From assembly GCA_018825305.1 (NCBI GenBank), contig JAHJEO010000003.1, forward strand, positions 53,931-117,930: 64,000 nt of DNA. The letters are read 5' to 3'. This stretch comes from Gammaproteobacteria bacterium (lineage in GTDB: Bacteria; Pseudomonadota; Gammaproteobacteria; Burkholderiales; Rhodocyclaceae). The notes under the pieces were generated by a model. That model ran no database searches. It was not told where the DNA came from and worked only from the letters and a program-made list of their open reading frames with translations. A program made the translations under genes and the position numbers. This document shows positions 1-64,000 of the stretch, one piece after another; within the stretch, counting starts at the first letter, position 1, and every line of letters begins with the position of its first letter.

Positions 1-135
1 TAAGACCAAGAGCGTGCGCCCGGTGCCGGGGGGGAAACTCGGCGCCGGCGACACGCCGACAGAACAAAATATGTACAGCCCGAACAACGAGAGACGGTGC
101 CGGTTCGCCGGCGTGGATCAGAAGAGGAGACAGTT

Positions 136-2225
<2,090 letters not shown>

Positions 2226-2229
<4 letters not shown>

Positions 2230-3980
2230 TCGCACCTGGCTTGACCCTGACGGGCGGCTCCCTGCTACGGGGAGCCGCCCGTTTTCTTTTCTGTGCCCTG
2301 CCCGCGATCGCCGCGGCGCAGGATGCGTTGACGCCACTGCAAGGGCCGGCCGGCTGGATGCCGCGTCCTGCCGTGACGGCGTCCGAGTGGCTGGCCGTGA
2401 CCGCCAACGGCCATGCCACCGACGCTGCCGCCGAGATTCTCGCGCTCGGCGGCAGCGCCGTCGACGCCGCGATCGCCTCGCAGATGGTGCTCGGGCTGGT
2501 GGAGCCACAGTCATCGGGAATCGGCGGTGGCGCCTTCATGCTGCACTGGGATGCCGGGCGCGGCGTGCTGGCTGCCTTTGACGGCCGTGAAACCGCACCT
2601 GCCGCTGCGCAGCCCGACCGTTTCATGGCTGCCGCCGGCAGGCCGCTGGCGTTCACCGAGGTGGTCGCGACCGGTCGCGCCGTCGGTACGCCCGGGGTGG
2701 TGGCCATGCTGGCGCAGGCGCATGAGCGGCATGGTCGCCTGCGCTGGGAGCGCTTGTTCCGGCCCGCCATCCGACTGGCCGAGAATGGCTTCGCCATCTC
2801 GCCCCGGTTGCACGGCCTGCTGCGAGTGGATCGCCATTTACGCGATAGTCCCGTTACCCGGGGTTTGTATTTCACCGCGGCGGGTGAACCGAAACCTGTC
2901 GGCGACGTGTTGCGCAATCCCGCCTACGCCGCGACATTGCGGCAGTTGGCGGAAGGCGGCGCGCCGGAATTTTATCGGGGCAGCCTTGCCAGGGATATCG
3001 TCGCCGGTGTCGCCGTTGCCGGCGGCGACCTGACGCCAGCCGACCTTGCCAACTATCTACCGCGCACGCGCGCGCCGGTGTGCAATCCTTATCGGCAATG
3101 GCGTGTCTGCAGCATGCCGCCACCGTCGTCCGGTGGCATCACGCTGCTGCAGATACTGGGCGTGGTCGAACGCTTGCTGCCGCGTAGCCGACCGCTCGAT
3201 CCCGACACCATCCATGCATTCAGCGAGGCGGGGCGTCTGGCCTTTGCCGATCGAGCTCGTTACCTCGGTGACCCGGATTTCGTCGCCGTGCCGCAGACGG
3301 AGTTGCTTGATCGCGGCTATCTCGATCGACGTGCCGCGCTGGTGGGTTCCGATCGATCGATGGGCAAGGCGCCGCCGGGCGAACTGTCATCAAGCCTGTC
3401 GCACTCCGACGATGCCTCGCCGGAACGGCCGTCTACGACGCACCTGTCGATCATCGACCGCGAAGGCAATGCGGTGGCGATGACCAGTTCGGTCGAGGAT
3501 GCCTTCGGCAGCCGCATCATGGTCGGCGGCTTCCTGCTGAACAATCAGTTGACGGATTTTTCGTTCACGCCAGCGGACGATGGCAACCCGGCCGCCAACC
3601 GCGTCGAACCGGGGAAACGTCCGCTGTCGTCGATGGCGCCGACCATGGTTTTCGACGCGGCGGACCGGCTTGTCGCGGTGCTTGGCTCGCCAGGCGGCCA
3701 GCGCATCATCAACTATGTCGCGGCGACTGTGCTTGGCCTGCTGGAGTGGCAGCTACCGGCCGAACAGGTGCTGGTCCTGCCTCACGCCGGGAGCCGCAAC
3801 GGTCCCACCGAGATCGAGCGCGGTCCCCACGCTGCGACGCTGGCCAAGGCACTCGAACGGCGCGGTCATGTCGTGCGGGTGCTCGATCTCAACTCCGGCC
3901 TGCACGTGATCGTGCGCGATGGGGAACACTGGCGGGGCGCTGTCGATCCGCGCCGCGAGGGTACGGCGCGCGGCCGTTGA
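2226..3980 (+). CDS. ggt: gamma-glutamyltransferase (periplasmic, signal peptide)
   Basis: 584-aa ORF with a signal-like N-terminus ([15 protein letters not shown]) and the GGT autoprocessing/nucleophile region [28 protein letters not shown]. The GTG start overlaps the hppA stop (GTGA). Confidence 0.9.
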
Positions 3981-5516
3981 CTATTCCGCTTGGCCGCGAA
4001 AGTCGCGCGGGCGAAAGCCGAGTAGCGCGAGCGTGGCAAAGTAGACGGCGATACCCGCGGCCACGGTCAGCGACAGACGCAGAATGCGTTCGCCGAAAGC
4101 CATGGTGAGCCAGGCGGATTCGCTGCCCATGGCGAACCAGAGGGTGGCGCCCAGGGCGAGCAGTGCGACCGCGATGCGTGACGAGAAGCCGATCCATCCA
4201 GCCGCCGGAACGAATACGCCGTTGCGGCGCAGGCCGCGGTAGAGCAGGGCGGCATTGAGGCAGGAAGCCAGTCCGATCGACAAGGCTAGTCCGGCGTGCT
4301 TGATCCAGCCGATGAAGGCGAGGTTCATCGCCTGCGTCGCGGCAAGGGTGATCAGCGCGATTTTCACCGGCGTGCGGATGTCCTGCCGGGCGTAGAAGCC
4401 GGGCGCCAGTATCTTGACCAGGATCAGCCCGGTCAGCCCGACGCTGTAGGCAACCAAGGCTGCACGCGTCTGCAGCACGTCGTTCGCGGTGAAAGCGCCG
4501 TGCTGGAACAGCGTCGCCAGCAGTGGCACGGCGAGCATCGCCAGCGCCAGTGCCGCCGGTAGCGCCAGCAGCAGCGTCAGGCGCAGGCCCCAGTCGAGCA
4601 GGGTGGAGAAGTCGACCATGCGGTTCTCTGCGTGGGCCTTGGCCAGGCTGGGCAGCAGGATGGTGCCCAGTGCCGCCCCGAGCAGGCCTGCCGGAAACTC
4701 CATCAGCCGGTCGGCGTAATAGAGCCACGAGACCGAACCGGATTGCAGAAAGGAGGCGAAGATGGTGTTGATCAGCAGGGACACCTGGGCGACAGAAACG
4801 CCGAGCACGGCCGGCCCCATCAGCAGCAGGATGCGGTGCACGCCAGGATCGTGCGGCGACCAGTCCCAGCGCGGCAGCATGCCGATCTTCTTCAGTGCCG
4901 GCACTTGCAGTGCCAGTTGCAGCATGCCGCCGAGAAATACCGCCCAGGCCAGCGCCAGCACCGGTGGCTCGAACCAGGGCGCAGCGAACAGCGCCATGGC
5001 GATGAAGCTGAGGTTGAGCAGAGCGGGTGTGAACGCCGGCAGGGCGAAGCGGCGCCAGGTGTTGAGAATCCCAGCAGCCAGTGCGACCAGCGACATGAAC
5101 AGGATGTAGGGGAAGGTGATGCGGGTGAGTTCGACGGTCAGTGCGAACTTGTCGGCGTCGGCCGCAAAGCCGGGGGCCGAAACGTAGATCAGCAGCGGGG
5201 CGCCGGCGACGCCGAGCGCTGCCACGCCCATCAGGATGACAAACAACAGCGTGGCGACGCGGTCGACAAGCTGCTTTGTCTCGGCTTCGCCGCAGCGGGT
5301 GCGGGATTCGGCGAGAATCGGGACGAAGGCCTGCGAGAATGCGCCCTCGGCGAACAGCCGACGCAACAGGTTGGGCAGGCGGAAGGCGACGAAAAAGGCA
5401 TCGGTGAGCATGCCGGCGCCGAAGGTACGGGCGATGACGAAGTCGCGCACGAAGCCGAGCACGCGCGATAGCAGGGTCATGCCACTGACCGTGGCGAGCG
5501 TGCGCAGAAGATTCAT
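3981..5516 (-). CDS. murJ: lipid II flippase MurJ/MviN
   Basis: 511-aa polytopic ORF with an N-terminus typical of MurJ ([35 protein letters not shown]). Divergent from rpsT, as in many proteobacteria. Confidence 0.93.
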
Positions 5517-5664
5517 GGGCCGAATGGTAGCGGAATGGCCGTGGCGGCGCGCATCAATGTGGCTTGCAAAGTGCTGGGGATGCTCTTATAATCGCGCGCT
5601 TTCGGTTTCGGCGCTGTCGTCGTTGCCGAATTCCACTTTCCAGAACACCAACCGGACGAACACC

Positions 5665-5928
5665 ATGGCCAATAGCGCACAAGCCCGCAAGCGCGCCCGT
5701 CAGGCGAACAAGCAGCGCGCCCACAACATGAGCCTGCGCTCGACCCTGCGTACCGCGATCAAGAAGGTCCGCAAGGCGATCGAAGCGGGCGACAAGACTG
5801 CCGCAAAGGCTGTCTTCACCGAATCGCAGAGCGTCATCGATTCCATCGCTGACAAGAACATCGTGCACAAGAACAAGGCCGCTCGCGACAAGAGCCGCCT
5901 GTCGGCCGCGATCAAGGCGATGGCGTAA
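5665..5928 (+). CDS. rpsT: 30S ribosomal protein S20
   Basis: C-terminal 87 aa of ORF 5236..5928 ([35 protein letters not shown]...) is a clear S20. The long N-terminal extension in the track is an artefact. Confidence 0.95.
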
Positions 5929-5951
5929 GCACTGCTGCTTGTTGTGCCCCT

Positions 5952-5990
5952 GCGGCCCCGGAGCGAAAGTTCCGGGGCCGCTGTGCTTTC
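5952..5990 (+). terminator. rho-independent terminator after rpsT
   Basis: 11-bp perfect stem GCGGCCCCGGA / TCCGGGGCCGC with an 8-nt loop, followed by TGTGCTTTCC. Confidence 0.7.
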
Positions 5991-6053
5991 CGGACTTCGA
6001 TTGGCTGCGACGATGGTGATCCAGAGAATATTCTGTTGCCACAATAGGCTAGC

Positions 6054-6082
6054 TTGATTTCGTCGAATTTACTGCATATACT
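6054..6082 (+). promoter_or_regulatory. putative sigma70 promoter of the 73-aa ORF
   Basis: TTGATT, 17-nt spacer, TATACT, in a locally AT-rich stretch about 35 nt upstream of the ATG at 6117. Confidence 0.45.
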
Positions 6083-6084
6083 CC

Positions 6085-6103
6085 ATCCATCCAATTGATG
6101 GAT
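6085..6103. promoter_or_regulatory. operator-like inverted repeat
   Basis: ATCCATC-caatt-GATGGAT (7-bp arms, 5-nt spacer). It lies over the predicted transcription start, just before the AAGGGG RBS of ORF 6117. Confidence 0.4.
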
Positions 6104-6116
6104 AAGGGGTTTTGCC

Positions 6117-6338
6117 ATGCAACCACCCGTAGTCACCAAGTTTGGCTTTCGCATTCGCACCCGGGTCGGCATGGTTGTCGACAACCTGATGATTCCCGGG
6201 CGTGACGAGATCGAGGCGCGCAACAAGCTGCGCCAGATTTATCGTGACTGCGAGATTCTTGCCTGTGTCTGCGTGCGCGGCTCGGTGCGCACGCCGGTCA
6301 CCAGTTTCGAGGACGTGGTAAGCCTCATTACCCGCTGA
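6117..6338 (+). CDS. hypothetical small protein (73 aa)
   Basis: ORF with its own promoter-like and RBS-like signals. I recognise no family. Convergent with the ParA-like gene, with a 21-nt gap. Confidence 0.5.
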   Translation: MQPPVVTKFGFRIRTRVGMVVDNLMIPGRDEIEARNKLRQIYRDCEILACVCVRGSVRTPVTSFEDVVSLITR

Positions 6339-6359
6339 GGGGCGGCCCCCGCGCGGGTC

Positions 6360-7115
6360 TCAAACGAACCAGCCGGTCACCGTGAGTTCTTCCATCAGTG
6401 CTCGGTAGTCCTGTGCCCCGCGGCTGCTGGCGGCGTGGGAAAAAATGTCGCGATTGACCGAGGGTGCCTCGGCTACGGCGACGTTCTCTGAAATTACCGT
6501 GGCGCAGAGTTCTTCCCCGAAATGCTCGCTCATGCGCTTCTGCACCTCGAAGCTCATGTTGCGGCGACGGTCGAAACGGGTCAGCAGATAGCGGCGCTCG
6601 ACGCGGCGCTTCAGCACCGGTTCCAGCGCCGCCAGCGTGCGTTCGATCTGCAAGGCGCCGCGCAGGCTGAGAAAGTCGGACGATACTGGCACCAGCACGC
6701 GATCCGCCGCGAACACCGCATTGAGCGAGAGCACGCCAAGGAAGGGGCAGCAGTCGATAATGGCATTGCCTTGATCGGTGCTGGCGTTGAGTCCGGCGTT
6801 CAACTTGTTGAGGATGTTCGGTCCCTTGCCGAATACCGAGTCCACCTTGATCAATTCGGCGTGGGCCGGAACGAAGCGGCCGATGCCGGGCCACTCGATC
6901 ATGATCTCGGCCAGCGGCCGGTGGTCCTGGTAGAAGGCGAAGACGCTGTGCTCGACATCGCCCGGTGCATCGCCGTGGATGGCCGATAGATGTGCCTGCG
7001 GATCGAGGTCAATCATCAGCACCTGACGCTCAGCCCGCGCCAGCGCGGCGCCGAGATTGAGTGCGGTCGTCGTCTTTCCGACCCCGCCCTTCTGGTTGAA
7101 AACCGCGATACGCAC
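6360..7115 (-). CDS. orphan ParA/MinD-family P-loop ATPase
   Basis: Deviant Walker A (MRIAVFNQKGGVGKTTTALNLGAAL) followed by MIDLDPQ. No parB or parS-like partner is adjacent. Confidence 0.85.
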   Translation of the reverse strand: MRIAVFNQKGGVGKTTTALNLGAALARAERQVLMIDLDPQAHLSAIHGDAPGDVEHSVFAFYQDHRPLAEIMIEWPGIGRFVPAHAELIKVDSVFGKGPNILNKLNAGLNASTDQGNAIIDCCPFLGVLSLNAVFAADRVLVPVSSDFLSLRGALQIERTLAALEPVLKRRVERRYLLTRFDRRRNMSFEVQKRMSEHFGEELCATVISENVAVAEAPSVNRDIFSHAASSRGAQDYRALMEELTVTGWFV

Positions 7116-7140
7116 GACGCCATGGCCTCCCTGTACTGCT

Positions 7141-7149
7141 TGGTATAAT
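7141..7149 (+). promoter_or_regulatory. perfect extended -10 element TGGTATAAT
   Basis: The exact TGnTATAAT consensus in the parA-like/argD intergenic region, oriented toward argD. Confidence 0.45.
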
Positions 7150-7168
7150 ATCTTTCTTCTCGCAACCG

Positions 7169-7206
7169 CGGCGGCCGTAGTTCGAACCGGCCGCCGTCTG
7201 TTTTTT
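7169..7206 (+). terminator. intrinsic terminator-like hairpin in front of argD
   Basis: 9-bp all-GC stem CGGCGGCCG / CGGCCGCCG with a 10-nt loop, then TCTGTTTTTT. It is plus-strand specific, because the complement has no T-tract. It ends 17 nt before the argD ATG. Confidence 0.65.
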
Positions 7207-7222
7207 GCATCGGGGTTTTTCG

Positions 7223-8395
7223 ATGTCGCATCTGATGAATACCTACGCGCGGCAACCCGTCGCTTTCGTCCGCGGCGAAGGCTGCCACGTGATTGACGAA
7301 TCCGGCCGCCGCTATCTCGACGCCCTTGCCGGCATCGCGGTCAATACGCTTGGCCATGGCCATCCGGTTCTGACACAGGCCCTCTCCGAGCAAATCGGGC
7401 GGCTTATGCACGTCTCCAACATCTACCGCGTGCCGGAGCAGGAGCGGCTGTCCGACCGGCTGGCGGCGCTTTCCAGCATGGACGAGGTGTTCTTCTGCAA
7501 CTCCGGCTGCGAAGCCAACGAGGCGGCGATCAAACTGGCGCGCCTCTACGGGCATCAGCAGGGCGTCGACAACCCCGCCATCGTCGTGATGGAAAAGGCC
7601 TTCCACGGCCGCACCCTGGCCACTTTGTCGGCTACCGGCAACCGCAAGGTCCAGGCCGGTTTCGAGCCACTGGTCGCCGGTTTCGTGCGCGTGCCCTTCG
7701 ACGACCTGCCGGCGATCGAGGCGGTCGCTACCCATAATGCCAATGTCGTTGCCGTTCTGTTCGAGCCGATTCAGGGCGAGGGCGGCATCAACATCGCCCA
7801 CAACGACTACATGCGCAGCTTGCGCCGCATCTGCGACGAGAAGGGCTGGCTGTTCATGGTCGACGAAGTGCAGTGCGGCGTCGGTCGCAGCGGCGTCTGG
7901 TTCGCCCATCAGCATGCCGGCATCAAGCCCGACGTCATGACCCTCGCCAAGGGCCTTGGTTCCGGCGTGCCGGTCGGCGCCTGTCTGGCGGCAGGCAAGG
8001 CTGCAGGCGTGTTCAAGCCGGGCAACCACGGTTCCACCTTCGGCGGCAACCCGCTGGCCAGCACCGCTGCACTGACCACGCTCGACGTGATCGAGCAGGA
8101 CGGCCTGATGGCCCGCGCGGTGGTGGTCGGGGATGCCATCCGCTCCGGCTTGCGTTCGGAGCTTGCCGGCGTCGGCGGTGTCGTCGACATCCGCGGCGAT
8201 GGCCTGATGATCGGCATCGAGCTCGATCGCCCCTGCGGCGAACTGGTGGCGAAGGCGCTCGCCGCCGGCCTGCTGATCAATGTAACCAATGACAGCGTGG
8301 TACGGCTGCTGCCGCCGCTGGTGTTCGGCGACGACGACGCCAAGGAACTGGTTGCTCTGCTGGCGCCGTTGATCCGGCAGTTCCTCGGGGTTTGA
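7223..8395 (+). CDS. argD: acetylornithine/succinyldiaminopimelate aminotransferase
   Basis: Class III PLP aminotransferase (MSHLMNTYARQPVAFVRGEGCHVIDESGRRYLD ... TLAKGLGSGVPVGA). Located in the arg cluster. Confidence 0.9.
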   Translation: MSHLMNTYARQPVAFVRGEGCHVIDESGRRYLDALAGIAVNTLGHGHPVLTQALSEQIGRLMHVSNIYRVPEQERLSDRLAALSSMDEVFFCNSGCEANEAAIKLARLYGHQQGVDNPAIVVMEKAFHGRTLATLSATGNRKVQAGFEPLVAGFVRVPFDDLPAIEAVATHNANVVAVLFEPIQGEGGINIAHNDYMRSLRRICDEKGWLFMVDEVQCGVGRSGVWFAHQHAGIKPDVMTLAKGLGSGVPVGACLAAGKAAGVFKPGNHGSTFGGNPLASTAALTTLDVIEQDGLMARAVVVGDAIRSGLRSELAGVGGVVDIRGDGLMIGIELDRPCGELVAKALAAGLLINVTNDSVVRLLPPLVFGDDDAKELVALLAPLIRQFLGV

Positions 8396-8397
8396 TC

Positions 8398-9318
8398 ATG
8401 TCCGGTCGCCACTATCTGCAATTCAAGGATCTCGCGCGCGAGGAGCTCGACTATCTGTTCGAGCGGACGCGCTGGATCAAGGACAAGTTTAAGCGCTACG
8501 AGACCTATCATCCGCTGCACGATCGCACGCTGGTGATGATTTTCGAGAAGGCCAGCACCCGCACGCGGCTGTCGTTCGAGGCCGGCATGCAGCAGCTCGG
8601 CGGCACGGCGATCTACCTCAACACCCGCGATTCGCAGCTCGGCCGCGGCGAACCGGTCGAGGATGCGGCCGAGGTGATCTCGCGCATGTCGGATGTGGTG
8701 ATGATCCGCACCTTCGAGCAGGAGATCATCGAGCGCTTCGCCTCGCATTCGCGTGTGCCCGTGATCAACGGCCTGACCAACGAATATCACCCCTGCCAGA
8801 TCCTCGCCGACATCTACACTTTCATCGAGCACCGTGGCCCGATCCAGGGCAAGACCGTGGCGTGGATCGGCGACTCCAATAACGTCTGCAACACCTGGCT
8901 GCAGGCGGCCGAGGTGCTGGACTTCAATGTCCATGTCTCGACGCCGCCGGGTTACGAGGTCGAGCCCGAGCGTGCCGGCCTCTACGGTACCGAACACTAC
9001 GAGGAATTCAAGGATCCGATGGACGCAGCGCGCGGCGCCGATCTGGTGACCACCGACGTGTGGACCTCGATGGGTTTCGAGGCCGAGAACGAGGCGCGCC
9101 TGCGCGACTTCCACGACTGGCAGGTCGACGCCGACATGATGAAGGTGGCGGCGCCCGATGCGGTGTTCATGCACTGCCTGCCAGCGCATCGCGGCGAGGA
9201 AGTCTCCGCCGAAGTGATTGACGGGCCGCACAGCGTGGTGTGGGACGAGGCCGAGAATCGCCTGCATGCGCAGAAGGCCCTGCTCGAATTTCTGCTGCTC
9301 GGAAGAATCAAGCCATGA
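8398..9318 (+). CDS. argF: ornithine carbamoyltransferase
   Basis: OTCase motifs [21 protein letters not shown] and [11 protein letters not shown] prefer the ATG at 8398 over the TTG at 8392. Confidence 0.93.
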
Positions 9319-9764
9319 AGAAACTGCTTGCGCTGGTTTGCGCCATTGCCGTCCCGCTGGCGCCGAGTTTTGCGGCGGATGCCGACGGCCGCATGCTGGT
9401 CGAGATGCCGCTCGAAGCCCGCGCCGAGATGCGCGCCGAGATGCTCGACTTCCAGACGGCGCTGCATTCCATCATCACCGCGCTGGTCGAACGCAACTAC
9501 ACCGACGCGGCCGATATCGCAGAGAAGCAGATGGGGGTATCGGCGATGGGGCGCCATCGCAACGCGCCGCCCAATGCCCGTCCCGGCATGTTCATGCCCA
9601 ACGACATGCACGCGATCGCCCGCGGCATGCACGTGTCGGCTACCGACTTCGCCAGGGCCGCCCGCGCTACTCCCAAGGCCGGCAATCCGACGAAGGCGCT
9701 GGCCGCGCTGCAGGCCGTCACCGGCGCCTGCGTCGCCTGCCATCGCAGCTACCGTACCCAGTAA
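9315..9764 (+). CDS. class II (cytochrome c'/c556-like) c-type cytochrome, secreted
   Basis: Signal peptide [20 protein letters not shown], then a roughly 128-aa helical mature part with a single C-terminal heme motif CVACHRSYR. The ATG overlaps the argF stop (ATGA). Confidence 0.7.
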
Positions 9765-9781
9765 TCCTTCAGGAAACAGCA

Positions 9782-11034
<1,253 letters not shown>

Positions 11035-11035
<1 letters not shown>

Positions 11036-11244
11036 TGTTCGGCTTCACCGAGGAGCAGGTGGCGAGCTGGGGCATGAGCGTCGGCCTCGGCGCCTTCATG
11101 CTCTACATGCTGTTTATCATCGGCGAACTGGCCTACCAGTCGAAAGCGGGCAAGACCGGCACCTTCGTGCTGTTCTTCGTGCTGGCGTTCGGCATGCTCG
11201 GCTTCGTCGCCAAGACCATCATCGAGAAAGTCTGGGGAATCTGA
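11035..11244 (+). CDS. DUF2788-like small membrane protein
   Basis: 69 aa with two TM helices ([52 protein letters not shown]...). The start overlaps the argG stop (TAATG). Confidence 0.7.
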
Positions 11245-11246
11245 AT

Positions 11247-11567
11247 ATGTCTCAGTTCGACAATGTCACCGTCGTCAAGAAGGCCAACGTCTATTTCGAC
11301 GGCAAGTGCGTCAGCCACACGGTGCAGTTCGCCGATGGCACAAAAAAGAGTGTCGGCGTGATCATGCCCACTGTACCCGGTGCGCTGACCTTCAACACCG
11401 GTGCGCCGGAGATCATGGAAACCGTGGCCGGTGCCTGCCGCTACAGGCTCAAGGGCGAGGACTGGAAGTCCGCCGTCGCCGGTGAGAGCTTCAACGTGCC
11501 GGGTAATTCCTCGTTCGACATCGAGGTGAGCGGCGAGCCGTATCACTACGTTTGTCACTTCGCCTAA
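11247..11567 (+). CDS. ppnP: pyrimidine/purine nucleoside phosphorylase PpnP (YaiE/DUF1255)
   Basis: [26 protein letters not shown]...[24 protein letters not shown] resembles E. coli YaiE along its full length. Confidence 0.85.
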
Positions 11568-11579
11568 ACGGAGCCCATC

Positions 11580-12074
11580 ATGCCCTCGTTCGACATCACC
11601 TCCGAAGCCGACATGGTCGCGTTGAAGAACGCGGTCGACGTCGCCGGCCGCCAGGTTGGCAACCGCTATGACTTCAAGGGCACCAGCGCAAAGATTGATC
11701 TCAACGAGAAGGACAAGACCATCACCGTCTTCGGCGATTCTGACTTCCAGCTCGATCAGGTCAAGGACATATTGTTCCCCGAGATGGAGAAGAAGACGCG
11801 CGAGAGCACCAAGCGCCTCGATGCCGGCGACGTCCAGTCGGTCTCCGGCAACAAGGCCAAGCAGCTGCTCAAGATCAAGAGCGGCATCGAGGCGGAACTG
11901 GCCAAGAAGATCGTCCGGATCATCAAGGACAGCAAGCTCAAGGTTCAGGCCAGCATCCAGGGCGACGCCGTGCGCGTTACCGGCGCCAAGCGCGATTTGT
12001 TGCAGGAGGCGATTGCGCTGGTGAAGAAGTCCGTCACCGACTACCCGCTCGAATACGGCAACTTCCGCGACTGA
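11580..12074 (+). CDS. yajQ: YajQ-family (UPF0234) nucleotide/c-di-GMP-binding protein
   Basis: MPSFDITSEADMVALKNAVDVAGRQVGNRYDFKGTSAKIDLNEKD... is typical YajQ. Confidence 0.9.
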   Translation: MPSFDITSEADMVALKNAVDVAGRQVGNRYDFKGTSAKIDLNEKDKTITVFGDSDFQLDQVKDILFPEMEKKTRESTKRLDAGDVQSVSGNKAKQLLKIKSGIEAELAKKIVRIIKDSKLKVQASIQGDAVRVTGAKRDLLQEAIALVKKSVTDYPLEYGNFRD

Positions 12075-12077
12075 GCA

Positions 12078-12134
12078 ACCATCCCCGCTCCGCAGGGATG
12101 GTGGATGGACCAAGGGCCGCGATTGCGGCCCTTG
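12078..12134. terminator. two tandem GC hairpins between convergent genes
   Basis: ACCATCCC-9nt-GGGATGGT, then CAAGGGCCGC-gatt-GCGGCCCTTG. T-tracts are weak. Confidence 0.5.
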
Positions 12135-12253
12135 TCGCATCTGCAGCAGCGGGCATTCGCCAGCGTACCGGCCCGGCTTCTGCCGGGGCCATCGCCGTCC
12201 CGCCAGCGCCTAGTTTTTGGTGGAAGCCGCGCCCGGATGTTGTTGCAGCGGAC

Positions 12254-12637
12254 TCATTCCGTCTCGCCCTGTAGCGCGGCCTGCATCTGCTGGGCGGTTA
12301 CCGGGTATTTCAGCACGGCGTGAATGGGAAAGCGCTCGGCCAGTTTGCCGATGTGCGGTTCGTCACGCGGATGGACGAATACGATGACTTTCGCCTGCGG
12401 CGCAAAATGTTGCAGCGAGGCGAGGGTGACATCCAGGTTGCATAGGTTGGCCCCGGCGTAATTGTTGGCCCAGCCGTAAATGAATTCCCCCACCAGGAAA
12501 TCCGGCGGCTGGCTCTGCAATGCCTTGTGCAGCTTGCGGGCAGTCCCGAAAGACGCCTCGGCAATGCCGAGCTGGCGGTACAGGGCCGTGAAATTCGGGT
12601 GGAACGGCGATTCGATCAGCGAAAATAGCGTTGTCAT
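12254..12637 (-). CDS. hypothetical protein (127 aa)
   Basis: Clean ORF with normal composition. No family recognised. Confidence 0.5.
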   Translation of the reverse strand: MTTLFSLIESPFHPNFTALYRQLGIAEASFGTARKLHKALQSQPPDFLVGEFIYGWANNYAGANLCNLDVTLASLQHFAPQAKVIVFVHPRDEPHIGKLAERFPIHAVLKYPVTAQQMQAALQGETE

Positions 12638-12682
12638 GCTGCTGCCGTTGCTAAAACGGGAAATGGTGCCGGCCGAATCGGT

Positions 12683-13381
12683 TCATGGTCGCAGGCCGGC
12701 GATCCATCTGGTGTAGATCCGATCCGCCGCCGCGCGCATGGCGGCGATGCGCGTGTCGATGCGCTCGAACATCTGCTCCGGTGTCTGCACCGAGGGGCTG
12801 GGCGCGGCATTTTCCTTGTCCCATACGCGGCACCAGAGGCGGATCATCGCCGCGGTCATCTCGACGTGGCACTGCATGCCGAGATGGGGGCCGATGGCGA
12901 AGGCCTGATTGTCGCAGTGCGCGCTTTTCAGGATGCGCGTTGCACCGGGCGGAACGCTGAAAGTCTCGCCGTGCCAGTGGAAGGCTTCGAAGCGTTCGAT
13001 GTCGCCGAGCCAGTCCTGCGCCATGGGGTCGGTGCTCGTCACTTCACCCCAGCCGAGTTCTTTCACCGGATTCCTGCCGACCGTGCCGCCGAGCGCCTTG
13101 GCGATCAACTGGCCGCCGAGACAGTGGCCGATAACGGGAACATCAACCGCCACGGCCGCGCGAATCAGTGCGAAGGTCGGCGCCAACCAGGGCAGGTCGT
13201 CGTTCACGCTCATCGGTCCGCCCATGAAGCACAGGCCGGAGAATCCATCAAAAGTCGGCGGCGGCGGGACGCCGGCATCGACCGCGAAAAGCGTCCACGG
13301 AATCGAGTGCGCATCGAGGAAAGTGGCAAAATAGCCCGGACCCTCGCCGGAGTTGTGACGAAAGATCGCGACGGGTTTCAT
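12683..13381 (-). CDS. class I glutamine amidotransferase-like protein
   Basis: Nucleophile elbow PVIGHCLGGQLIAKALGG. ATG at 13381 (MKPVAIFRHNSGEGPG...); the TTG at 13408 is less likely. Confidence 0.8.
   Translation of the reverse strand: MKPVAIFRHNSGEGPGYFATFLDAHSIPWTLFAVDAGVPPPPTFDGFSGLCFMGGPMSVNDDLPWLAPTFALIRAAVAVDVPVIGHCLGGQLIAKALGGTVGRNPVKELGWGEVTSTDPMAQDWLGDIERFEAFHWHGETFSVPPGATRILKSAHCDNQAFAIGPHLGMQCHVEMTAAMIRLWCRVWDKENAAPSPSVQTPEQMFERIDTRIAAMRAAADRIYTRWIAGLRP
13250..13272 (+). repeat. 23-nt word, degenerate copy
   Basis: AAAAGTCGGCGgcGGCGGgACGc inside the GATase gene (antisense; encodes PPPPTF). Confidence 0.4.
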
Positions 13382-13401
13382 TGGTAGCGTGGAGTGCGAG
13401 A

Positions 13402-14010
13402 GTGGCAACGCCGGAATTCTATTCCTTGTCGGTGATCGAGTTGCGGCAGCGGCTGGCTTCGCCGGATCCGTTGCCGCACATCCGGGAATCGGGCGCCGCG
13501 GCCAACGGGGTGCTGACGGCAGCGGCGGTATTGGTGCCCATCATCAACCGTCCGAGCGGCCTCACCATCCTGTTGACGCAGCGTACCGCGCACTTGCGCG
13601 ACCATGCCGGCCAGGTCAGCTTTCCCGGCGGGCGTTGCGAGGCGGGCGACGCTGATCCGGTGGCCACGGCGCTGCGCGAGGCGGAGGAAGAAGTCGGCGT
13701 GCTGCCGGCGCAGGTCGAGGTGCTCGGCCGGCTGCCGGAATACTTCACCAGCACGGGCTTCCGCGTCACGCCGGTGGTCGGACTGGTGACCCCGCCGCTT
13801 AACCTCAAACTCGACGATTTCGAGGTGGCCGAGGTGTTCGAGCCGCCGTTGTCCTTCCTGCTCGACCCGGCCAACCATCAGCGCCAGCAGGTCGAGTGGC
13901 AGGGGGCGCTGCGCGAGTTCTGGGCAATGCCTTGGCAGGGCTATTACATTTGGGGCGCGACCGCCGGCATGCTGGTGAGCCTGCATGCCGCGCTGACCAC
14001 AGAGCAATGA
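13402..14010 (+). CDS. nudL: CoA pyrophosphatase (Nudix hydrolase, NudL-like)
   Basis: Nudix box GQVSFPGGRCEAGDADPVATALREAEEEVG. The start is uncertain (TTG 13381, GTG 13402 or GTG 13432); 13402 was chosen by N-terminal similarity to E. coli NudL. Confidence 0.75.
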   Translation: MATPEFYSLSVIELRQRLASPDPLPHIRESGAAANGVLTAAAVLVPIINRPSGLTILLTQRTAHLRDHAGQVSFPGGRCEAGDADPVATALREAEEEVGVLPAQVEVLGRLPEYFTSTGFRVTPVVGLVTPPLNLKLDDFEVAEVFEPPLSFLLDPANHQRQQVEWQGALREFWAMPWQGYYIWGATAGMLVSLHAALTTEQ

Positions 14011-14077
14011 ATGCTGCGCTGCACAATAATCGCTCGAATGTGATATCTTTCGACAGTCGCAGCTGGACGCCAATCCC

Positions 14078-15013
14078 ATGAGCCTTTTCAGCATCATCTT
14101 CGCGTTGGCCATCGAACAGGTGAAACCCCTGTCGGGCGCGCGCGTCGATGCGCTGCTCGCTGCCTACGGCCGCCAGCTGGAGGCATGGTTCAACGCCGGC
14201 GAGCGCCACCACGGCGTCGCCGCATGGTGTGTGGGCGTGGGCGTGCCGACCGCCATCGTGCTGGGGCTGCATGTTGCGCTGGCGCACTTCGCCCCGCCGC
14301 TGGTGCTGGCGCTCAGTGTCGGTGTGCTCTATCTCACCGTCGGCTTTCGCCAGTACAGCCATTTTTTCACCGACATCCACCTGGCCCTGCGCCTGGGTGA
14401 AATCGATCAAGCGCGCGCTCTGTTGGGCGAGTGGCGCGGCGTCAATTCCGACCGCCTGAGTCCGGGCGAGGTCGCGCGTCTGGCGATCGAACAGGCCTTG
14501 CTGCACTCGCACCGCCATGTTTTTGCACCGCTGTTCCTGTTCATGTTGTTCGGGCCGGCCGGCGCGGTGCTCTATCGCCTGTCGCTGGCGTTGTCCCGCC
14601 TCTGGGGTGAGGTCGCTGATGCCGGTGTGGCAGGCACGGCGGCGCCGAAGGAATTCGGACAGTTCGCGCGACAGGCCCAGGCCGTCGTCGACTGGCTGCC
14701 GCAGCGCGCCACCGCCACCGCCTTCGCCGTGGTCGGCGATTTCGAGGATGCCGTCTATTGCTGGCGCACCCAGTCCGAAGTGTGGCCCGACGCAGCGACC
14801 GGCATTCTGCTGGCCAGCGGTGCCGGCGCCCTCGGCGTGAGGCTGGGCATGCCGGTTCAGGCCGGAATGGATGGCGACGACCGTCCGATACTCGGCACCG
14901 GCGACGACGCCGATGTCGATTTCATGCAGAGCACCATCGGCCTGGTTTGGCGAACCCTTGTCCTGGGCATATTGCTGCTTGCCCTGTTCTGGGTGGCCAG
15001 CTGGGTCGGTTGA
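14078..15013 (+). CDS. CobD/CbiB-family (AmpE-like) membrane protein
   Basis: 311-aa polytopic protein whose N-terminus (MSLFSIIFALAIEQVKPL) is typical of the family. No other cobalamin genes are nearby. Confidence 0.6.
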   Translation: MSLFSIIFALAIEQVKPLSGARVDALLAAYGRQLEAWFNAGERHHGVAAWCVGVGVPTAIVLGLHVALAHFAPPLVLALSVGVLYLTVGFRQYSHFFTDIHLALRLGEIDQARALLGEWRGVNSDRLSPGEVARLAIEQALLHSHRHVFAPLFLFMLFGPAGAVLYRLSLALSRLWGEVADAGVAGTAAPKEFGQFARQAQAVVDWLPQRATATAFAVVGDFEDAVYCWRTQSEVWPDAATGILLASGAGALGVRLGMPVQAGMDGDDRPILGTGDDADVDFMQSTIGLVWRTLVLGILLLALFWVASWVG

Positions 15014-15095
15014 CGTGGCTGCCGGCGGCCGCGTGATCCGAGGCCGCCCGCAGCGGAGCACCATTTTTTGGATTTTCAAATAACAGGAGAAGAAA

Positions 15096-16283
15096 ATGGC
15101 TGACAAGAGGGAAGTGGTTGCATTGAGTGCCGTGCGCAGCGCGGTGGGTGCCTTTGGCGGTTCACTGAAGGATATTGAGCCGGCCGAGCTTGGCGGCCTG
15201 GTCATCAAGGAGGCGATCGCCCGCGCCGGCGTCGATCCAGCCGCGGTGACATTCGCCACCGTCGGCAATTGCATTCCGACCGAAGTGCGTTACCCCTACG
15301 TTTCGCGCGTCGCCGCCATCCAGGGCGGCATGTCGATGGACTCGACGGTGTTCGCCGTCAACCGCCTGTGCGGCTCGGCCCAGCAGGCCATAGTCAGCTC
15401 GGCGCAGGCCATCATGCTTGGCGATGCCGACTTCGCCATCGGCGGCGGCGTTGAAGTCATGTCGCGCGGCGCCTACCTGCTGCCGGCGCTGCGTTCCGGC
15501 GCGCGCATGGGCGACACTCAGGCGATCGATGCCATGGTCGCCGCGCTGACCGACCCCTTCGGCGTCGGCCACATGGGCATCACCGCCGAAAACCTGGCGA
15601 CCAAGTGGAACATCTCGCGCGAAGAACAGGACGCCTTCGCCCTCGAATCGCAACAGCGCGCGGCCAAGGCCCAGGCCGCAGGCTACTTCAAGTCGCAGAT
15701 CGCGCCGATCACCATGAAGACCCGCAAGGGCGACGTCGTGTTCGACACCGACGAGCACCTCAAGCCCGCGACCACCATGGAAACTCTGGCCAAGATGCGT
15801 CCGGCCTTCAAGAAGGACGGCACGGTCACCGCCGGCAACGCCTCCGGCATCAATGACGCCGCCGCCTTCCTGGTGCTGGCCGACGCCGCCAAGGCTGCCG
15901 CCGCCGGCCACAAGCCGATCGCCCGCCTGGTCGCCTACGGCATCGCCGGCGTGCCCAACGACGTGATGGGCGAGGGCCCGATTCCGTCGTCCAAGGTCGC
16001 CTTGCAAAAGGCCGGCCTGTCGCTGGACAAGATGGATGTCGTCGAATCCAACGAAGCCTTTGCCGCCCAATCGATCGCGGTGACCAAAGGCCTCGGCCTC
16101 GACCCGGTCAAGACCAACCCGAACGGCGGCGCCATCGCCATCGGCCACCCGGTCGGCGCGACCGGTTCGGTGATCGTGACCAAGCTGCTGCACGAGCTGA
16201 TTCGCGTCAATGGCCGCTACGGCATGGCCACCATGTGCATCGGCGGTGGCCAGGGCATTACCACCATCTGGGAAAGAACCTGA
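15096..16283 (+). CDS. acetyl-CoA C-acetyltransferase (thiolase II)
   Basis: Thiolase motifs VNRLCGSAQQAI, NASGINDAAA and NPNGGAIAIGHPVGATG, with C-terminal CIGGGQG. Confidence 0.92.
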   Translation: MADKREVVALSAVRSAVGAFGGSLKDIEPAELGGLVIKEAIARAGVDPAAVTFATVGNCIPTEVRYPYVSRVAAIQGGMSMDSTVFAVNRLCGSAQQAIVSSAQAIMLGDADFAIGGGVEVMSRGAYLLPALRSGARMGDTQAIDAMVAALTDPFGVGHMGITAENLATKWNISREEQDAFALESQQRAAKAQAAGYFKSQIAPITMKTRKGDVVFDTDEHLKPATTMETLAKMRPAFKKDGTVTAGNASGINDAAAFLVLADAAKAAAAGHKPIARLVAYGIAGVPNDVMGEGPIPSSKVALQKAGLSLDKMDVVESNEAFAAQSIAVTKGLGLDPVKTNPNGGAIAIGHPVGATGSVIVTKLLHELIRVNGRYGMATMCIGGGQGITTIWERT

Positions 16284-16305
16284 GCGTTGGGTAACCACAA
16301 AGAAT

Positions 16306-16334
16306 GCGGCCCCTTGCGGGCCGTTTCTTTTTTT
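16306..16334 (+). terminator. rho-independent terminator after the thiolase gene
   Basis: CGGCCC-cttgc-GGGCCG followed by TTTCTTTTTTT. Confidence 0.8.
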
Positions 16335-16435
16335 GAAGCGTCAACCTGGCAGCGACAGGGGCGTTTTATGCCATAACCCAGCAACGGGTTGATTCACGGC
16401 GTAGCAAAACCAACCTCTTTCGCAAGGATAGACAA

Positions 16436-16669
16436 ATGAACAAGCTCATGACCGCGCTCCTGACTTCCGTTTTTGCAATGGCCGTCAGTTTCAATGCTGC
16501 CGCAGCATCTCCGGCTGCCGCCGCTGCTCCCGCGGCTGCACCGGCCGCCGCCGCGGCTCCTGCTCCTGCTGCTGCGCCTGCCGAAGCGGCCAAGCCCGCT
16601 GAAGCCGCCAAGCCGATGAAGAAAGCCAAGAAAGCCAAGAAGGCCAAGAAGGCGGCTGCGGCTGGCTAA
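16436..16669 (+). CDS. secreted Ala/Pro/Lys-rich low-complexity mini-protein (77 aa)
   Basis: Signal peptide MNKLMTALLTSVFAMAVSFNAAAA, then (A/P)n, AEAAKP x2 and KKAKKAKKAKKAAAAG. It is a monocistronic unit flanked by strong terminators. Confidence 0.55.
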   Translation: MNKLMTALLTSVFAMAVSFNAAAASPAAAAAPAAAPAAAAAPAPAAAPAEAAKPAEAAKPMKKAKKAKKAKKAAAAG

Positions 16670-16700
16670 TCCAGGCAGTTCCGGGGACAACGTCCCCACC

Positions 16701-16733
16701 AAAAAATGCAGGGATGTCCCCTGCATTTTTTTC
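16701..16733. terminator. bidirectional terminator
   Basis: A6-ATGCAGGG-loop-CCCTGCAT-T7. It serves the mini-protein gene (+) and the end of the minus-strand operon. Confidence 0.75.
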
Positions 16734-16788
16734 GTCTGCCGAGCGGGTTCGGTGGCGGCTCGGCCGTTCCTTCTGCGGCACAGCCGGG

Positions 16789-17874
16789 CTAGGTTCCGAG
16801 CTTTTGCGCGAGAATGGCGGCTGCGGCGGCAACGCCATCGACAGCCGGACGCGGCGGGACTGGTGCGGCGATGACCGTCGCCAGCGCATCGGCGAACTGG
16901 CCGCCTGCGACCTGCTCTTGACCGATCTCGGCACAGCGCGCATTGGCGTGCAGCCATTGGATCAGGCAGTCCTGTTCGGGCCAGTCGTCGCGACGTTGGT
17001 AGAGCACCGCCGTGCCGTTGGCAGCCGCTTCTGCGAACGTGCCGTAGCCTGGCTTGGTGAGGACTGCGTCGGCCGAGCGCAGCAGGTCGGCAAAGGGCCA
17101 GCCAAACGTTTCGAGACTGCTTATGTCGGGACGTCGGACGTTCCATGCAGCGGGCACCAGCCAGTGGGTATTCGCCAGCACCGGCCAGGATTCGACCGGC
17201 AGTCGCGTCGGGATGCCGCCAAGCGCCGCCAGCACGATGCGAGCCGTGGCGCCGGCGCCAAGTCTTTCCCTGAGGTCGACACGGCGCTCGCAACCAATGC
17301 CGGCAATTGGGCCGATGGTCAGGACATTGTCCAGCGAAGTCATGGGCATGCCGGGCGTGGTGCGCAGGAAGGTCGCCGAACGATAGGCGGCGAGCATTTC
17401 GGCATGGATGGCAGCGGCCCACTGTTCGCTGCCGAAATAGTGCAGGAACAGGTCGGCCCAGTTGAGCGAGCACATCGCCACTGCGGGAATTCCGATGCGG
17501 CTGGCGCCCGCTAGCGGCACATAGGAAACGTTGGTGAAGACCGCATCGACCCCCAATTCTCGGAGCAGGCGTGCGTCGCGCTCGACCTGCACGGAAAAGT
17601 CGGCGCTGGCGGCACGGTAAGCTGCAGCGGTGGCGGCATGGTCAATGCGCATGGCATCGTGCATGACGTAGCCGAAGTCACTGGCGGCAGCGATCAGGCC
17701 GAAGGCGGGAACGATGCGTTGCCTCAGCCGCTCCGCCGGCAGGCCGCTGCGCAAGGTGAGCCGCAGTCCCGGCAGCAGTTCGGCCAGGCAATTGAGCACC
17801 GGCGCCGTCTGCGCCAGGTGGCCGAAGCCGTGCGAGGAGATGTCGACGAAAAGATGCGGCGGCGAGTGCGCCAT
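16789..17874 (-). CDS. putative GT-B fold glycosyltransferase (MurG/UDP-glycosyltransferase-like)
   Basis: 361 aa starting MAHSPPHLFVDISSHGFGHLAQ, with a C-terminal nucleotide-sugar-binding-like motif VLTKPGYGTFAEAAANGTAVLY. The start overlaps the rsgA stop (TGATG). The 493-aa ORF in the track is over-extended into rsgA. Confidence 0.6.
   Translation of the reverse strand: MAHSPPHLFVDISSHGFGHLAQTAPVLNCLAELLPGLRLTLRSGLPAERLRQRIVPAFGLIAAASDFGYVMHDAMRIDHAATAAAYRAASADFSVQVERDARLLRELGVDAVFTNVSYVPLAGASRIGIPAVAMCSLNWADLFLHYFGSEQWAAAIHAEMLAAYRSATFLRTTPGMPMTSLDNVLTIGPIAGIGCERRVDLRERLGAGATARIVLAALGGIPTRLPVESWPVLANTHWLVPAAWNVRRPDISSLETFGWPFADLLRSADAVLTKPGYGTFAEAAANGTAVLYQRRDDWPEQDCLIQWLHANARCAEIGQEQVAGGQFADALATVIAAPVPPRPAVDGVAAAAAILAQKLGT
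17595..17617 (+). repeat. 23-nt word AAAAGTCGGCGCTGGCGGCACGG, canonical copy
   Basis: Exact consensus inside the glycosyltransferase gene. The coding strand reads RAASADF. Confidence 0.9.
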
Positions 17875-18734
17875 CAATGCGCCGTGATGGCGAGGAAATG
17901 GGCGTAGCGGCGCGGGTCGACCTGCCCTCCGGCGACGCCCTGCTTGACGGCGCAATCCGGCTCGTTGCGGTGGCGGCAGTCGCGGAAGCGGCAGCCGGCG
18001 ACCAGCGGGCGGAACTCCGGAAAGCCATCCTCGATTTCGCCGAAACTCAGGTGGGCGAGGCCGAATTCCTGCAGGCCGGGCGAGTCGATCAGACCGCTTT
18101 GCTTGTCGAGCCGGTAGAGGCGGGCATGGGTGGTGGTGTGCTTGCCCGAGTCGAGCGCCGTCGATATCTCGCGCGTGGCGGCTGCTGCCCCCGGAATCAG
18201 CGCGTTGGTGATGGTCGACTTGCCCATGCCGCTTTGACCGACCAGCACTGACAGCTGGCCGGCGAGCCATGGCAGCAGCGGTGTCACATCCCGGTGGGCG
18301 CTGAGTTCCACCACCGGCAGTTTGAAGCTGTCGAAGGGGGCCAGCTGGGCGCGCGCCGCCGGCAGCCGCTCGGCCAGATCGGCCTTGTTGAGCGCGATCA
18401 CGACGCGCATGTGCTCATGCAACGCGGCGACCAGGGCACGAGAGATCAACTCGTCGGAAAATCCCGGCTCGGTGGCCACGACCAGGACCAGCTGAGTCGC
18501 GTTGGCCGCAATCAATTTCTGCTTCCAGGCGTCGCTGCGGTAGAGCAGTGAACTGCGCGGCAGGTGCGTGAGTATCTGCGCCTCGCTGTCGTGCAGCGGG
18601 CCGAGGCTGACGTGGTCGCCGCAGGCGAATGGGCTCTTCTTGCCGCGCGGTATGCCGTTGACGACGCGACCGTCGTCGAGGGTGACCTCGTAATGCCGCC
18701 CGAAGGCGGCGGTGATTGTGCCGCCCAGGCTCAA
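17874..18734 (-). CDS. rsgA: ribosome small-subunit-dependent GTPase A
   Basis: P-loop GQSGMGKSTITNAL and zinc knuckle CRFRDCRHRNEPDCAV. An apparent TTG start overlaps the phhB stop. Confidence 0.9.
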   Translation of the reverse strand: MSLGGTITAAFGRHYEVTLDDGRVVNGIPRGKKSPFACGDHVSLGPLHDSEAQILTHLPRSSLLYRSDAWKQKLIAANATQLVLVVATEPGFSDELISRALVAALHEHMRVVIALNKADLAERLPAARAQLAPFDSFKLPVVELSAHRDVTPLLPWLAGQLSVLVGQSGMGKSTITNALIPGAAAATREISTALDSGKHTTTHARLYRLDKQSGLIDSPGLQEFGLAHLSFGEIEDGFPEFRPLVAGCRFRDCRHRNEPDCAVKQGVAGGQVDPRRYAHFLAITAH

Positions 18735-19024
18735 AGGTCGAACAGCGCGTCGACGCGGGCGGCGCAGTCGAAGTCCCGAGTCGAGAGGCCACCGGCGTCG
18801 TGCGTGGTGTAGGCGACGCTGCAGCTGTTGTAGCCGACTTCGAGGTCGGGGTGATGGTCGCTGCGGTGGCTGATCCAGGCCAGCGCGTTCACGAAGGCCA
18901 TGGTTTCGTGGAAGTTGGCGAAGCGGTAGATCTTGACGATGCGCGAGGCATCGCGCGCCCAGCCGTCGAGCGCGGCCAGACGGCTGGCGATTTCGTTATC
19001 GTGCATTGCGTTCAGCGCCGGCAT
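18731..19024 (-). CDS. phhB: pterin-4-alpha-carbinolamine dehydratase
   Basis: 97 aa with FANFHETMAFVNALAWISHRSDHHPDLEVGYNSCSVAYTTHD, the PCD signature. Confidence 0.9.
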   Translation of the reverse strand: MPALNAMHDNEIASRLAALDGWARDASRIVKIYRFANFHETMAFVNALAWISHRSDHHPDLEVGYNSCSVAYTTHDAGGLSTRDFDCAARVDALFDL

Positions 19025-19033
19025 GTCGATTGT

Positions 19034-19351
19034 TCACTTGAACTTGTAATACTGCTGGGCGAGGTAGGCCGCGACATTGGCTTCGTCTTCGGGGAAGAAC
19101 TTCGAGCCGGTCTGCGCACTGCAGGCCGCGACACGCTGGCGCAGCGCGGTGGCGTCCTTGATCTTGCGATCGGCACGGGTATAGACGGCGCTGCCATCGC
19201 CGCCCCATCGCTGCACATGGCAGGCGAGGCATTGCTTGTCATGGAGGGCCTTGCCCGCCTTGGCGTCGATTTTCTCGGAGGCGAAAACCGTCCCGGAACT
19301 TGCGGCGGCGATGGTGGAGAGGGCGGCAATGGCAGTGAGGATCAGGCGCAT
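19034..19351 (-). CDS. small secreted c-type cytochrome
   Basis: Signal peptide plus a single CLACH heme-binding motif; 105 aa. Confidence 0.7.
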   Translation of the reverse strand: MRLILTAIAALSTIAAASSGTVFASEKIDAKAGKALHDKQCLACHVQRWGGDGSAVYTRADRKIKDATALRQRVAACSAQTGSKFFPEDEANVAAYLAQQYYKFK

Positions 19352-19363
19352 GGGGTTCTCCTT

Positions 19364-20608
19364 TCAGGCGGACTTCAGGTGGGCGATGCGCTGGCTGGCG
19401 GGCGGGTGCGAGTCGTAGAAAAGCGAATGCAGCGGGTCCGGCGTCAGCGTGGCGGCGTTGTCGCGATAGAGCTTGACCAGCGCGCTGATGAGATCGCCGC
19501 TACCGGCCTGCTGCGAGGCGTAGGCATCGGCCTCGAATTCGTGGCGCCGCGACAGCCACGACATCAGTGGTGCGACGGGAAAAGTGAATACCGGCAGCAA
19601 CAGCGAGAACAGGATCAGTGCCATCGCCGTCCCGCCAGCGCCGACATTTACTCCGGCGTAGAACCAGGGTTGGTCGATGAGCTGGCCGAGCAGCCAGAGG
19701 AAAGCCAGCGACAGCGCGGCCATCATGGCGATGCGCTTCCAGACGTGGCGATGCTTGAAGTGGCCGAGTTCGTGGGCCAGCACCGCTTCGACCTCTGCCG
19801 GGGCGAGTTTTTCAAGCAGGGTGTCGAAGAAGACGATGCGCTTGGCCCGGCCGAAGCCGGTGAAGTAGGCATTGCCGTGGGCCGAACGCTTCGAGCCGTC
19901 CATCACGAACAGCCCTGAGCTGGCGAAGCCGCAGCGCGCCAGCAGCGCTTCGATGCGGCTCTTCATTTCGCCGTCGGCGAGCGGCGAGAACTTGTTGAAC
20001 AGCGGTGCGATTAAGGTCGGGTAGAGCAGCAGCACCAGCAGATTGAAGCCCAGCCATGTCGTCCAGACGTAGAGCCACCACCGCGAACCCATCGCGCCCA
20101 TCAGCCACAGCACGGCCAGCAGCAGGGGGGCGCCGATCAGCACGGTGAGCAGCACTTGCTTCAGCAGGTCGCCGAGATAGAGCGCCGGCGTCATCTTGTT
20201 GAAGCCGAAGCGCGCTTCAAGCGAGAACGTCCGATAGAGCGAAAACGGCAGGCCGACCAGGAAGCCGGCAATGCCGACGCTGGCGAACAGGGCCAGGCCG
20301 TGGGCGTAGCCGGCAGCGTCGAACATGCCGCGCCAGAGCTGGTCGAAGGCCGTAAGCAGGCCGCCGAAGGTGAAGGCGAGCAGCAAGGCCGCATCGACGA
20401 CGAGTTCGACCAGGGCCAGCCGCGTCTTGGCGCTTGTGTAGTCGGCGGCCTTGCGGTGCTCATCAGGTGTGATGCGATCGGCGAACTCGGCCGGCACGGC
20501 ATCGCGGCGAACCTGGACATGGCGCAACTGCCGCAGCGCCAGCCAGGCGCGCAGCGCGGTGGTGAGGGCCAGCATCGACAGGAATATGAGGGAAAACGTG
20601 TGGGCCAC
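19364..20608 (-). CDS. M48-family (Ste24/HtpX-like) zinc metalloprotease
   Basis: HELGHFKHRH zinc motif and multiple TM helices. The start is set at GTG 20608, giving about 414 aa; the ORF extension to 20785 would overlap orn. Confidence 0.8.
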   Translation of the reverse strand: MAHTFSLIFLSMLALTTALRAWLALRQLRHVQVRRDAVPAEFADRITPDEHRKAADYTSAKTRLALVELVVDAALLLAFTFGGLLTAFDQLWRGMFDAAGYAHGLALFASVGIAGFLVGLPFSLYRTFSLEARFGFNKMTPALYLGDLLKQVLLTVLIGAPLLLAVLWLMGAMGSRWWLYVWTTWLGFNLLVLLLYPTLIAPLFNKFSPLADGEMKSRIEALLARCGFASSGLFVMDGSKRSAHGNAYFTGFGRAKRIVFFDTLLEKLAPAEVEAVLAHELGHFKHRHVWKRIAMMAALSLAFLWLLGQLIDQPWFYAGVNVGAGGTAMALILFSLLLPVFTFPVAPLMSWLSRRHEFEADAYASQQAGSGDLISALVKLYRDNAATLTPDPLHSLFYDSHPPASQRIAHLKSA

Positions 20609-20684
20609 GGTTCGGGAGATGGGGTGAAGTGTGCCAGAATGCAAGCTCCCGAATACGGCGCAGAGCCTGAAAGCACGAACGATT

Positions 20685-21230
20685 ATGGCACAAGACCAGA
20701 ACGCCCTCGCCTGGCTGGACATGGAAATGACCGGGCTCGATCCCGATGGCGATCGCATCATCGAACTGGCGATGGTGATCACCAATTCGCAACTGGAACT
20801 GATCGCCGAAAGCGCCGTATGGGTGGTGCATCAGCCCGATGCCAGACTCGACGCCATGGACGAGTGGAACCAGAAAACCCACGGCAAGTCGGGGCTGATC
20901 GCCAAGGTCAAGGCATCGGTGCTGACCGAAGATGAGGTCGAAGTGCAGGCACTCGATTTTCTCAAGCGCCATGTGCCGCAAGGCAAGTCGCCGATGTGCG
21001 GCAACTCGATCTGCCAGGACCGCCGCTTCATGGCGCGCTACATGCCGAAGCTGGAGGCCTACTTCCACTATCGCAACCTCGATGTCTCGACGCTCAAGGA
21101 GCTGTGCAAGCGCTGGGTGCCGGAAGTCGCCAAGGGCGTCAAGAAGGGCGGCAAGCACGAGGCGCTGGCTGACATCTACGAGTCGATCGAAGAGCTCAAG
21201 TACTACCGCGAGCACTTCCTGAAAGTCTAG
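20685..21230 (+). CDS. orn: oligoribonuclease
   Basis: [29 protein letters not shown]...[22 protein letters not shown], a DEDDh exonuclease of 181 aa. Confidence 0.95.
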
Positions 21231-22873
21231 ATTTTTCGGTACAGCCGCAGCCGTTCGTTCTTGTCGCCGGGGCGGCTGCCTTCCCAGATTTTTTTCCAGC
21301 CGGGCTGCGCTTCTTCGTGCGGCGGCCCCTGCATTAGCAGCAGCGGGCAGTTGCGGCCGCCCTTGCGCGGGCCGACGGTGCGAATGCCGCCGAAGTAATC
21401 GAGCGAGGCGCGCTGCGGCAGGCCGACGCCACTGCGACCGATGCAGCGCGAGCCATCCGGTATGGCGGCCTGCAAGGAAGCCGCTACCGGGCGGTAGCTC
21501 TTGCCGTAGTCGATCCACGGCATCCATAGCGCGATCAGCAGAATCCAGCTGACGGCAAGCCCGATGGCCCAGTGCGTCACGGCGCGCCAGGGCGAGCGCG
21601 GCAGCCGCGTCAGCGCGACGATCCAACCCGCGGTGGCAGCCAATGCCACCGCCAACGCGGTGACCGAAAGGTCCGCGGTGAAGCCCGGTGCGAGCTTGGC
21701 GAAGTTGTGGGCGACCTGCGGCGGAACGCCGGTGAGCATGGCACTGCCGCCGAGCCAGATCAGGCCGGCAAGGAGGGTGAAGGTCATCATGCCGAACCAG
21801 TCCAGGGCGTTGGCCGCGCCGCGCCGCAGCTTGCCGGCGCCGGCGGCGGCAAGCAGGATCAGCGGCAACAGCGCGGGCAATGCATGCAATGCCCGCGCCT
21901 CGCGGCTGAAGAGCCAGAGCATGCCGAGCATGAGACCGGCCAGCGGCAGCAGCATCGAAGGTTCGGCTAGACGCCGGCGGTTTGCCCACAGAGCCCAGAC
22001 GGCGATGGGCCACACGGGAAATGCCGCCCAGCCGATGAGTTCGAGCAGGTCGCCGGCAGCGCCGGTGGCCGACCCGGGCATGAACTGGCGCAACTCGCCG
22101 GACCACCAGGCGGCGAGATGGGCGCCGTTCTCGAAATACAGGGCCAGCGGCCAGGAAAGCGCCAAAGGCAACGCGATTGCCAGCGCCAGCACCACGCCGC
22201 GCCACGTCGCGGCGTCCCGCCAGCGCGCCCCGGAGGAAGTACCCTTGGGGTACCGACTTCCGATCAGCAATAGCAGCGGCACGGTGATGGCGAGGGCGGT
22301 TACGCCGTCGGCAAGGAAGCCGCCGCCCAGGCCAAGGCCGAGCAGTGCGCCACCCGCCAGCGGGCGCGTGGCCAGCAGCGCCAGGCCCCAGTAGCTCAGG
22401 GCCTGGCAGGCCAGCAGGGCGGCAACAGGATGGGCGTCGTGCAGCGGGATCAGCAGGCCCACCGTGCCTATGGCCAGCAGCGGTGCGGCCAGGCCGGCCT
22501 CGCGGTCGTAAAGCGCGCGCGCGGTGCCGGCCAGTGCGACCAGGGTCACGGCGCCAAACAGCGTGGTTGCCAGGCGCGCGGCATCGTGCAGCGGCAGCAG
22601 GGTTTGTAGCGGCCAGACCAGCGCAGCGGCGGTCCAGTGATAAAGCGGCGCGGTGCCGGCCCAGGCCTCGCCGGCGATTTTTGGAATCAGCCAGCCGCCG
22701 TCGCGCAGGAAGCCGACGACGACACCGAGATGGATGGCGTCATCGGTTTTCCACGGGTCGTGGCCGATGGCGCCGGCCACCAGCCAGGCTGCGCAGAGAA
22801 GCCATAGCCACGGGCCGGAGAGCGGCAGCGCCGCCTGCGGCTGGTCTATTCGTGGCCGGACTGGGGGGGGCAT
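21227..22873 (-). CDS. ArnT/PMT-family (GT39/GT83-like) membrane glycosyltransferase
   Basis: 548-aa polytopic protein with an N-terminal [10 protein letters not shown]-type loop, as in dolichyl/undecaprenyl-phosphate-sugar transferases. Confidence 0.65.
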
Positions 22874-22886
22874 GGTTACGGCGGCG

Positions 22887-22916
22887 GAAAATAAAAAGGC
22901 AGCCGAAGCTGCCCTT
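22887..22916 (-). terminator. rho-independent terminator after rpmE
   Basis: On the minus strand: GGCAGC-ttcg-GCTGCC followed by TTTTTATTTT. Confidence 0.75.
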
Positions 22917-22943
22917 CACCAGACCTGGCTGCGTTTGCCGATG

Positions 22944-23156
22944 TCAGGCGGCGGCGCGCTTGCCGTATTTCTGACGGAAGCGCTCGACGCGGCCGGCGGT
23001 ATCGACGATCTTCTGCTTGCCGGTGTAGAACGGATGGCAAGAGGAGCAGACCTCGATATGCAGCGGCTTGCTGTTGGTCGATTGGGTCTTGAAGATGGCG
23101 CCGCAGCTGCACGTCACTTCGATCTCGCTGTACTTCGGGTGAATGCCTTCTTTCAT
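22944..23156 (-). CDS. rpmE: 50S ribosomal protein L31 (Zn-ribbon type)
   Basis: [19 protein letters not shown]...[13 protein letters not shown]. Confidence 0.97.
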
Positions 23157-23237
23157 GTTCCTGTCCTTACAGTGCGTCGCTCCGGGGCTGGGAGTGGAGC
23201 GGAAAACGCGCGATTATCCCGAAAAATCGTCCGGAAA

Positions 23238-24497
23238 TCAACCTCTGCGCATGGCGTCGAAAAATTCGCCGTTGTTCTTGGTAGCCTTGATCTTGTCGAG
23301 GAGGAACTCCATCGCCTCGAGATCGTCCATGTTGTAGAGCAGTTTGCGCAGGATCCACATCTTCTGCAGCACGGTGGGTTCGAGCAGCAGTTCCTCGCGG
23401 CGGGTGCCGGAGCGATTGACGTTGATGGCCGGATAGACCCGCTTCTCGGCCATCTTGCGGTCGAGGTGGACTTCCATGTTGCCGGTGCCCTTGAACTCCT
23501 CGTAGATCACCTCGTCCATGCGGCTGCCGGTCTCGACCAGCGCCGTGGCGATGATGGTCAGCGAGCCACCTTCCTCGATGTTGCGGGCGGCGCCGAAGAA
23601 GCGCTTGGGTTTTTGCAGGGCGTTGGCATCGACGCCGCCGGTCAGCACCTTGCCGGACGCCGGTTGCACGGTGTTGTAGGCGCGGGCGAGGCGGGTGATG
23701 GAGTCGAGCAGGATCACCACATCCTTTTTGTGCTCGGTCAGGCGCTTGGCCTTCTCGATCACCATCTCGGCGACCTGCACGTGGCGCGTCGCCGGTTCGT
23801 CGAAAGTCGAGGCGACGACTTCGCCGCGCACTGTGCGCGTCATCTCGGTCACTTCTTCCGGGCGCTCGTCGATCAGCAGCACGATCAGCACGACGTCCGG
23901 ATGGTTGGCGGTGATGGCGTGGGCGATGTGCTGCATCAGCACGGTCTTGCCGGCCTTGGGCGGCGACACGATCAGGCCGCGTTGGCCCTTGCCGATGGGT
24001 GCGATCATGTCGATGACGCGGCTGGTGATGTTTTCCTCGGCGCGAATCTCGCGCTCCAGGCGCAGATGCTCGGTCGGATGCAGCGCCGTCAGGTTTTCGA
24101 ACAGGATCTTGTTCTTGCAGGCCTCGGGCGAGCCGCCATTGACCTTGTCGAGCTTGACCAGGGCGAAGTAGCGCTCGCCGTCCTTGGGTGTGCGGATCTC
24201 GCCTTCGATGGTGTCGCCGGAGCGCAGGTTGAAACGTCGTACCTGCGATGGCGAGACGTAGATGTCGTCGGTGCCGGCGAGGTAGGAAATGTCGGGCGAG
24301 CGGAGGAAGCCGTAGCCGTCGGGCAGGACTTCAAGGCAGCCGTCGCCGTAGATGGTCTCGCCTTTTTTGGCGTGCTGCTTGAGCAGGGCGAAGATCAGTT
24401 CCTGCTTGCGCAGACGGTTGGCGCCGTCGATTTCGGCGGCATTGGCCATTTCCAGCAGTTGGCTGACGTGGTGGTTCTTGAGCTCCGATAGTTGCAT
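23238..24497 (-). CDS. rho: transcription termination factor Rho
   Basis: Full-length, unmistakable 419-aa Rho ([18 protein letters not shown]..., Walker A PPKAGKT). Confidence 0.98.
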
Positions 24498-24732
24498 AGT
24501 GCGGTGGGGGCTGGACGTGGGGTAACGTTGAGGGAACGCAAGGCAGCGAGTAGCTGCGGCGACGACCGGTAAACCGGGAGGGATAGCGGGGGAATTCGGT
24601 AAGCGGGGGGATCGGTGCGGCGGATGCTGTGGCTGGCACGACCTAGAGTTACGACACTAGGGGCCGGCGCTGGCCCGAATCCGTGCGGTCTCTAGTTCTT
24701 GGCGACGGATTCAGGCGCGGACTGTAGCGGTA
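24498..24732 (-). promoter_or_regulatory. long C-rich/G-poor rho 5' leader (possible rut-type autoregulatory attenuator)
   Basis: 235-nt untranslated gap. The plus strand is strikingly G-rich, so the rho mRNA leader is C-rich and G-poor. Confidence 0.4.
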
Positions 24733-25059
24733 TCAGAGATTGCTGTCAATGAACGAGGTCAACTGCGATTTCGAGAGGGCGCCGATCTTGGTCGCCTCGA
24801 CGTTGCCGCCCTTGAACAGGATCAGCGTCGGGATGCCGCGGATGCCGTATTCGCCGGGAGTCTTCGGGTTCTCGTCGATGTTGAGCTTGGCGACCTTGAG
24901 CTTGCCGGCGTAATCACGGGCGATCTCGTCGAGAATCGGTGCGATCATCTTGCATGGGCCGCACCACTCGGCCCAGTAATCGACGATGACGGGGGTGGCG
25001 GATTCCAGCACTTCGTTCTTGAAGGTGGCGTCGGTGACATAAACGATATGTTCGCTCAT
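24733..25059 (-). CDS. trxA: thioredoxin
   Basis: 108 aa with the WAEWCGPCK active site. Confidence 0.95.
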
Positions 25060-25247
25060 GGATTCCTCTAGCGTGAATGGTGGGATGTGAAGCGTGGCAA
25101 GCGTCGCGCGGGGAGGCGAGGTGCCGTGACCGGGGCGGCGACACGATGCCAAGGGCAACATGAAACGCATCCTAGCAAAATTCGCCGCCTTCTGGAATTG
25201 AAATACCATGTCTATACTTTTCCGAAGCACGAAGAGGAGCGCCTGTC

Positions 25248-25571
25248 ATGACCTATGTCGTTACCGAGTCCTGCATCAAGTGCAAGTACACCGACTGTGT
25301 GGACGTGTGTCCCGTCGACTGCTTTCGCGAGGGGCCGAACTTCCTGGTGATCGATCCGGACGAGTGCATCGACTGCACGCTGTGCGTTGCAGAATGCCCG
25401 GCCGAGGCCATTTTCGCCGAGGACGACGTGCCGGTGGCGCAACAGCATTTCACCGCCCTCAATGCCGAACTGGCCAAGCAGTGGCCGGCGATAATCGAAC
25501 GCAAGGAGCCGCCGCCAGACGCCGACGACTGGTTGAAGGTGAAGGACAAACTGAAGCTGCTCGATAGATGA
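25248..25571 (+). CDS. fdxA: 7Fe ferredoxin (3Fe-4S + 4Fe-4S)
   Basis: [26 protein letters not shown]...[12 protein letters not shown], the Azotobacter-type ferredoxin I pattern. Confidence 0.93.
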
Positions 25572-25693
25572 ATTGCGGCATCGCACAAGGGATATTGCCG
25601 GCGGCATTACCAGCGAAAGCTCTTCTATTGCGGCCGTAGCTGGACTAACATCGGTTTGCGGTCCGTCACAACACCTCATCAAGGAGAGTGGCC

Positions 25694-26119
25694 ATGCAAG
25701 CGCGCGACATTCTGACCATCAAGGGTACCGTGCTCTACACGGTATCTCCCGAGAACAAGCTTTCCGAAGCGGTCGCCACCATGAGCGGGGAGGACATCGG
25801 CTCCCTGGTGTGTTTCGACGGCGGGCGCATGGCCGGCATGCTTACCTTTCGTGAGGTGCTGCAAGCACTCAATGCCAATGGTGCCGCCTGGGGCGGCGTC
25901 CGCGTTGCCGACGTGATGGTGCGCGAGCCCTTTGTCGCCGAACCCGGCATGGGTGTCGACGACCTGCGCCGGATCATGCTCGACCGGCATATGCGCTACC
26001 TGCCGGTGATGGAGGGCGACACCCTGCTCGGCGTGATTTCGTTCCATGACGTGGCCAAGGCCATACTTGAAGATCAGGCGTTTGAAAACAAGATGCTGAA
26101 GGCATACATCAACGAGTGA
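25694..26119 (+). CDS. CBS-domain pair protein
   Basis: Two CBS repeats. The ATG at 25694 lies 6 nt after an AAGGAGA RBS. Confidence 0.8.
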   Translation: MQARDILTIKGTVLYTVSPENKLSEAVATMSGEDIGSLVCFDGGRMAGMLTFREVLQALNANGAAWGGVRVADVMVREPFVAEPGMGVDDLRRIMLDRHMRYLPVMEGDTLLGVISFHDVAKAILEDQAFENKMLKAYINE

Positions 26120-26149
26120 GACGTTTCGGTTTCAACTGGGGGAGGCAGA

Positions 26150-27805
26150 ATGGATAAGGTCTGGTTGCAGAGTTATCCGGCGGGAATTCCCGCCGAAGTG
26201 GATCTCGACGAGTTCAAGTCTCTCGTCGACCTGTTCGACAAGAGCGTGGCGACTTTCGGGGCGCACACCGCATTCATCAGCATGGGCAAGAGCATCACCT
26301 ATGCCGAGCTCGACCGCTTGTCACGAGACTTCGCCGCCTACCTGCAATCCGAGCTGAAGCTGGCTGCGGGGGCGCGCGTGGCGCTGATGATGCCCAACGT
26401 CATGCAGTACCCGGTGTGCCTCTTCGGCGCGCTGCGCGGCGGCTACACCGTGGTGAACTGCAACCCGCTGTACACGGCACGCGAACTTGAATACCAGCTG
26501 GCCGATTCCGGCGCCGAGGCCGTGGTGATCCTCGAGAATTTCGCCCATGCCCTGCAGGCGGCGTTGCCGGGGACCGCGGTGCGCCATGTGGTCACCACCC
26601 GGCTGGGCGACATGCTGGGTGCAGCCAAGGGCACGCTGGTGAATTTCGTCGTCAAGCACGTCAAGAAGATGGTGCCGGCCTGGAGCATTCCCGACGCCGT
26701 GCCGTGGGCAAAGGCGATGGCGCGAGGGGCCGGGGTAGAGTTCAAGCCGCAGCCGCTGGGCCACGACAACATTGCTTTCCTGCAATACACGGGTGGCACC
26801 ACGGGTGTTTCCAAGGGCGCGATCCTCTCCCACCGCAACATGATCGCCAACATGCAGCAAGCGCATGCCTGGCTGCGCAGCACGGTGAATGAGGGCGAGG
26901 AAACCATCATCACGGCGCTGCCGCTGTATCACATCTTTGCCCTGACGGTGAGCCTCGTCTTCACCAAACTCGGCGCCAGCAACGTGCTGATCACCAACCC
27001 CCGCGACATCCCGGGTTTCGTCAAGGAACTGGGCAAGCATCGCTACACGGTGATCACCGGCGTCAATACCCTGTTCAACGCCCTGCTCAACAATCCACAG
27101 TTCGGCAAGCTCGATTTTTCGCCGCTCAAGGTCAGTCTGGGCGGCGGCATGGCGGTGCAGCGGGCCGTTGCCGATCGCTGGAAGCAGGTCACCGGAGTCA
27201 CCCTGATCGAGGCCTACGGCCTGACCGAAACGGCGCCGGCAGTGACCATCAATCCGCTCGACCTGCCGGAATACAACGGTGCCATCGGCCTGCCCCTGCC
27301 CTCGACGGAAGTGGCGATCCGCAACGACGATGGCCGCGACGTGCCGCTCGGCGAGGCCGGCGAACTCTGTGTGCGCGGGCCGCAGGTCACCAGCGGCTAC
27401 TGGCAGCGGCCGGACGAAACCACCCAGGTGCTGATGGCCGACGGTTTCCTGCGCACCGGCGATGTCGCGGTGATGGATGAAAAGGGCTATGTGCGCATCG
27501 TCGATCGCAAGAAGGACATGATCCTGGTGTCGGGTTTCAACGTCTATCCCAACGAGGTCGAGGCCGTTGTTGCCATGCATCCAGGCGTACTCGAAGCGGC
27601 GGCGGTTGGCGTACCCGACGAGCACTCCGGCGAGGCAGTCAAGCTGTTCGTGGTGAAACGCTCCCCCGACCTGACCGCCGAGGCACTGATCGCCCACTGC
27701 CGCGAGAGCCTGACCGGCTACAAGATTCCGCATCAGGTCGAGTTCCGCGACGAACTGCCGAAGACCAACGTCGGCAAGATCCTGCGCCGGGCACTGCGCG
27801 AGTAG
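26150..27805 (+). CDS. fadD: long-chain fatty acid-CoA ligase (AMP-binding family)
   Basis: AMP-binding motifs [24 protein letters not shown] and TGDV...DRKKDMI. GGAGG RBS. Confidence 0.88.
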
Positions 27806-27826
27806 CCGTTCGGGCCGGCCGCCGCA

Positions 27827-27849
27827 AAAAGTCGGCGCTGGCGGGACGG
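27827..27849 (+). repeat. 23-nt word, near-canonical copy
   Basis: AAAAGTCGGCGCTGGCGGgACGG, intergenic between convergent fadD and the GGDEF-EAL gene. Confidence 0.85.
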
Positions 27850-27871
27850 CAGGGGAGGGCGGGCGGCGCCC

Positions 27872-30589
27872 TTAGCGGCTATTGCCCAGCAGCCACGCCT
27901 CGAACTCGGCGCGCGGCATCGGCCTGGCGAAGTGATAGCCCTGCAGGTAATCGACGCCCATCGCCCTCAGTTTGCTGGCAGTGGCCTCGTCCTCGACCCC
28001 CTCGGCGATGGTTTCCAGCCCGAGGGCCTTGGCCAGATGGATGATGGCCTGGGTCATCGACTGGCCCGCGGGTTCGTGCAGGCGGCGAACGAAGGAAATG
28101 TCGATCTTGAGTTCGCTCACCGGCATTTCGTGCAATTGCGATAGCGCCGAATAGCCGGTGCCGAAGTCGTCGATGGCGATGTGAAAGCCGATGTGTTGCA
28201 GGTCCTCAAGGCGCTCGGAGGCGTTGGCGACATCGAGCAGAGCGATGCTCTCGGTCACCTCGAGCACGATGTCCGATGGTTCGAGGCCGGCCTGGGCCAA
28301 CACGCTGACCAGTTGATCGATGGCGTACGCCGAGAACAGCTGGCGCTTCGAGATATTAATCGCCAGCCGCAATGTTTGGCCGCGCGCGCGCCACTCGACC
28401 AGCGCCTGCAATGCCTGCTCCCATATCTGGTGGCCGAGCTCACTGATGATGCCGGTGCTCTCGGCGATGGGAATGAATGTGGCGGGGCCGACCCAGCCGA
28501 ACTCGGCGTCGTGCCAGCGCGCCAGCACCTCGGCGACCTGGCATTCGCCGTTTCCGGCGCTGACGATAGGCTGGAACCAGGCCTGGATGCGCCGGGAATG
28601 GACCGCCTCGACCAGCTTGTTCTGGATGTAGAGCTCGCGCCTGCCGCCGCCCTTGTCGGATACCTCGCCGAAGAAGCAGGTCTGGTTGCGCCCCTGGGTT
28701 TTGGCGTAGAACATGGCGCGGTCGGCATGGGTCAGCAGGCTTTCCACCTCCTGTGCGTCAGCCGGATACATTGCCACGCCCATGCTGAATGTCACCGTGT
28801 ATTCGCCATCCTCGATCTTGAACGGAGATTGCAGTGCCTCGGCAATCTTGCGCGTGACCTCGCGGGCATCCTCTTCGTTGTTCAGTCCCGGCAGCAGCAG
28901 CACGAATTCGTCGCCGCCCCAGCGCGCCAGGGTGTCGCCGGCCCGCAACTGCCGGCGCAACATGCTGGCGAAAGAAACCAGCAGCCGGTCGCCGGCCTTG
29001 TGGCCGAGGCTGTCGTTGATCTTCTTGAAGTGATCGAGATCGATGAAGCAGACGGCGACCTGATGCTCGTCCCTGCTGGCCATTCGAATGGCGATCTTGA
29101 TGCGATCTTCAAGCAGCACGCGGTTGGGCAAGTCGGTCAGGGCATCGTGCAACGCCATGTGCGTGATTTGTTGCTCATGCAGGCAGGTCTGGGTGACGTC
29201 GCGCATCACCCCGCGGATTCCCGTGAGCTTGGCCCCGGAGTCGAATTGGGCGATCAGCCGGCATTCCACCCACTGTTCGCCACCCGAGTGGCCGAGCAGG
29301 CGCAGGCGAACATTCGCCTGCAGCTTGTCGCCGGTCCGGAAGGCCGCGCATATGCGCTCCATGGCATCGGCGTCATCACCGTGGATGAAACGGGCGATGG
29401 GCTGGCCCGCCGCCGATTCGTCGCTACGCGTCAGGCGATTCCAGCCGGGGCTGGCGCGCACTATCCTGGCCGTAGCGTCGAGCTCGAGCACGGCTTCGTC
29501 GAGCATGGCCAGGGTATCGAGATAGGCGCGCTGCTCGCGATCGCGTTCCTCGATGCGTTGCATCAGCGTTTCCAGCGTAGTGGCGACGTCGCCGATCTCG
29601 TCGTTGCCGCTGCTGGCCGGTGCGAGCAGCGGCACGGCTGTGGCCGAGGAACTGCCGCCGGCGAACGACAGCGCGGCTGCGTCCAGCGACTCGATGCGGC
29701 GCACCGAGCGAGACAGCCAGCGGCCAAGACCGGCCCAGAGCATCAGCAGGATCATGGCGATGGCCGCAATCGGCCGCAGCATGAATTCGAGCGCCGGAAC
29801 GCTGTCGATGAAGTCGCGCTGCACCACCAGGGTCGGCGCCAGCGGACCGGGATGAGGCCACGGCAGATGCGTCTGGATCACGCGGCGTTCCCCCACCAGG
29901 ATCAGGCCTTCGCGCGCCGGCTCGATCACTTGTGGCGACCCGGACTGGGAACGCGCAAGGATGCCCGATGTTCCCTGCAGCAGGAGATGGACCTCGGGGA
30001 TCAACGCGGCCCTGAGCATCGAGGTGTTCATCGGCCGGAACAGCAACAGCGACCCCTGGCCGGCCTGTCCCAGCCACAAGGGCGTCGATAGCAGCCGGAA
30101 GAGTTCGCGGTGATCCGCGCTGTAGTACCAGCCGCCGCTGACGGTGTCGGCGACCAAATTGAGGTTGATGGCCTCCGAACCGAAGCGGAACAGGACATCG
30201 CCTGCCGGCGACAGGATCACGAGACTGGAAAAGTCGCCGGATGCCCACTGGGCGGTGAGAAACGTGGTCAACGCGGCCCAGCGAACGGATTCCGGCCCTT
30301 CCAGTATTCGCGTGAATTCGATACGGCGACGGGTTTGCTCTGCCTGGGTCTGCCAGGCGGCCTCCAACTGAGGCAGGGTCTCGATATAGTGGTGGCGCGC
30401 GAGCTGCTGCTTTTGTTCGATTTCGTGCCGTTGCCGCGTTACGTAAGCGTTGAAGCCGACAACTGGAATGCCGACGGTGATGACCGCCATGAAAACAAGC
30501 AGGCGGCGTACGGCTTGCCAGCGCATGGTGATTCGACGTCCCGGCGGAGGGGGGCGGGACGCCGCGGATGCTTTCGGGGCGGCACTCAT
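27872..30589 (-). CDS. membrane sensor with periplasmic domain, PAS, GGDEF and EAL domains
   Basis: N-terminal TM, a roughly 250-aa periplasmic region and a second TM, then PAS, RWGGDEF and an EAL domain (LEVTES...DDFGTGYS). The ATG at 30589 overlaps the stop of the upstream binding-protein gene (ATGA). Confidence 0.9.
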   Translation of the reverse strand: MSAAPKASAASRPPPPGRRITMRWQAVRRLLVFMAVITVGIPVVGFNAYVTRQRHEIEQKQQLARHHYIETLPQLEAAWQTQAEQTRRRIEFTRILEGPESVRWAALTTFLTAQWASGDFSSLVILSPAGDVLFRFGSEAINLNLVADTVSGGWYYSADHRELFRLLSTPLWLGQAGQGSLLLFRPMNTSMLRAALIPEVHLLLQGTSGILARSQSGSPQVIEPAREGLILVGERRVIQTHLPWPHPGPLAPTLVVQRDFIDSVPALEFMLRPIAAIAMILLMLWAGLGRWLSRSVRRIESLDAAALSFAGGSSSATAVPLLAPASSGNDEIGDVATTLETLMQRIEERDREQRAYLDTLAMLDEAVLELDATARIVRASPGWNRLTRSDESAAGQPIARFIHGDDADAMERICAAFRTGDKLQANVRLRLLGHSGGEQWVECRLIAQFDSGAKLTGIRGVMRDVTQTCLHEQQITHMALHDALTDLPNRVLLEDRIKIAIRMASRDEHQVAVCFIDLDHFKKINDSLGHKAGDRLLVSFASMLRRQLRAGDTLARWGGDEFVLLLPGLNNEEDAREVTRKIAEALQSPFKIEDGEYTVTFSMGVAMYPADAQEVESLLTHADRAMFYAKTQGRNQTCFFGEVSDKGGGRRELYIQNKLVEAVHSRRIQAWFQPIVSAGNGECQVAEVLARWHDAEFGWVGPATFIPIAESTGIISELGHQIWEQALQALVEWRARGQTLRLAINISKRQLFSAYAIDQLVSVLAQAGLEPSDIVLEVTESIALLDVANASERLEDLQHIGFHIAIDDFGTGYSALSQLHEMPVSELKIDISFVRRLHEPAGQSMTQAIIHLAKALGLETIAEGVEDEATASKLRAMGVDYLQGYHFARPMPRAEFEAWLLGNSR

Positions 30590-31611
30590 CGGCGGCTTCC
30601 CGCCCATCGGTCATCGATCAGGGACACGGCCGCCGCGAGCTTCATGTCGGGAGCTGCTGCACGCAGAAAGATGTCGGTCGCGGCGATCTGGGGTTCGCTG
30701 AAACGGCCGTCTGCGTTGTAGATCCCCGGCATTTTGCGCAGCAGGTCCGCGCGCTCCTGGCGTTCTTCGGCAGTTCCTGCGCCTGCTTTTTCCGCCACCA
30801 GCTCCGGCGGACTCGACTGTACCCAAACCAGCGAGCGACGCAGCATGCGCACGAAGAGTTCGACCTTTTCAGGATGCCGATGGGCCATCGCCCGCGTCGT
30901 CGCCACCGCGGTTCTGACATGTCCAAGCCCCGGGATTCTCGCGGCGACCCGCGGATCGGTCAGGTCGGTCAGCAGGACCCCCAGTCCGTTTCGAACGAGC
31001 CGGCTGGTAAATGGCTCCTCGCAAAAAACCGCGTCGGCCGCCTTGCTGATCAGCGCGCCACTCAGGCTGTCCCAGTTCTGTCCGGCCGCCAGCCACCTTA
31101 CCTGGTGCCCGGCGACACCATGGGCGCGCAGCACGACCAGGGCGGCCATCTGCAGGTAGGTCCTGCTGTTGATGCTGCCTGTCGAGGTCGCGATGGTGCG
31201 ACCCTTCATGTCGCGCAAGCCGCGGATGGCATTGGCGAGGTCCTTGCGCACGATGACGCCTAGCGGCGGTGTGCGTCCCGACAGGGGAGAGATGGCGACG
31301 ACGTCCTTGCCCCTGGCCGCCAGCACCGGCAAGGTCGAGAAACCCAGTGCGGCAAAATCGGCGTTGCCTGCCAGTACGTCCTCGATGGCGTGTACGCCAC
31401 TGGTCTTGTAGCGCACCACCAGCCTGCCACCCATTTCGCGATCGAAGTTCAGCAACGGAATCAGGTCGATCGGCAGGAATGGCAATGCCTGCGGTCCGGG
31501 AATATTGATGCGGATCAGGGTTTCGCCATCATCGGTTTGCGGGCGGGCGACGGCCGGCAACAGCAGGGCACCAAGCCCTGCTTGAAGAATACGACGCCTG
31601 AATGGGTGCAT
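30586..31611 (-). CDS. orphan periplasmic substrate-binding protein (NMT1/SsuA/TauA-like)
   Basis: Twin-arginine/signal-like N-terminus (MHPFRRRILQAGLGALLLPAVA) and SBP-like composition. No ABC permease or ATPase genes are nearby. Confidence 0.7.
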   Translation of the reverse strand: MHPFRRRILQAGLGALLLPAVARPQTDDGETLIRINIPGPQALPFLPIDLIPLLNFDREMGGRLVVRYKTSGVHAIEDVLAGNADFAALGFSTLPVLAARGKDVVAISPLSGRTPPLGVIVRKDLANAIRGLRDMKGRTIATSTGSINSRTYLQMAALVVLRAHGVAGHQVRWLAAGQNWDSLSGALISKAADAVFCEEPFTSRLVRNGLGVLLTDLTDPRVAARIPGLGHVRTAVATTRAMAHRHPEKVELFVRMLRRSLVWVQSSPPELVAEKAGAGTAEERQERADLLRKMPGIYNADGRFSEPQIAATDIFLRAAAPDMKLAAAVSLIDDRWAGSRR

Positions 31612-31731
31612 GCCGAACGCCCTCGCCTGAACGCCTATGCCTTTTGGTGGCCCCTCCGGTCAGCCATGGCGGCCCGTCTGGCTTTGCGGCCATGTTAAAC
31701 TGAAAGTATTCATACTACAAAGGCATCTGGC

Positions 31732-32835
31732 ATGTCCGGCAACAGCTTCGGCACGCTGTTTCGCGTTAGTTCCTTCGGCGAGTCGCATGGGCCTGCAATC
31801 GGTTGTGTGGTCGATGGCTGCCCGCCGGGATTGGAATTGTGTGAGGCCGACATCCAGGCCGAACTCGATCGGCGCAAGCCGGGCACCTCGCGTCATGTGA
31901 CGCAGCGGCGCGAATCAGACACGGTCGAGATTCTTTCCGGCGTGTTCGAGGGCAAGACCACGGGGACACCGATCGGCCTGCTGATTCGCAACGAGGACCA
32001 GCGCAGCAAGGATTACGGCGACATCGCCCAGAGCTTCCGCCCGGGCCATGCCGATTACACCTACTGGCAGAAATACGGCATCCGCGACTATCGGGGCGGC
32101 GGCCGCTCGTCGGCGCGCGAGACGGCGGTGCGCGTCGCTGCCGGTGCCATCGCCCGCAAGTGGCTGCAAAGCCGCTACGGCATCACCATCCGGGGCTGGA
32201 TGAGCCAGCTCGGCCCCATCGAGATTCCCTTCGTCGACGGCCATGCCATCGACCAGAATCCGTTCTTCGTTGCCAATGCGGGCATCGTGCCACAGCTCGA
32301 ACAGTACATGGACGAGCTGCGCAAGGCCGGCGATTCGGTCGGCGCCAAAATCACCGTGATGGCAGAGAACGCCCCGGTGGGCTGGGGCGAACCGGTCTAT
32401 GATCGGCTCGACGCCGAGATCGCCTACGCCATGATGGGCATCAACGCCGTCAAGGGCGTCGAGGTCGGCGCGGGCTTCGGCTGCGTGGCCCAGCGCGGCA
32501 GCGAGCACGGTGACGAACTGTTGCCCGAGGGTTTCGCCAGCAACCATGCCGGCGGCATTCTCGGCGGGATTTCCACCGGCCAGGACATCGTCGTCAATGT
32601 TGCCATCAAGCCGACGTCGAGCATCCGCTTGCCGCGCCGCTCGATCGATCTGCAGGGGCGGCCGACGGTCGTCGAGACCCATGGCCGTCACGATCCCTGT
32701 GTCGGCATCCGCGCCACCCCGATTGCCGAATCCATGCTGGCGCTGGTGCTGATCGATGCCGCGCTGCGCCATCGCGCGCAGTGCGCCGACGTCCATTGCC
32801 CGACGCCGAAGATACCGGGCCGACTGATAAAATAG
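31732..32835 (+). CDS. aroC: chorismate synthase
   Basis: [33 protein letters not shown]... is canonical AroC. Confidence 0.97.
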
Positions 32836-32873
32836 CCGCAAACGACCACACCCATTGCCGAAGGACCACTCCA

Positions 32874-33134
32874 ATGCAAGTCGATCACCACGATCTTCAA
32901 AATGAATTCCCCGAAATGCGCGATGCGATCGAGGTCCTGAAGGGATGTAATGCCCATTTCGCCCGCCTCTTCGCCACCTATCATCGCCTCACTGGCAAGG
33001 TCGAGGATCTCGAAGAGCACGACATGCCGGTTGCCGACTTCACCCTTGAAGACATGAAGAAGCAGCGCGTCAGGCTCAAGGACGAGATTTACCAGATACT
33101 GCTGGCTTTCCGCGCGGGGCAGCAGCACAAGTAA
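32874..33134 (+). CDS. DUF465 (YdcH-like) protein
   Basis: 86 aa. FPEMRDAIEVLKGCNAHFARLF...MKKQRVRLKDEIYQIL matches the YdcH pattern. Confidence 0.75.
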   Translation: MQVDHHDLQNEFPEMRDAIEVLKGCNAHFARLFATYHRLTGKVEDLEEHDMPVADFTLEDMKKQRVRLKDEIYQILLAFRAGQQHK

Positions 33135-33183
33135 TGCCCGCTCTTGGGGGGCACGTCTGACTGCCCCCTGGCCCCCGCCGCCG

Positions 33184-34347
33184 ATGCGCATCCCCCCGTA
33201 CTGGCGGCTTTCCGCCTGGTATTTTTTCTACTTCGCTTTCATCGGCGCCTTCGCGCCGTATTTCACGCTCTACCTGCAGTCGCTGGGCCAGACAGCCTTC
33301 GCCATCGGCGTCCTGATGTCGCTGATGCAGGTGATGCGCCTGCTTGCCCCCAACCTTTGGGGTTGGCTGGCCGACCGCCTCGGACACAAGGTGGCCATCA
33401 TCCGCTTGTCGGCGGCGCTGGCACTGGCGGGTTTCGCCACCTTCTTCTTCGCGCGAGAATTCACCGGCCTGTTCATCGGTATGGCGCTCATGGCCTTCTT
33501 CTGGAGTGCCTCCCTGCCGCTGGTCGAGGCACTGACGCTGGACCAGTTGAAGAGTGCACCGGATCGCTACGGCCGCATCCGGCTGTGGGGCTCGGTCGGC
33601 TTCATTGCAGCGGTCACCGGTTCCGGCGTGCTGCTGGATGCCGCCGGATTGCCTGCCTTGCTGTGGATTTGCAGCGCTCTGCTCGCCGGCATCCTCGGTA
33701 TCGCGCTGCTACTCGATGAGCCCCGTTCCGAAGCGCCGCCGGTTGTCCAGGTACCGCTGGGACCCGAACTGCGCCGCCCGGCCATGGTGGCATTTCTTCT
33801 GGCCTGTTTTTTCATGTCGGCGGCGCACGGGCCGTTCTACTTCTTCTATTCGATCCACCTCGTCGATGCCGGCTACGGCAAGACGCTGGTGGGCGCGCTC
33901 TGGTCGCTCGGCGTGGTGGCCGAGATCTTCGTCTTCATCTACATGCCGCGGTTGTTGCAGCATTTTTCGCTGCGCGCGATATTGCTCGCCAGTTTCGCCC
34001 TGGCGGTGCTGCGCTTCCTGCTGATCGGCTGGGCGGTCGAGTCGCTGCTGTTGCTGCTGCTGGCGCAACTCATGCACGGCGCCACCTTCGGCGCGTTTCA
34101 CGCCGGAAGCGTGGCGGTGCTCAATCGCTGGTTTCCGCCCCAGCAGCAGGCACGGGTGCAGGCGATCTATGGCAGTATTTCCTTCGGCGCCGGCGGCATG
34201 CTCGGTGGCCTGCTCGCCGGGCAGACGTGGGACAGTCTCGGCGCCGAACTGACCTTCACCATCGGTGCCGGTTTTGCGGCAATCGGCTGGATATTGTTGT
34301 GGCGCGGCATGCACGGACCGGCGGTGTCGGCCGTCACCGCGCCTTAG
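33184..34347 (+). CDS. MFS transporter (LacY/HcaT-like MFS_1_like type)
   Basis: 12-TM protein of 387 aa with N-terminus MRIPPYWRLSAWYFFYFAFIGAFAPYFTLYLQ. Confidence 0.8.
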   Translation: MRIPPYWRLSAWYFFYFAFIGAFAPYFTLYLQSLGQTAFAIGVLMSLMQVMRLLAPNLWGWLADRLGHKVAIIRLSAALALAGFATFFFAREFTGLFIGMALMAFFWSASLPLVEALTLDQLKSAPDRYGRIRLWGSVGFIAAVTGSGVLLDAAGLPALLWICSALLAGILGIALLLDEPRSEAPPVVQVPLGPELRRPAMVAFLLACFFMSAAHGPFYFFYSIHLVDAGYGKTLVGALWSLGVVAEIFVFIYMPRLLQHFSLRAILLASFALAVLRFLLIGWAVESLLLLLLAQLMHGATFGAFHAGSVAVLNRWFPPQQQARVQAIYGSISFGAGGMLGGLLAGQTWDSLGAELTFTIGAGFAAIGWILLWRGMHGPAVSAVTAP

Positions 34348-34357
34348 GAGAAGTGTG

Positions 34358-35125
34358 ATGATTCAAGTCTTGATCGCGAGCGTGGCTGCCCTGCTGCTTG
34401 CCGCCTGCCAGAACGTGCCGATCACCGGGCGCAGTCAGTTGCAGATGATTTCCGAGGGCGCCGAGGCCAGCCTCGGCCTCTCCGCCTACCAGGACGTATT
34501 GCAGAAGGAAAAGCTATCGCTTGACCCGAAGCTGAACGAAATGGTGACCCGAGTCGGCAGCCGTATCGCCGCGGCGACGGGGCGCAGCGACTACCAGTGG
34601 GAATTCAAGGTCATCGACAACGACAAGCTGGCCAATGCCTTCTGTCTGCCCGGTGGCAAGGTCGCGGTCTACACCGGCATCATGCCGGTGGCAAAGGATG
34701 AAGCGGGGCTGGCGGCGGTGATCGGCCACGAGGTGGCCCACGCCATCGCCCGCCACGGCGGCGAGCGCATGAGCCAGCAATTGCTGCTCGAGGGTGCGAC
34801 GCTGGCGGCAACGGTCAGCGCCAGGGACGAAAGCACCGGGCAGCTCTACGCCACGCTGCTCGGCGTTGGCGCGACCTTCGGCATCCTGCTGCCTTATTCG
34901 CGGCTGCACGAGTCCGAGGCTGATCGCATGGGCCTGATCTACATGGCCAAGGCCGGATACGATCCGCGTGCCGCACGCGACTTCTGGGCGCGCATGGCGG
35001 CGAACGACAAGAAGCAGGGCAAGCCGCCAGAGTGGTTGTCCACCCATCCGGCCGACGACAAGCGCATCCGCCAGATCGAGCAGTGGCTGCCAGAGGCCCT
35101 CTCGCACTATCGCCCTGTGCGATAA
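34358..35125 (+). CDS. M48-family peptidase lipoprotein (LoiP/YcaL-like)
   Basis: Lipobox LLAAC and the [10 protein letters not shown] zinc motif. Confidence 0.85.
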
Positions 35126-35177
35126 TCCGCCTCCCGCCACGGGCGGGGATTTGGCTGTTTTCCGCAGGATTCCATTG

Positions 35178-36584
35178 ATGCCTAAGACGCTTTACGACAA
35201 GCTTTGGGAGAACCATGTCGTCCGCAGCGAAGCGGACGGCACGGCGCTGCTCTACATCGATCGCCACCTGGTGCACGAAGTCACCAGCCCCCAGGCCTTC
35301 GAGGGTCTCAAGCTCGCCGGGCGCAAGCCGTGGCGGGTATCAAGCATCGTCGCCACCGCCGACCACAACACGCCCACCGACCACTGGGAGCGCGGCATCG
35401 AGGATCCCGTGTCGCGGCAGCAGGTCGAGACACTCGACGCCAACATCCGCGAGGTCGGTGCGCTGGCCTTCTTTCCGTTCAAGGACGCGCGCCAGGGCAT
35501 CGTCCATGTCATCGGCCCGGAGAACGGCGCGACGCTGCCCGGCATGACCGTGGTTTGCGGCGACTCGCACACCTCGACCCACGGCGCCTTCGCCTGCCTT
35601 GCACATGGCATCGGCACCTCGGAGGTCGAGCACGTGCTGGCGACGCAGTGCCTGTTGCAGAAGAAGATGAAGGCGATGCTGGTCCGCATCGACGGAAAAG
35701 TCGGCGCTGGCGTGACGGCGAAGGACATCGTGCTGGCGCTGATAGGCAAGATCGGCACCGCCGGCGGCACCGGCTACGCCATCGAGTTCGGCGGCGCAGC
35801 GATTCGCGCCCTGTCGATGGAAGGGCGCATGACGGTCTGCAACATGGCGATCGAGGCCGGCGCGCGCGTTGGCTTCGTCGCGGTCGACGACACCACGATC
35901 AGCTACCTCAGGGGCCGCCCCTTTGCGCCCGCCGGCGAGGTCTGGGACCGTGCCGTCACCCACTGGCGCACGCTGGTGTCCGACCCCGGCGCACATTTTG
36001 ACGCGGTGGTGGAACTCGATGCCGCGCAGATCCAGCCACAAGTCACCTGGGGTACTTCGCCCGAAATGGTCGCCGGCATCGGCGACGCCGTGCCGGCGCC
36101 CGAGGATTTCGCCGATCCGGTCAAGCGCGAGGGCGTCGCCCGCGCGTTGCAGTACATGGGCCTGACCCCGCGCACGCCCCTCGCTGAAATCAAGGTCGAC
36201 AAAGTCTTCATCGGTTCCTGCACCAACTCGCGCATCGAGGATCTGCGCGAGGCCGCTGCGGTGGCGAAGGGCCGGCGCAAGGCCGACAACGTGATGCAGG
36301 TGCTGGTGGTGCCGGGGTCAGGCCTGGTCAAGCGCCAGGCCGAAGCCGAAGGGCTGGACAAGGTGTTTGTCGCCGCCGGTTTCGAATGGCGGGAGCCCGG
36401 TTGCTCCATGTGCCTGGCGATGAACGCCGACCGCCTGGAACCGGGCGAGCGCTGCGCCTCGACTTCCAATCGAAATTTCGAAGGTCGCCAGGGCAACGGC
36501 GGCCGCACCCACCTGGTCAGTCCGGCAATGGCGGCAGCGGCTGCCATCGCCGGCCACTTCGCCGATGTTCGCGAAATCATTTAA
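35178..36584 (+). CDS. leuC: 3-isopropylmalate dehydratase large subunit
   Basis: [15 protein letters not shown]...[13 protein letters not shown]...[11 protein letters not shown]. Confidence 0.97.
35696..35718 (+). repeat. 23-nt word, near-canonical copy
   Basis: AAAAGTCGGCGCTGGCGtgACGG inside leuC (sense; encodes GKVGAGVT). Confidence 0.85.
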
Positions 36585-36597
36585 GAGGAGTAAGGTC

Positions 36598-36723
36598 ATG
36601 TTCCGATTCGCATCTGCTGTCGTCGCCATCGCCGCCCTGTTGCTGGCCGGCTGCAATACCGTGCAGGGCGTGGGCAAGGACATCGAGAAGGGTGGCGAGG
36701 CCATCCAAAAAGCGGTCAAGTAA
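36598..36723 (+). CDS. entericidin A/B-family small lipoprotein (41 aa; not in ORF track)
   Basis: Hand translation gives MFRFASAVVAIAALLLAGCNTVQGVGKDIEKGGEAIQKAVK, with lipobox LAGC and the CNT.xGVGxDIxxGGxAI pattern of E. coli EcnA/EcnB. An AGGAG RBS precedes it and its stop abuts the leuD ATG (TAAATG). Confidence 0.75.
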   Translation: MFRFASAVVAIAALLLAGCNTVQGVGKDIEKGGEAIQKAVK

Positions 36724-37362
36724 ATGCGCGCGTTTACGCAGCTTGACGGACTGGTGGCGCCGCTGGATCGCGCCAACGTCGATACCGACGCCATCATTCC
36801 CAAGCAGTTCCTCAAGTCGATCAAGCGTTCGGGCTTCGGCCCCAACGCCTTCGACGAGTGGCGCTATCTCGACCGCGGCGAGCCGGGCATCGACAATTCG
36901 AAGCGCCCGCTCAACCCCGAGTTCGTGCTCAACCAGCCGCGTTACCAGGGTGCCGCGGTGCTGCTGACGCGCGACAACTTCGGCTGCGGCTCATCGCGCG
37001 AACACGCGCCGTGGGCACTCGAAGACTACGGCTTCCGCGCCATCGTCGGCACCAGCTTCGCCGACATCTTCTTCAATAACAGCTTCAAGAACGGCCTGCT
37101 GCCGATCCGGTTGCCTGCGGCCGAGGTTGATGAACTCTTCGCCCAGGTCGCGGCGACGCCCGGCTACCGCCTGCGCATCGACCTAGCGGCGCAGACCGTG
37201 ACCCGGCCGGACGGCAAGGTGCTGTCCTTCGACGTCGATGCCTTCCGCAAGGAATGCCTGCTCCATGGCTGGGACGACATCGGCCTGACGCTGCGACACG
37301 CCGACACCATCCGCGAGTTCGAAGCCAGGCGCCGTATCGAGCAGCCCTGGCTGTTCTCCTGA
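36724..37362 (+). CDS. leuD: 3-isopropylmalate dehydratase small subunit
   Basis: 212-aa canonical LeuD ([15 protein letters not shown]). Confidence 0.97.
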
Positions 37363-37376
37363 TTGCGAGACACGAT

Positions 37377-38441
37377 ATGAAAATCTGCGTATTGCCGGGT
37401 GACGGCATCGGCCCCGAAATCACCGCCGAGGCGGTGCGGGTTCTCAAGGCACTTGATCTGAAATTCGAGATGGAAGAGGCGCTTCTCGGTGGCTGTGCCG
37501 TCGATGCCGCCGGCGATCCCTATCCCGAGGCGACGCAGAAGCTGGCGCTGGCGGCCGATGCGGTGTTGCTCGGCGCCGTTGGCGGCCCGCAGTGGGACAG
37601 CAATCCGCGCGAACTGAGGCCGGAGCGCGGCCTGCTCGGCATCCGCAAGCAGCTCGGCCTCTTCGCCAACCTGCGCCCGGCGATCCTCTACCCCGAGCTC
37701 GCCAACGCCTCGACGCTAAAGCCCGAGGTGGTGGCGGGGCTGGACATCCTGATCGTGCGCGAGCTGACCGGCGACATCTACTTCGGCCAGCCGCGCGGCA
37801 TCGAGATGCGCGACGTCGACGGCAAGCACCAGCGCTTCGGCTTCAACACCATGCACTACACCGAGAGCGAGATCCGCCGCATCGTCCGCGTCGCCTTCGA
37901 CGCGGCGACGAAGCGCAACAAGCGCGTCTGTTCGGTCGACAAGATGAACGTGCTCGAGTGCACCCAGCTCTGGCGCGACGTGGCGACCGAAGTCGCCGAG
38001 GAGTATCCGGATGTCGAACTCAGCCACATGCTGGTCGACAATGCCGCGATGCAGCTGGTGAAGAACCCCAAGCAGTTCGATGTCATGGTCACCGGCAACA
38101 TGTTCGGCGACATCCTCTCCGACGAGGCGTCAATGCTGACCGGCTCCATCGGCATGCTGCCCTCGGCCTCGCTCGACGAAAACAACAAGGGCCTCTACGA
38201 GCCTTCGCACGGCTCGGCGCCTGACATCGCCGGCAAGGGTGTGGCCAATCCGCTGGCGACGATTCTTTCGGCGGCGATGATGCTACGCTATACCTTCAAT
38301 CAGGAGGCGGCGGCGCAGCGCATCGAGGGTGCGGTTAAGAAGGTTTTGGCACAGGGTCTGCGTACCGGCGACATCTACGAGCCGGGCACGCAGAAGGTGG
38401 GCACGAAGCAGATGGGCGACGCCGTGCTGGCGGCGCTGTGA
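37377..38441 (+). CDS. leuB: 3-isopropylmalate dehydrogenase
   Basis: [15 protein letters not shown]...[26 protein letters not shown]. Confidence 0.97.
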
Positions 38442-38466
38442 GATTCAATATCAAGGGCAGGGCATC

Positions 38467-39588
38467 ATGAAGAAAGTAGGTTTGGTCGGATGGCGCGGCA
38501 TGGTCGGCTCGGTACTTATGCAGCGCATGCGCGAGGAAGGCGATTTCAAACTGATCGAGCCGGTGTTCTTCACCACCTCGAACGTCGGCGGCAAGGGGCC
38601 GGCCGAAGCTGGCGACACGCCGCTGCAGGATGCGATGAGCATCGATGCATTGCGGCAGCTCGACATCATCATCACCTGCCAGGGCGGGGACTACACCAAG
38701 GAGGTGTTTCCCAAGTTGCGCGCCATTAACTGGCAGGGCTACTGGATCGACGCGGCGTCGTCATTGCGTATGGCCGACGATGCCATCATCATTCTCGACC
38801 CGGTTAACCTCGACGTCATCAAGACCGGCCTGAGCAAAGGCGTGAAAAACTATATCGGCGGCAATTGCACGGTGTCGCTGATGCTGATGGGACTCGGCGG
38901 CCTGTTTCGCAGCGACCTGGTCGAGTGGGTCTCGGCCATGACCTATCAGGCGGCCTCGGGCGCCGGCGCGCAGAACATGCGCGAGCTGATCGGCCAGATG
39001 GGGGTGCTGCACGATGCCGTCAAGGACCAGCTCGCCGATCCGGCGTCGGCAATCCTCGACATCGACCGCAAGGTAGCCGAGACCATGCGCGCGGCCTCGT
39101 TCCCGACCAAGAACTTCCGTGGTACGCCGCTGGCAGGCAGCCTGATCCCGTGGATCGACGTGCCGGTCGAGGGTGGCCAGTCGAAGGAAGAGTGGAAGGG
39201 CGGTGCCGAGTGCAACAAGATCCTCGGCAAGCCGGCATTCCGTTCGCCTGGCAGCATTCCCATTGATGGTCTCTGCGTGCGTGTCGGCGCCATGCGCTGC
39301 CATTCGCAGGGTCTGACCATCAAGCTGAAGAAGGATGTGCCGCTCGACGAGGTCAGCGACATCCTGGCCAAAGCCAACGACTGGGTGAAGGTGGTACCCA
39401 ACGAGCGCGAGATTTCCGAGCGCGAACTGACCCCCGCAGCCGTCACCGGCACGCTGACCGTGCCGGTCGGCCGATTGCACAAGCTGGCGATGGGTTCGGA
39501 GTATCTCGGCGCCTTCACCTGCGGCGATCAGTTGTTGTGGGGTGCCGCCGAACCGTTGCGCCGCATGTTGCGCATCCTGTTGGATTGA
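38467..39588 (+). CDS. asd: aspartate-semialdehyde dehydrogenase
   Basis: [21 protein letters not shown]...[11 protein letters not shown]. Confidence 0.97.
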
Positions 39589-39710
39589 TGTTGTGCAAAA
39601 TGGACGGCCTGTAGCTGAGGCAACGGTTGAGCTTGCATCGCTATGTCTATGATGTTATTTTGATTGCTGGAAAAAGTGCCCCACGGGGAGGCGCCGTGCA
39701 AAAACGACAA

Positions 39711-42479
39711 ATGCGAATCACTCTGAAAACCACCGCACTTGCTGTGGCCTTGGCCGCCTTACCTATTGCCGCAAGCGCGGCGGGGCTGGGCAAGCTGACC
39801 GTGCTGTCGGCGCTGGGCCAGCCACTCAAGGTGGAGGTCGATATATCGGCCAGCCGCGACGAGATCGGAACGCTCTCTGCCAGGGTGGCGCCAGCCGCGG
39901 CCTTCAAGCAACAGGGGATCGACTATGTCGCGGCGCTGTCCGGCGTGCGCATGGCCGTCGCCAAGCGGCCGAACGGTCAGCCCTACATCCGTATCACCAG
40001 CGAGCGCTCTCTCAACGAACCCTTCCTTGATTTGTTGGTCGAGCTGTCGTGGGGTTCCGGGCGCCTGATGCGCGAATACACCTTCCTGCTTGATCCGCCA
40101 GTCGAGGTTTCGCAAAAGGCGATGGCCACGCCGGTGGCTCCACCGGAAACCCGCGCCGAGGGCCGGCCGGTCGCCAGCGAAGCGGCAAAGCCGATGCCGG
40201 CGATGGTCGACGTCAGGCCGGATGCAACTGCCGAAGCCAAACCCAAGACCGCCGCCAAGCCGGCGGAGAAGGCAGCCGACAGCCGCGAGGTCAAGCGGGG
40301 CGACACGCTCGGCCGCATCGCCGCAGAACTCAAACCCGCGGGCGTCAATCTCGATCAGATGCTGGTGGCATTGCTTCGCGGCAACAAGGATGCCTTCGAC
40401 GGCGACAACATGAACCGCTTGCGCGCCGGCAAGATTCTCAAGGTGCCGGAGCCGGAACAGATCGCCGCGGTCGATGTCGCCGAGGCGCGCAAGACCGTTG
40501 TTGCCCAGGCATCCGATTTCAATGCCTATCGCCGCAAGCTCGCCGAGGCGGTTGCCGTCGCGCCGGCGGTTGAAGAGGCGCCGAAGCAGGCTGCCGTTGG
40601 CAAGATAACGCCGAAGGTGGAAGACAAGGTTCCGGCTGCGCCTGCGGGCAAGGACAAACTCGAAGTTTCCCGCACCGAGTCGGCGAAGGATGCCAAGAGC
40701 GGCAAGATGCAGGGCCGCGTCACCGCGCTGGAAGAGGATCTGGTCGCGCGCGATCGTGCCCTCAAGGAAGCCAACAGCCGGGTCGCCGATCTCGAGAAAA
40801 ACGTCGCCGAGCTGAAGAAGCTTGCCGAACTCAAGAGCCAGGGCGCTGCACAACTGCAGCAGCAGGCGCAGAAGCCTGCCGAGGCCAAGAAACCCGAACC
40901 GGTCGCGCCCCCGAAAGTGGTGGAAGCGCCCAAACTGGTTGAGCCTCCCAAGACCGTCGAACCGCCGAAGATGGTGGAGGCTGCCAAGCCGGCAGATGTC
41001 GCCAAGCCGGTCGAAGCCAAGCCGGCGGAAGCCGCCAAGCCCGTTGCGCCACCGAAGAAGAAATTCGTGCCGCCGCCGCCTCCACCCGAGCCGAGTTTCA
41101 TGGAAGAGAACGGCCCGCTGGTTTTGGGTGGGGGTGGGGTAGTCGCCCTGCTGCTGGGCTATCTCGGTTTTGCTGCCATTCGCAAGAAGCGCCAGGCAAA
41201 GTCGTCCGAGGAGCCGATGAGTGCGCTCAGCGGCACCGATCTTTCGGCCAACTCGGTATTCGGCACCACCGGGGGCCAAAGCGTCGATACCGGTGCAGCC
41301 TTGCATACCGATTTCGGCCAGGGGCCGAGCGGTGCGGAAGAGGGCGTCGATCCGGTCGCCGAGGCCGATGTTTATATGGCCTATGGCCGCGATGCCCAAG
41401 CCGAGGAAATCCTCATCGAGGCGCTAAAGACCGAGCCGACCCGCCTTGCTATTCACCTGAAGCTGCTCGAAATCTACTCGGCGCGCCATGCCGAGAGGCC
41501 GTTTGAAACCCTGGCGACAGACCTCAAGGGTCTTACGGGCGGCAGCGGGCCGGATTGGGAAAAGGCAGCCGCCATGGGGCGTGCGCTGGAGCCGAACAAT
41601 CCGCTCTATAGCGCCGAATCTGTTGCGCCTGAATCTGGCCCGGTTGCTGCGGCCCCGGCGTCCACGCCCGTGAGCCATGCCGCCTCGACGGTGATCCTGA
41701 CACCCGACCAGCCCGAGAAGATGCAGGCGACGGTGACGATGCCCGGCCAGCTGGCGAACATGGCGGCGGCGGCTGAGGCCAATCCGCCGGTCGAAGAATC
41801 GACGTCGCTCGACTTTGACCTCGACCTTGGCGGCCCTGCCGAAACCCCGCCACCGGCGGCAAGCGAGACCGCCAAGCCCCCACCGGCCGAATCAGCGGGG
41901 ATGGATTTCGATCTTGATCTTGGTGCCCCCGCGGCTTCGGATTCGCCAGCGGAACCGGCCGCGGCTCTTGATCTCGATCTGGACGCTGCTGCCGTTGCGC
42001 CGGTTGCGGACCTTGGCATAGACTTTTCGCTCGATGACAGCCCGACAGATGCGCCGGCAACACCGGCAACCACCACGGCACCTGTCGCGGCGGCGCCGGC
42101 AGATTCCAGTGGGCTAGATTTCGACTTCGATATCGGTGCGCCGGCCGGCGATGAGCCCGCTGCGCCGGTTGCCGAGGAAGCGGTGGCCACACCGGCTGCG
42201 GATGATTTCGCCGCTTCAGCCGTGTCCGCGGCAGCGGCACCGCAAGCACCGCCGCTGGATCTTGGAGACATCAGCCTCGATCTTGGTGAACCGGAGACAG
42301 CTGCGGCTGAAGTTTCCGCGGAAGACAATCCCGAGGTGGCAACGAAGCTGGAACTGGCTCTGGCCTATGAGGAAATGGGCGACAAGGACGGCGCGCGCGA
42401 ACTGCTGCAGGAAGTCCTCACCGAAGGCAGCGCGGGGCAGCAGGAAGCCGCCCGTGCCAGGCTGGAACAGCTAGCCTAG
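39711..42479 (+). CDS. fimV: FimV-like peptidoglycan-binding type IV pilus assembly/polar hub protein
   Basis: Signal peptide, FimV N-domain and LysM (VKRGDTLGRIAAEL...GKILKVP). These are followed by a coiled coil, a Pro/Lys-rich linker, one TM segment, an acidic tail with about 6 DFDLDLG-type repeats, and a C-terminal FimV TPR motif (KLELALAYEEMGDKDGARELLQEV). The start (ATG 39711) is approximate. Confidence 0.85.
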   Translation: MRITLKTTALAVALAALPIAASAAGLGKLTVLSALGQPLKVEVDISASRDEIGTLSARVAPAAAFKQQGIDYVAALSGVRMAVAKRPNGQPYIRITSERSLNEPFLDLLVELSWGSGRLMREYTFLLDPPVEVSQKAMATPVAPPETRAEGRPVASEAAKPMPAMVDVRPDATAEAKPKTAAKPAEKAADSREVKRGDTLGRIAAELKPAGVNLDQMLVALLRGNKDAFDGDNMNRLRAGKILKVPEPEQIAAVDVAEARKTVVAQASDFNAYRRKLAEAVAVAPAVEEAPKQAAVGKITPKVEDKVPAAPAGKDKLEVSRTESAKDAKSGKMQGRVTALEEDLVARDRALKEANSRVADLEKNVAELKKLAELKSQGAAQLQQQAQKPAEAKKPEPVAPPKVVEAPKLVEPPKTVEPPKMVEAAKPADVAKPVEAKPAEAAKPVAPPKKKFVPPPPPPEPSFMEENGPLVLGGGGVVALLLGYLGFAAIRKKRQAKSSEEPMSALSGTDLSANSVFGTTGGQSVDTGAALHTDFGQGPSGAEEGVDPVAEADVYMAYGRDAQAEEILIEALKTEPTRLAIHLKLLEIYSARHAERPFETLATDLKGLTGGSGPDWEKAAAMGRALEPNNPLYSAESVAPESGPVAAAPASTPVSHAASTVILTPDQPEKMQATVTMPGQLANMAAAAEANPPVEESTSLDFDLDLGGPAETPPPAASETAKPPPAESAGMDFDLDLGAPAASDSPAEPAAALDLDLDAAAVAPVADLGIDFSLDDSPTDAPATPATTTAPVAAAPADSSGLDFDFDIGAPAGDEPAAPVAEEAVATPAADDFAASAVSAAAAPQAPPLDLGDISLDLGEPETAAAEVSAEDNPEVATKLELALAYEEMGDKDGARELLQEVLTEGSAGQQEAARARLEQLA

Positions 42480-42485
42480 GCATGA

Positions 42486-42518
42486 CCGGGCGCAGGGCCG
42501 CCTCAGCCCTGCGCCCGG
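42486..42518 (+). terminator. GC-rich hairpin after fimV
   Basis: 13-bp perfect stem CCGGGCGCAGGGC / GCCCTGCGCCCGG with a 7-nt loop and a weak T-tract (TGGTGTTGTT). Confidence 0.55.
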
Positions 42519-42531
42519 TGGTGTTGTTCCG

Positions 42532-43161
42532 GTGACGGGTTCCATCATCCATTCCCGTTCAGTGACATTCCATCCGGCTGTCTGGATCGCGGGTTGGGCG
42601 GTGATCGCCCTGTTCCTGCAAGGTATCGAATTGCGCTGGCTCGCCGTGCTGGCAGCGCCGACTTTTTTCCTGGTGTCCGTTTTCGCTGCCGGCGACGCAC
42701 TGCGCCTGGCCAGGCGTGCCCGCTGGTTATTGCTTGCCATTGCCGTCCTGTTCATCGTTTCCACTCCTGGCGAGCGCCTGCCGGGGATCGCTGGCTCATT
42801 TGGTCTGACAAGCGACGGGTTTTCCCTCGCCGCCGAGCATGTTTTGCGCCTGCTGTTGCTGCTGACCACCCTGGCCTGGCTGCTCAAAGGATTGCGCAAC
42901 GAGGGATTGCTTGCCGGATTGCATTGCCTTACGCGACCGTTCGGCGCGGCCCGCGACCGTCTCGTTGTGCGCTTGTTGCTGGCGCTAGAGTACGCGGAAC
43001 ATGAAAACGATTCCGGAAACTGGCGCGCCTGGCTCGGCAGCGACGGTAGCAACGATGGTGAACGCAGCCACGTTCGACTGGAACTTGGACGCTTGCACCT
43101 TGCCGATCGCATCGCCCTGGCGACCTGCGGCGCGGTAGCCTTGCTGGCGGTGCTGAAATGA
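42532..43161 (+). CDS. hypothetical polytopic membrane protein (209 aa)
   Basis: 4-5 predicted TM helices and a faint CbiQ/EcfT-like flavour only. GTG start. The stop overlaps the truA ATG (ATGA). Confidence 0.45.
   Translation: MTGSIIHSRSVTFHPAVWIAGWAVIALFLQGIELRWLAVLAAPTFFLVSVFAAGDALRLARRARWLLLAIAVLFIVSTPGERLPGIAGSFGLTSDGFSLAAEHVLRLLLLLTTLAWLLKGLRNEGLLAGLHCLTRPFGAARDRLVVRLLLALEYAEHENDSGNWRAWLGSDGSNDGERSHVRLELGRLHLADRIALATCGAVALLAVLK
42644..42666 (-). repeat. 23-nt word, degenerate copy
   Basis: Plus strand reads CCGTGCtGgCAGCGCCGACTTTT, in the 209-aa membrane ORF (encodes AVLAAPTFF, a third reading register). Confidence 0.55.
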
Positions 43162-43937
43162 GGATCGCGCTCGGCCTCGAGTACGACGGCACGGCGTTTT
43201 CCGGCTGGCAGTCCCAGTCGCACGGCAATACCGTGCAGGATGTGCTTGAAAAGGCGCTGGGCCGGATCGCCGAGGCCCCGATACGCGTTGCCTGTGCCGG
43301 CCGTACCGATGCCGGCGTGCACGCGCTAGCCCAGGTCGTTCATTTCGACGTGGCAGTCGACCGCCGGGACAGCGCATGGGTGCGGGGCGTCAATAGCCAT
43401 TTGCCCCCCCAGGTTGCGGTGCGCTGGGCGCAGCCCGTCGCCGCCGATTTTCACGCGCGCTTCTCGGCGCTGTCGCGCAGCTACCGCTATGTTCTGCTCA
43501 ACCGCCCGGTGCGGCCGGCAGTACAGAATGGCCGCGTCGGCTGGTGCCATCAGCCCCTCGACTTCTCCGCAATGGCCGCCGCCGCCCGCCTGCTGCTCGG
43601 CGAGCACGACTTCACGGCCTTTCGTGCCGCCGAATGCCAGGCCAAGTCGCCGGTGAGGCACTGCTACCGGGCCGATGTCACGCCTGAGGGCGATGTGGTG
43701 ACTTTCGATTTTCGTGCCAACGCCTTCCTCCACCACATGGTGAGAAACATCGTCGGCGCCCTGGTCTATGTCGGCAAGGGCAAGCATCCGCCGCAATGGA
43801 TCGGCGAACTGCTCGCCGGTTTGGATCGCTCACTCGCGGCGCCGACATTCGATCCCGCCGGCCTCTACTTCGCCGGCGTTGAATATGCCCCTGAGTGGGG
43901 CCTGCCGGCCCCGCCCGGGATTATCATCCGGCCATGA
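43158..43937 (+). CDS. truA: tRNA pseudouridine(38-40) synthase
   Basis: MRIALGLEYDGTAFSGWQSQ...CAGRTDAGVHA. Confidence 0.95.
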   Translation: MRIALGLEYDGTAFSGWQSQSHGNTVQDVLEKALGRIAEAPIRVACAGRTDAGVHALAQVVHFDVAVDRRDSAWVRGVNSHLPPQVAVRWAQPVAADFHARFSALSRSYRYVLLNRPVRPAVQNGRVGWCHQPLDFSAMAAAARLLLGEHDFTAFRAAECQAKSPVRHCYRADVTPEGDVVTFDFRANAFLHHMVRNIVGALVYVGKGKHPPQWIGELLAGLDRSLAAPTFDPAGLYFAGVEYAPEWGLPAPPGIIIRP

Positions 43938-44564
43938 ATGCACGCACCCGAATCAAGATCTGCGGCATAACGCGCAGCGAGGATTTGCAGGCGGCGATCG
44001 GCGCCGGTGCCGATGCGCTGGGCTTCGTCTTCTATCCGCCGAGCCAGCGTTTCGTCAATCCCGATGCCGCCGCGCGCCTGTGCTGCGAGGTACCGCCCTT
44101 CGTCACCCGCGTCGGCCTGTTCGTCAACGCCGATCCGGCCGCCGTGCGCGAGACCCTGGCCACGGCATCGCTCGATCTGTTGCAGTTCCATGGCGACGAA
44201 GACGCCGCCTACTGCCGTCAGTTCGGCAAGCCCTACATCAAAGCAGCAAGAGTTCGGCCGGGGCTCGATTTGGTAGAATTCGGGCGCTCGTTTGCCACCG
44301 CTGGCGGAATCCTGCTTGACGCCTACGTCGAGGGCTACGGTGGCGCGGGACAGACTTTTGACTGGAGCTTGATTCCCCGGCAATTGCCAAGGCCGATGGT
44401 GCTCTCGGGTGGGCTGACGCCGGCCAATGTGGGCGAGGCAATTGTCAGGCTGCGGCCTTGGGCCGTCGATGTCAGTAGCGGGGTCGAACTGGCCAAAGGC
44501 ATCAAGGATGCCGACAAGATCGCGGCATTTGTCGCGGCGGTAAAAGAAGCGGATGCTCAAACGG

Positions 44565-44572
<8 letters not shown>
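43934..44572 (+). CDS. trpF: phosphoribosylanthranilate isomerase
   Basis: [21 protein letters not shown]... ATGA overlap with truA. Confidence 0.93.
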
Positions 44573-45770
<1,198 letters not shown>

Positions 45771-45783
45771 TCCATCGATCCCA

Positions 45784-46599
45784 ATGTCGCGCATCCAAGC
45801 CAAGTTCGCCGCACTCAAGACCCAAGGCCGCAAGGCGCTGATCCCCTTCATTACCGCCGGAGACCCCGAACCGGGCCAGACCCTGCCGCTGATGCTCGCG
45901 CTGGTCGCCGGTGGCGCCGACATCATCGAACTTGGCGTACCCTTTTCCGATCCGATGGCCGATGGTCCGACCATCCAGCGTGCCTCTGAGCGGGCGCTGG
46001 CTTACGGCGTTTCGCTGCGCATTGTGCTCGGCATGGTGCGCGAGTTCCGCAAGCGTGACGCCGATACGCCGGTGGTGCTGATGGGCTACGCCAACCCGGT
46101 CGAAGCCTACGGCAGCGAGGCCTTCGCCCGCGATGCCAAGGCGGCCGGCGTCGATGGCGCGCTGATCGTCGATTACCCGCCCGAAGAATGTGCCGAGTTT
46201 GCCGCCACGCTCAAGTCGGCCGGACTCGATCCGATCTTCCTGCTGGCGCCGACGTCCGTGGAGACGCGCTTTGCCGAAGTTGGCGCCATGGGCAGCGGCT
46301 ACATCTACTACGTCTCGCTCAAGGGTGTCACTGGCTCGGCCGCCATCGACCTCGACGACGTGGCGCGGCGCATTCCCGCCATTCGCGACAAGGTTGGTTT
46401 GCCGGTCGGCGTCGGCTTCGGCATCCGTGATGCTGAAAGCGCGGCGCGGATCGCAGGCGTTGCCGATGCCGTGGTCATCGGTAGCCGCCTCATCGAAATC
46501 ATCGAACAGAGTCCGCCTGGCGAGGCCCCCGGGCGGGTCACGGAATTCCTCGGCGGCGTTCGCGCCGCCATGGATCAGAAAAGTGGGGTATCCGCATGA
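45784..46599 (+). CDS. trpA: tryptophan synthase alpha chain
   Basis: [30 protein letters not shown]...[17 protein letters not shown]. Confidence 0.96.
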
Positions 46600-47459
46600 G
46601 CTGGATCCAGAAACTGTTGCCGCCCAAGATCAAGCGCAGCGAGGGGGCGAAGAAGACCATCCCCGAAGGCCTTTGGTCGAAGTGCCCGGCTTGCGAGGCC
46701 GTCCTCTACAGCACCGACCTGGCAAGCAATCTCGGTGTCTGCCCCAAGTGCGGCCACCACCACCGCATGCGCGCCCGCACCCGGCTCGACCTGCTGCTCG
46801 ACAGCGAGGGGCGCTTCGAGATCGGCGCCGAGGTCATCCCGCTCGACCCGCTCAAGTTCAAGGACAGCAAGCGTTACTGCGACCGGTTGGCCGCGGCCAA
46901 TGCCGATACCGATGAAGCCGACGCGCTGATCGTGCTGCAGGGGGCGATCAAGACGGTACAGGTCGTCGTCGCCTGTTTCGAGTTCGAATTCATGGGCGGT
47001 TCGATGGGCTCCGTGGTGGGCGAACGCTTCGTTCGCGGCGTCAAGGCCGCCATCGAAAATCAGCTGCCCTTCATCTGTATTACCGCCTCGGGCGGTGCAC
47101 GGATGCAGGAGGGCCTGTTCTCGCTGATGCAGATGGCCAAGACCACGGCGGCGGCAACGCAGCTGGCGCGACATCAGCTGCCCTTCATCACCGTACTGAC
47201 CGACCCGACCATGGGCGGCGTGTCGGCGTCGTTCGCCTTCGTCGGCGACGTCGTGATCGCCGAACCCGGCGCACTGATCGGCTTCGCCGGTCCGCGCGTG
47301 ATCGAGCAGACCGTGCGCGAGAAACTGCCGGACGGCTTCCAGCGTTCCGAGTTTCTGCTCGAGAAGGGTGCAATCGACATGATCGTCGACCGCCGCGAGA
47401 TGCGCGATCGGATCGCCTCGGTGCTTACGCTTTTGCAGCGCGTTCCCGCCGTGCAGTGA
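46596..47459 (+). CDS. accD: acetyl-CoA carboxylase carboxyltransferase beta subunit
   Basis: Zn-ribbon CPACEAVLY...CPKCGHH plus the CT domain. ATGA overlap with trpA. Confidence 0.96.
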
Positions 47460-47472
47460 TGGATTGGACGCT

Positions 47473-47690
47473 TGCCGGGTCTCGCCCCGGCGGGCGAGGT
47501 ACTTTCTTGCTGCGCGGCAAGAAAGTACCCAAAGAAACGCGCCCCGCTACCCCGGCCCTACGGGCTTCCCTCGCTCCGTGCCATCAGTCCGGCCGGCCGC
47601 TAAACTCGCCTACGGCTCAGACAACGCGGCCGGACATCCCCGGACTGACGCCCCTCCACTCGGCGGGGCAGAGGGGACGGAAAACCGTCA
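47473..47690 (+). repeat. about 215-bp structured repeat, copy A (left arm of inverted pair)
   Basis: Roughly 90% identical by eye to the reverse complement of 49282..49492, with 1-2 indels. Contains hairpins CTCGCCC-cggc-GGGCGAG and GGTACTTTCTTGC-tgcgcg-GCAAGAAAGTACC. The similarity also shows as near-identical spurious peptides in ORFs 47456..47860 (+) and 49168..50157 / 49287..49493 (-). Confidence 0.85.
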
Positions 47691-47708
47691 CCAGCCCAAT
47701 GTCCGTCG

Positions 47709-47731
47709 CCGTGTCGCCAGCGCCGACTTTT
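47709..47731 (-). repeat. 23-nt word, near-canonical copy
   Basis: Plus strand reads CCGTGtCGCCAGCGCCGACTTTT. Non-coding, just inside the inner edge of repeat copy A. Confidence 0.85.
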
Positions 47732-47911
47732 TCAAGCGGCGGCTTGCGGCCAGAAACGGACCTTCGGACCTTCGCCCGAAAGCGGCCACTTGCCTTGGAA
47801 ATAATCCACATCTGTCCGGCATATTGGAGTTGTTATACTGACCGCCAGAACTACAAGTGACTGAAAGTCATGAACAAAGAACAGCGAAACCCGCGTCATC
47901 AATATCAATTG

Positions 47912-47937
47912 TTATACGGACCCCAGGGTCCGTGTAA
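47912..47937. promoter_or_regulatory. palindromic operator candidate upstream of brnT
   Basis: TTAtACGGACCC-ca-GGGTCCGTgTAA (11 of 12 positions pair per arm), about 65 nt upstream of the brnT ATG in AT-rich DNA. Confidence 0.45.
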
Positions 47938-48001
47938 ACACTGTTGAGGCCATCCATATCACCGTATGGCTTTTTGTATGGGCTAGTGCTACTCTGTGTC
48001 C

Positions 48002-48286
48002 ATGGCTAAAACTCGCTTTGATTGGGACCCAGACAAGGACGCCGAGAATCAGAGAAAGCACGGGGCCTCCTTCTCCCGTGCCCAGTACGCCTTTGCGGAC
48101 CCGCAACGCGTGATAGCCAAGGACGAGGCACACAGCCAAACCGAAGAACGGTTCTATTGCTTCGGCGAAGTTGACGGCGGTGTGCTCACGGTGCGGTTCA
48201 CTTACCGCGCTTCGGTTATTCGAATCATCGGGGCCGGTTATTGGCGAAAAGGAAAGGCGATCTATGAGCGCGAAAACGCAGCGTAG
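48002..48286 (+). CDS. brnT: BrnT-family (DUF497) type II toxin
   Basis: MAKTRFDWDPDKDAENQRKHGASFSRAQYAFADP...RIIGAGYWRKG matches the FxWDxxKxxxNxxKHG signature. Confidence 0.85.
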   Translation: MAKTRFDWDPDKDAENQRKHGASFSRAQYAFADPQRVIAKDEAHSQTEERFYCFGEVDGGVLTVRFTYRASVIRIIGAGYWRKGKAIYERENAA

Positions 48287-48611
48287 CGAAGTTTCAGAGA
48301 AGGCTAATGCCGGCTCAAGCCGGCGTTACGCCGAAACTAAAATTAAATACACCGATGAACCCCTTGGCAAAGTTCAGGTGGTTCCCGACTTTCTCCCCTC
48401 GCCGGCTGAGTTGGCATTTCGTGAAGAGGGTGTGAAAGTAACTCTGGCTTTGAGCAAAAAGAGCATCGAGTTCTTCAAGTCGGAGGCTTCAAAACATCAC
48501 ACTCAGTACCAGCGCATGATTCGCCGCCTTCTCGACGCTTACGTTGATGGCCAAGCCCCAACCCGGCAGTCCACACGGACGCTGCGCGACAAAGCCGCGC
48601 AGCGCCGGTGA
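48264..48611 (+). CDS. brnA: BrnA-family antitoxin (C-terminal RHH/CopG-like)
   Basis: Overlaps the brnT 3' end by 23 nt. VKVTLALSKKSIEFFKSEASKHHTQYQRMIRRLLDAYV is the BrnA pattern. Confidence 0.8.
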   Translation: MSAKTQRSEVSEKANAGSSRRYAETKIKYTDEPLGKVQVVPDFLPSPAELAFREEGVKVTLALSKKSIEFFKSEASKHHTQYQRMIRRLLDAYVDGQAPTRQSTRTLRDKAAQRR

Positions 48612-48632
48612 CTTTTACGTTGGGCCTAACAA

Positions 48633-49220
48633 ATGAGTCTTCAAAAATCACTCGGCAGAGCATTGCTCAGTTTCTACAAAAGAAGAAAGCAAGCCAGCTC
48701 CGATCTGAGCCTCGAAAACTGTCTCGACGCAGCCCGCGCTACTGCATCACGCACCAAGTATTGCTTTCTCGTCACGTCGGGAGAGCACGGGTGGCCGAGC
48801 GCCAGACTCGTTGAGCCTATATGCGATCTCGACGAATTTGACGTCTATATCGGCACCAACCCGGCGCTTCGAAAGATCAGGGAAATCTCTGCCTGTGCCA
48901 ATGTCACTTTGGCCTTCGGCAACCCTTCGGAGAAGGCAAACCTCATCATTTATGGCACCGCAACTTTCAGCGTCGAACCGGAGATCAAGCGCCGTTATTG
49001 GAAAAGTACGTGGCGGCTGTTTTTTTCCAGCGGTCCAAACGGCAACGACTATGCGGTCGTAAAGGTTCGAGCTGAGCGCATGGAACTCTTGAGTTTTCGG
49101 CGCAATGTAATCCCAGAGCCGTTCGGCCTATGCCCTGTTCTGCTCCAGAGGACACCACAAGGTTGGACTATGCAGGCCCAACAACCGCTTCCAGCCGACG
49201 CGGATTTGCCGCGCGGCTGA
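48633..49220 (+). CDS. pyridoxamine 5'-phosphate oxidase-like (general stress protein 26-like) FMN-binding protein
   Basis: 195 aa. The split-barrel-like core (YCFLVTSGEHGWPSARLVEP...VTLAFGNPSEKANLIIYGTATF...RYWKSTW) resembles the PNPOx-like family. Confidence 0.65.
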   Translation: MSLQKSLGRALLSFYKRRKQASSDLSLENCLDAARATASRTKYCFLVTSGEHGWPSARLVEPICDLDEFDVYIGTNPALRKIREISACANVTLAFGNPSEKANLIIYGTATFSVEPEIKRRYWKSTWRLFFSSGPNGNDYAVVKVRAERMELLSFRRNVIPEPFGLCPVLLQRTPQGWTMQAQQPLPADADLPRG

Positions 49221-49281
49221 AGCGGAGCGGTCTGAGCGTCGGCTTCCCCGTATCGCCAACTTCGGCTAAGGGTCGAGAGCC

Positions 49282-49492
49282 GACGGTTATCCCCTCTGCC
49301 CCGCCGAGTGGAGGGGCGTCAGTCCGGGGATGTCCGGTCGCGTTGTCTGAGCCGCAGGCGAGTTTAGCGGCCGGCCGGACTGGCGGCCCGGAGCGAGGGA
49401 AGTCGAAGGCCGGGGCAGCGGGGCGCGTTTCTTTGGTTTCTTTCTTGCCGCGCAGCAAGAAAGTACCTCGCCCGCCGGGGCGAGACCCGGCA
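49282..49492 (-). repeat. about 210-bp structured repeat, copy B (right arm of inverted pair)
   Basis: Reverse complement aligns with 47473..47690. It ends 38 nt before the folC start. Confidence 0.85.
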
Positions 49493-49530
49493 TGTGACCA
49501 GATACCGACGATGATGCAATCGAAGATCAA

Positions 49531-50835
49531 GTGACCGCACAACCCGACAACCTTCCCGGTTGGCTTGCCTATATCGAGCGCCAGCACGCCCAGCCGATCG
49601 CGCTGGGCCTCGACCGGGTGCGCGAAGTCAGCCGCCGCCTGGGTCAACGCCAGACTTGCCCGCTCATCCTCGTTGGCGGCACCAACGGCAAGGGCTCGAC
49701 CTGCGCCATGCTTGAGCGCATCCTGCTTTGCGCCGGCTACCGGGTCGGCCTCTACACCTCGCCGCATTTGCTCGCATACAACGAGCGCGTCCGCATCGAT
49801 GGCGTGGCTGTCGAAGATGCGCCGCTGCGTGCCGGTTTCGCCCGTGTCGAGGCTGCCAGAATCGACGGCAACGATGTACCGCTGACCTATTTCGAATTCG
49901 GCACGCTGGCAGCGTGGGAGGTGTTCGCGGCGCAGGCTTTGGATGTCGTCATCCTCGAAGTCGGTCTCGGCGGCCGCCTCGACGCCACCAACATCTATGA
50001 GCCGGATGTCGCCATCGTCACCAGCGTCGACATGGATCACATGGACTACCTCGGCGCCACGCGCGAGGCCATCGGTTTCGAAAAAGCCGGGATATTCCGC
50101 GCCGGCCGGCCGGCCATCTGCGGCGATGCCGATCCGCCGGCCAGCCTGGTGGAACATTGCCGTACCGCCGGCGCCGACTTTTTGCAGATCGGCCGCGACT
50201 TCGGCTACGTGCGGCAGGAGGGCCAGTGGCAGTACTGGGGCTCGGGCGGAAAGCGTTCCGGCCTGGCGTTTCCGGCCTTGCGCGGCGCGGTGCAGTTGGG
50301 CAACGCGGCCTGCGTGCTGGCTGCGCTCGATACGCTACGCGAGAAACTGCCGGTGGCGATGCAGGAGGTCCGCCGCGGCTTGCTCGAAGTCGAACTGCCC
50401 GGGCGCTTCCAGGTGCTGCCGGGGCAACCGACGCTGGTGCTCGACGTCGCCCACAACCCGCAGGCGGCGCGCGTGCTGGCGGACAGCCTCGGCGGCATGG
50501 CCTTCCACCCCGTCACCTGGGCCGTGTTCGGCATGCTGGCGGACAAGGACATTCCCGCCGTGATCGAGGCGATCAAGCACCGCGTCGATGTCTGGCTGCC
50601 CTGCACGCTCGAAGGCACCCGTGCCGCCAGCGCCGACTTTCTGGCGCAGGCGCTGGAGGCTTCCGGCTGCAAGGTCGGCGGCCGTTTCGCAACGCCGGCG
50701 GAAGCCCTCCGGGAAGCGCAGGCCCGGGCGAATGAAGATGATAGAATCCTCGCCTTCGGATCTTTCCTGACGGTTGCCGAGGTTCTGCGCGCACGAGCCC
50801 CAAAGCGAATGGCGAATGGCGAAAATTTCGACTGA
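49531..50835 (+). CDS. folC: bifunctional folylpolyglutamate synthase / dihydrofolate synthase
   Basis: GTG start; LILVGGTNGKGSTCAML P-loop; 434 aa. Confidence 0.93.
   Translation: MTAQPDNLPGWLAYIERQHAQPIALGLDRVREVSRRLGQRQTCPLILVGGTNGKGSTCAMLERILLCAGYRVGLYTSPHLLAYNERVRIDGVAVEDAPLRAGFARVEAARIDGNDVPLTYFEFGTLAAWEVFAAQALDVVILEVGLGGRLDATNIYEPDVAIVTSVDMDHMDYLGATREAIGFEKAGIFRAGRPAICGDADPPASLVEHCRTAGADFLQIGRDFGYVRQEGQWQYWGSGGKRSGLAFPALRGAVQLGNAACVLAALDTLREKLPVAMQEVRRGLLEVELPGRFQVLPGQPTLVLDVAHNPQAARVLADSLGGMAFHPVTWAVFGMLADKDIPAVIEAIKHRVDVWLPCTLEGTRAASADFLAQALEASGCKVGGRFATPAEALREAQARANEDDRILAFGSFLTVAEVLRARAPKRMANGENFD
50160..50182 (-). repeat. 23-nt word, degenerate copy
   Basis: Plus strand reads CCGTaCCGCCgGCGCCGACTTTT, in folC (encodes RTAGADF). 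Confidence 0.55.
50619..50641 (-). repeat. 23-nt word, near-canonical copy
   Basis: Plus strand reads CCGTGCCGCCAGCGCCGACTTTc, in folC (encodes RAASADF). Confidence 0.85.
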
Positions 50836-51535
50836 AAGCGCAATGCAAGACGACGCGCAAAATGAACTCAAGCGCCGGGCCCGTCGCCGCATCGTCGGTG
50901 CGACGGCACTGGCGCTGGCCGCGGTGATCGTGCTGCCGATGGTCATGGACCACGAGCCGCGGATGCCGGCACAGGATATCCAGGTCCGCATCCCCAGCCA
51001 GGAAGGCTCCGGCGGCATCGCCTCGCGCATCCTGCCCGGCAAGGGGGCGACACCCCTTCCGCCCGCCGCGCCTGTGGTCGAAGCCAAGGCCGCGATGCCG
51101 ACGCCGGTGGTCGAGCCCGTAGCGCCGGCCAAGCCTGAGGCCCCACCCGAAGCCAAACCCGAGACCAAGCCGGCGGCGAAGCCCGAGCCGAAAGCGGCAG
51201 CAGCGCCGGCCAAACCCGCCGATGCCAAAGGTGCAGACAAGCGGGCGCACGATGCCGACGCCGCACGCGCTGCCGCCGCGCTGAGTGGCCGCAACGGCGC
51301 CAGCGGCGAGCAGTGGGTGGTCCAACTCGGGGCCTACCGCGAGGAAGGCAACGTCAGGCTGCTGGTCAAAAAATTGAGGGAAATGGGCGTGCCGAGCTAC
51401 ACCGAGGCGTTCGATTCGCCGCAAGGTCCGCGCACCCGTGTGCGCGCCGGCCCGTTTGCGACGAAGGACGCGGCGGAGAAGGCGCAGGCGAAGGCGAAGA
51501 TCATCGGCGTGAATGGGCCGGTCGCCGCAAAATAG
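50816..51535 (+). CDS. SPOR-domain cell-division protein (DedD-like)
   Basis: One TM segment, a Pro/Ala/Lys-rich linker and a C-terminal SPOR domain (QWVVQLGAYREEGNVRLLVKKLREMG...RVRAGPF). An alternative start exists at 50843. Confidence 0.8.
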   Translation: MAKISTESAMQDDAQNELKRRARRRIVGATALALAAVIVLPMVMDHEPRMPAQDIQVRIPSQEGSGGIASRILPGKGATPLPPAAPVVEAKAAMPTPVVEPVAPAKPEAPPEAKPETKPAAKPEPKAAAAPAKPADAKGADKRAHDADAARAAAALSGRNGASGEQWVVQLGAYREEGNVRLLVKKLREMGVPSYTEAFDSPQGPRTRVRAGPFATKDAAEKAQAKAKIIGVNGPVAAK

Positions 51536-51553
51536 CGGCCGGGCGAGGGTGTC

Positions 51554-52045
51554 GTGACCGCGTTCGATTATGCCGTGCTTGCGGTGATGGCAGCCTCGCT
51601 GCTGCTGGGATTGTGGCGAGGTGTGGTTAGTGAAATCCTGGCCCTGCTGGCCTGGGTCGTCGCGTTCGTGGCGGCTCGCATGCTGGCCGCCGATGTGGCG
51701 CCGGTGTTCGGCGGGCTGGTGCCGGACGGCGCCTTGCGTTATGTGGCTGGTTTTGCGACGGTGTTCGTTGCAGTGCTGGTGGTGTTTTCGATTGGCCGGC
51801 TGGTGGTGCGGCTGTTGTTGAAGGCGGTTGGCCTCGGTTGGGTGGATCGCGCGCTCGGCGCGGTGTTCGGCATCGCGCGTGGCGTGTTGATCGCGCTGAT
51901 TGCGGTGCTGCTCGGCGGACTCACGCCGCTGCCGAAGGAAAGCTGGTGGCGCGAGGCGATGCTGGCCCCGCCGCTGGAAACGGCGATCATTGCCGCGAAG
52001 CCCTGGCTTCCGGCGGAAGTTTCAAAACGGATTCGATTCAGATAG
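51554..52045 (+). CDS. cvpA: colicin V production protein CvpA
   Basis: MTAFDYAVLAVMAASLLLGLWRGVVSEILALLAWV... with 4 TM helices. Conserved position before purF. Confidence 0.9.
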   Translation: MTAFDYAVLAVMAASLLLGLWRGVVSEILALLAWVVAFVAARMLAADVAPVFGGLVPDGALRYVAGFATVFVAVLVVFSIGRLVVRLLLKAVGLGWVDRALGAVFGIARGVLIALIAVLLGGLTPLPKESWWREAMLAPPLETAIIAAKPWLPAEVSKRIRFR

Positions 52046-52063
52046 CGGGACGGGTGAAGCGCG

Positions 52064-53605
52064 ATGTGTGGAATTCTCGGGGTCGTAGCGACGACGCAAG
52101 TCAATCAGCTGTTGTATGACGGCCTGCAGGTGCTGCAGCATCGCGGCCAGGACGCGGCGGGCATCGCCACGGCCGAAAGTGGGCGCTTTCACATGCACAA
52201 GGGCTCGGGTTTCGTGCGCGACGTGTTCCGCACGCGCAACATGCGCAACCTGATCGGTCGCTGGGGCATCGGTCACTGCCGTTATCCGACCGCCGGCTCG
52301 GCCTACAACGCCGCCGAGGCGCAGCCCTTCTACGTGAATTCACCCTTTGGCCTGATGCTGGCGCACAACGGCAACCTCACCAATGCCGAGCAGTTGAAGC
52401 GCGACATGTTCCTGCAGGACCTGCGCCACATGAACACCAACTCCGACTCGGAGGTGCTGCTCAACGTGCTGGCGCACGAGCTACAGGAAGCGTCCACAAA
52501 ATACCAGGTCGATGCCGAGACAATCTTCAAGGCGGTAGCCGGCGTGCATCGCCGCGTGCGCGGCGCCTATGCGGTGGTGGCGATGATCGCCGGCTACGGC
52601 CTGCTGGCGTTCCGCGATCCCTACGGCATCCGTCCGCTGGTCATAGGCCGCAACGAGACGCCCGAAGGCATGGAATACATGGTCGCCTCCGAGAGCGTGG
52701 CCGTCGATACGCTGGGCTACCAGTTCCTCCGCGACGTCGAGCCGGGCGAGGCGGTGCTGATCGACACCCAGGGAAATTTCGTCAGCCGCCAGTGCGCCGA
52801 GAAGACACAGCACGCACCGTGCATGTTCGAGTACGTCTATCTCGCGCGGCCCGACTCGTTGATCGATGGGGTTTCGGTCTATGACACCCGCGTCAAGATG
52901 GGCGAGTACCTCGCCGACAAGCTCAAGCACACCATGCCGCACCTCGAAATCGACGCGGTGATCCCGATTCCCGATTCGTCGCGGCCGGCGGCGATGGAAA
53001 TGGCGGTGCGCCTCGGCCTCCCCTACCGCGAGGGTTTCGTCAAGAACCGCTACATCGGCCGCACCTTCATCATGCCCGGCCAGTCTTCGCGCCGAAAGTC
53101 GGTGAGACAGAAGCTCAATGCCATCGCCCAGGAGTTCCGCGGCAAGAACGTGCTGTTGGTGGATGATTCCATCGTGCGCGGAACGACCAGCAAGGAGATC
53201 ATCACCATGGCGCGCGAGGCCGGTGCCCGCAAGGTCTATTTCGCCTCGGCGTCGCCACCGGTGCGCTTCCCCAACGTCTATGGCATCGACATGCCGACGC
53301 GGCGCGAGCTGATCGCCGCCTTCCGCTCCGACGACGAGATATGCCGCGAGATCGGCGCCGATGCCTTGATCTATCAGGACATCGAGGCCTTGCGCCAGTC
53401 GGTGCGCACACTAAATCCGACGCTGACCCAGTTCGATACTTCCTGCTTCGACGGTCACTACGTCACCGGCGATATCAGCGCCGAGTACCTCGATGGTGTC
53501 GAGCAGGCACGTGGCAAGCCAGCCAAGCCGGGACATGACGATGGCGACGGCAGCGATGGCGATGGTGACGGCCAGCTCGATCTCAACCTGGCCGGATCGG
53601 AGTGA
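52064..53605 (+). CDS. purF: amidophosphoribosyltransferase
   Basis: MCGILGVV N-terminal nucleophile plus a PRTase domain ([13 protein letters not shown]). Confidence 0.97.
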
Positions 53606-53634
53606 TTGACGCCGCTGGCGGCTCTGTGTAATGT
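53606..53634 (+). promoter_or_regulatory. putative sigma70 promoter for metZ
   Basis: TTGACG, 17-nt spacer, TAATGT (or 15 nt to TGTAAT), immediately after the purF stop. Confidence 0.4.
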
Positions 53635-53648
53635 TCGCACCGTACCAT

Positions 53649-53700
53649 GGCGCCGATTTGAGTTCAGCTTGCGGGCGCCTAATAAATACAGCTAAAGCGA
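53649..53700 (+). promoter_or_regulatory. candidate SAM-II (SAM_alpha-type) riboswitch aptamer
   Basis: GGCGCCGAUUUGAGUUCAGCUUGCGGGCGCCUAAUAAAUACAGCUAAAGCG contains a P1 stem (GGCGCC/GGCGCC), 5' CGAUUU, loop GCUUGC and a 3' AAAU..AGCUAAAG tail. This matches my recollection of the SAM-II consensus. It lies upstream of a methionine-pathway gene. Confidence 0.55.
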
Positions 53701-53711
53701 GAACGGCAAAT

Positions 53712-53749
53712 AGCCCGGTCCGCGCAAGCTGATCGGGCTTTTGTATTTT
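53712..53749 (+). terminator. intrinsic terminator (expression platform and/or purF terminator)
   Basis: AGCCCGGUC / GAUCGGGCU stem (one G-U pair), 10-nt loop, then TTTGTATTTT. It ends about 10 nt before the metZ ATG. Confidence 0.65.
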
Positions 53750-53759
53750 GGAGACAGCG

Positions 53760-54941
53760 ATGGACGACAATAACTATCATCTGGACACCTTGGCGGTGCG
53801 TGCCGGCCAAGAGCGCAGCCAGTTCGGCGAGCACTCCGAGGCGCTTTACCTTACCTCGAGCTTCGTTTTCAAGAATGCGGCCCACGCGGCGGCCCGTTTT
53901 TCCGGCGCCGAGGAGGGCATGGTCTATGCCCGTTTCACCAACCCCACGGTCAACATGCTGCAGCAGCGGCTGGCCGCGCTTGAAGGCGCCGAGCGCTGTG
54001 TTGCCACTGCCAGCGGCATGTCGGCGATACTGGCGACGGCGATGGCCTTCCTCAAAGCCGGCGACCATGTCGTCGCGTCGAACGGCATCTTCGGTGCGAG
54101 CCAGCAACTCTTCGGCGGCAACATCCTCGGCAAGTTCGGCATTGAGACCAGCCTGGTCGCCGCCACCGACCTCGACGCCTATCGTGCGGCGATCAAGCCC
54201 AACACCCGGTTGTTCTTCATCGAGACGCCATCCAACCCGCTGACCGAAGTCATCGACATTGCGGCGGTGGCCGAGATCGCCCATGCGGCGGGTGCGCTGC
54301 TGGTGGTCGACAACTGCTTCTGCACGCCGGTGCTGCAACGTCCGCTCGAATTCGGTGCTGACCTGGTGATCCACTCGGCGACCAAGTATCTCGACGGGCA
54401 GGGGCGGGTGCTGGGTGGCGCCGTCTGCGGCAGCGGCGCTTTGGTCGAGGAAGTATTCAAGTTCCTGCGTACGGCCGGGCCTACACTTTCCCCGTTCAAC
54501 GCCTGGGTAATTCTGAAGGGCCTGGAAACCTTGCGACTGCGTATGGAGGCGCAGTCGGCAGCCGCACTCAGGCTGGCGCAGTGGCTGGAAGCACAGCCGC
54601 AGGTGGCGCGGGTGTTCTATCCGGGGCTGCCGTCCCATCCGCAGCACGCACTGACCATGCGTCAGCAGAAGAGCGGCGGTGCCATCGTTTCGTTCGAGGT
54701 GAAGGGCGAACGCGAGGCGGCCTGGCGCGTGATCGACTCGACCCGCTTGCTCTCGATCACCGCCAACCTTGGCGATACCAAGACCACCATCACCCACCCC
54801 GCCTCGACCACCCACGGCCGCATCACACCGGAGGCGCGCGCGGCGTCGGGCATCACCGAGGGGCTGCTGCGGGTTGCCGTCGGTCTCGAAAACATCGGTG
54901 ACATCGAGGCCGATCTGGCACGGGGCCTGGGTACGATCTGA
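53760..54941 (+). CDS. metZ: O-succinylhomoserine sulfhydrylase
   Basis: Cys/Met-metabolism PLP enzyme (MDDNNYHLDTLAVRAGQ...HSATKYLDGQGRVLGG). GGAGA RBS. Conserved position after purF, as in pseudomonads and betaproteobacteria. Confidence 0.9.
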   Translation: MDDNNYHLDTLAVRAGQERSQFGEHSEALYLTSSFVFKNAAHAAARFSGAEEGMVYARFTNPTVNMLQQRLAALEGAERCVATASGMSAILATAMAFLKAGDHVVASNGIFGASQQLFGGNILGKFGIETSLVAATDLDAYRAAIKPNTRLFFIETPSNPLTEVIDIAAVAEIAHAAGALLVVDNCFCTPVLQRPLEFGADLVIHSATKYLDGQGRVLGGAVCGSGALVEEVFKFLRTAGPTLSPFNAWVILKGLETLRLRMEAQSAAALRLAQWLEAQPQVARVFYPGLPSHPQHALTMRQQKSGGAIVSFEVKGEREAAWRVIDSTRLLSITANLGDTKTTITHPASTTHGRITPEARAASGITEGLLRVAVGLENIGDIEADLARGLGTI

Positions 54942-55061
54942 GTCGGGAAGTCGCGTCTGTAGTCTGGACGAACTGCTACTGCGACGATGGCGAGTGCGTT
55001 GGCGATTTGCGCGAAAGGGTGACGCTCGTCGTCAGCGGCGGCGTGGTGACGATCGGCTGAT

Positions 55062-55586
55062 TCAGAGCAGCGGCTTGAGCGCGGCTTCGAGCTGTTCGTA
55101 GCCGATGGCGCCGGCGTGGCGAAACACCAGCGTGCCCTTGCGATCGATCAGGAAGAAGCGCGGTGGCGCGCGGGTGGGGCCGAATATCTCCGAGTGACGC
55201 GGTGTGCGCATCGCTACCGGGAAGGTATAGTGATGGTCCTGCCAGAATTCATCCACTTCCAGCCGCTCGGCATCGATGGAGACGGCGAGCAGTTCGAAGC
55301 CGCCCGCCCGATGCTTTTCGTAGAGTTTCTGCAACTCGGGCAGTTCCTTGCGGCAGGTGGGGCACCAGGTTGCCCACAGCACGACCAGCAGCGGCCGGCC
55401 AGCCAGCGCCTTGCCGGACAGCGTGCTGCCGTTTAGCAATGTCGTGTCGAAGGCGGGAATGCGGTCGCCGACTGATGGTTGCGGCAGCGGCGCATTTTGC
55501 GCGCCGGCGCTGCCGGCAGCGGCGAAGGCCAGCAATAGCAGCAACCACTGCAGCAGGTGCGGGCGGACGATCGTATGGCCGAGCAT
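55062..55586 (-). CDS. TlpA-family periplasmic thiol:disulfide oxidoreductase
   Basis: Signal peptide and WATWCPTC redox motif. Confidence 0.85.
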   Translation of the reverse strand: MLGHTIVRPHLLQWLLLLLAFAAAGSAGAQNAPLPQPSVGDRIPAFDTTLLNGSTLSGKALAGRPLLVVLWATWCPTCRKELPELQKLYEKHRAGGFELLAVSIDAERLEVDEFWQDHHYTFPVAMRTPRHSEIFGPTRAPPRFFLIDRKGTLVFRHAGAIGYEQLEAALKPLL

Positions 55587-55625
55587 GGGGTTCTCCTTCG
55601 TGACAGGACGAAACGGCGACAGTGT

Positions 55626-57533
<1,908 letters not shown>

Positions 57534-57539
57534 TGACGG

Positions 57540-57779
57540 CTATTCTTCAGTGTCGGGTTTGCTCAGGGTGACGATGCCCCTGAGTCGCGTCGTGGCGATG
57601 GCGTGCAGCACGATGCCGCAGCCGACGAAAAACACGATCGAAGCCATCAGGCTGGCCTGGATGGCGTCGTACTCGCCCTTCACGGGATACATGTATGCGC
57701 CGATGGCGCAGCCGAGGCCGGCGATGTAGCAAAGCACGGCGAATGTCATCGAGATTTTCTGGCCGAAGGTCTTGTCCAT
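57540..57779 (-). CDS. hypothetical small membrane protein (79 aa)
   Basis: Two TM helices. It ends 6 nt upstream of the recQ start. Confidence 0.5.
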   Translation of the reverse strand: MDKTFGQKISMTFAVLCYIAGLGCAIGAYMYPVKGEYDAIQASLMASIVFFVGCGIVLHAIATTRLRGIVTLSKPDTEE

Positions 57780-57824
57780 GGCGAGGTAGGTCCGGGGTAG
57801 GTGTGGCGACGGCGAACTGGCCGT

Positions 57825-58547
57825 TCAGGAAAAGGCAATGGCGCGACAGCCGCCGACATCGCAGGCGAGGTAGCCGCCCTGGTCTTGGGTCCATTCCGGC
57901 AGTACCCAGCGTTCGCCGGGGCGGCCGTCAATGTCCAGTGCGTGCCGGGCCGGGCGGTGGGTATGGCCGTGGATCATGCGGCTGACTTCGTGGCAGCGGA
58001 ACGCGGCGGTGACGGACGATGCGGCCACGTCCATTATTTCGTAGGCCTTGCCCTGCTTCTCGCGCTCGCTGTTGGCGCGCAGCTGTTCGATGTGGGCGCG
58101 GCGCTCGGTCAGCGGCAGCGCAAGGAAGTCCCGCTGCCAGCGCTCTGAGCGCACCATGGCCCGAAAGCGTTGGTAATCCGCGTCGTCGGTGCAAAGCGTA
58201 TCGCCGTGGAGCAACAGAGTCCGGCTGCCGGCGACATCGACGACGACTTCGTCAGCCAGCCGCCGTGCTCCGGTCGCGGCGCAGAAAGCGGGACCGGCGA
58301 GGAAGTCGCGGTTGCCCGGCAGGAAGAATATCGCCGTGCCGCCAGCGCCGACTTTTTCTATTGCGCTACAAATCCGGGCATTGAAGGGGGCGGCGAGGTC
58401 ATCGTCGCCGGCCCAGTAATCGAAGACGTCGCCGAGCAGGTAGAGCGCCGCCGCCTGCCGTGCCGGGCCTTCGAGAAAGCGCTCGAACAAATGCAATGTG
58501 CCCGGACGGGCCGGGCACAGGTGCAGGTCGGATGCGAACAGAATCAA
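57825..58547 (-). CDS. lpxH: UDP-2,3-diacylglucosamine diphosphatase
   Basis: MILFASDLHL...LLGDVFDYW...GNRDFL...HGDTLCTDD...IHGHTHRP, the calcineurin-like LpxH motifs. Confidence 0.93.
   Translation of the reverse strand: MILFASDLHLCPARPGTLHLFERFLEGPARQAAALYLLGDVFDYWAGDDDLAAPFNARICSAIEKVGAGGTAIFFLPGNRDFLAGPAFCAATGARRLADEVVVDVAGSRTLLLHGDTLCTDDADYQRFRAMVRSERWQRDFLALPLTERRAHIEQLRANSEREKQGKAYEIMDVAASSVTAAFRCHEVSRMIHGHTHRPARHALDIDGRPGERWVLPEWTQDQGGYLACDVGGCRAIAFS
58334..58356 (-). repeat. 23-nt word, canonical copy
   Basis: Plus strand reads CCGTGCCGCCAGCGCCGACTTTT, in lpxH (antisense to the motif; the protein reads EKVGAGGTA). Confidence 0.9.
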
Positions 58548-58558
58548 GGTGACGGGTC

Positions 58559-59062
58559 TTAGACGACTTCGGCTTTCTCGATCATCACGTCGTCGACAGG
58601 CACGTCCTGATGGAAACCCTTGTTGCCGGTCTTGACCGCGCGGATCTTGTCGACCACGTCCATGCCCTCGACCACTTCGCCGAAGACGCAGTAGCCCCAG
58701 CCGTTGCCGCTGGGCGCCTTGAAGTCGAGGAAATCGTTGTCGACGACGTTGATGAAGAATTGCGCCGTGGCCGAGTGCGGGTCGTTGGTGCGTGCCATGG
58801 CGACGCTGCCGCGCTTGTTGCGCAGGCCCGCCTTTGAGCTTGATTCGGCTTCATTCTCGATCGGCTCGCCGACCGGCTTCTGCTTCATGCCGGGCTCGAA
58901 GCCGCCGCCCTGGACCATGAATCCGGAAATGACGCGATGGAAGACGGTGTTGTCGTAGTGCCCGGCATTCACGTAGTCGATGAAGTTCTGCGCCGACTTG
59001 GGGGTGGCCTCAGCGTTGAGTTCGATGCCTATGGTGCCGAGGCTGGTAGTGAGTTTGATCAT
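58559..59062 (-). CDS. ppiB: cytoplasmic peptidyl-prolyl cis-trans isomerase (cyclophilin B)
   Basis: 167-aa cyclophilin ([15 protein letters not shown]...[21 protein letters not shown]). Confidence 0.95.
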
Positions 59063-59063
59063 G

Positions 59064-59627
59064 TTATTTCTTCTCGGAAAGGAGTTTGACGGATTCGATG
59101 ACGACCGGCGTGGTCGGAACGTTCTGGTGGAAGCCGGCGTTGCCGGTGGGCACCTTGGCGATCAGGTTCACCACGTCCATGCCCTGGGTGACCTTGCCGA
59201 ACACGGCGTAGCCCCAGCCATCCCGGCTCGGGTAGTCGAGAAAGGTGTTGTCCTTGAGGTTGACGAAGAACTGTGCCGAGGCCGAGTGCGGATCCGAAGT
59301 GCGGGCCATCGCCAGCGTGCCGGTCTGGTTCTTGAGGCCATTCTTGGCCTCGTTCTGGATCGTCGCCCGCGTGTCTTTCTGCTTCATGTCCGGCGTGAAG
59401 CCGCCGCCCTGGATCATGAAGTTGTCGATGACGCGGTGAAAGATGGTGCCGACGAAAAAGCCGTCCTTGACGTACTGCAGGAAGTTCTCGACCGTCTTCG
59501 GCGCCTTGTCTGCATACAGTTCGATGGTGATCGCGCCCCGATTGGTCTTCAGTTCCACCTGGGGGTTGGCGGCGAAAAGCGGCAGGGAGAAAAATACGGC
59601 GCACAGCGCGACGGCAAACTTCTTCAT
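59064..59627 (-). CDS. ppiA: periplasmic peptidyl-prolyl cis-trans isomerase (cyclophilin A)
   Basis: Signal peptide [19 protein letters not shown] plus a cyclophilin core. Confidence 0.93.
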
Positions 59628-59688
59628 GGGAACTCCTCGGTTTGAAACGGAAATGGCCGCTGGCGGTCGGCAGGGAAGGCAGAGGCTC

Positions 59689-60882
59689 TCAGGCCGCACC
59701 CTCGAACGCGATCTTCCAGCGCCCGTCTTCCTTGATCCAGTACTGGCGCTTCTTCATAAGGTTCGAAAGATTGCTGCTGCGGTAATCCTGGTCGAAGGTG
59801 ACGACCACATACTCTTCCTTGCCCGGATTGCGGAACATGCTGATGTCGCCGGTGGCGACCTTGATCCAGCTCTTGGCGGCGTTGATCCTGCGCTTCTGCT
59901 CGATCCAGGCCTGCTGCCCCTGACCGTCGCTCTGGAACTTCTTCGAATAGTGGCGGGCGTAGCGGTCGGTGTCGCGGCTTTCCCAATCCTCGCGCCATTC
60001 GTTGATCATGGTCAGCAGTGACTGGCGCTCGGCCTGCCAGTCGTCGAGCGACAGCCATTCGATGCTGTTGCTGATGATGACCGGCGTCAGGCCCACTTGC
60101 AGGTTCTTGGAAAGTGCGTCGAGATCCTGGTTGGCCAGCACGACGCAGCCGTCGGATGCCTTGGGCGGACGCGAGAAAGTGTCGGACGGCGTACCGTGCA
60201 GCCAGATGCCGTGGCCGTTGCGGCCCTGGCGCTTGTCCCATTCGTTGGGGTAGTTGATGGGAAAGGCGCCGCTGCCGTAAAAATCGGTGAGCTTCTGGCG
60301 CGGTAGGCTGGAGGTGACGTGATAGACGCCGATGGGGGTTTTCTTGTCGCCTTCCTTGAGTTTCGCGTCGCCTAGCTTGCCGTGGGAAATGTAGTAGTCG
60401 GCGACGAAGCGCGGCGTGCCCTTGTCGTTCTGATAAACATAGAGCCGCGCCTTCTGGGTGTCGACGACCACGGCGTACTTCTGATCGGCCTGCATCTGCA
60501 GCAGGTAGCGCGGCACGTAATCGCCGTTGGGCTTGCTCTTGTAGGCTTTGAGGCGGGCCAGCGCCTCGTCGCGCAGGTCGGCGACCTTGTCGCCTGCGGC
60601 CAGGGTGCCGCCTTCGCCGAAGGCCTTGAGCTGCTTGGTGCGCGCCAGCAGCAGGTCGCCCTTGATCAGGTGGGCGAGGCGGAAATTGGGATAGGCCTTG
60701 AGCAGGTCTTCGGTTTGCCGCAGTGCAGCTTCCCACTTGTTGGCCTCGATCTGGGCCAGGACGTTGGCCAGCAGTGGCTCGGGGCCGGAGTCGGTGTAGC
60801 GTGGGCCACCTGCCGCGACTGCAGCCGTGACGCAGAAGGCCAGGATGAACGGGATGAACCGCGCGCGCAGCGCCTTGAACAT
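59689..60882 (-). CDS. L,D-transpeptidase (YkuD) with C-terminal NTF2/SnoaL-like domain
   Basis: Catalytic [26 protein letters not shown] plus a C-terminal domain of about 110 aa. The ATG at 60882 overlaps the upstream stop (TGATG). Confidence 0.85.
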
Positions 60883-61991
60883 CAGTTCCCGATCTTCTCT
60901 TGCTGGATCAGCCACTTGCCGTCATTTCTGACCATCTCCAGTATCTTGCTGGTAGATGCCTTGAATGAGCCGGCCTTGTAATGCTGACGAAACTTGGCGG
61001 TGGCACGGTCGGCGCCATTGAGTGTGACACGCATATTCTCGATGCTGACCTGAATCGAACTGGGCCTGGCGATGCGCTTGTTGCGCTCGCTTTCCCAAGC
61101 AGAGCGGGACTCTCCGTCGGGTGTCTTGAAGTCCTTCGCATAGTGCGCGAGGTAGTCCTTGACATCCTTTTTCGACCAGGCGGAAGCCCATGACGCCACT
61201 GCCTTGGCGACTTCGACATTGGCATCTCCGGCCGGCTTCTGCTCGGCAGCGGGCTTGGCTTCCACCGCCGGCTTGGCTGGGGTGGCGGCTGCCGGGGTCG
61301 GCGCCACAGCCAGCGGGGCGGGGGCAGTGGCGACCGGGGCGGGTGCGACAGGCTTGGGTTCGGGGGTGGCGACGGGTTTGGTTTCGACCGGCCTGGTTTC
61401 GGCTACCTTGACCTCGGCGGCAACCGGCTTCACGGCGGCGGGTTTTGCAGCAGGGCGGGAACCCATCAGGTCGCGGATCATCGCCAGCTTGGACTGGGCG
61501 CTGGCGTTGCCCTTGTCGAGCTGCAGGGCCTTGTCGTAGGCCTGGCTGGCCAGGCGTGCGTAGATGTCGCCGAGGTTCTCGTGGGCGGTGGCGTAGGACG
61601 GATGAGTACGGATCGCCATTTCGAGCGCCTGCTTGGCCTTGTCGTACTGCTTCTGCTGGGCGTAGATCACTGCCAGGTTGTTGTAGGGCTCGGGCAGTTC
61701 GGGATAGTCTTCGGTGAGCTTGGTGAAAATGCCGACCGCGTCGTTGGTCTTGCCCATCTCGGTGAGGATCAGGCCCTTGAGGAAGCGGCCCTGCGCGTCC
61801 TTGGGCTTGCCGGACAGGAATTTATCGACCTGCTCCAGAGCTTGGCTGTGCTGCCCCTGCTTGAGAAAGCGCTGGGCATCCTGAATGTTGTCGGCATGGG
61901 CCGGCAGCGAGATCAGGGCGAGGCTCGTCCCACCGGCGAAAGCGACGGCGAGAAGGGTCTTGCGGCACGGGAAATTGCGGAAATTGAGCAT
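60882..61991 (-). CDS. secreted TPR-repeat protein with Pro/Ala-rich linker and C-terminal NTF2/SnoaL-like domain
   Basis: Start [21 protein letters not shown] (signal), TPR repeats ([25 protein letters not shown]...), a PA-rich linker, and a C-terminal domain paralogous to that of the adjacent L,D-transpeptidase. Confidence 0.75.
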
Positions 61992-62127
61992 GGTATACTT
62001 GCGTCGAAGCTGCGCCGGACGGTCGGATTTGACTGGCGATTCTATCAAGAAGGTACCCATCGTCACAACTTTCGGGCCCTTCGGAAGGCCGGAGAACGGC
62101 CGATTTCCCTTACCTGTTCCCTTTGGC

Positions 62128-63516
62128 ATGATCAAGCTCTACAACTCCCTGCACCGCGAGATACAGGAATTCTCGCCAATCGAGCCGGGGCGCGTCCGCA
62201 TGTATGTCTGCGGCATGACGGTTTACGACTACTGCCATCTCGGCCACGCCCGCGTCATGGTGGTGTTCGACATGGTGGCGCGCTGGTTGCGTGCATCCGG
62301 TTTCGACGTCACCTATGTTCGCAATATCACCGACATTGACGACAAAATCATCCGTCGTGCCGGTGAGAACGGCGAATCGATCCGCACCCTGACCGACCGC
62401 TTCATCGCTTGCATGAACGAGGACGCTGAGGCGCTGGGGGTGCTCAAGCCGGACTTTGAGCCGCGTGCCACCGACTATGTGCCGCAGATGCTGGCGATGA
62501 TCGGCCAACTCGAAAAAAACGGGCTGGCCTACCAGGCCGGCGAGGGTGGGGACGGCGACGTCTGCTATGCGGTGCGAAAATTCGATGGCTACGGCAAGCT
62601 ATCCGGCAAGTCGCTCGAAGACCTGCGCGCCGGCGAGCGTGTCGATGTGCGCGAGGGCAAGCATGATCCACTCGATTTCGTGCTGTGGAAGGGTGCCAAG
62701 GAAGGTGAGCCCGCCGAGGCCCAATGGGATTCGCCGTGGGGCAAGGGCCGGCCGGGCTGGCATATCGAATGCTCGGCCATGGGTTCCGATATTCTCGGCA
62801 GGCATTTCGACATCCATGGCGGCGGACAGGACCTGCAATTCCCCCATCATGAGAACGAAATCGCTCAGTCCGAAGGCGCTCACCAGTGCGCTTTCGTCAA
62901 TTACTGGATGCACAATGGCTTCGTTCGCGTCGATGACGAGAAAATGTCCAAGTCGCTGGGCAACTTCTTCACCATTCGTGAAGTTCTGAAAACGTACGAC
63001 GCCGAAGTGGTACGGTTCTTCATCCTGCGTGCCCACTATCGGAGCCCGCTCAACTATTCGGATGCCCATCTCGACGATGCGCGCGGTGCATTGACCCGGC
63101 TATACACGGCATTGAAGGGCCATGCTGGCGATGGCCGACTTGATTGGGATGAGTCGCATGCGCAGCGCTTCAAGGCGGCGATGGACAATGATTTCGGGAC
63201 GTCCGAGGCGATGACCGTGCTGTTCGACCTTGCCAACGAACTGAATCGTGGCCAGGATCCGCGTCTGGCAGTTCAGCTCAAGGGCCTGGGTGGCGTCCTT
63301 GGCCTGCTGCAGCGTGACCCCGTCGAATTTCTGCAGGCGGCACCCGGCGTTGCGGGAGACCTTGTGGCCGAGTCGATCGAAGAACGCATCGCTGCCCGAA
63401 TCGCGGCGAAGAAGGCGAAGGACTTTGCCGAGTCGGACCGCATTCGCGACGAACTCAAGGCTGCCGGCATCGTCCTCGAGGACGGACCGCAGGGGACGAC
63501 CTGGCGCCGGGCCTGA
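62128..63516 (+). CDS. cysS: cysteine-tRNA ligase
   Basis: [15 protein letters not shown]...[15 protein letters not shown] (HIGH motif) and KMSKSLGN. Confidence 0.97.
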
Positions 63517-63549
63517 ATCTGGTGGTGTGCCGGTCGGCACGTCACGGAA

Positions 63550-64000
63550 CTACTGGGCTTGCCGCACCTTCTCAAGAATCTCCAGAAGGTCCTTCTCCCA
63601 GCGCTCGAAAACGGGCTTGAGCTCCGAGTTGGGGAAAAACTCGCCGAGCACGCTTGGCCGATTGGTGGAAAGCAGGGTCTGGTCGCCCTCGGCGAAGATG
63701 GCGATGTTGAGTGGCAGGAAGGGCATCAACTGCGGGTGCTTGTCGGCGAGTGCGGCCATCTCCGCGGCCTTGCCGTAGAAGACGACGCGATACTTGTCGG
63801 TCTTGTAGCCGCGCCCCTCAAGGCCGATGTCGACGCGCTGGACGCGGGCCAGCGTGTAGCCCTGCGCGGTGATGGCATTCTGCAGTGTCAGCATCGCCCC
63901 CTCGAAATCCTGGCCGGAGCGGATCAGCAGCATCTGGTCGGCCTGGGCGGCCGGAGCCAGCGCCAGCAGGGACGCCGCAAGCCAGGCGGCAAGGTATCGC
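63550..64000 (-). CDS. DUF302-like secreted protein (5' end beyond window)
   Basis: The frame stays open upstream of ORF 63550..63933 and encodes signal-peptide-like ...LAAWLAASLLALAPAAQA up to the window edge. Confidence 0.5.
   Translation of the reverse strand, partial: RYLAAWLAASLLALAPAAQADQMLLIRSGQDFEGAMLTLQNAITAQGYTLARVQRVDIGLEGRGYKTDKYRVVFYGKAAEMAALADKHPQLMPFLPLNIAIFAEGDQTLLSTNRPSVLGEFFPNSELKPVFERWEKDLLEILEKVRQAQ

Follow-up and report, generated by a model that had tools for sequence, protein, structure and literature searches.

A 25-nt word recurring in genes and spacers of Rhodocyclaceae, a candidate lineage-specific DNA uptake sequence

Why should one long word recur in unrelated genes, in several coding registers and in the spacers between them, within a single stretch of a Rhodocyclaceae genome? 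In the window, meaning the whole stretch of 64,000 nucleotides analyzed here, a first-pass annotation had singled out a 23-nt word. That word is real but its length is not, as conservation spans 25 positions with abrupt ends on both sides, random flanks and an asymmetric logo. The full word reads A-AAAGTCGGCGCTGGCG-(G/A)-N-ACGGC-(G/A), has a GC content of 76% and carries about 34 bits of information (∼33.6 bits in an unbiased logo of 127 non-seed copies). Conservation among the related loci is inflated because these were ascertained via an exact 18-mer. The logo is bipartite with a weak 2-nt spacer, positions 18–19 being low in information even among intergenic copies. Three tandem heptads can be discerned within the word (GTCGGCG / CTGGCGG / GACGGCG).

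With a site threshold of 14 bits, 13 sites pass in the window. All nine copies listed by the first-pass annotation are present, with 0–2 mismatches to the 23-mer at 17595, 27827 and 35696 on the plus strand and at 47709, 50619 and 58334 on the minus strand, plus further copies at 13250 (+, four mismatches), 42644 and 50160 (both −, two each). Four had been overlooked, at 12195 (−, three mismatches), 19627 (−, two), 9349 (−, four) and 34 (+, five). The last of these, the degenerate copy GAAACTCGGCGCCGGCGACACGCCG (34–58, 22.4 bits), lies immediately upstream of an H+-pyrophosphatase ORF (97–2229, Pfam H_PPase). Two copies adjoin terminator-like hairpins: one (12193–12217, −, 33.1 bits) lies between convergent YajQ/DUF520 (11580–12074, +) and another ORF (12254–12637, −), and one (27827–27851, +, 41.7 bits), followed by a GC hairpin, lies between an AMP-binding enzyme gene ending at 27805 and a convergent GGDEF/EAL gene ending at 27872. 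A copy 3′ of accD (47707–47731, −, 40.4 bits) is probably non-coding, the ORF there (47464–47841, +) having no family matches. At the perfect 23-mer copy (17595–17619, +, 38.9 bits), a place of doubtful coding status, the local ORFs have no Pfam match and thus give no confirmation of the proposed glycosyltransferase.

Within genes, the word is read in sense as KVGAG(V/G)T, a register already proposed for leuC and the LpxH-like gene, in leuC (35696–35720, +, 39.4 bits; aconitase family, Pfam), in an M48 (HtpX/Ste24-type) peptidase gene assigned by Pfam (19625–19649, −, 38.3 bits; peptide VNVGAGGTAM) and, as a perfect copy in the KVGAGGT register, in an LpxH-like calcineurin-type phosphoesterase gene (copy 58332–58356, −, 41.9 bits; gene 57825–58547, −, Pfam Metallophos). 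Gap-free alignment to isopropylmalate isomerases in the PDB bears out that the leuC copy sits in a conserved block without indels; it spans a variable tripeptide and the conserved V-T-A-K, and T at position 18 preserves the Val codon. The peptides (R)AASADF and TAGADF likewise hold for folC (Pfam Mur_ligase), which carries two antisense copies (50158–50182, −, 37.6 bits, ..RTAGADF..; 50617–50641, −, 29.1 bits, ..RAASADF..). The third register, A(A/V)P..PTF, is confirmed in antisense copies in a CbiQ-like membrane ORF (copy 42642–42666, −, 32.8 bits; ORF 42532–43161, +, Pfam CbiQ), a class-I glutamine amidotransferase gene (copy 13250–13274, +, 28.1 bits; gene 12683–13408, −, Pfam GATase) and the signal-peptide codons of a small cytochrome c′-like ORF with a weak Cytochrom_C_2 match (copy 9347–9371, −, 27.7 bits; ORF 9317–9763, +).

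The word ranks first among the 12-mers and 14-mers of the window, and 100 dinucleotide shuffles gave 0 matches. Against the 13 window sites that reach 14 bits, a 5th-order Markov model trained on the window itself yields 0.0 per simulation. When 45 window genes were shuffled synonymously 200 times with proteins and codon usage fixed, sites of at least 20 bits numbered 1.24 on average (maximum 4) versus seven in the real sequence. The excess over Markov and codon-aware expectation that had been predicted is thus found, with codon bias and Gly/Ala-rich peptides contributing a little, since ∼1.2 such sites re-arise. Scores in the window are bimodal, with an empty stretch from about 12 to 20 bits. 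Across 834 kb from related genomes, extra sites amount to 0.146 per kb; density in genes and spacers is about 0.15–0.2 per kb, or ∼1 copy per 5 kb, which extrapolates to ∼500–800 copies per genome. Locating that many sites in one genome needs ∼13.5 bits versus the logo's 34, and such a surplus of ∼20 bits would be expected if a tag serves to discriminate against DNA from elsewhere.

Copies are balanced between strands (126 plus, 125 minus) and between sense and antisense (79 versus 67, P = 0.36), and co-orientation with local GC skew is 49% (P = 0.85), so neither replication nor transcription polarity is seen. This agrees with the earlier distinction from short strand-polarized words. Like Chi, KOPS and the architecture-imparting polar words, the 25-nt word is over-represented and would be read by a DNA-processing protein, but those words are 5–8 nt long and strongly co-oriented with replication. 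All six reading frames are occupied, unequally (chi-square P = 4e-4), with small-residue frames favored; KVGAGGT is the most frequent reading and Arg/Trp-rich frames are the least frequent. Use of six frames and of intergenic DNA rejects a protein motif, and the word is neither a duplicated segment nor a mobile insertion because flanks are random and accompanying indels absent. Intergenic or unclear DNA holds 42% of copies compared with 30% of random positions (∼1.4-fold enrichment, P = 1.5e-4), and intergenic copies average 1.4 mismatches to the consensus versus 2.1 for the others. DUS and USS show the same permissive placement and frame bias (bioRxiv 10.1101/2025.10.24.684340).

At least ∼62 species-representative assemblies carry the word, nearly all from Rhodocyclaceae among the matches listed, in genera including Sulfuritalea, Sulfurisoma, Propionivibrio and Rugosibacter. 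In the sole cultured isolate among those matches, Sulfurisoma sediminicola BSN1, all copies within the 8 kb examined are degenerate. PLSDB plasmids (7.3 Gb) and INPHARED cultured phages (2.3 Gb) gave no real match, and IMG/VR gave 91 stretches with the full-length word versus 12 with a reversed control word. Among the word-bearing contigs are bona fide phages, which have genes for head protease, tape measure, DNA polymerase and primase, and integron cassette arrays have the word as well. Some phage contigs reach host-like or higher density (seven copies in 13.4 kb in L193, four in 13.6 kb in L170), with copies squeezed into few permissive places, directly 5′ of the RBS/ATG or in N- or C-terminal tails. 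Even low-GC (46–58%) cassette and phage DNA contains the word. Temperate phages of Pasteurellaceae accumulate USS likewise (PMC6776037).

Comparison of orthologous sites shows that positions turn over quickly between relatives, one of five comparable window positions being shared and four not. The M48 peptidase site is retained in one relative (L048), with 29 of 30 bases identical over the word plus TGG while the flanks are 64% identical. In PheT, the word is present in L113 and L002, and L058 has EPVAPEFAG-type sequence instead; 12 of 26 bases are identical at the site versus ∼78–80% in the flanks, without an indel. This shows a word gained by in-place substitution that overrode a conserved peptide.

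We lean towards the reading that the word serves a Rhodocyclaceae clade as a lineage-specific sequence for DNA uptake (self-recognition) and is a functional analogue of DUS and USS. To our knowledge, ‘self-DNA’ uptake tags have so far come from the Neisseria and Haemophilus families only. The DUS of Neisseriaceae is the 12-mer AT-GCCGTCTGAA with its dialects, received by the minor pilin ComP; the Hin-type USS of Pasteurellaceae combines the core AAGTGCGGT with AT-rich segments on its flanks to about 29–32 bp in total, and has ComN as its predicted receptor. Abundance, lack of polarity, placement, range, turnover and phage accumulation are the computational hallmarks of these systems. Every test run agrees with the proposal of the first-pass annotation that the word is uptake-signal-like or otherwise recognized by a protein (frame bias, permissive placement, turnover, phage accumulation). 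As with DUS, the host lineage is betaproteobacterial, the word is clade-wide, over-represented and non-polar in coding and non-coding DNA, and its coding placement is protein-constrained; unlike the 12-nt DUS, it is 25 nt long, lacks a CTG core and any DUS word and has a ∼5-fold lower density, and no inverted-repeat word pairs forming terminators were seen. It resembles USS in asymmetry, total length, hundreds of copies, use of both strands and all frames with a frame bias, enrichment in permissive or intergenic DNA, family-wide range and accumulation in temperate phages (PMC6776037). Both also start with an A-run followed by AGT..CGG, a comparison of our own and probably a coincidence. The sequences are otherwise unrelated, the word being GC-rich and informative throughout where USS has a 9-bp core with weak flanks; its density is about 0.15–0.2 per kb versus about 0.8 for USS, and its host family consists of environmental Betaproteobacteria. 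The word is thus unrelated in sequence to both DUS and USS and ∼2-fold longer, and Rhodocyclaceae would be a new host family for such a tag.

For uptake, we propose that a surface-exposed type IV pilus or competence component would bind double-stranded DNA containing A-AAAGTCGGCGCTGGCG-R-N-ACGGC-R, so that fragments carrying the word would be taken up preferentially. RecA-mediated recombination would then replace near-matches in the recipient, and molecular drive would accumulate the word wherever the encoded protein tolerates it, including resident prophages and integron cassettes. We infer uptake as the selective agent and a pilus-associated receptor as the reader; among competence and receptor candidates, the window shows fimV only. 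Weighing against uptake are a length ∼2-fold that of DUS or the USS core, the ∼5-fold lower density, the lack of inverted-repeat terminators, the degenerate copies in the cultured isolate and the phage density. We found no publication describing the 25-nt word and no uptake or transformation data for organisms that carry it.

A protective self-tag under positive selection could explain the high phage density too. In that case the word would be read by a machine other than uptake, either a packaging or transfer system or a nuclease of recombination, repair or defence by which tagged DNA is spared or processed, and selection would favor the word in host DNA, phages and cassettes. We consider this unlikely, though host-like density in few permissive places and retention of a 76%-GC word in low-GC cassettes and phages speak for it, as does GCTGGCGG within the word, which we take to be one base off E. 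coli Chi. Chi-type end-processing nucleases require a strand polarity that is absent here, and outside the word GCTGGCGG is skewed 65% versus 64% for 8-mers of equal G-C excess. A protective tag of 25 nt would, as far as we know, be without precedent, and the USS precedent already accounts for phage accumulation (PMC6776037).

It is quite unlikely that the word spreads as a selfish or templated sequence and overwrites partly similar DNA by biased gene conversion, short templated repair or reverse transcription. The PheT gain, in which ∼14 of 26 bases changed together while the flanks stayed intact, would suit such spread, as would the sharp edges of the word and the bimodal window scores. However, positions 18–19 and 25–26 vary even in intergenic copies, which means that no single template was copied, and for positions 18–19 protein read-out fits better than copying from one template. 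The 116 loci have no common master locus, Rfam comparison of the word matched no family or structured RNA, and mismatches form a continuous spectrum from 0 to 7, as mutation-drive balance predicts. REP/BIME/MITE elements and cyanobacterial HIP1 are also short, highly iterated and lineage-specific, but REP and MITE, which are hairpins between genes, insert together with flanks or target-site duplications, and HIP1, a palindrome of 8 bp, is linked to methylases, whereas the word has neither dyad symmetry nor an insertion signature and overwrites coding sequence in place.

A binding-site array for a nucleoid-associated, segregation or chromosome-organization protein, kept for a structural role, is very doubtful. 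It would account for the informative bipartite logo, for a spacing in the window that is slightly more regular than by chance (CV 0.63, P = 0.06) and for the scatter of matches along the 3.05-Mb chromosome OW818671.1 (at 0.09, 1.17, 2.35 and 2.54 Mb), yet not for the fast turnover, the ∼20 bits beyond the need for site-finding or the copies in phages and cassettes. Each of the known sites parS, matS, SBS, NBS and KOPS shows palindromy, regional placement or polarity, none of which holds for the word. Highly improbable is a target of a site-specific single-strand nuclease (Ssn family), analogous to the Neisseria NTS/SRM repeats that are cleaved by GIY-YIG ssDNA nucleases and modulate transformation. 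Ssn-related motifs are likewise ∼30 nt long, recur hundreds of times in a variety of bacteria and act on transforming ssDNA, but SRMs are hairpin-forming palindromes clustered in intergenic DNA around genes (PMC11893778). The three heptads may suit single-strand read-out, while the word forms no hairpin (z-scores −1.1 and +0.7), is mostly genic and dispersed, and the subset of window ORFs scanned includes no GIY-YIG gene. Chance, a shared protein motif or one duplicated segment has practically no probability left, the ∼1.2 shuffled sites notwithstanding, and was rejected on shuffles, Markov models, frames, flanks, unrelated host proteins and presence in at least ∼60 related species. The first-pass annotation had named absence of the word from related genomes, a single duplicated segment or no codon-aware excess as contrary results; all three were tested and none was seen. 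A weak relative at 17244–17266 on the minus strand (five mismatches), below the 14-bit threshold and outside the 13 sites, is possibly a decayed or nascent copy.

The first-pass annotation had listed nine copies of a 23-mer in the window, and all nine positions proved correct in a mismatch search on both strands. This search recovered 10 copies with up to three mismatches, compared with none in dinucleotide shuffles, and 14 copies with up to five; copies at 34, 9349, 12195 and 19627 were absent from the earlier list. This word accounts for the top-ranking 12-mers and 14-mers of the window, which has a GC content of 64%. Scored with a position-weight matrix, the window contains 13 sites of at least 14 bits, every one of which also reaches 20 bits, while 20 simulations of a 5th-order Markov model trained on the window itself gave 0.0 sites. 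The excess also held up in the codon-aware comparison that the first-pass annotation had proposed: with protein sequence and codon usage kept fixed in 45 genes, 200 synonymous shuffles averaged 1.24 genic sites at or above 20 bits and never exceeded four, against seven observed. This control is conservative because the peptides themselves are shaped by the word.

Alignment of 208 copies from the window and related loci shows that conservation spans 25 nt, starting abruptly at the first A and ending after position 25, with the 25 bases on each side at background level. The consensus of the word is AAAAGTCGGCGCTGGCGGGACGGCG, and a logo built from 127 non-seed copies reads A-AAAGTCGGCGCTGGCG-(G/A)-N-ACGGC-(G/A), with about 33.6 bits of information. 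In this logo there is hardly any variation at T6, C7, G8 and G9 or at A20, C21 and G22; positions 18-19 are scarcely constrained, intergenic copies included. The word can be parsed as an A-tract (AAAA) followed by the three heptads GTCGGCG, CTGGCGG and GACGGCG. It has no dyad symmetry, and as single-stranded DNA neither strand of the word folds better than shuffles (z -1.1 and +0.7), nor do three window copies folded with their flanks. An Rfam scan of the window and eight word-rich loci at gathering thresholds returned one tRNA only, and no family for the word.

Positions 11-18 of each copy (for example, 17605-17612) form the octamer GCTGGCGG, which is one base away from E. coli Chi (GCTGGTGG). 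Polar words of the Chi/KOPS/AIMS class are 5-8 nt long and strongly co-oriented with the leading strand, whereas the word is 25 nt long and has no association with skew. Host copies are divided 126 to 125 between the plus and minus strands, 49% run in the direction of the local GC skew (p=0.85), and 79 are sense and 67 antisense with respect to transcription (p=0.36). The window itself, in which cumulative skew climbs along the whole length, has five copies on the plus and eight on the minus strand. Outside the word, GCTGGCGG is no more skewed than 8-mers of equal G-C excess. Chi/KOPS-type explanations are removed by these results.

Genes recognized in the window include those for an H+-PPase and an M48 peptidase, argG, yajQ, rsgA, leuC, fimV, truA, accD, folC, purF, recQ, an lpxH-like gene and ppiB, with fimV as the only component of the type IV pilus and Com machinery found there. 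The word lies in sense orientation in leuC, the M48 peptidase gene and the lpxH-like gene, where it is read as KVGAGxT. Antisense copies are found twice in folC (read as RAASADF and TAGADF), in a GATase gene, in a CbiQ-like membrane ORF, and where a small cytochrome c'-like gene encodes its signal peptide. Two intergenic copies are located between convergent genes and are directly followed by short GC-rich, terminator-like hairpins (27856-27872 and 12172-12187); these are probable terminators that the word adjoins without forming them. Coding status is uncertain for the DNA around the copies at 34, 17595 and 47707.

All six reading frames are used, yet unequally (42, 28, 25, 23, 16 and 12 copies; p=4e-4), the commonest reading being the Gly/Ala/Val/Thr peptide KVGAGGT and the rarest those rich in Arg/Trp. 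About 58% or more of the copies are internal to ORFs. With a crude GC3-based gene caller, applied identically to sites and random positions, 42% of the sites fall outside confident ORFs compared with 30% of random positions (p=1.5e-4), and these copies have 1.4 mismatches to the consensus versus 2.1 in the others. The copy in LeuC spans a variable tripeptide and the conserved V-T-A-K, aligns without gaps to solved isopropylmalate isomerases, and deviates at position 18 of the word, the very point at which Val must be preserved.

Orthologous sites indicate how copies come about. In pheT, two related loci (L113 and L002) contain the word, read as E-C/R-R-S/P-A-S-A-D-F, and a third (L058) has an E-P-V-A-P-E-F-A-G-type sequence at this place. 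The two versions share 12 of 26 bases at the word site, with flanks that are about 78-80% identical and no difference in length; the word therefore originates when bases are replaced where they stand, at the expense of the protein sequence, and is not inserted. Such substitution without insertion was found in the M48 peptidase, PheT and LeuC. The M48 peptidase copy is kept in the related locus L048, with 29 of 30 bases identical versus 64% identity in the flanks. Copies also turn over, one of five comparable positions being common to the window and L048 or L062, and conservation among the seeded loci is inflated because the pairs were ascertained through the word.

When the first 18 bases of the word were searched against species-representative genomes, at least 116 stretches matched. 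Among the matches listed, at least about 62 assemblies (counted by accession prefix) have the word, and nearly all of these matches are labeled as Sulfuritalea, Sulfurisoma, Propionivibrio, Rugosibacter, ‘Methyloversatilis’, Azonexaceae, Rhodocyclaceae or Betaproteobacteria. The ACGGC tail, which lies outside the search seed, was found in nearly all listed matches; a single Acidobacteriota match among them does not have this tail and was rejected as a chance match. The related loci, 834 kb in total, contain 238 sites, with a density of 0.146 further sites per kb beyond the seed site of each locus, which extrapolates to roughly 500-800 copies per genome. Only chance-level partial matches were obtained in 7.3 Gb of PLSDB plasmids and 2.3 Gb of INPHARED phages. 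Perfect copies are also found on contigs assigned to Methylococcaceae, Thiobacillus and Burkholderiaceae bins (L096, L012 and L051), and these contigs may be mis-binned. The sole cultured isolate among the matches listed, Sulfurisoma sediminicola BSN1 (L016), has degenerate copies only in its 8-kb locus (35, 28 and 24 bits).

In IMG/VR, a 17-mer of the word was found in 91 stretches compared with 12 for a reversed control word. The copies are full-length, and some are within contigs of just 46-58% GC. Real phages are among these contigs, one with head protease and tape measure genes (L157) and another with DNA polymerase and primase genes and four copies in 13.6 kb (L170); a further phage (L193) has seven copies in 13.4 kb. 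This is the same pattern as in temperate phages of Pasteurellaceae, which accumulate USS to host-like density and can be recognized in IMG/VR by USS profiling (PMC6776037).

Some of the IMG/VR copies belong to integrons. IMG/VR contig 3300009945_000063 (L127) contains a 316-nt cassette unit repeated 4.7 times at 91% identity (629-2123 and 3489-4058), each unit with one canonical attC (GCCTAACG...GTTAGGC) and one copy of the word, and the match of a nearby ORF to integron integrase is limited to the first ~58 residues. L127, though classed as ‘viral’, is accordingly an integron whose intI is degenerate and whose cassettes are duplicated and devoid of genes. Other cassette arrays with the word are L200 (860-2400), L120, L124, L180 and L131, which hold many orphan DNA methyltransferases and in which the word adjoins attC. 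As judged from the extrahelical T/G bases, L200 appears to have its ORFs on the bottom strand of attC, the reverse of what is usual for cassettes.

In these compact elements, the word is placed beside attC, at sites that immediately precede an RBS/ATG (in both orientations), or in the terminal tails of ORFs. Viral copies adjoining an RBS and start codon or in the first or last codons of ORFs are found, for example, at L135:154, L188:1247, L201:3417, L145:11980 and L163:1962, with the opposite strand reading ...GCCGACTTTT-GAGGA-N-ATG. An RBS/start or first/last-codon context applies to 14% of viral and 2% of host copies, and 11-14% of viral versus 2% of host copies are adjacent to attC or an RBS. 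The word is neither part of attC nor present in every cassette, with only about a third of cassettes having one (two copies for seven attC sites in L180, three for eight in L124). It also does not have the R''-L''...L'-R' imperfect palindrome of attC with its RYYYAAC / GTTRRRY cores, and just 2% of host copies are adjacent to TAAC. Two home-made attC detectors served as a reading guide only, being either too strict or unspecific in GC-rich DNA (0.16 vs 0.19 per kb). The adjacency to attC thus reflects where non-coding room exists.

On balance, the word is probably a DNA uptake or self-recognition sequence, which is the best-supported reading of these sequence comparisons; it would then be spread by uptake bias and recombination. 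Like members of the uptake-sequence class, it is present in excess copy number (13 sites in 64 kb in the window), in equal orientations without replication polarity, and within genes in multiple frames, with a frame bias and an enrichment at permissive or intergenic positions that involves no insertion. It is confined to related species of one family, nearly all of the assemblies listed being Rhodocyclaceae, and accumulates in temperate phages and other mobile DNA. Inverted-repeat terminator pairs, which are common in this class without defining it, were not found at close range among the 251 host sites, where pairs on opposite strands come no closer than 120-160 nt. A 2025 survey took the DUS of Neisseriaceae and the USS of Pasteurellaceae as the whole class, and both show frame bias and permissive placement like those of the word (bioRxiv 10.1101/2025.10.24.684340). 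Neither the DUS family (..CTG.. core, GCCGTCTGAA dialects) nor the USS family (core AAGTGCGGT / ACAAGCGGT) is present in the consensus on either strand, and the word, if functional, would be an independent analogue outside both sequence families. Our search of the full-text literature found no description of the word, no uptake sequences for Rhodocyclaceae, Sulfuritalea or Accumulibacter, and no work on competence in the word-bearing genera. The word holds about 20 bits more than needed for locating sites in one genome, a surplus that would fit discrimination against the vast amount of GC-rich foreign DNA present in sediments and groundwater.

It is unlikely, though worth weighing, that the word is not an uptake signal but a new class of genome-wide ‘self’ mark made of an A-tract and three tandem heptads, with a putative lineage-specific reader protein gating which DNA persists or recombines in the cell. 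The chromosomes, temperate phages and integron cassettes of the clade would all have to carry the word. The in-place substitutions might alternatively reflect templated conversion, a doubtful origin for the copies: an all-against-all BLAST of the loci for a master or template locus gave small orthologous pairs only. That the copies form an array of nucleoid-protein sites is improbable. An Ssn-type target is very improbable, as the NTS/SRM repeats cleaved by Ssn are hairpin-forming and arranged in intergenic clusters, neither of which is true of the word, and are therefore a different kind of element. A hairpin repeat of REP/MITE/SRM type was rejected because the word has no stable hairpin, is mostly inside ORFs and has random flanks without indels. 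With the excess over Markov and codon-aware controls and all six frames in use, chance or a protein motif is a negligible explanation.

Neisseriaceae and Pasteurellaceae, both host-associated, are the only families from which sequence-specific DNA uptake is known, with ComP as a sequence-specific uptake receptor and ComN as a predicted one. If the uptake reading is true, the word would be a third, independently evolved uptake word with hosts among free-living groundwater, sediment and wastewater Betaproteobacteria, and self-biased transformation would not be peculiar to mucosal commensals. Gene flow in complex environmental communities would then be gated by a barcode, and a 25-nt, ~34-bit word would provide a new system for DNA-receptor search and the testing of molecular drive. 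Irrespective of function, the word can already be used to assign contigs to the clade and to check MAG binning, and it ties phages and integron cassettes to the clade as a possible phage-host marker.

Two stretches of the window (16300-17870 and 47460-48170) have long ORFs with no Pfam family and contain two of the best copies (17595 and 47707); the glycosyltransferase that the first-pass annotation had placed at 17595 could not be confirmed. The cytochrome c'-like gene (9317-9763) is small and secreted and sits between its upstream gene and argG, and the ~435 nt that it occupies are missing from the syntenic locus L062.

Follow-up and report, generated by a model that had tools for sequence, protein, structure and literature searches.

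Long Palindromic Elements of Betaproteobacteria Keep Their Arms and Change Their Cargo at accD-folC and Other Sites

The insert between accD and folC in the window (the whole 64,000-nucleotide stretch of DNA that was analysed) belongs to a previously unrecognised family of long palindromic elements in betaproteobacteria; no published description of the arm family was found in the literature searched. Each element is best read as one palindrome, with two arms of 205-230 nt as its halves and the genes at its centre. The explanation that we favour, at about even confidence, is a cassette holder that is stable in its site and variable in its cargo, and whose arms would act as portable homology for exchange.

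The Element Between accD and folC

In the nearest element-free relatives the junction is closed, with the accD stop and the folC start overlapping as TGATG. The gap is -3 to 38 nt in the five closest relatives (AccD 80-85% identity), four of which have the TGATG overlap, and the spacing is usually 0-60 nt among 80 metagenomic relatives. The comparison with related genomes that the sequence-only reading had proposed therefore finds empty sites, and its view of the insert as an insertion into a conserved junction holds. More distant relatives with gaps of 300-1540 nt have neither arms nor matching inverted repeats there, and these gaps have nothing to do with the family. The features of the element and its flanks are as follows.

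46596-47459, +: accD, the left flanking core gene (Pfam Carboxyl_trans, Zn_ribbon_ACC), its TGA stop directly before the element
47460-47472, +: T/G-rich box TGGATTGGACGCT, probably the outermost part of the element (weak inverted match to 49493-49505)
47473-47677, +: left arm (pairwise alignment, blastn; nhmmer family profile, 204 bits)
47479-47500, +: hairpin 1 (GTCTCGCCCCGGCGGGCGAGGT) followed by ACTTTCTTGC, intrinsic-terminator-like, reading into the element
47498-47529, +: hairpin 2, GGTACTTTCTTGC-TGCGCG-GCAAGAAAGTACC
47585-47647, +: two-tier long stem, CAGTCCGG/CCGGACTG plus CCGGCCGC/GCGGCCGG
47678-47780, +: inner spacer, homologous to the orthologous Sulfurisoma element, L040 (alignment; blastn homology 47301-47752)
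47708-47732, +: copy of the dispersed motif GCCGTGTCGCCAGCGCCGACTTTTT
47781-48001, +: AT-rich cargo leader, possibly a promoter or operator (GC 0.45 in 47800-47999)
48002-48286, +: brnT toxin gene (Pfam BrnT_toxin, E = 3.8e-23)
48264-48611, +: brnA-like antitoxin candidate (sub-threshold Pfam BrnA_antitoxin, 18 bits against a cutoff of 26.1, E = 0.0036)
48633-49220, +: PNPOx-like flavoprotein gene, general stress protein 26 type (Pfam PNPOx_N, E = 2e-12)
49290-49492, -: right arm, with the same hairpins as the left arm (alignment, blastn, nhmmer)
49493-49505, -: outer T/G-rich box of the right end (reverse complement GTATCTGGTCACA)
49511-49534, +: mini-ORF ATGATGCAATCGAAGATCAAGTGA, its stop overlapping the folC GTG start as GTGA; putative role in folC translation
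49531-50835, +: folC, the right flanking core gene, GTG start (Pfam Mur_ligase_M, Mur_ligase_C)

By blastn the two arms are 93.7% identical over 205 nt with a single 2-nt indel, and a repeat search recovers them as two inverted blocks separated by that indel, 47565-47677/49290-49402 (113 nt, 96%) and 47465-47557/49408-49500 (93 nt, 94%). The long inverted repeats described from the letters alone are thus real, as are their distances of 13 nt from accD, whose stop ends at 47459, and 38 nt from the folC GTG at 49531. A weak inverted repeat continues inward to about 47690 and 49277, and outward by about 13 nt, over 47460-47472 and 49493-49505. Boxes of the form (G)ATGGNTTTGGC..T also stand before TGCCGGG at L040, L019, L007, L009, L026, L035, and L006 (L numbers denote loci), non-orthologous sites included, and homology between the window and L019 begins at 47464. 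The element probably extends from 47460 to 49505.

The core is poorer in GC than its flanks, as had been noticed (0.55 against 0.66 overall; 0.45-0.59 against 0.61-0.72 in 200-nt windows). The window element has no ORF for a transposase or integrase, which agrees with its earlier description as non-autonomous, and no invertase was found in it, the arms being 205 nt long whereas the repeats of invertons are short. The window holds no tRNA or tmRNA. It also holds no further arm copies by pattern search or by an nhmmer profile of 35 family arms. No Rfam family reached its gathering threshold anywhere in the window, and none matched the arms at E <= 10 in a search of 47300-49700, where the sole weak matches fall in the cargo and are insignificant. 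Reading frames within the arms (LLRGKKVPKETRP...) were rejected as genes because related arms differ by frameshifts.

The sequence-only reading had also seen no target-site duplication, and none was found at the window junctions or in about 20 relatives when both the TGCCGGG and the extended boundaries were examined. The flanks at the junctions continue the inverted repeat instead of forming a direct one. A TGATG repeated near both ends of the window element was set aside as a duplication, as it gives no consistent folC frame. The tip CGCTTGCCGGGTC resembles the 5' end of folC at empty sites (CGCTTGCCCGATC, L054), a likeness probably due to chance at high GC content, given that the true N-terminus of FolC is found whole downstream, where it aligns with FolC of empty-site relatives.

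Cargo of the Window Element

Cargo-specific DNA begins after the inner spacer. The motif copied in that spacer also lies within the arm edge of L040 and L037, and 12 or more other elements have it beyond both tips. The genomes studied also carry a dispersed uptake-sequence-like motif and dRS3-like repeats. The cargo leader contains the direct repeats TTGTTATAC(T/G)GACC (47830-47843 and 47909-47922) and the palindrome ACGGACCCCAGGGTCCGT (47916-47933), and a strict sigma-70 scan of it found nothing.

The cargo had been read as a BrnT/BrnA toxin-antitoxin pair followed by a PNPOx-like flavoprotein gene. Pfam upholds BrnT and PNPOx_N and leaves BrnA below threshold. The gene order and the 23-nt overlap of brnT with the brnA-like gene fit a BrnT/BrnA type II system, and the brnA-like ORF has no NCBIfam match. 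The identity of BrnA therefore rests mainly on position, given the sub-threshold Pfam score. PADLOC gave no match on the window's own cargo. Homologues of the PNPOx protein (60-82% identity) lie in ordinary contexts without arms, and three of their neighbourhoods contain neither arms nor a toxin-antitoxin pair; the PNPOx gene is an ordinary gene captured in the window element. At L136 an identical PNPOx gene stands behind different genes, which makes the cargo a mosaic. The breakpoint between the window and L136 falls at 48576, inside the brnA-like gene, the last 12 codons of which belong to the shared segment.

One Site, Several Cargos

At accD|folC the same arms enclose three cargos in three genera, namely BrnT/BrnA-like/PNPOx in this organism, a PLD-SNF2 helicase in Sulfurisoma (L040), and a TIR protein in Ca. 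Nitricoxidireducens (L006). In L040, where AccD is 91% identical and the left end of the element was seen, the arm starts 13 nt past the accD TGA. Homology with the window spans the arm and stops at about 47752-47780, roughly 100 nt inside the arm. The L006 element has folC at one end and the accD side at the other. Seven or more further groups of orthologous sites have kept their arms and changed their cargo, including an empty/filled pair (L049/L035). Thus variable genes stand between the same conserved flanks at accD|folC and at least seven other sites, with no mobility genes.

These comparisons bear on the scenario, set out in the sequence-only reading, of an old and inert insertion shared by relatives and framed by repeats unique to the locus. 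To judge from them, the element is old at accD|folC yet not inert, because relatives hold a same-site element with different cargo and the arms are dispersed over 46 loci. A fixed relic without continuing activity would explain why three genera have had the element here since their common ancestor and why it has no mobility gene. Nevertheless, such a relic is highly improbable, since its inertness is contradicted by three cargos at one orthologous site, one of them mosaic, and since the arms are conserved about like the neighbouring coding DNA (88-91% against 87%) with their pairing kept.

The signs of exchange are indirect. The same PDC-S14 cassette (87% identical) occurs at non-orthologous sites, with homology that takes in both arms and runs on for 46 nt beyond the tip. 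Identity of the window arm is 94% with the arm of L019, at another site, but 91% with that of the orthologous L040. Breakpoints of homology vary, and at orthologous sites they fall inside the elements, not at their ends. Furthermore, partner arms are mostly each other's best match (90-97%), which is compatible with arm-to-arm recombination or gene conversion. All of these comparisons draw on MAGs and isolates of different genera, in which some patterns of shared or changed flanks could be assembly errors at repeats. Flank patterns at L015, L016, and L042 and tip types at L009 and L026 hint at rearrangements, for which MAG misassembly at repeats is an equally good explanation.

Under the favoured explanation, the arms at accD|folC would predate the split of this organism, Sulfurisoma, and Ca. 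Nitricoxidireducens and would have stayed in place ever since, with foreign low-GC genes, for the most part toxin-antitoxin modules and anti-phage defence, repeatedly taking over the centre. The element encodes no recombinase, and the exchange is presumably carried out by host homologous recombination. The arms are nearly alike at every site and in each related genome, and together with the core flanks they could act as portable homology; for this reason a resident cassette could give way to any other brought in on incoming DNA, whichever way round it lies. The two arms would then stay alike through recombination or gene conversion with each other. Homologous exchange of this kind covers turnover at occupied sites, and does not cover the spread of arms or the first entry of cargo into a palindrome.

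Arm Structure and Transcription

The stem of hairpin 1 is invariant in 35 arms, and that of hairpin 2 is maintained by compensatory changes, with CG replaced by UA in 12 of the 35; Variovorax, Comamonas, Ralstonia, and L049 have different stems at hairpin 2. The two-tier stem closes a loop that carries the conserved boxes TAAACTCGC and TCAGACAAC. Single-sequence folds retain this stem in distant genera, where it is built from entirely different sequences around a loop that is conserved. A MAFFT alignment of the stem-loop across these genera mis-registered the stems and gave a meaningless consensus, and the single-sequence folds were used in its place. Across the arm structure 98.6% of cells are paired and seven pairs show compensatory changes; none of 500 shuffles reached the observed values, and slid controls gave 37-51%.

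The compensatory hairpin changes and the conserved loop suggest that some factor recognises a folded single strand, be it DNA or RNA. This counts against the favoured explanation, as plain homology does not need hairpin structure. A hairpin-directed cassette system would account for it: an unlinked enzyme, for example a tyrosine recombinase of the integron type or a RAYT- or IS200-like HUH/Y1 nuclease, would use the arms, folded as single strands, as its recombination sites and would insert or exchange cassettes at the palindrome centre. The loop boxes (AAACTCGC..TCAGACA) are indeed constant across genera while compensatory changes keep the structure, single-strand transposition likewise leaves no target-site duplication, and the cargo (toxin-antitoxin or defence genes, low in GC and often single) resembles chromosomal integron cassettes. 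However, neither the window element nor any related element has an integrase or HUH gene, the arms lack attC R/L core boxes, and the cassette is flanked in inverted rather than direct order. Also, the cargo boundaries are not fixed relative to the arms, lying about 100 nt inside the arm in L040 and inside brnA in L136. On balance we regard such a system as quite unlikely.

The terminator-like hairpin faces inward in both arms, the site in the right arm reading from 49486 to 49465. The call is a consensus match only, with an interrupted U-tract (ACUUUCUUG). Because each arm has such an inward hairpin, the sequence suggests that read-through from accD is blocked at the left tip in either orientation of the cargo; the GC hairpin at the tip and the T-rich tract inward of it may keep transcripts begun outside from crossing the boundary. 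In that case, and with the cargo pointing the same way as the operon, transcription of folC would start inside the cassette and its translation would proceed through the small coupled upstream ORF. An analogous mini-ORF, read by eye, stands before the folC GTG in L006. This would amount to adaptation of an essential operon, in which folC has lost its translational coupling to accD and now has a GTG start behind a small coupled ORF.

The sequence-only reading had considered that RecA-dependent recombination between the arms inverts the core. As a main function, flipping the core to switch cargo and folC-purF expression is very unlikely. RecA can act on inverted repeats of 205 nt that are 94% identical, partner arms show concerted evolution, and the orientation of the window cargo along the operon would suit a switch. 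Yet no orientation variants were seen, all three large contigs with the same proteins having identical gene order, and the inward terminator-like hairpins would block outside transcription whichever way the core lay. A switch that silences folC would be costly because folC is essential. Moreover, inversion gives no account of cargo turnover, the dominant pattern.

Distribution, Empty Copies, and Cargo of the Family

The tip pattern matches 46 loci in GTDB representatives, and arm pairs (+ then -) spaced 0.48-4.6 kb occur at no fewer than 22 of them. The tip region also occurs in 147 plasmid or chromid records, 134 of which are from Ralstonia, whose megaplasmids carry the family at 2-9 places each. 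No arm tips were found in IMG/VR viral contigs. At least three copies are present in Ca. Nitricoxidireducens (L006, L009, and L026), and several in each Sulfuritalea MAG. Empty copies are single palindromes of 475-710 bp (L049, L011, L001, L002, and L131 of Ralstonia GMI1000), found in Rhodocyclaceae, Ottowia, Variovorax, Comamonas, and Ralstonia. Filled copies number at least 22 (Sulfuritalea, Sulfurisoma, Sterolibacterium, and relatives) and hold 0.5-4 kb of low-GC cargo, always at the palindrome centre, between arms of the family length of 205-230 nt. A few arms are apparently solitary; these adjoin low-GC cargo that runs to the end of the sequence.

Since the empty copies are single palindromes, the arms are halves of one element and not two MITEs. 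Neither arm has the TIR pair or duplication of its own that a composite of two MITEs or ISs requires, and the earlier suggestion of a MITE pair or composite element is accordingly dropped.

In all filled elements examined (22 loci, including L003, the window's own contig) core GC is below flank GC. The cores share no DNA except in L041/L030 and L034/L031 and in two further short matches. The cargo consists mostly of defence or toxin-antitoxin genes and differs almost every time. Pfam and PADLOC matches include PARIS AriAB (5e-138), PLD_Helicase (9e-234), PDC-S14 (2e-102), PDC-S31, TIR (PDC-S66), a type IV REase with SIR2, SIR2+HNH, a PtuA-like ATPase, a PycC-like cyclase, Abi_alpha, Mrr, NYN, T5orf172, and Phd/YoeB; about one third of the scanned cargo genes have no match in Pfam or PADLOC. 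The 22 or more complete elements contain no transposase or integrase, and the inner flanks of solitary arms contain no transposase.

This distribution has to be weighed against a non-autonomous transposon of the MIC or long-TIR-MITE type, in which the arms are TIRs bound by a transposase encoded elsewhere, the enzyme moves the arms together with what lies between them, and each cargo was acquired in a capture of its own. Dispersal over many intergenic sites in several families of Betaproteobacteria would fit, as would the MITE-like look of the empty forms (475-710 bp), the presence of one cargo with its two arms at non-orthologous sites with homology ending just outside the tips, the strongly conserved tip sequence, and the frequent breaks of contigs at arms. 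Still, we consider it unlikely: about 20 elements lack a target-site duplication, at least 22 complete ones lack a transposase, and the arms, whose folded structure is conserved, exceed usual TIRs about tenfold in length. Furthermore, orthologous sites keep the arms and change the cargo, with breakpoints inside the element and not at its ends.

A doubtful and still tentative reading is a cassette platform, recombinase-free or served in trans, whose standard "sockets" were seeded at numerous chromosomal sites across Betaproteobacteria. Some factor would recognise its hairpin-rich arms as folded single strands, and its centres would capture and trade defence genes, with capture occurring, for example, at breaks where an extruded long palindrome is cut by SbcCD, or through hairpin-specific recombination. 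If true, such a platform would be a functional analogue of integrons that works on a different principle and has not been described before.

Relation to Known Systems

MICs (MIC231 of Bacillus cereus) and long MITEs share with the family inverted-repeat bounds, the lack of a transposase, passenger genes, short gene-free forms, and multiple intergenic copies. Their ends are short IS ends, they make target-site duplications, and a cognate transposase is identifiable. In contrast, the family has arms of 205-230 nt with a conserved folded structure, changing cargo at a fixed site, and no duplication or cognate IS in the elements examined. In MITE-bracketed composites (integron mobilisation units; class 1 integrons of Acinetobacter) two inverted non-coding repeats likewise bracket genes without a transposase. 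There every MITE is a full unit bearing TIRs of its own, and a 5-bp duplication accompanies the composite, whereas the two arms of the family together make up one unit, as the empty palindromes show.

Correia repeat-enclosed elements are, like the family, intergenic inverted-repeat elements of betaproteobacteria with transcription signals; they measure 100-150 bp, have a TA duplication, and enclose no genes. The minimal mobile elements (MMEs) of Neisseria are defined as variable genes between fixed conserved flanks that are exchanged by homologous recombination, with no mobility genes (PMC3787668). Dedicated repeat arms set the family apart from MMEs, which have none, and no sequence similarity to MMEs or Correia elements was found.

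Integron cassettes and CALINs resemble the family in their small, often single-gene, low-GC toxin-antitoxin or defence cargo and in a boundary structure conserved over sequence. Integrons have one attC per cassette, direct arrays, IntI dependence, and defined R/L boxes, whereas the family has a single cassette bay between inverted arms at scattered sites. No attC cores (GTTRRRY/RYYYAAC) were seen by eye at the cargo boundaries, and no integron integrase in the element or its immediate neighbours. BrnT/BrnA is among the pairs carried by dif modules. Those of Acinetobacter plasmids are discrete modules, often toxin-antitoxin pairs, that lie between inversely oriented sites and are shuffled with no recombinase of their own (PMC6449649, PMC13141974). 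No dif-like site was seen in the arms, and the dif modules differ in having 28-bp XerC/XerD sites, in being plasmid-borne, and in the implication of a host site-specific recombinase.

Defence genes are known in hotspots and mobile elements, but little is understood of how they enter sites that have no recombinase; in this family such sites can be recognised by a DNA structure. Searches can start from the arms, the sequence between which gives a list of candidate defence genes, and the arms allow a direct test of exchange by homology alone against hairpin recognition. The core-genome defence hotspots of Pseudomonas aeruginosa (cDHS) similarly hold different defence systems per genome at the same core-flanked site (PMC10250203). 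Those hotspots are defined by their flanking core genes alone, whereas the slots of the family are bounded by a structured palindrome, and the same arms bound many slots.

The Element Between accD and folC

In the window, accD and folC lie 2,071 nt apart, and the sequence-only reading had taken the DNA between them for an AT-richer cassette set into a conserved junction, framed by inverted repeats of about 210 bp and lacking both recombinase and tRNA. This description holds. A repeat search gave inverted blocks of 113 nt (96% identity) and 93 nt (94%) separated by a 2-nt indel, alignment placed the inverted arms at 47473-47677 and 49290-49492, and blastn gave 93.7% identity across 205 nt. Pattern searches and an nhmmer profile found no third arm copy in the 64-kb window. 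The core has a GC content of 0.55 against 0.66 in the flanks, and searches for a tRNA, an Rfam family, or a recombinase found none. Of the cargo proposed earlier, a BrnT/BrnA pair and a PNPOx-like protein, BrnT and the flavoprotein were recovered, whereas the BrnA match stayed below threshold.

Features of the window element and its neighbours
46596-47459, accD; truA, trpF, trpB, and trpA lie on this side
47473-47677, left arm
48002-48286, BrnT (Pfam E = 3.8e-23)
48264-48611, ORF overlapping brnT, brnA-like
48633-49220, PNPOx-like protein
49290-49492, right arm, inverted
49531, GTG start of folC; a dedD-like gene (SPOR), cvpA, and purF lie on this side

This toxin-antitoxin pair and stress-type flavoprotein have no PADLOC match, and homologues of the flavoprotein occur in ordinary neighbourhoods without arms. 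Upstream of brnT, TTGTTATAC(T/G)GACC is directly repeated (47830-47843 and 47909-47922), and a perfect palindrome, ACGGACCC-CA-GGGTCCGT, lies at 47916-47933; both are plausible candidate operators for autoregulation of the toxin-antitoxin pair. A weak Rfam match to the Pseudomonas sRNA P36 in the stretch that separates the PNPOx gene from the right arm (49188-49246) is probably due to chance; it scores 22 bits, where the gathering score is 36, with E = 0.19.

Across 80 metagenomic loci encoding AccD relatives, the accD-folC gap is nearly always 0-60 nt. In the five closest relatives (80-85% AccD identity) it ranges from -3 to 38 nt, and four of these show a TGATG overlap of the two genes. Larger gaps in some distant relatives contain DNA unrelated to this family. 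Throughout the analysis, the relatives compared are all of different genera, and many are MAGs. We infer that the insertion parted folC from translational coupling to accD. A mini-ORF in the window (49511-49534, MMQSKIK), which opens with an ATG pair at 49511-49516, has a TGA stop overlapping the folC GTG as GTGA; by eye, the locus of Ca. Nitricoxidireducens (L006) has a different mini-ORF, at about 4948-4980 on the minus strand, with the same GTGA overlap 5′ of folC. Such mini-ORFs may replace the lost coupling.

A Family of Long Palindromes

A blastn search of plasmids with a single arm matched Comamonas and Variovorax replicons, in which the same tips bound gene-free palindromes, 585 and 706 bp long, that lie between genes. 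A 27-nt tip pattern, run against a single genome for each GTDB species, matched 46 loci, mostly in Sulfuritalea, Sulfurisoma, Sterolibacterium, Georgfuchsia, Ca. Nitricoxidireducens, and unnamed Rhodocyclaceae, with others in Ottowia and Paenacidovorax. At least 22 of the 46 have a "+" arm followed by a "-" arm at a spacing of 0.48-4.6 kb. L049 (475 bp) and L011 (about 610 bp) add two more empty palindromes. A search started from the Variovorax arm matched the tip region in 147 plasmid or chromid records, of which 134 are Ralstonia megaplasmids; in GMI1000 the palindrome measures 524 bp and its arms 219 nt. Ralstonia is naturally transformable. Next to most of the seemingly solitary arms, low-GC DNA extends past the end of the 8-kb piece examined. 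Because the empty copies are palindromes and the solitary arms mostly have such DNA beside them, these sequences indicate that the family unit is one long palindrome with a central bay for cargo. Capture of the cassette by a pair of MITEs, as suggested earlier, is contradicted by the gene-free relatives in Comamonas, Variovorax, L049, L011, and GMI1000, all single palindromes.

Two short-read contigs from public runs, L004 (ending at window position 47499) and L136 (ending at 49319), stop about 27-30 nt inside an arm, and contig ends coincide with many family loci. The arms therefore break assemblies, and MAGs probably under-represent the family. No prior description of the family, or of defence cargo in long palindromes, was found in a literature search of incomplete coverage, and an earlier description is possible.

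Arm Structure and Element Ends

The RNAalifold consensus for an alignment of 35 arms has an invariant GC hairpin at the outer tip, a second hairpin (ACTTTCTTG.../...CAAGAAAGT), a small hairpin, a two-tier long stem whose loop carries the conserved boxes TAAACTCGC and TCAGACAAC, and a closing helix joining the tip TGCCGGG to CTCGGCG near the inner end. As the structure derives from the same alignment, its statistics are to be read with that in mind: 98.6% of cells are paired, seven pairs show compensatory changes, none of 500 shuffles equals the real alignment in pairing or covariation, and the slid controls reach 37-51%. Folded singly, arms from Variovorax, Ralstonia, Ottowia, Comamonas, and L049 give the same two-tier stem from entirely different stem sequences with identical loop boxes, and these distant genera lend the predicted fold independent support. 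Each strand of the window arm gives a better fold than its shuffles do (z = -4.9 and -3.3), so the data single out neither the functional strand nor a DNA or RNA form. In both arms, the tip hairpin with the ACTTTCTTGC behind it was scored as an inward-reading, terminator-like site; read outward, the hairpin is not followed by a T-run.

No direct duplication flanks any element examined, in keeping with the lack of a clear target-site duplication noted in the window. The inverted repeat usually runs on outward past the tips. Even at non-orthologous sites, TGCCGGG in the window's subfamily follows a T/G-rich box, (G)ATGGNTTTGGC..T, and the window element is therefore probably 47460-49505, starting directly after the accD stop. 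In the Sulfuritalea-type subfamily, two copies of the motif GCCGTnnCGCCAGCGCCGACTTTT, inverted to each other, form part of the outer extension.

Several other repeats accompany the arms. At up to three mismatches, the 64 kb contain 10 copies of the long motif (a)tcGCCGTnnCGCCAGCGCCGACTTTT, against 0.01 expected. With its two n positions free there are 14 occurrences of about 21-25 nt each (window 37, 9348, 12194, 13253, 17243, 17598, 19626, 27830, 35699, 42643, 47708, 50159, 50618, and 58333), on both strands and both between and within genes, including two in folC that each encode A-[GS]-A-D-F-L. Many family elements are flanked by an inverted pair of this motif. The motif resembles a DNA uptake sequence or similar dispersed signal; we know of none of this kind for the lineage. 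Between outer motif and arm tips, several Sulfuritalea loci carry a CGTC-tagged REP-like hairpin, GTCATTCC(C/G)GCGAA(A/G)GC(C/G)GGAATCCAG (flanks of L008, L010, L029, L037, L041, and L044, e.g., L044 at about 1655-1700), which is absent from the window and whose core, ATTCCC-N8-GGGAAT, has the same form as the Neisseria dRS3 repeat. Some arms are split, always at the same point, by a repeat of about 70 nt (GGAGGGCTCGCCAGAG..CGCAAGGCC..GGCCTTGCGAAA..; L010 at about 2041-2116, L014 at about 4790-4861, L034 at about 4942-5014, and the right arm of L047), which is a small palindromic element sitting inside the arm.

Changing Cargo at Fixed Sites

In all 22 filled loci examined, including the window's own contig, the core is poorer in GC than the flanks (0.48-0.58 against 0.58-0.70), and the only DNA shared among cores is that of L041/L030, L034/L031, and two short matches. 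Pfam and PADLOC identified much of the cargo, with several proteins lacking any match, and no transposase or integrase was found in any cargo examined.

Cargo of other family loci (E-values)
L016: fused PARIS AriAB, 5e-138
L040: PLD-helicase, 9e-234
L041: PDC-S14, 2e-102
L029: PDC-S31 and NYN/OST-HTH protein, 1.5e-28 and 6.4e-31
L006: TIR protein, 7.5e-24 (PDC-S66)
L010: SIR2-like protein and HNH type IV restriction enzyme, 6.4e-07 and 2.2e-23
L044: PtuA-like ATPase, 4.4e-29
L025: PycC-like cyclase, 1.1e-15
L038: Abi_alpha, 2e-20
L022, L026: Mrr domains, 9e-13 and 2.6e-07
L032: T5orf172, 3e-07
L027: HIRAN, 1.6e-06
L042: Phd/YoeB, 1.9e-19 and 9.3e-10

In the Sulfurisoma MAG locus L040, whose AccD is 91% identical to the window's, the arm likewise begins 13 nt past the accD stop (TGATGGGTTTGGCGCT|TGCCGGG in one, TGATGGATTGGACGCT|TGCCGGG in the other). 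Homology to the window covers accD, the arm, and about 100 nt beyond, ending at about 47752-47780, past which L040 encodes a 935-aa PLD-SNF2 helicase. In L006, the element between folC and the accD side carries a TIR gene and a membrane protein. Since folC in both L006 (by eye) and the window starts with GTG behind a short overlapping ORF, the comparison points to one ancestral insertion. Comparing the 1.2-kb flanks of all elements revealed at least seven further orthologous-site groups with different cargo: L014/L022/L023, L027/L029/L031, L032/L039, L019/L007, L037/L030, L034/L036/L048, and the empty/filled pair L049/L035.

Cassettes also travel from one site to another. L030 holds the PDC-S14 cassette of L041 at 87% identity with other flanks, the homology including both arms and stopping 46 nt beyond the tip, and the window arm is 94% identical to that of L019 (Sulfurisoma sediminicola, another site) versus 91% to the orthologous L040 arm. 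Cargo can be mosaic as well. The 1.8-kb contig L136, from a related sample, has a PNPOx gene identical to the window's, yet the two sequences become homologous only from window position 48576 onward, within the 3′ end of the brnA-like gene; upstream of that point, two unrelated genes without a Pfam or NCBIfam match (L136 1-1084) replace brnT and the brnA-like gene. The last 12 codons of the brnA-like ORF thus belong to the segment that both share. Variants are also present in the source-sample runs SRR2540949 and SRR2544004.

An arm is usually closest to its own partner (90-97%). Two elements 5.5 kb apart on adjacent 8-kb pieces of one contig, L009 (3273-4421) and L026 (1881-3369), have symmetric hairpin-2 types, GTCAC in the outer arms and GGTAC in the inner, a pattern that hints at recombination between the arms of neighbouring elements, though no derivation from a single inversion was found.

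A Proposed Cassette Holder and Its Alternatives

Any explanation has to account for structured, conserved arms at a fixed site, fast-changing, foreign, defence-biased cargo, breakpoints at no fixed nucleotide, and the absence of both recombinase and duplication. A cassette holder served by homologous recombination would need the fewest unknowns. Because the arms are nearly identical across sites and related genomes, any arm-framed incoming DNA could replace the resident cassette, and because they are inverted copies it could do so in either orientation. Arm-to-arm conversion would produce the concerted evolution of partner arms. In E. coli, SbcCD cleaves extruded hairpins; the centre of a long palindrome may be break-prone, and it would then be a natural entry point for foreign DNA, which would in turn stabilise the palindrome.

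Homologous exchange leaves unexplained both the original dispersal of the palindromes and the conservation of hairpins with a sequence-specific loop, and for this reason two alternatives stay live. Movement of the elements by a transposase acting in trans is unlikely; action of a hairpin-specific enzyme on the arms is more doubtful still.

For the host operon, the insertion would have consequences of its own. If the inward terminator works, accD transcripts would end at about 47500, and folC transcription would then start within the cassette, all three cargo genes of which are co-oriented with folC; the mini-ORF, through its GTGA overlap, would re-establish folC coupling.

That the family constitutes a distinct cassette platform is put forward tentatively, as a somewhat unlikely reading. 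The element resembles MICs and MITEs in being a bounded cassette, and minimal mobile elements (MMEs) and hotspots in exchanging its content. Its logic would be that of the Neisseria "minimal mobile element," as defined in PMC3787668, with the addition here of a dedicated, portable flank.
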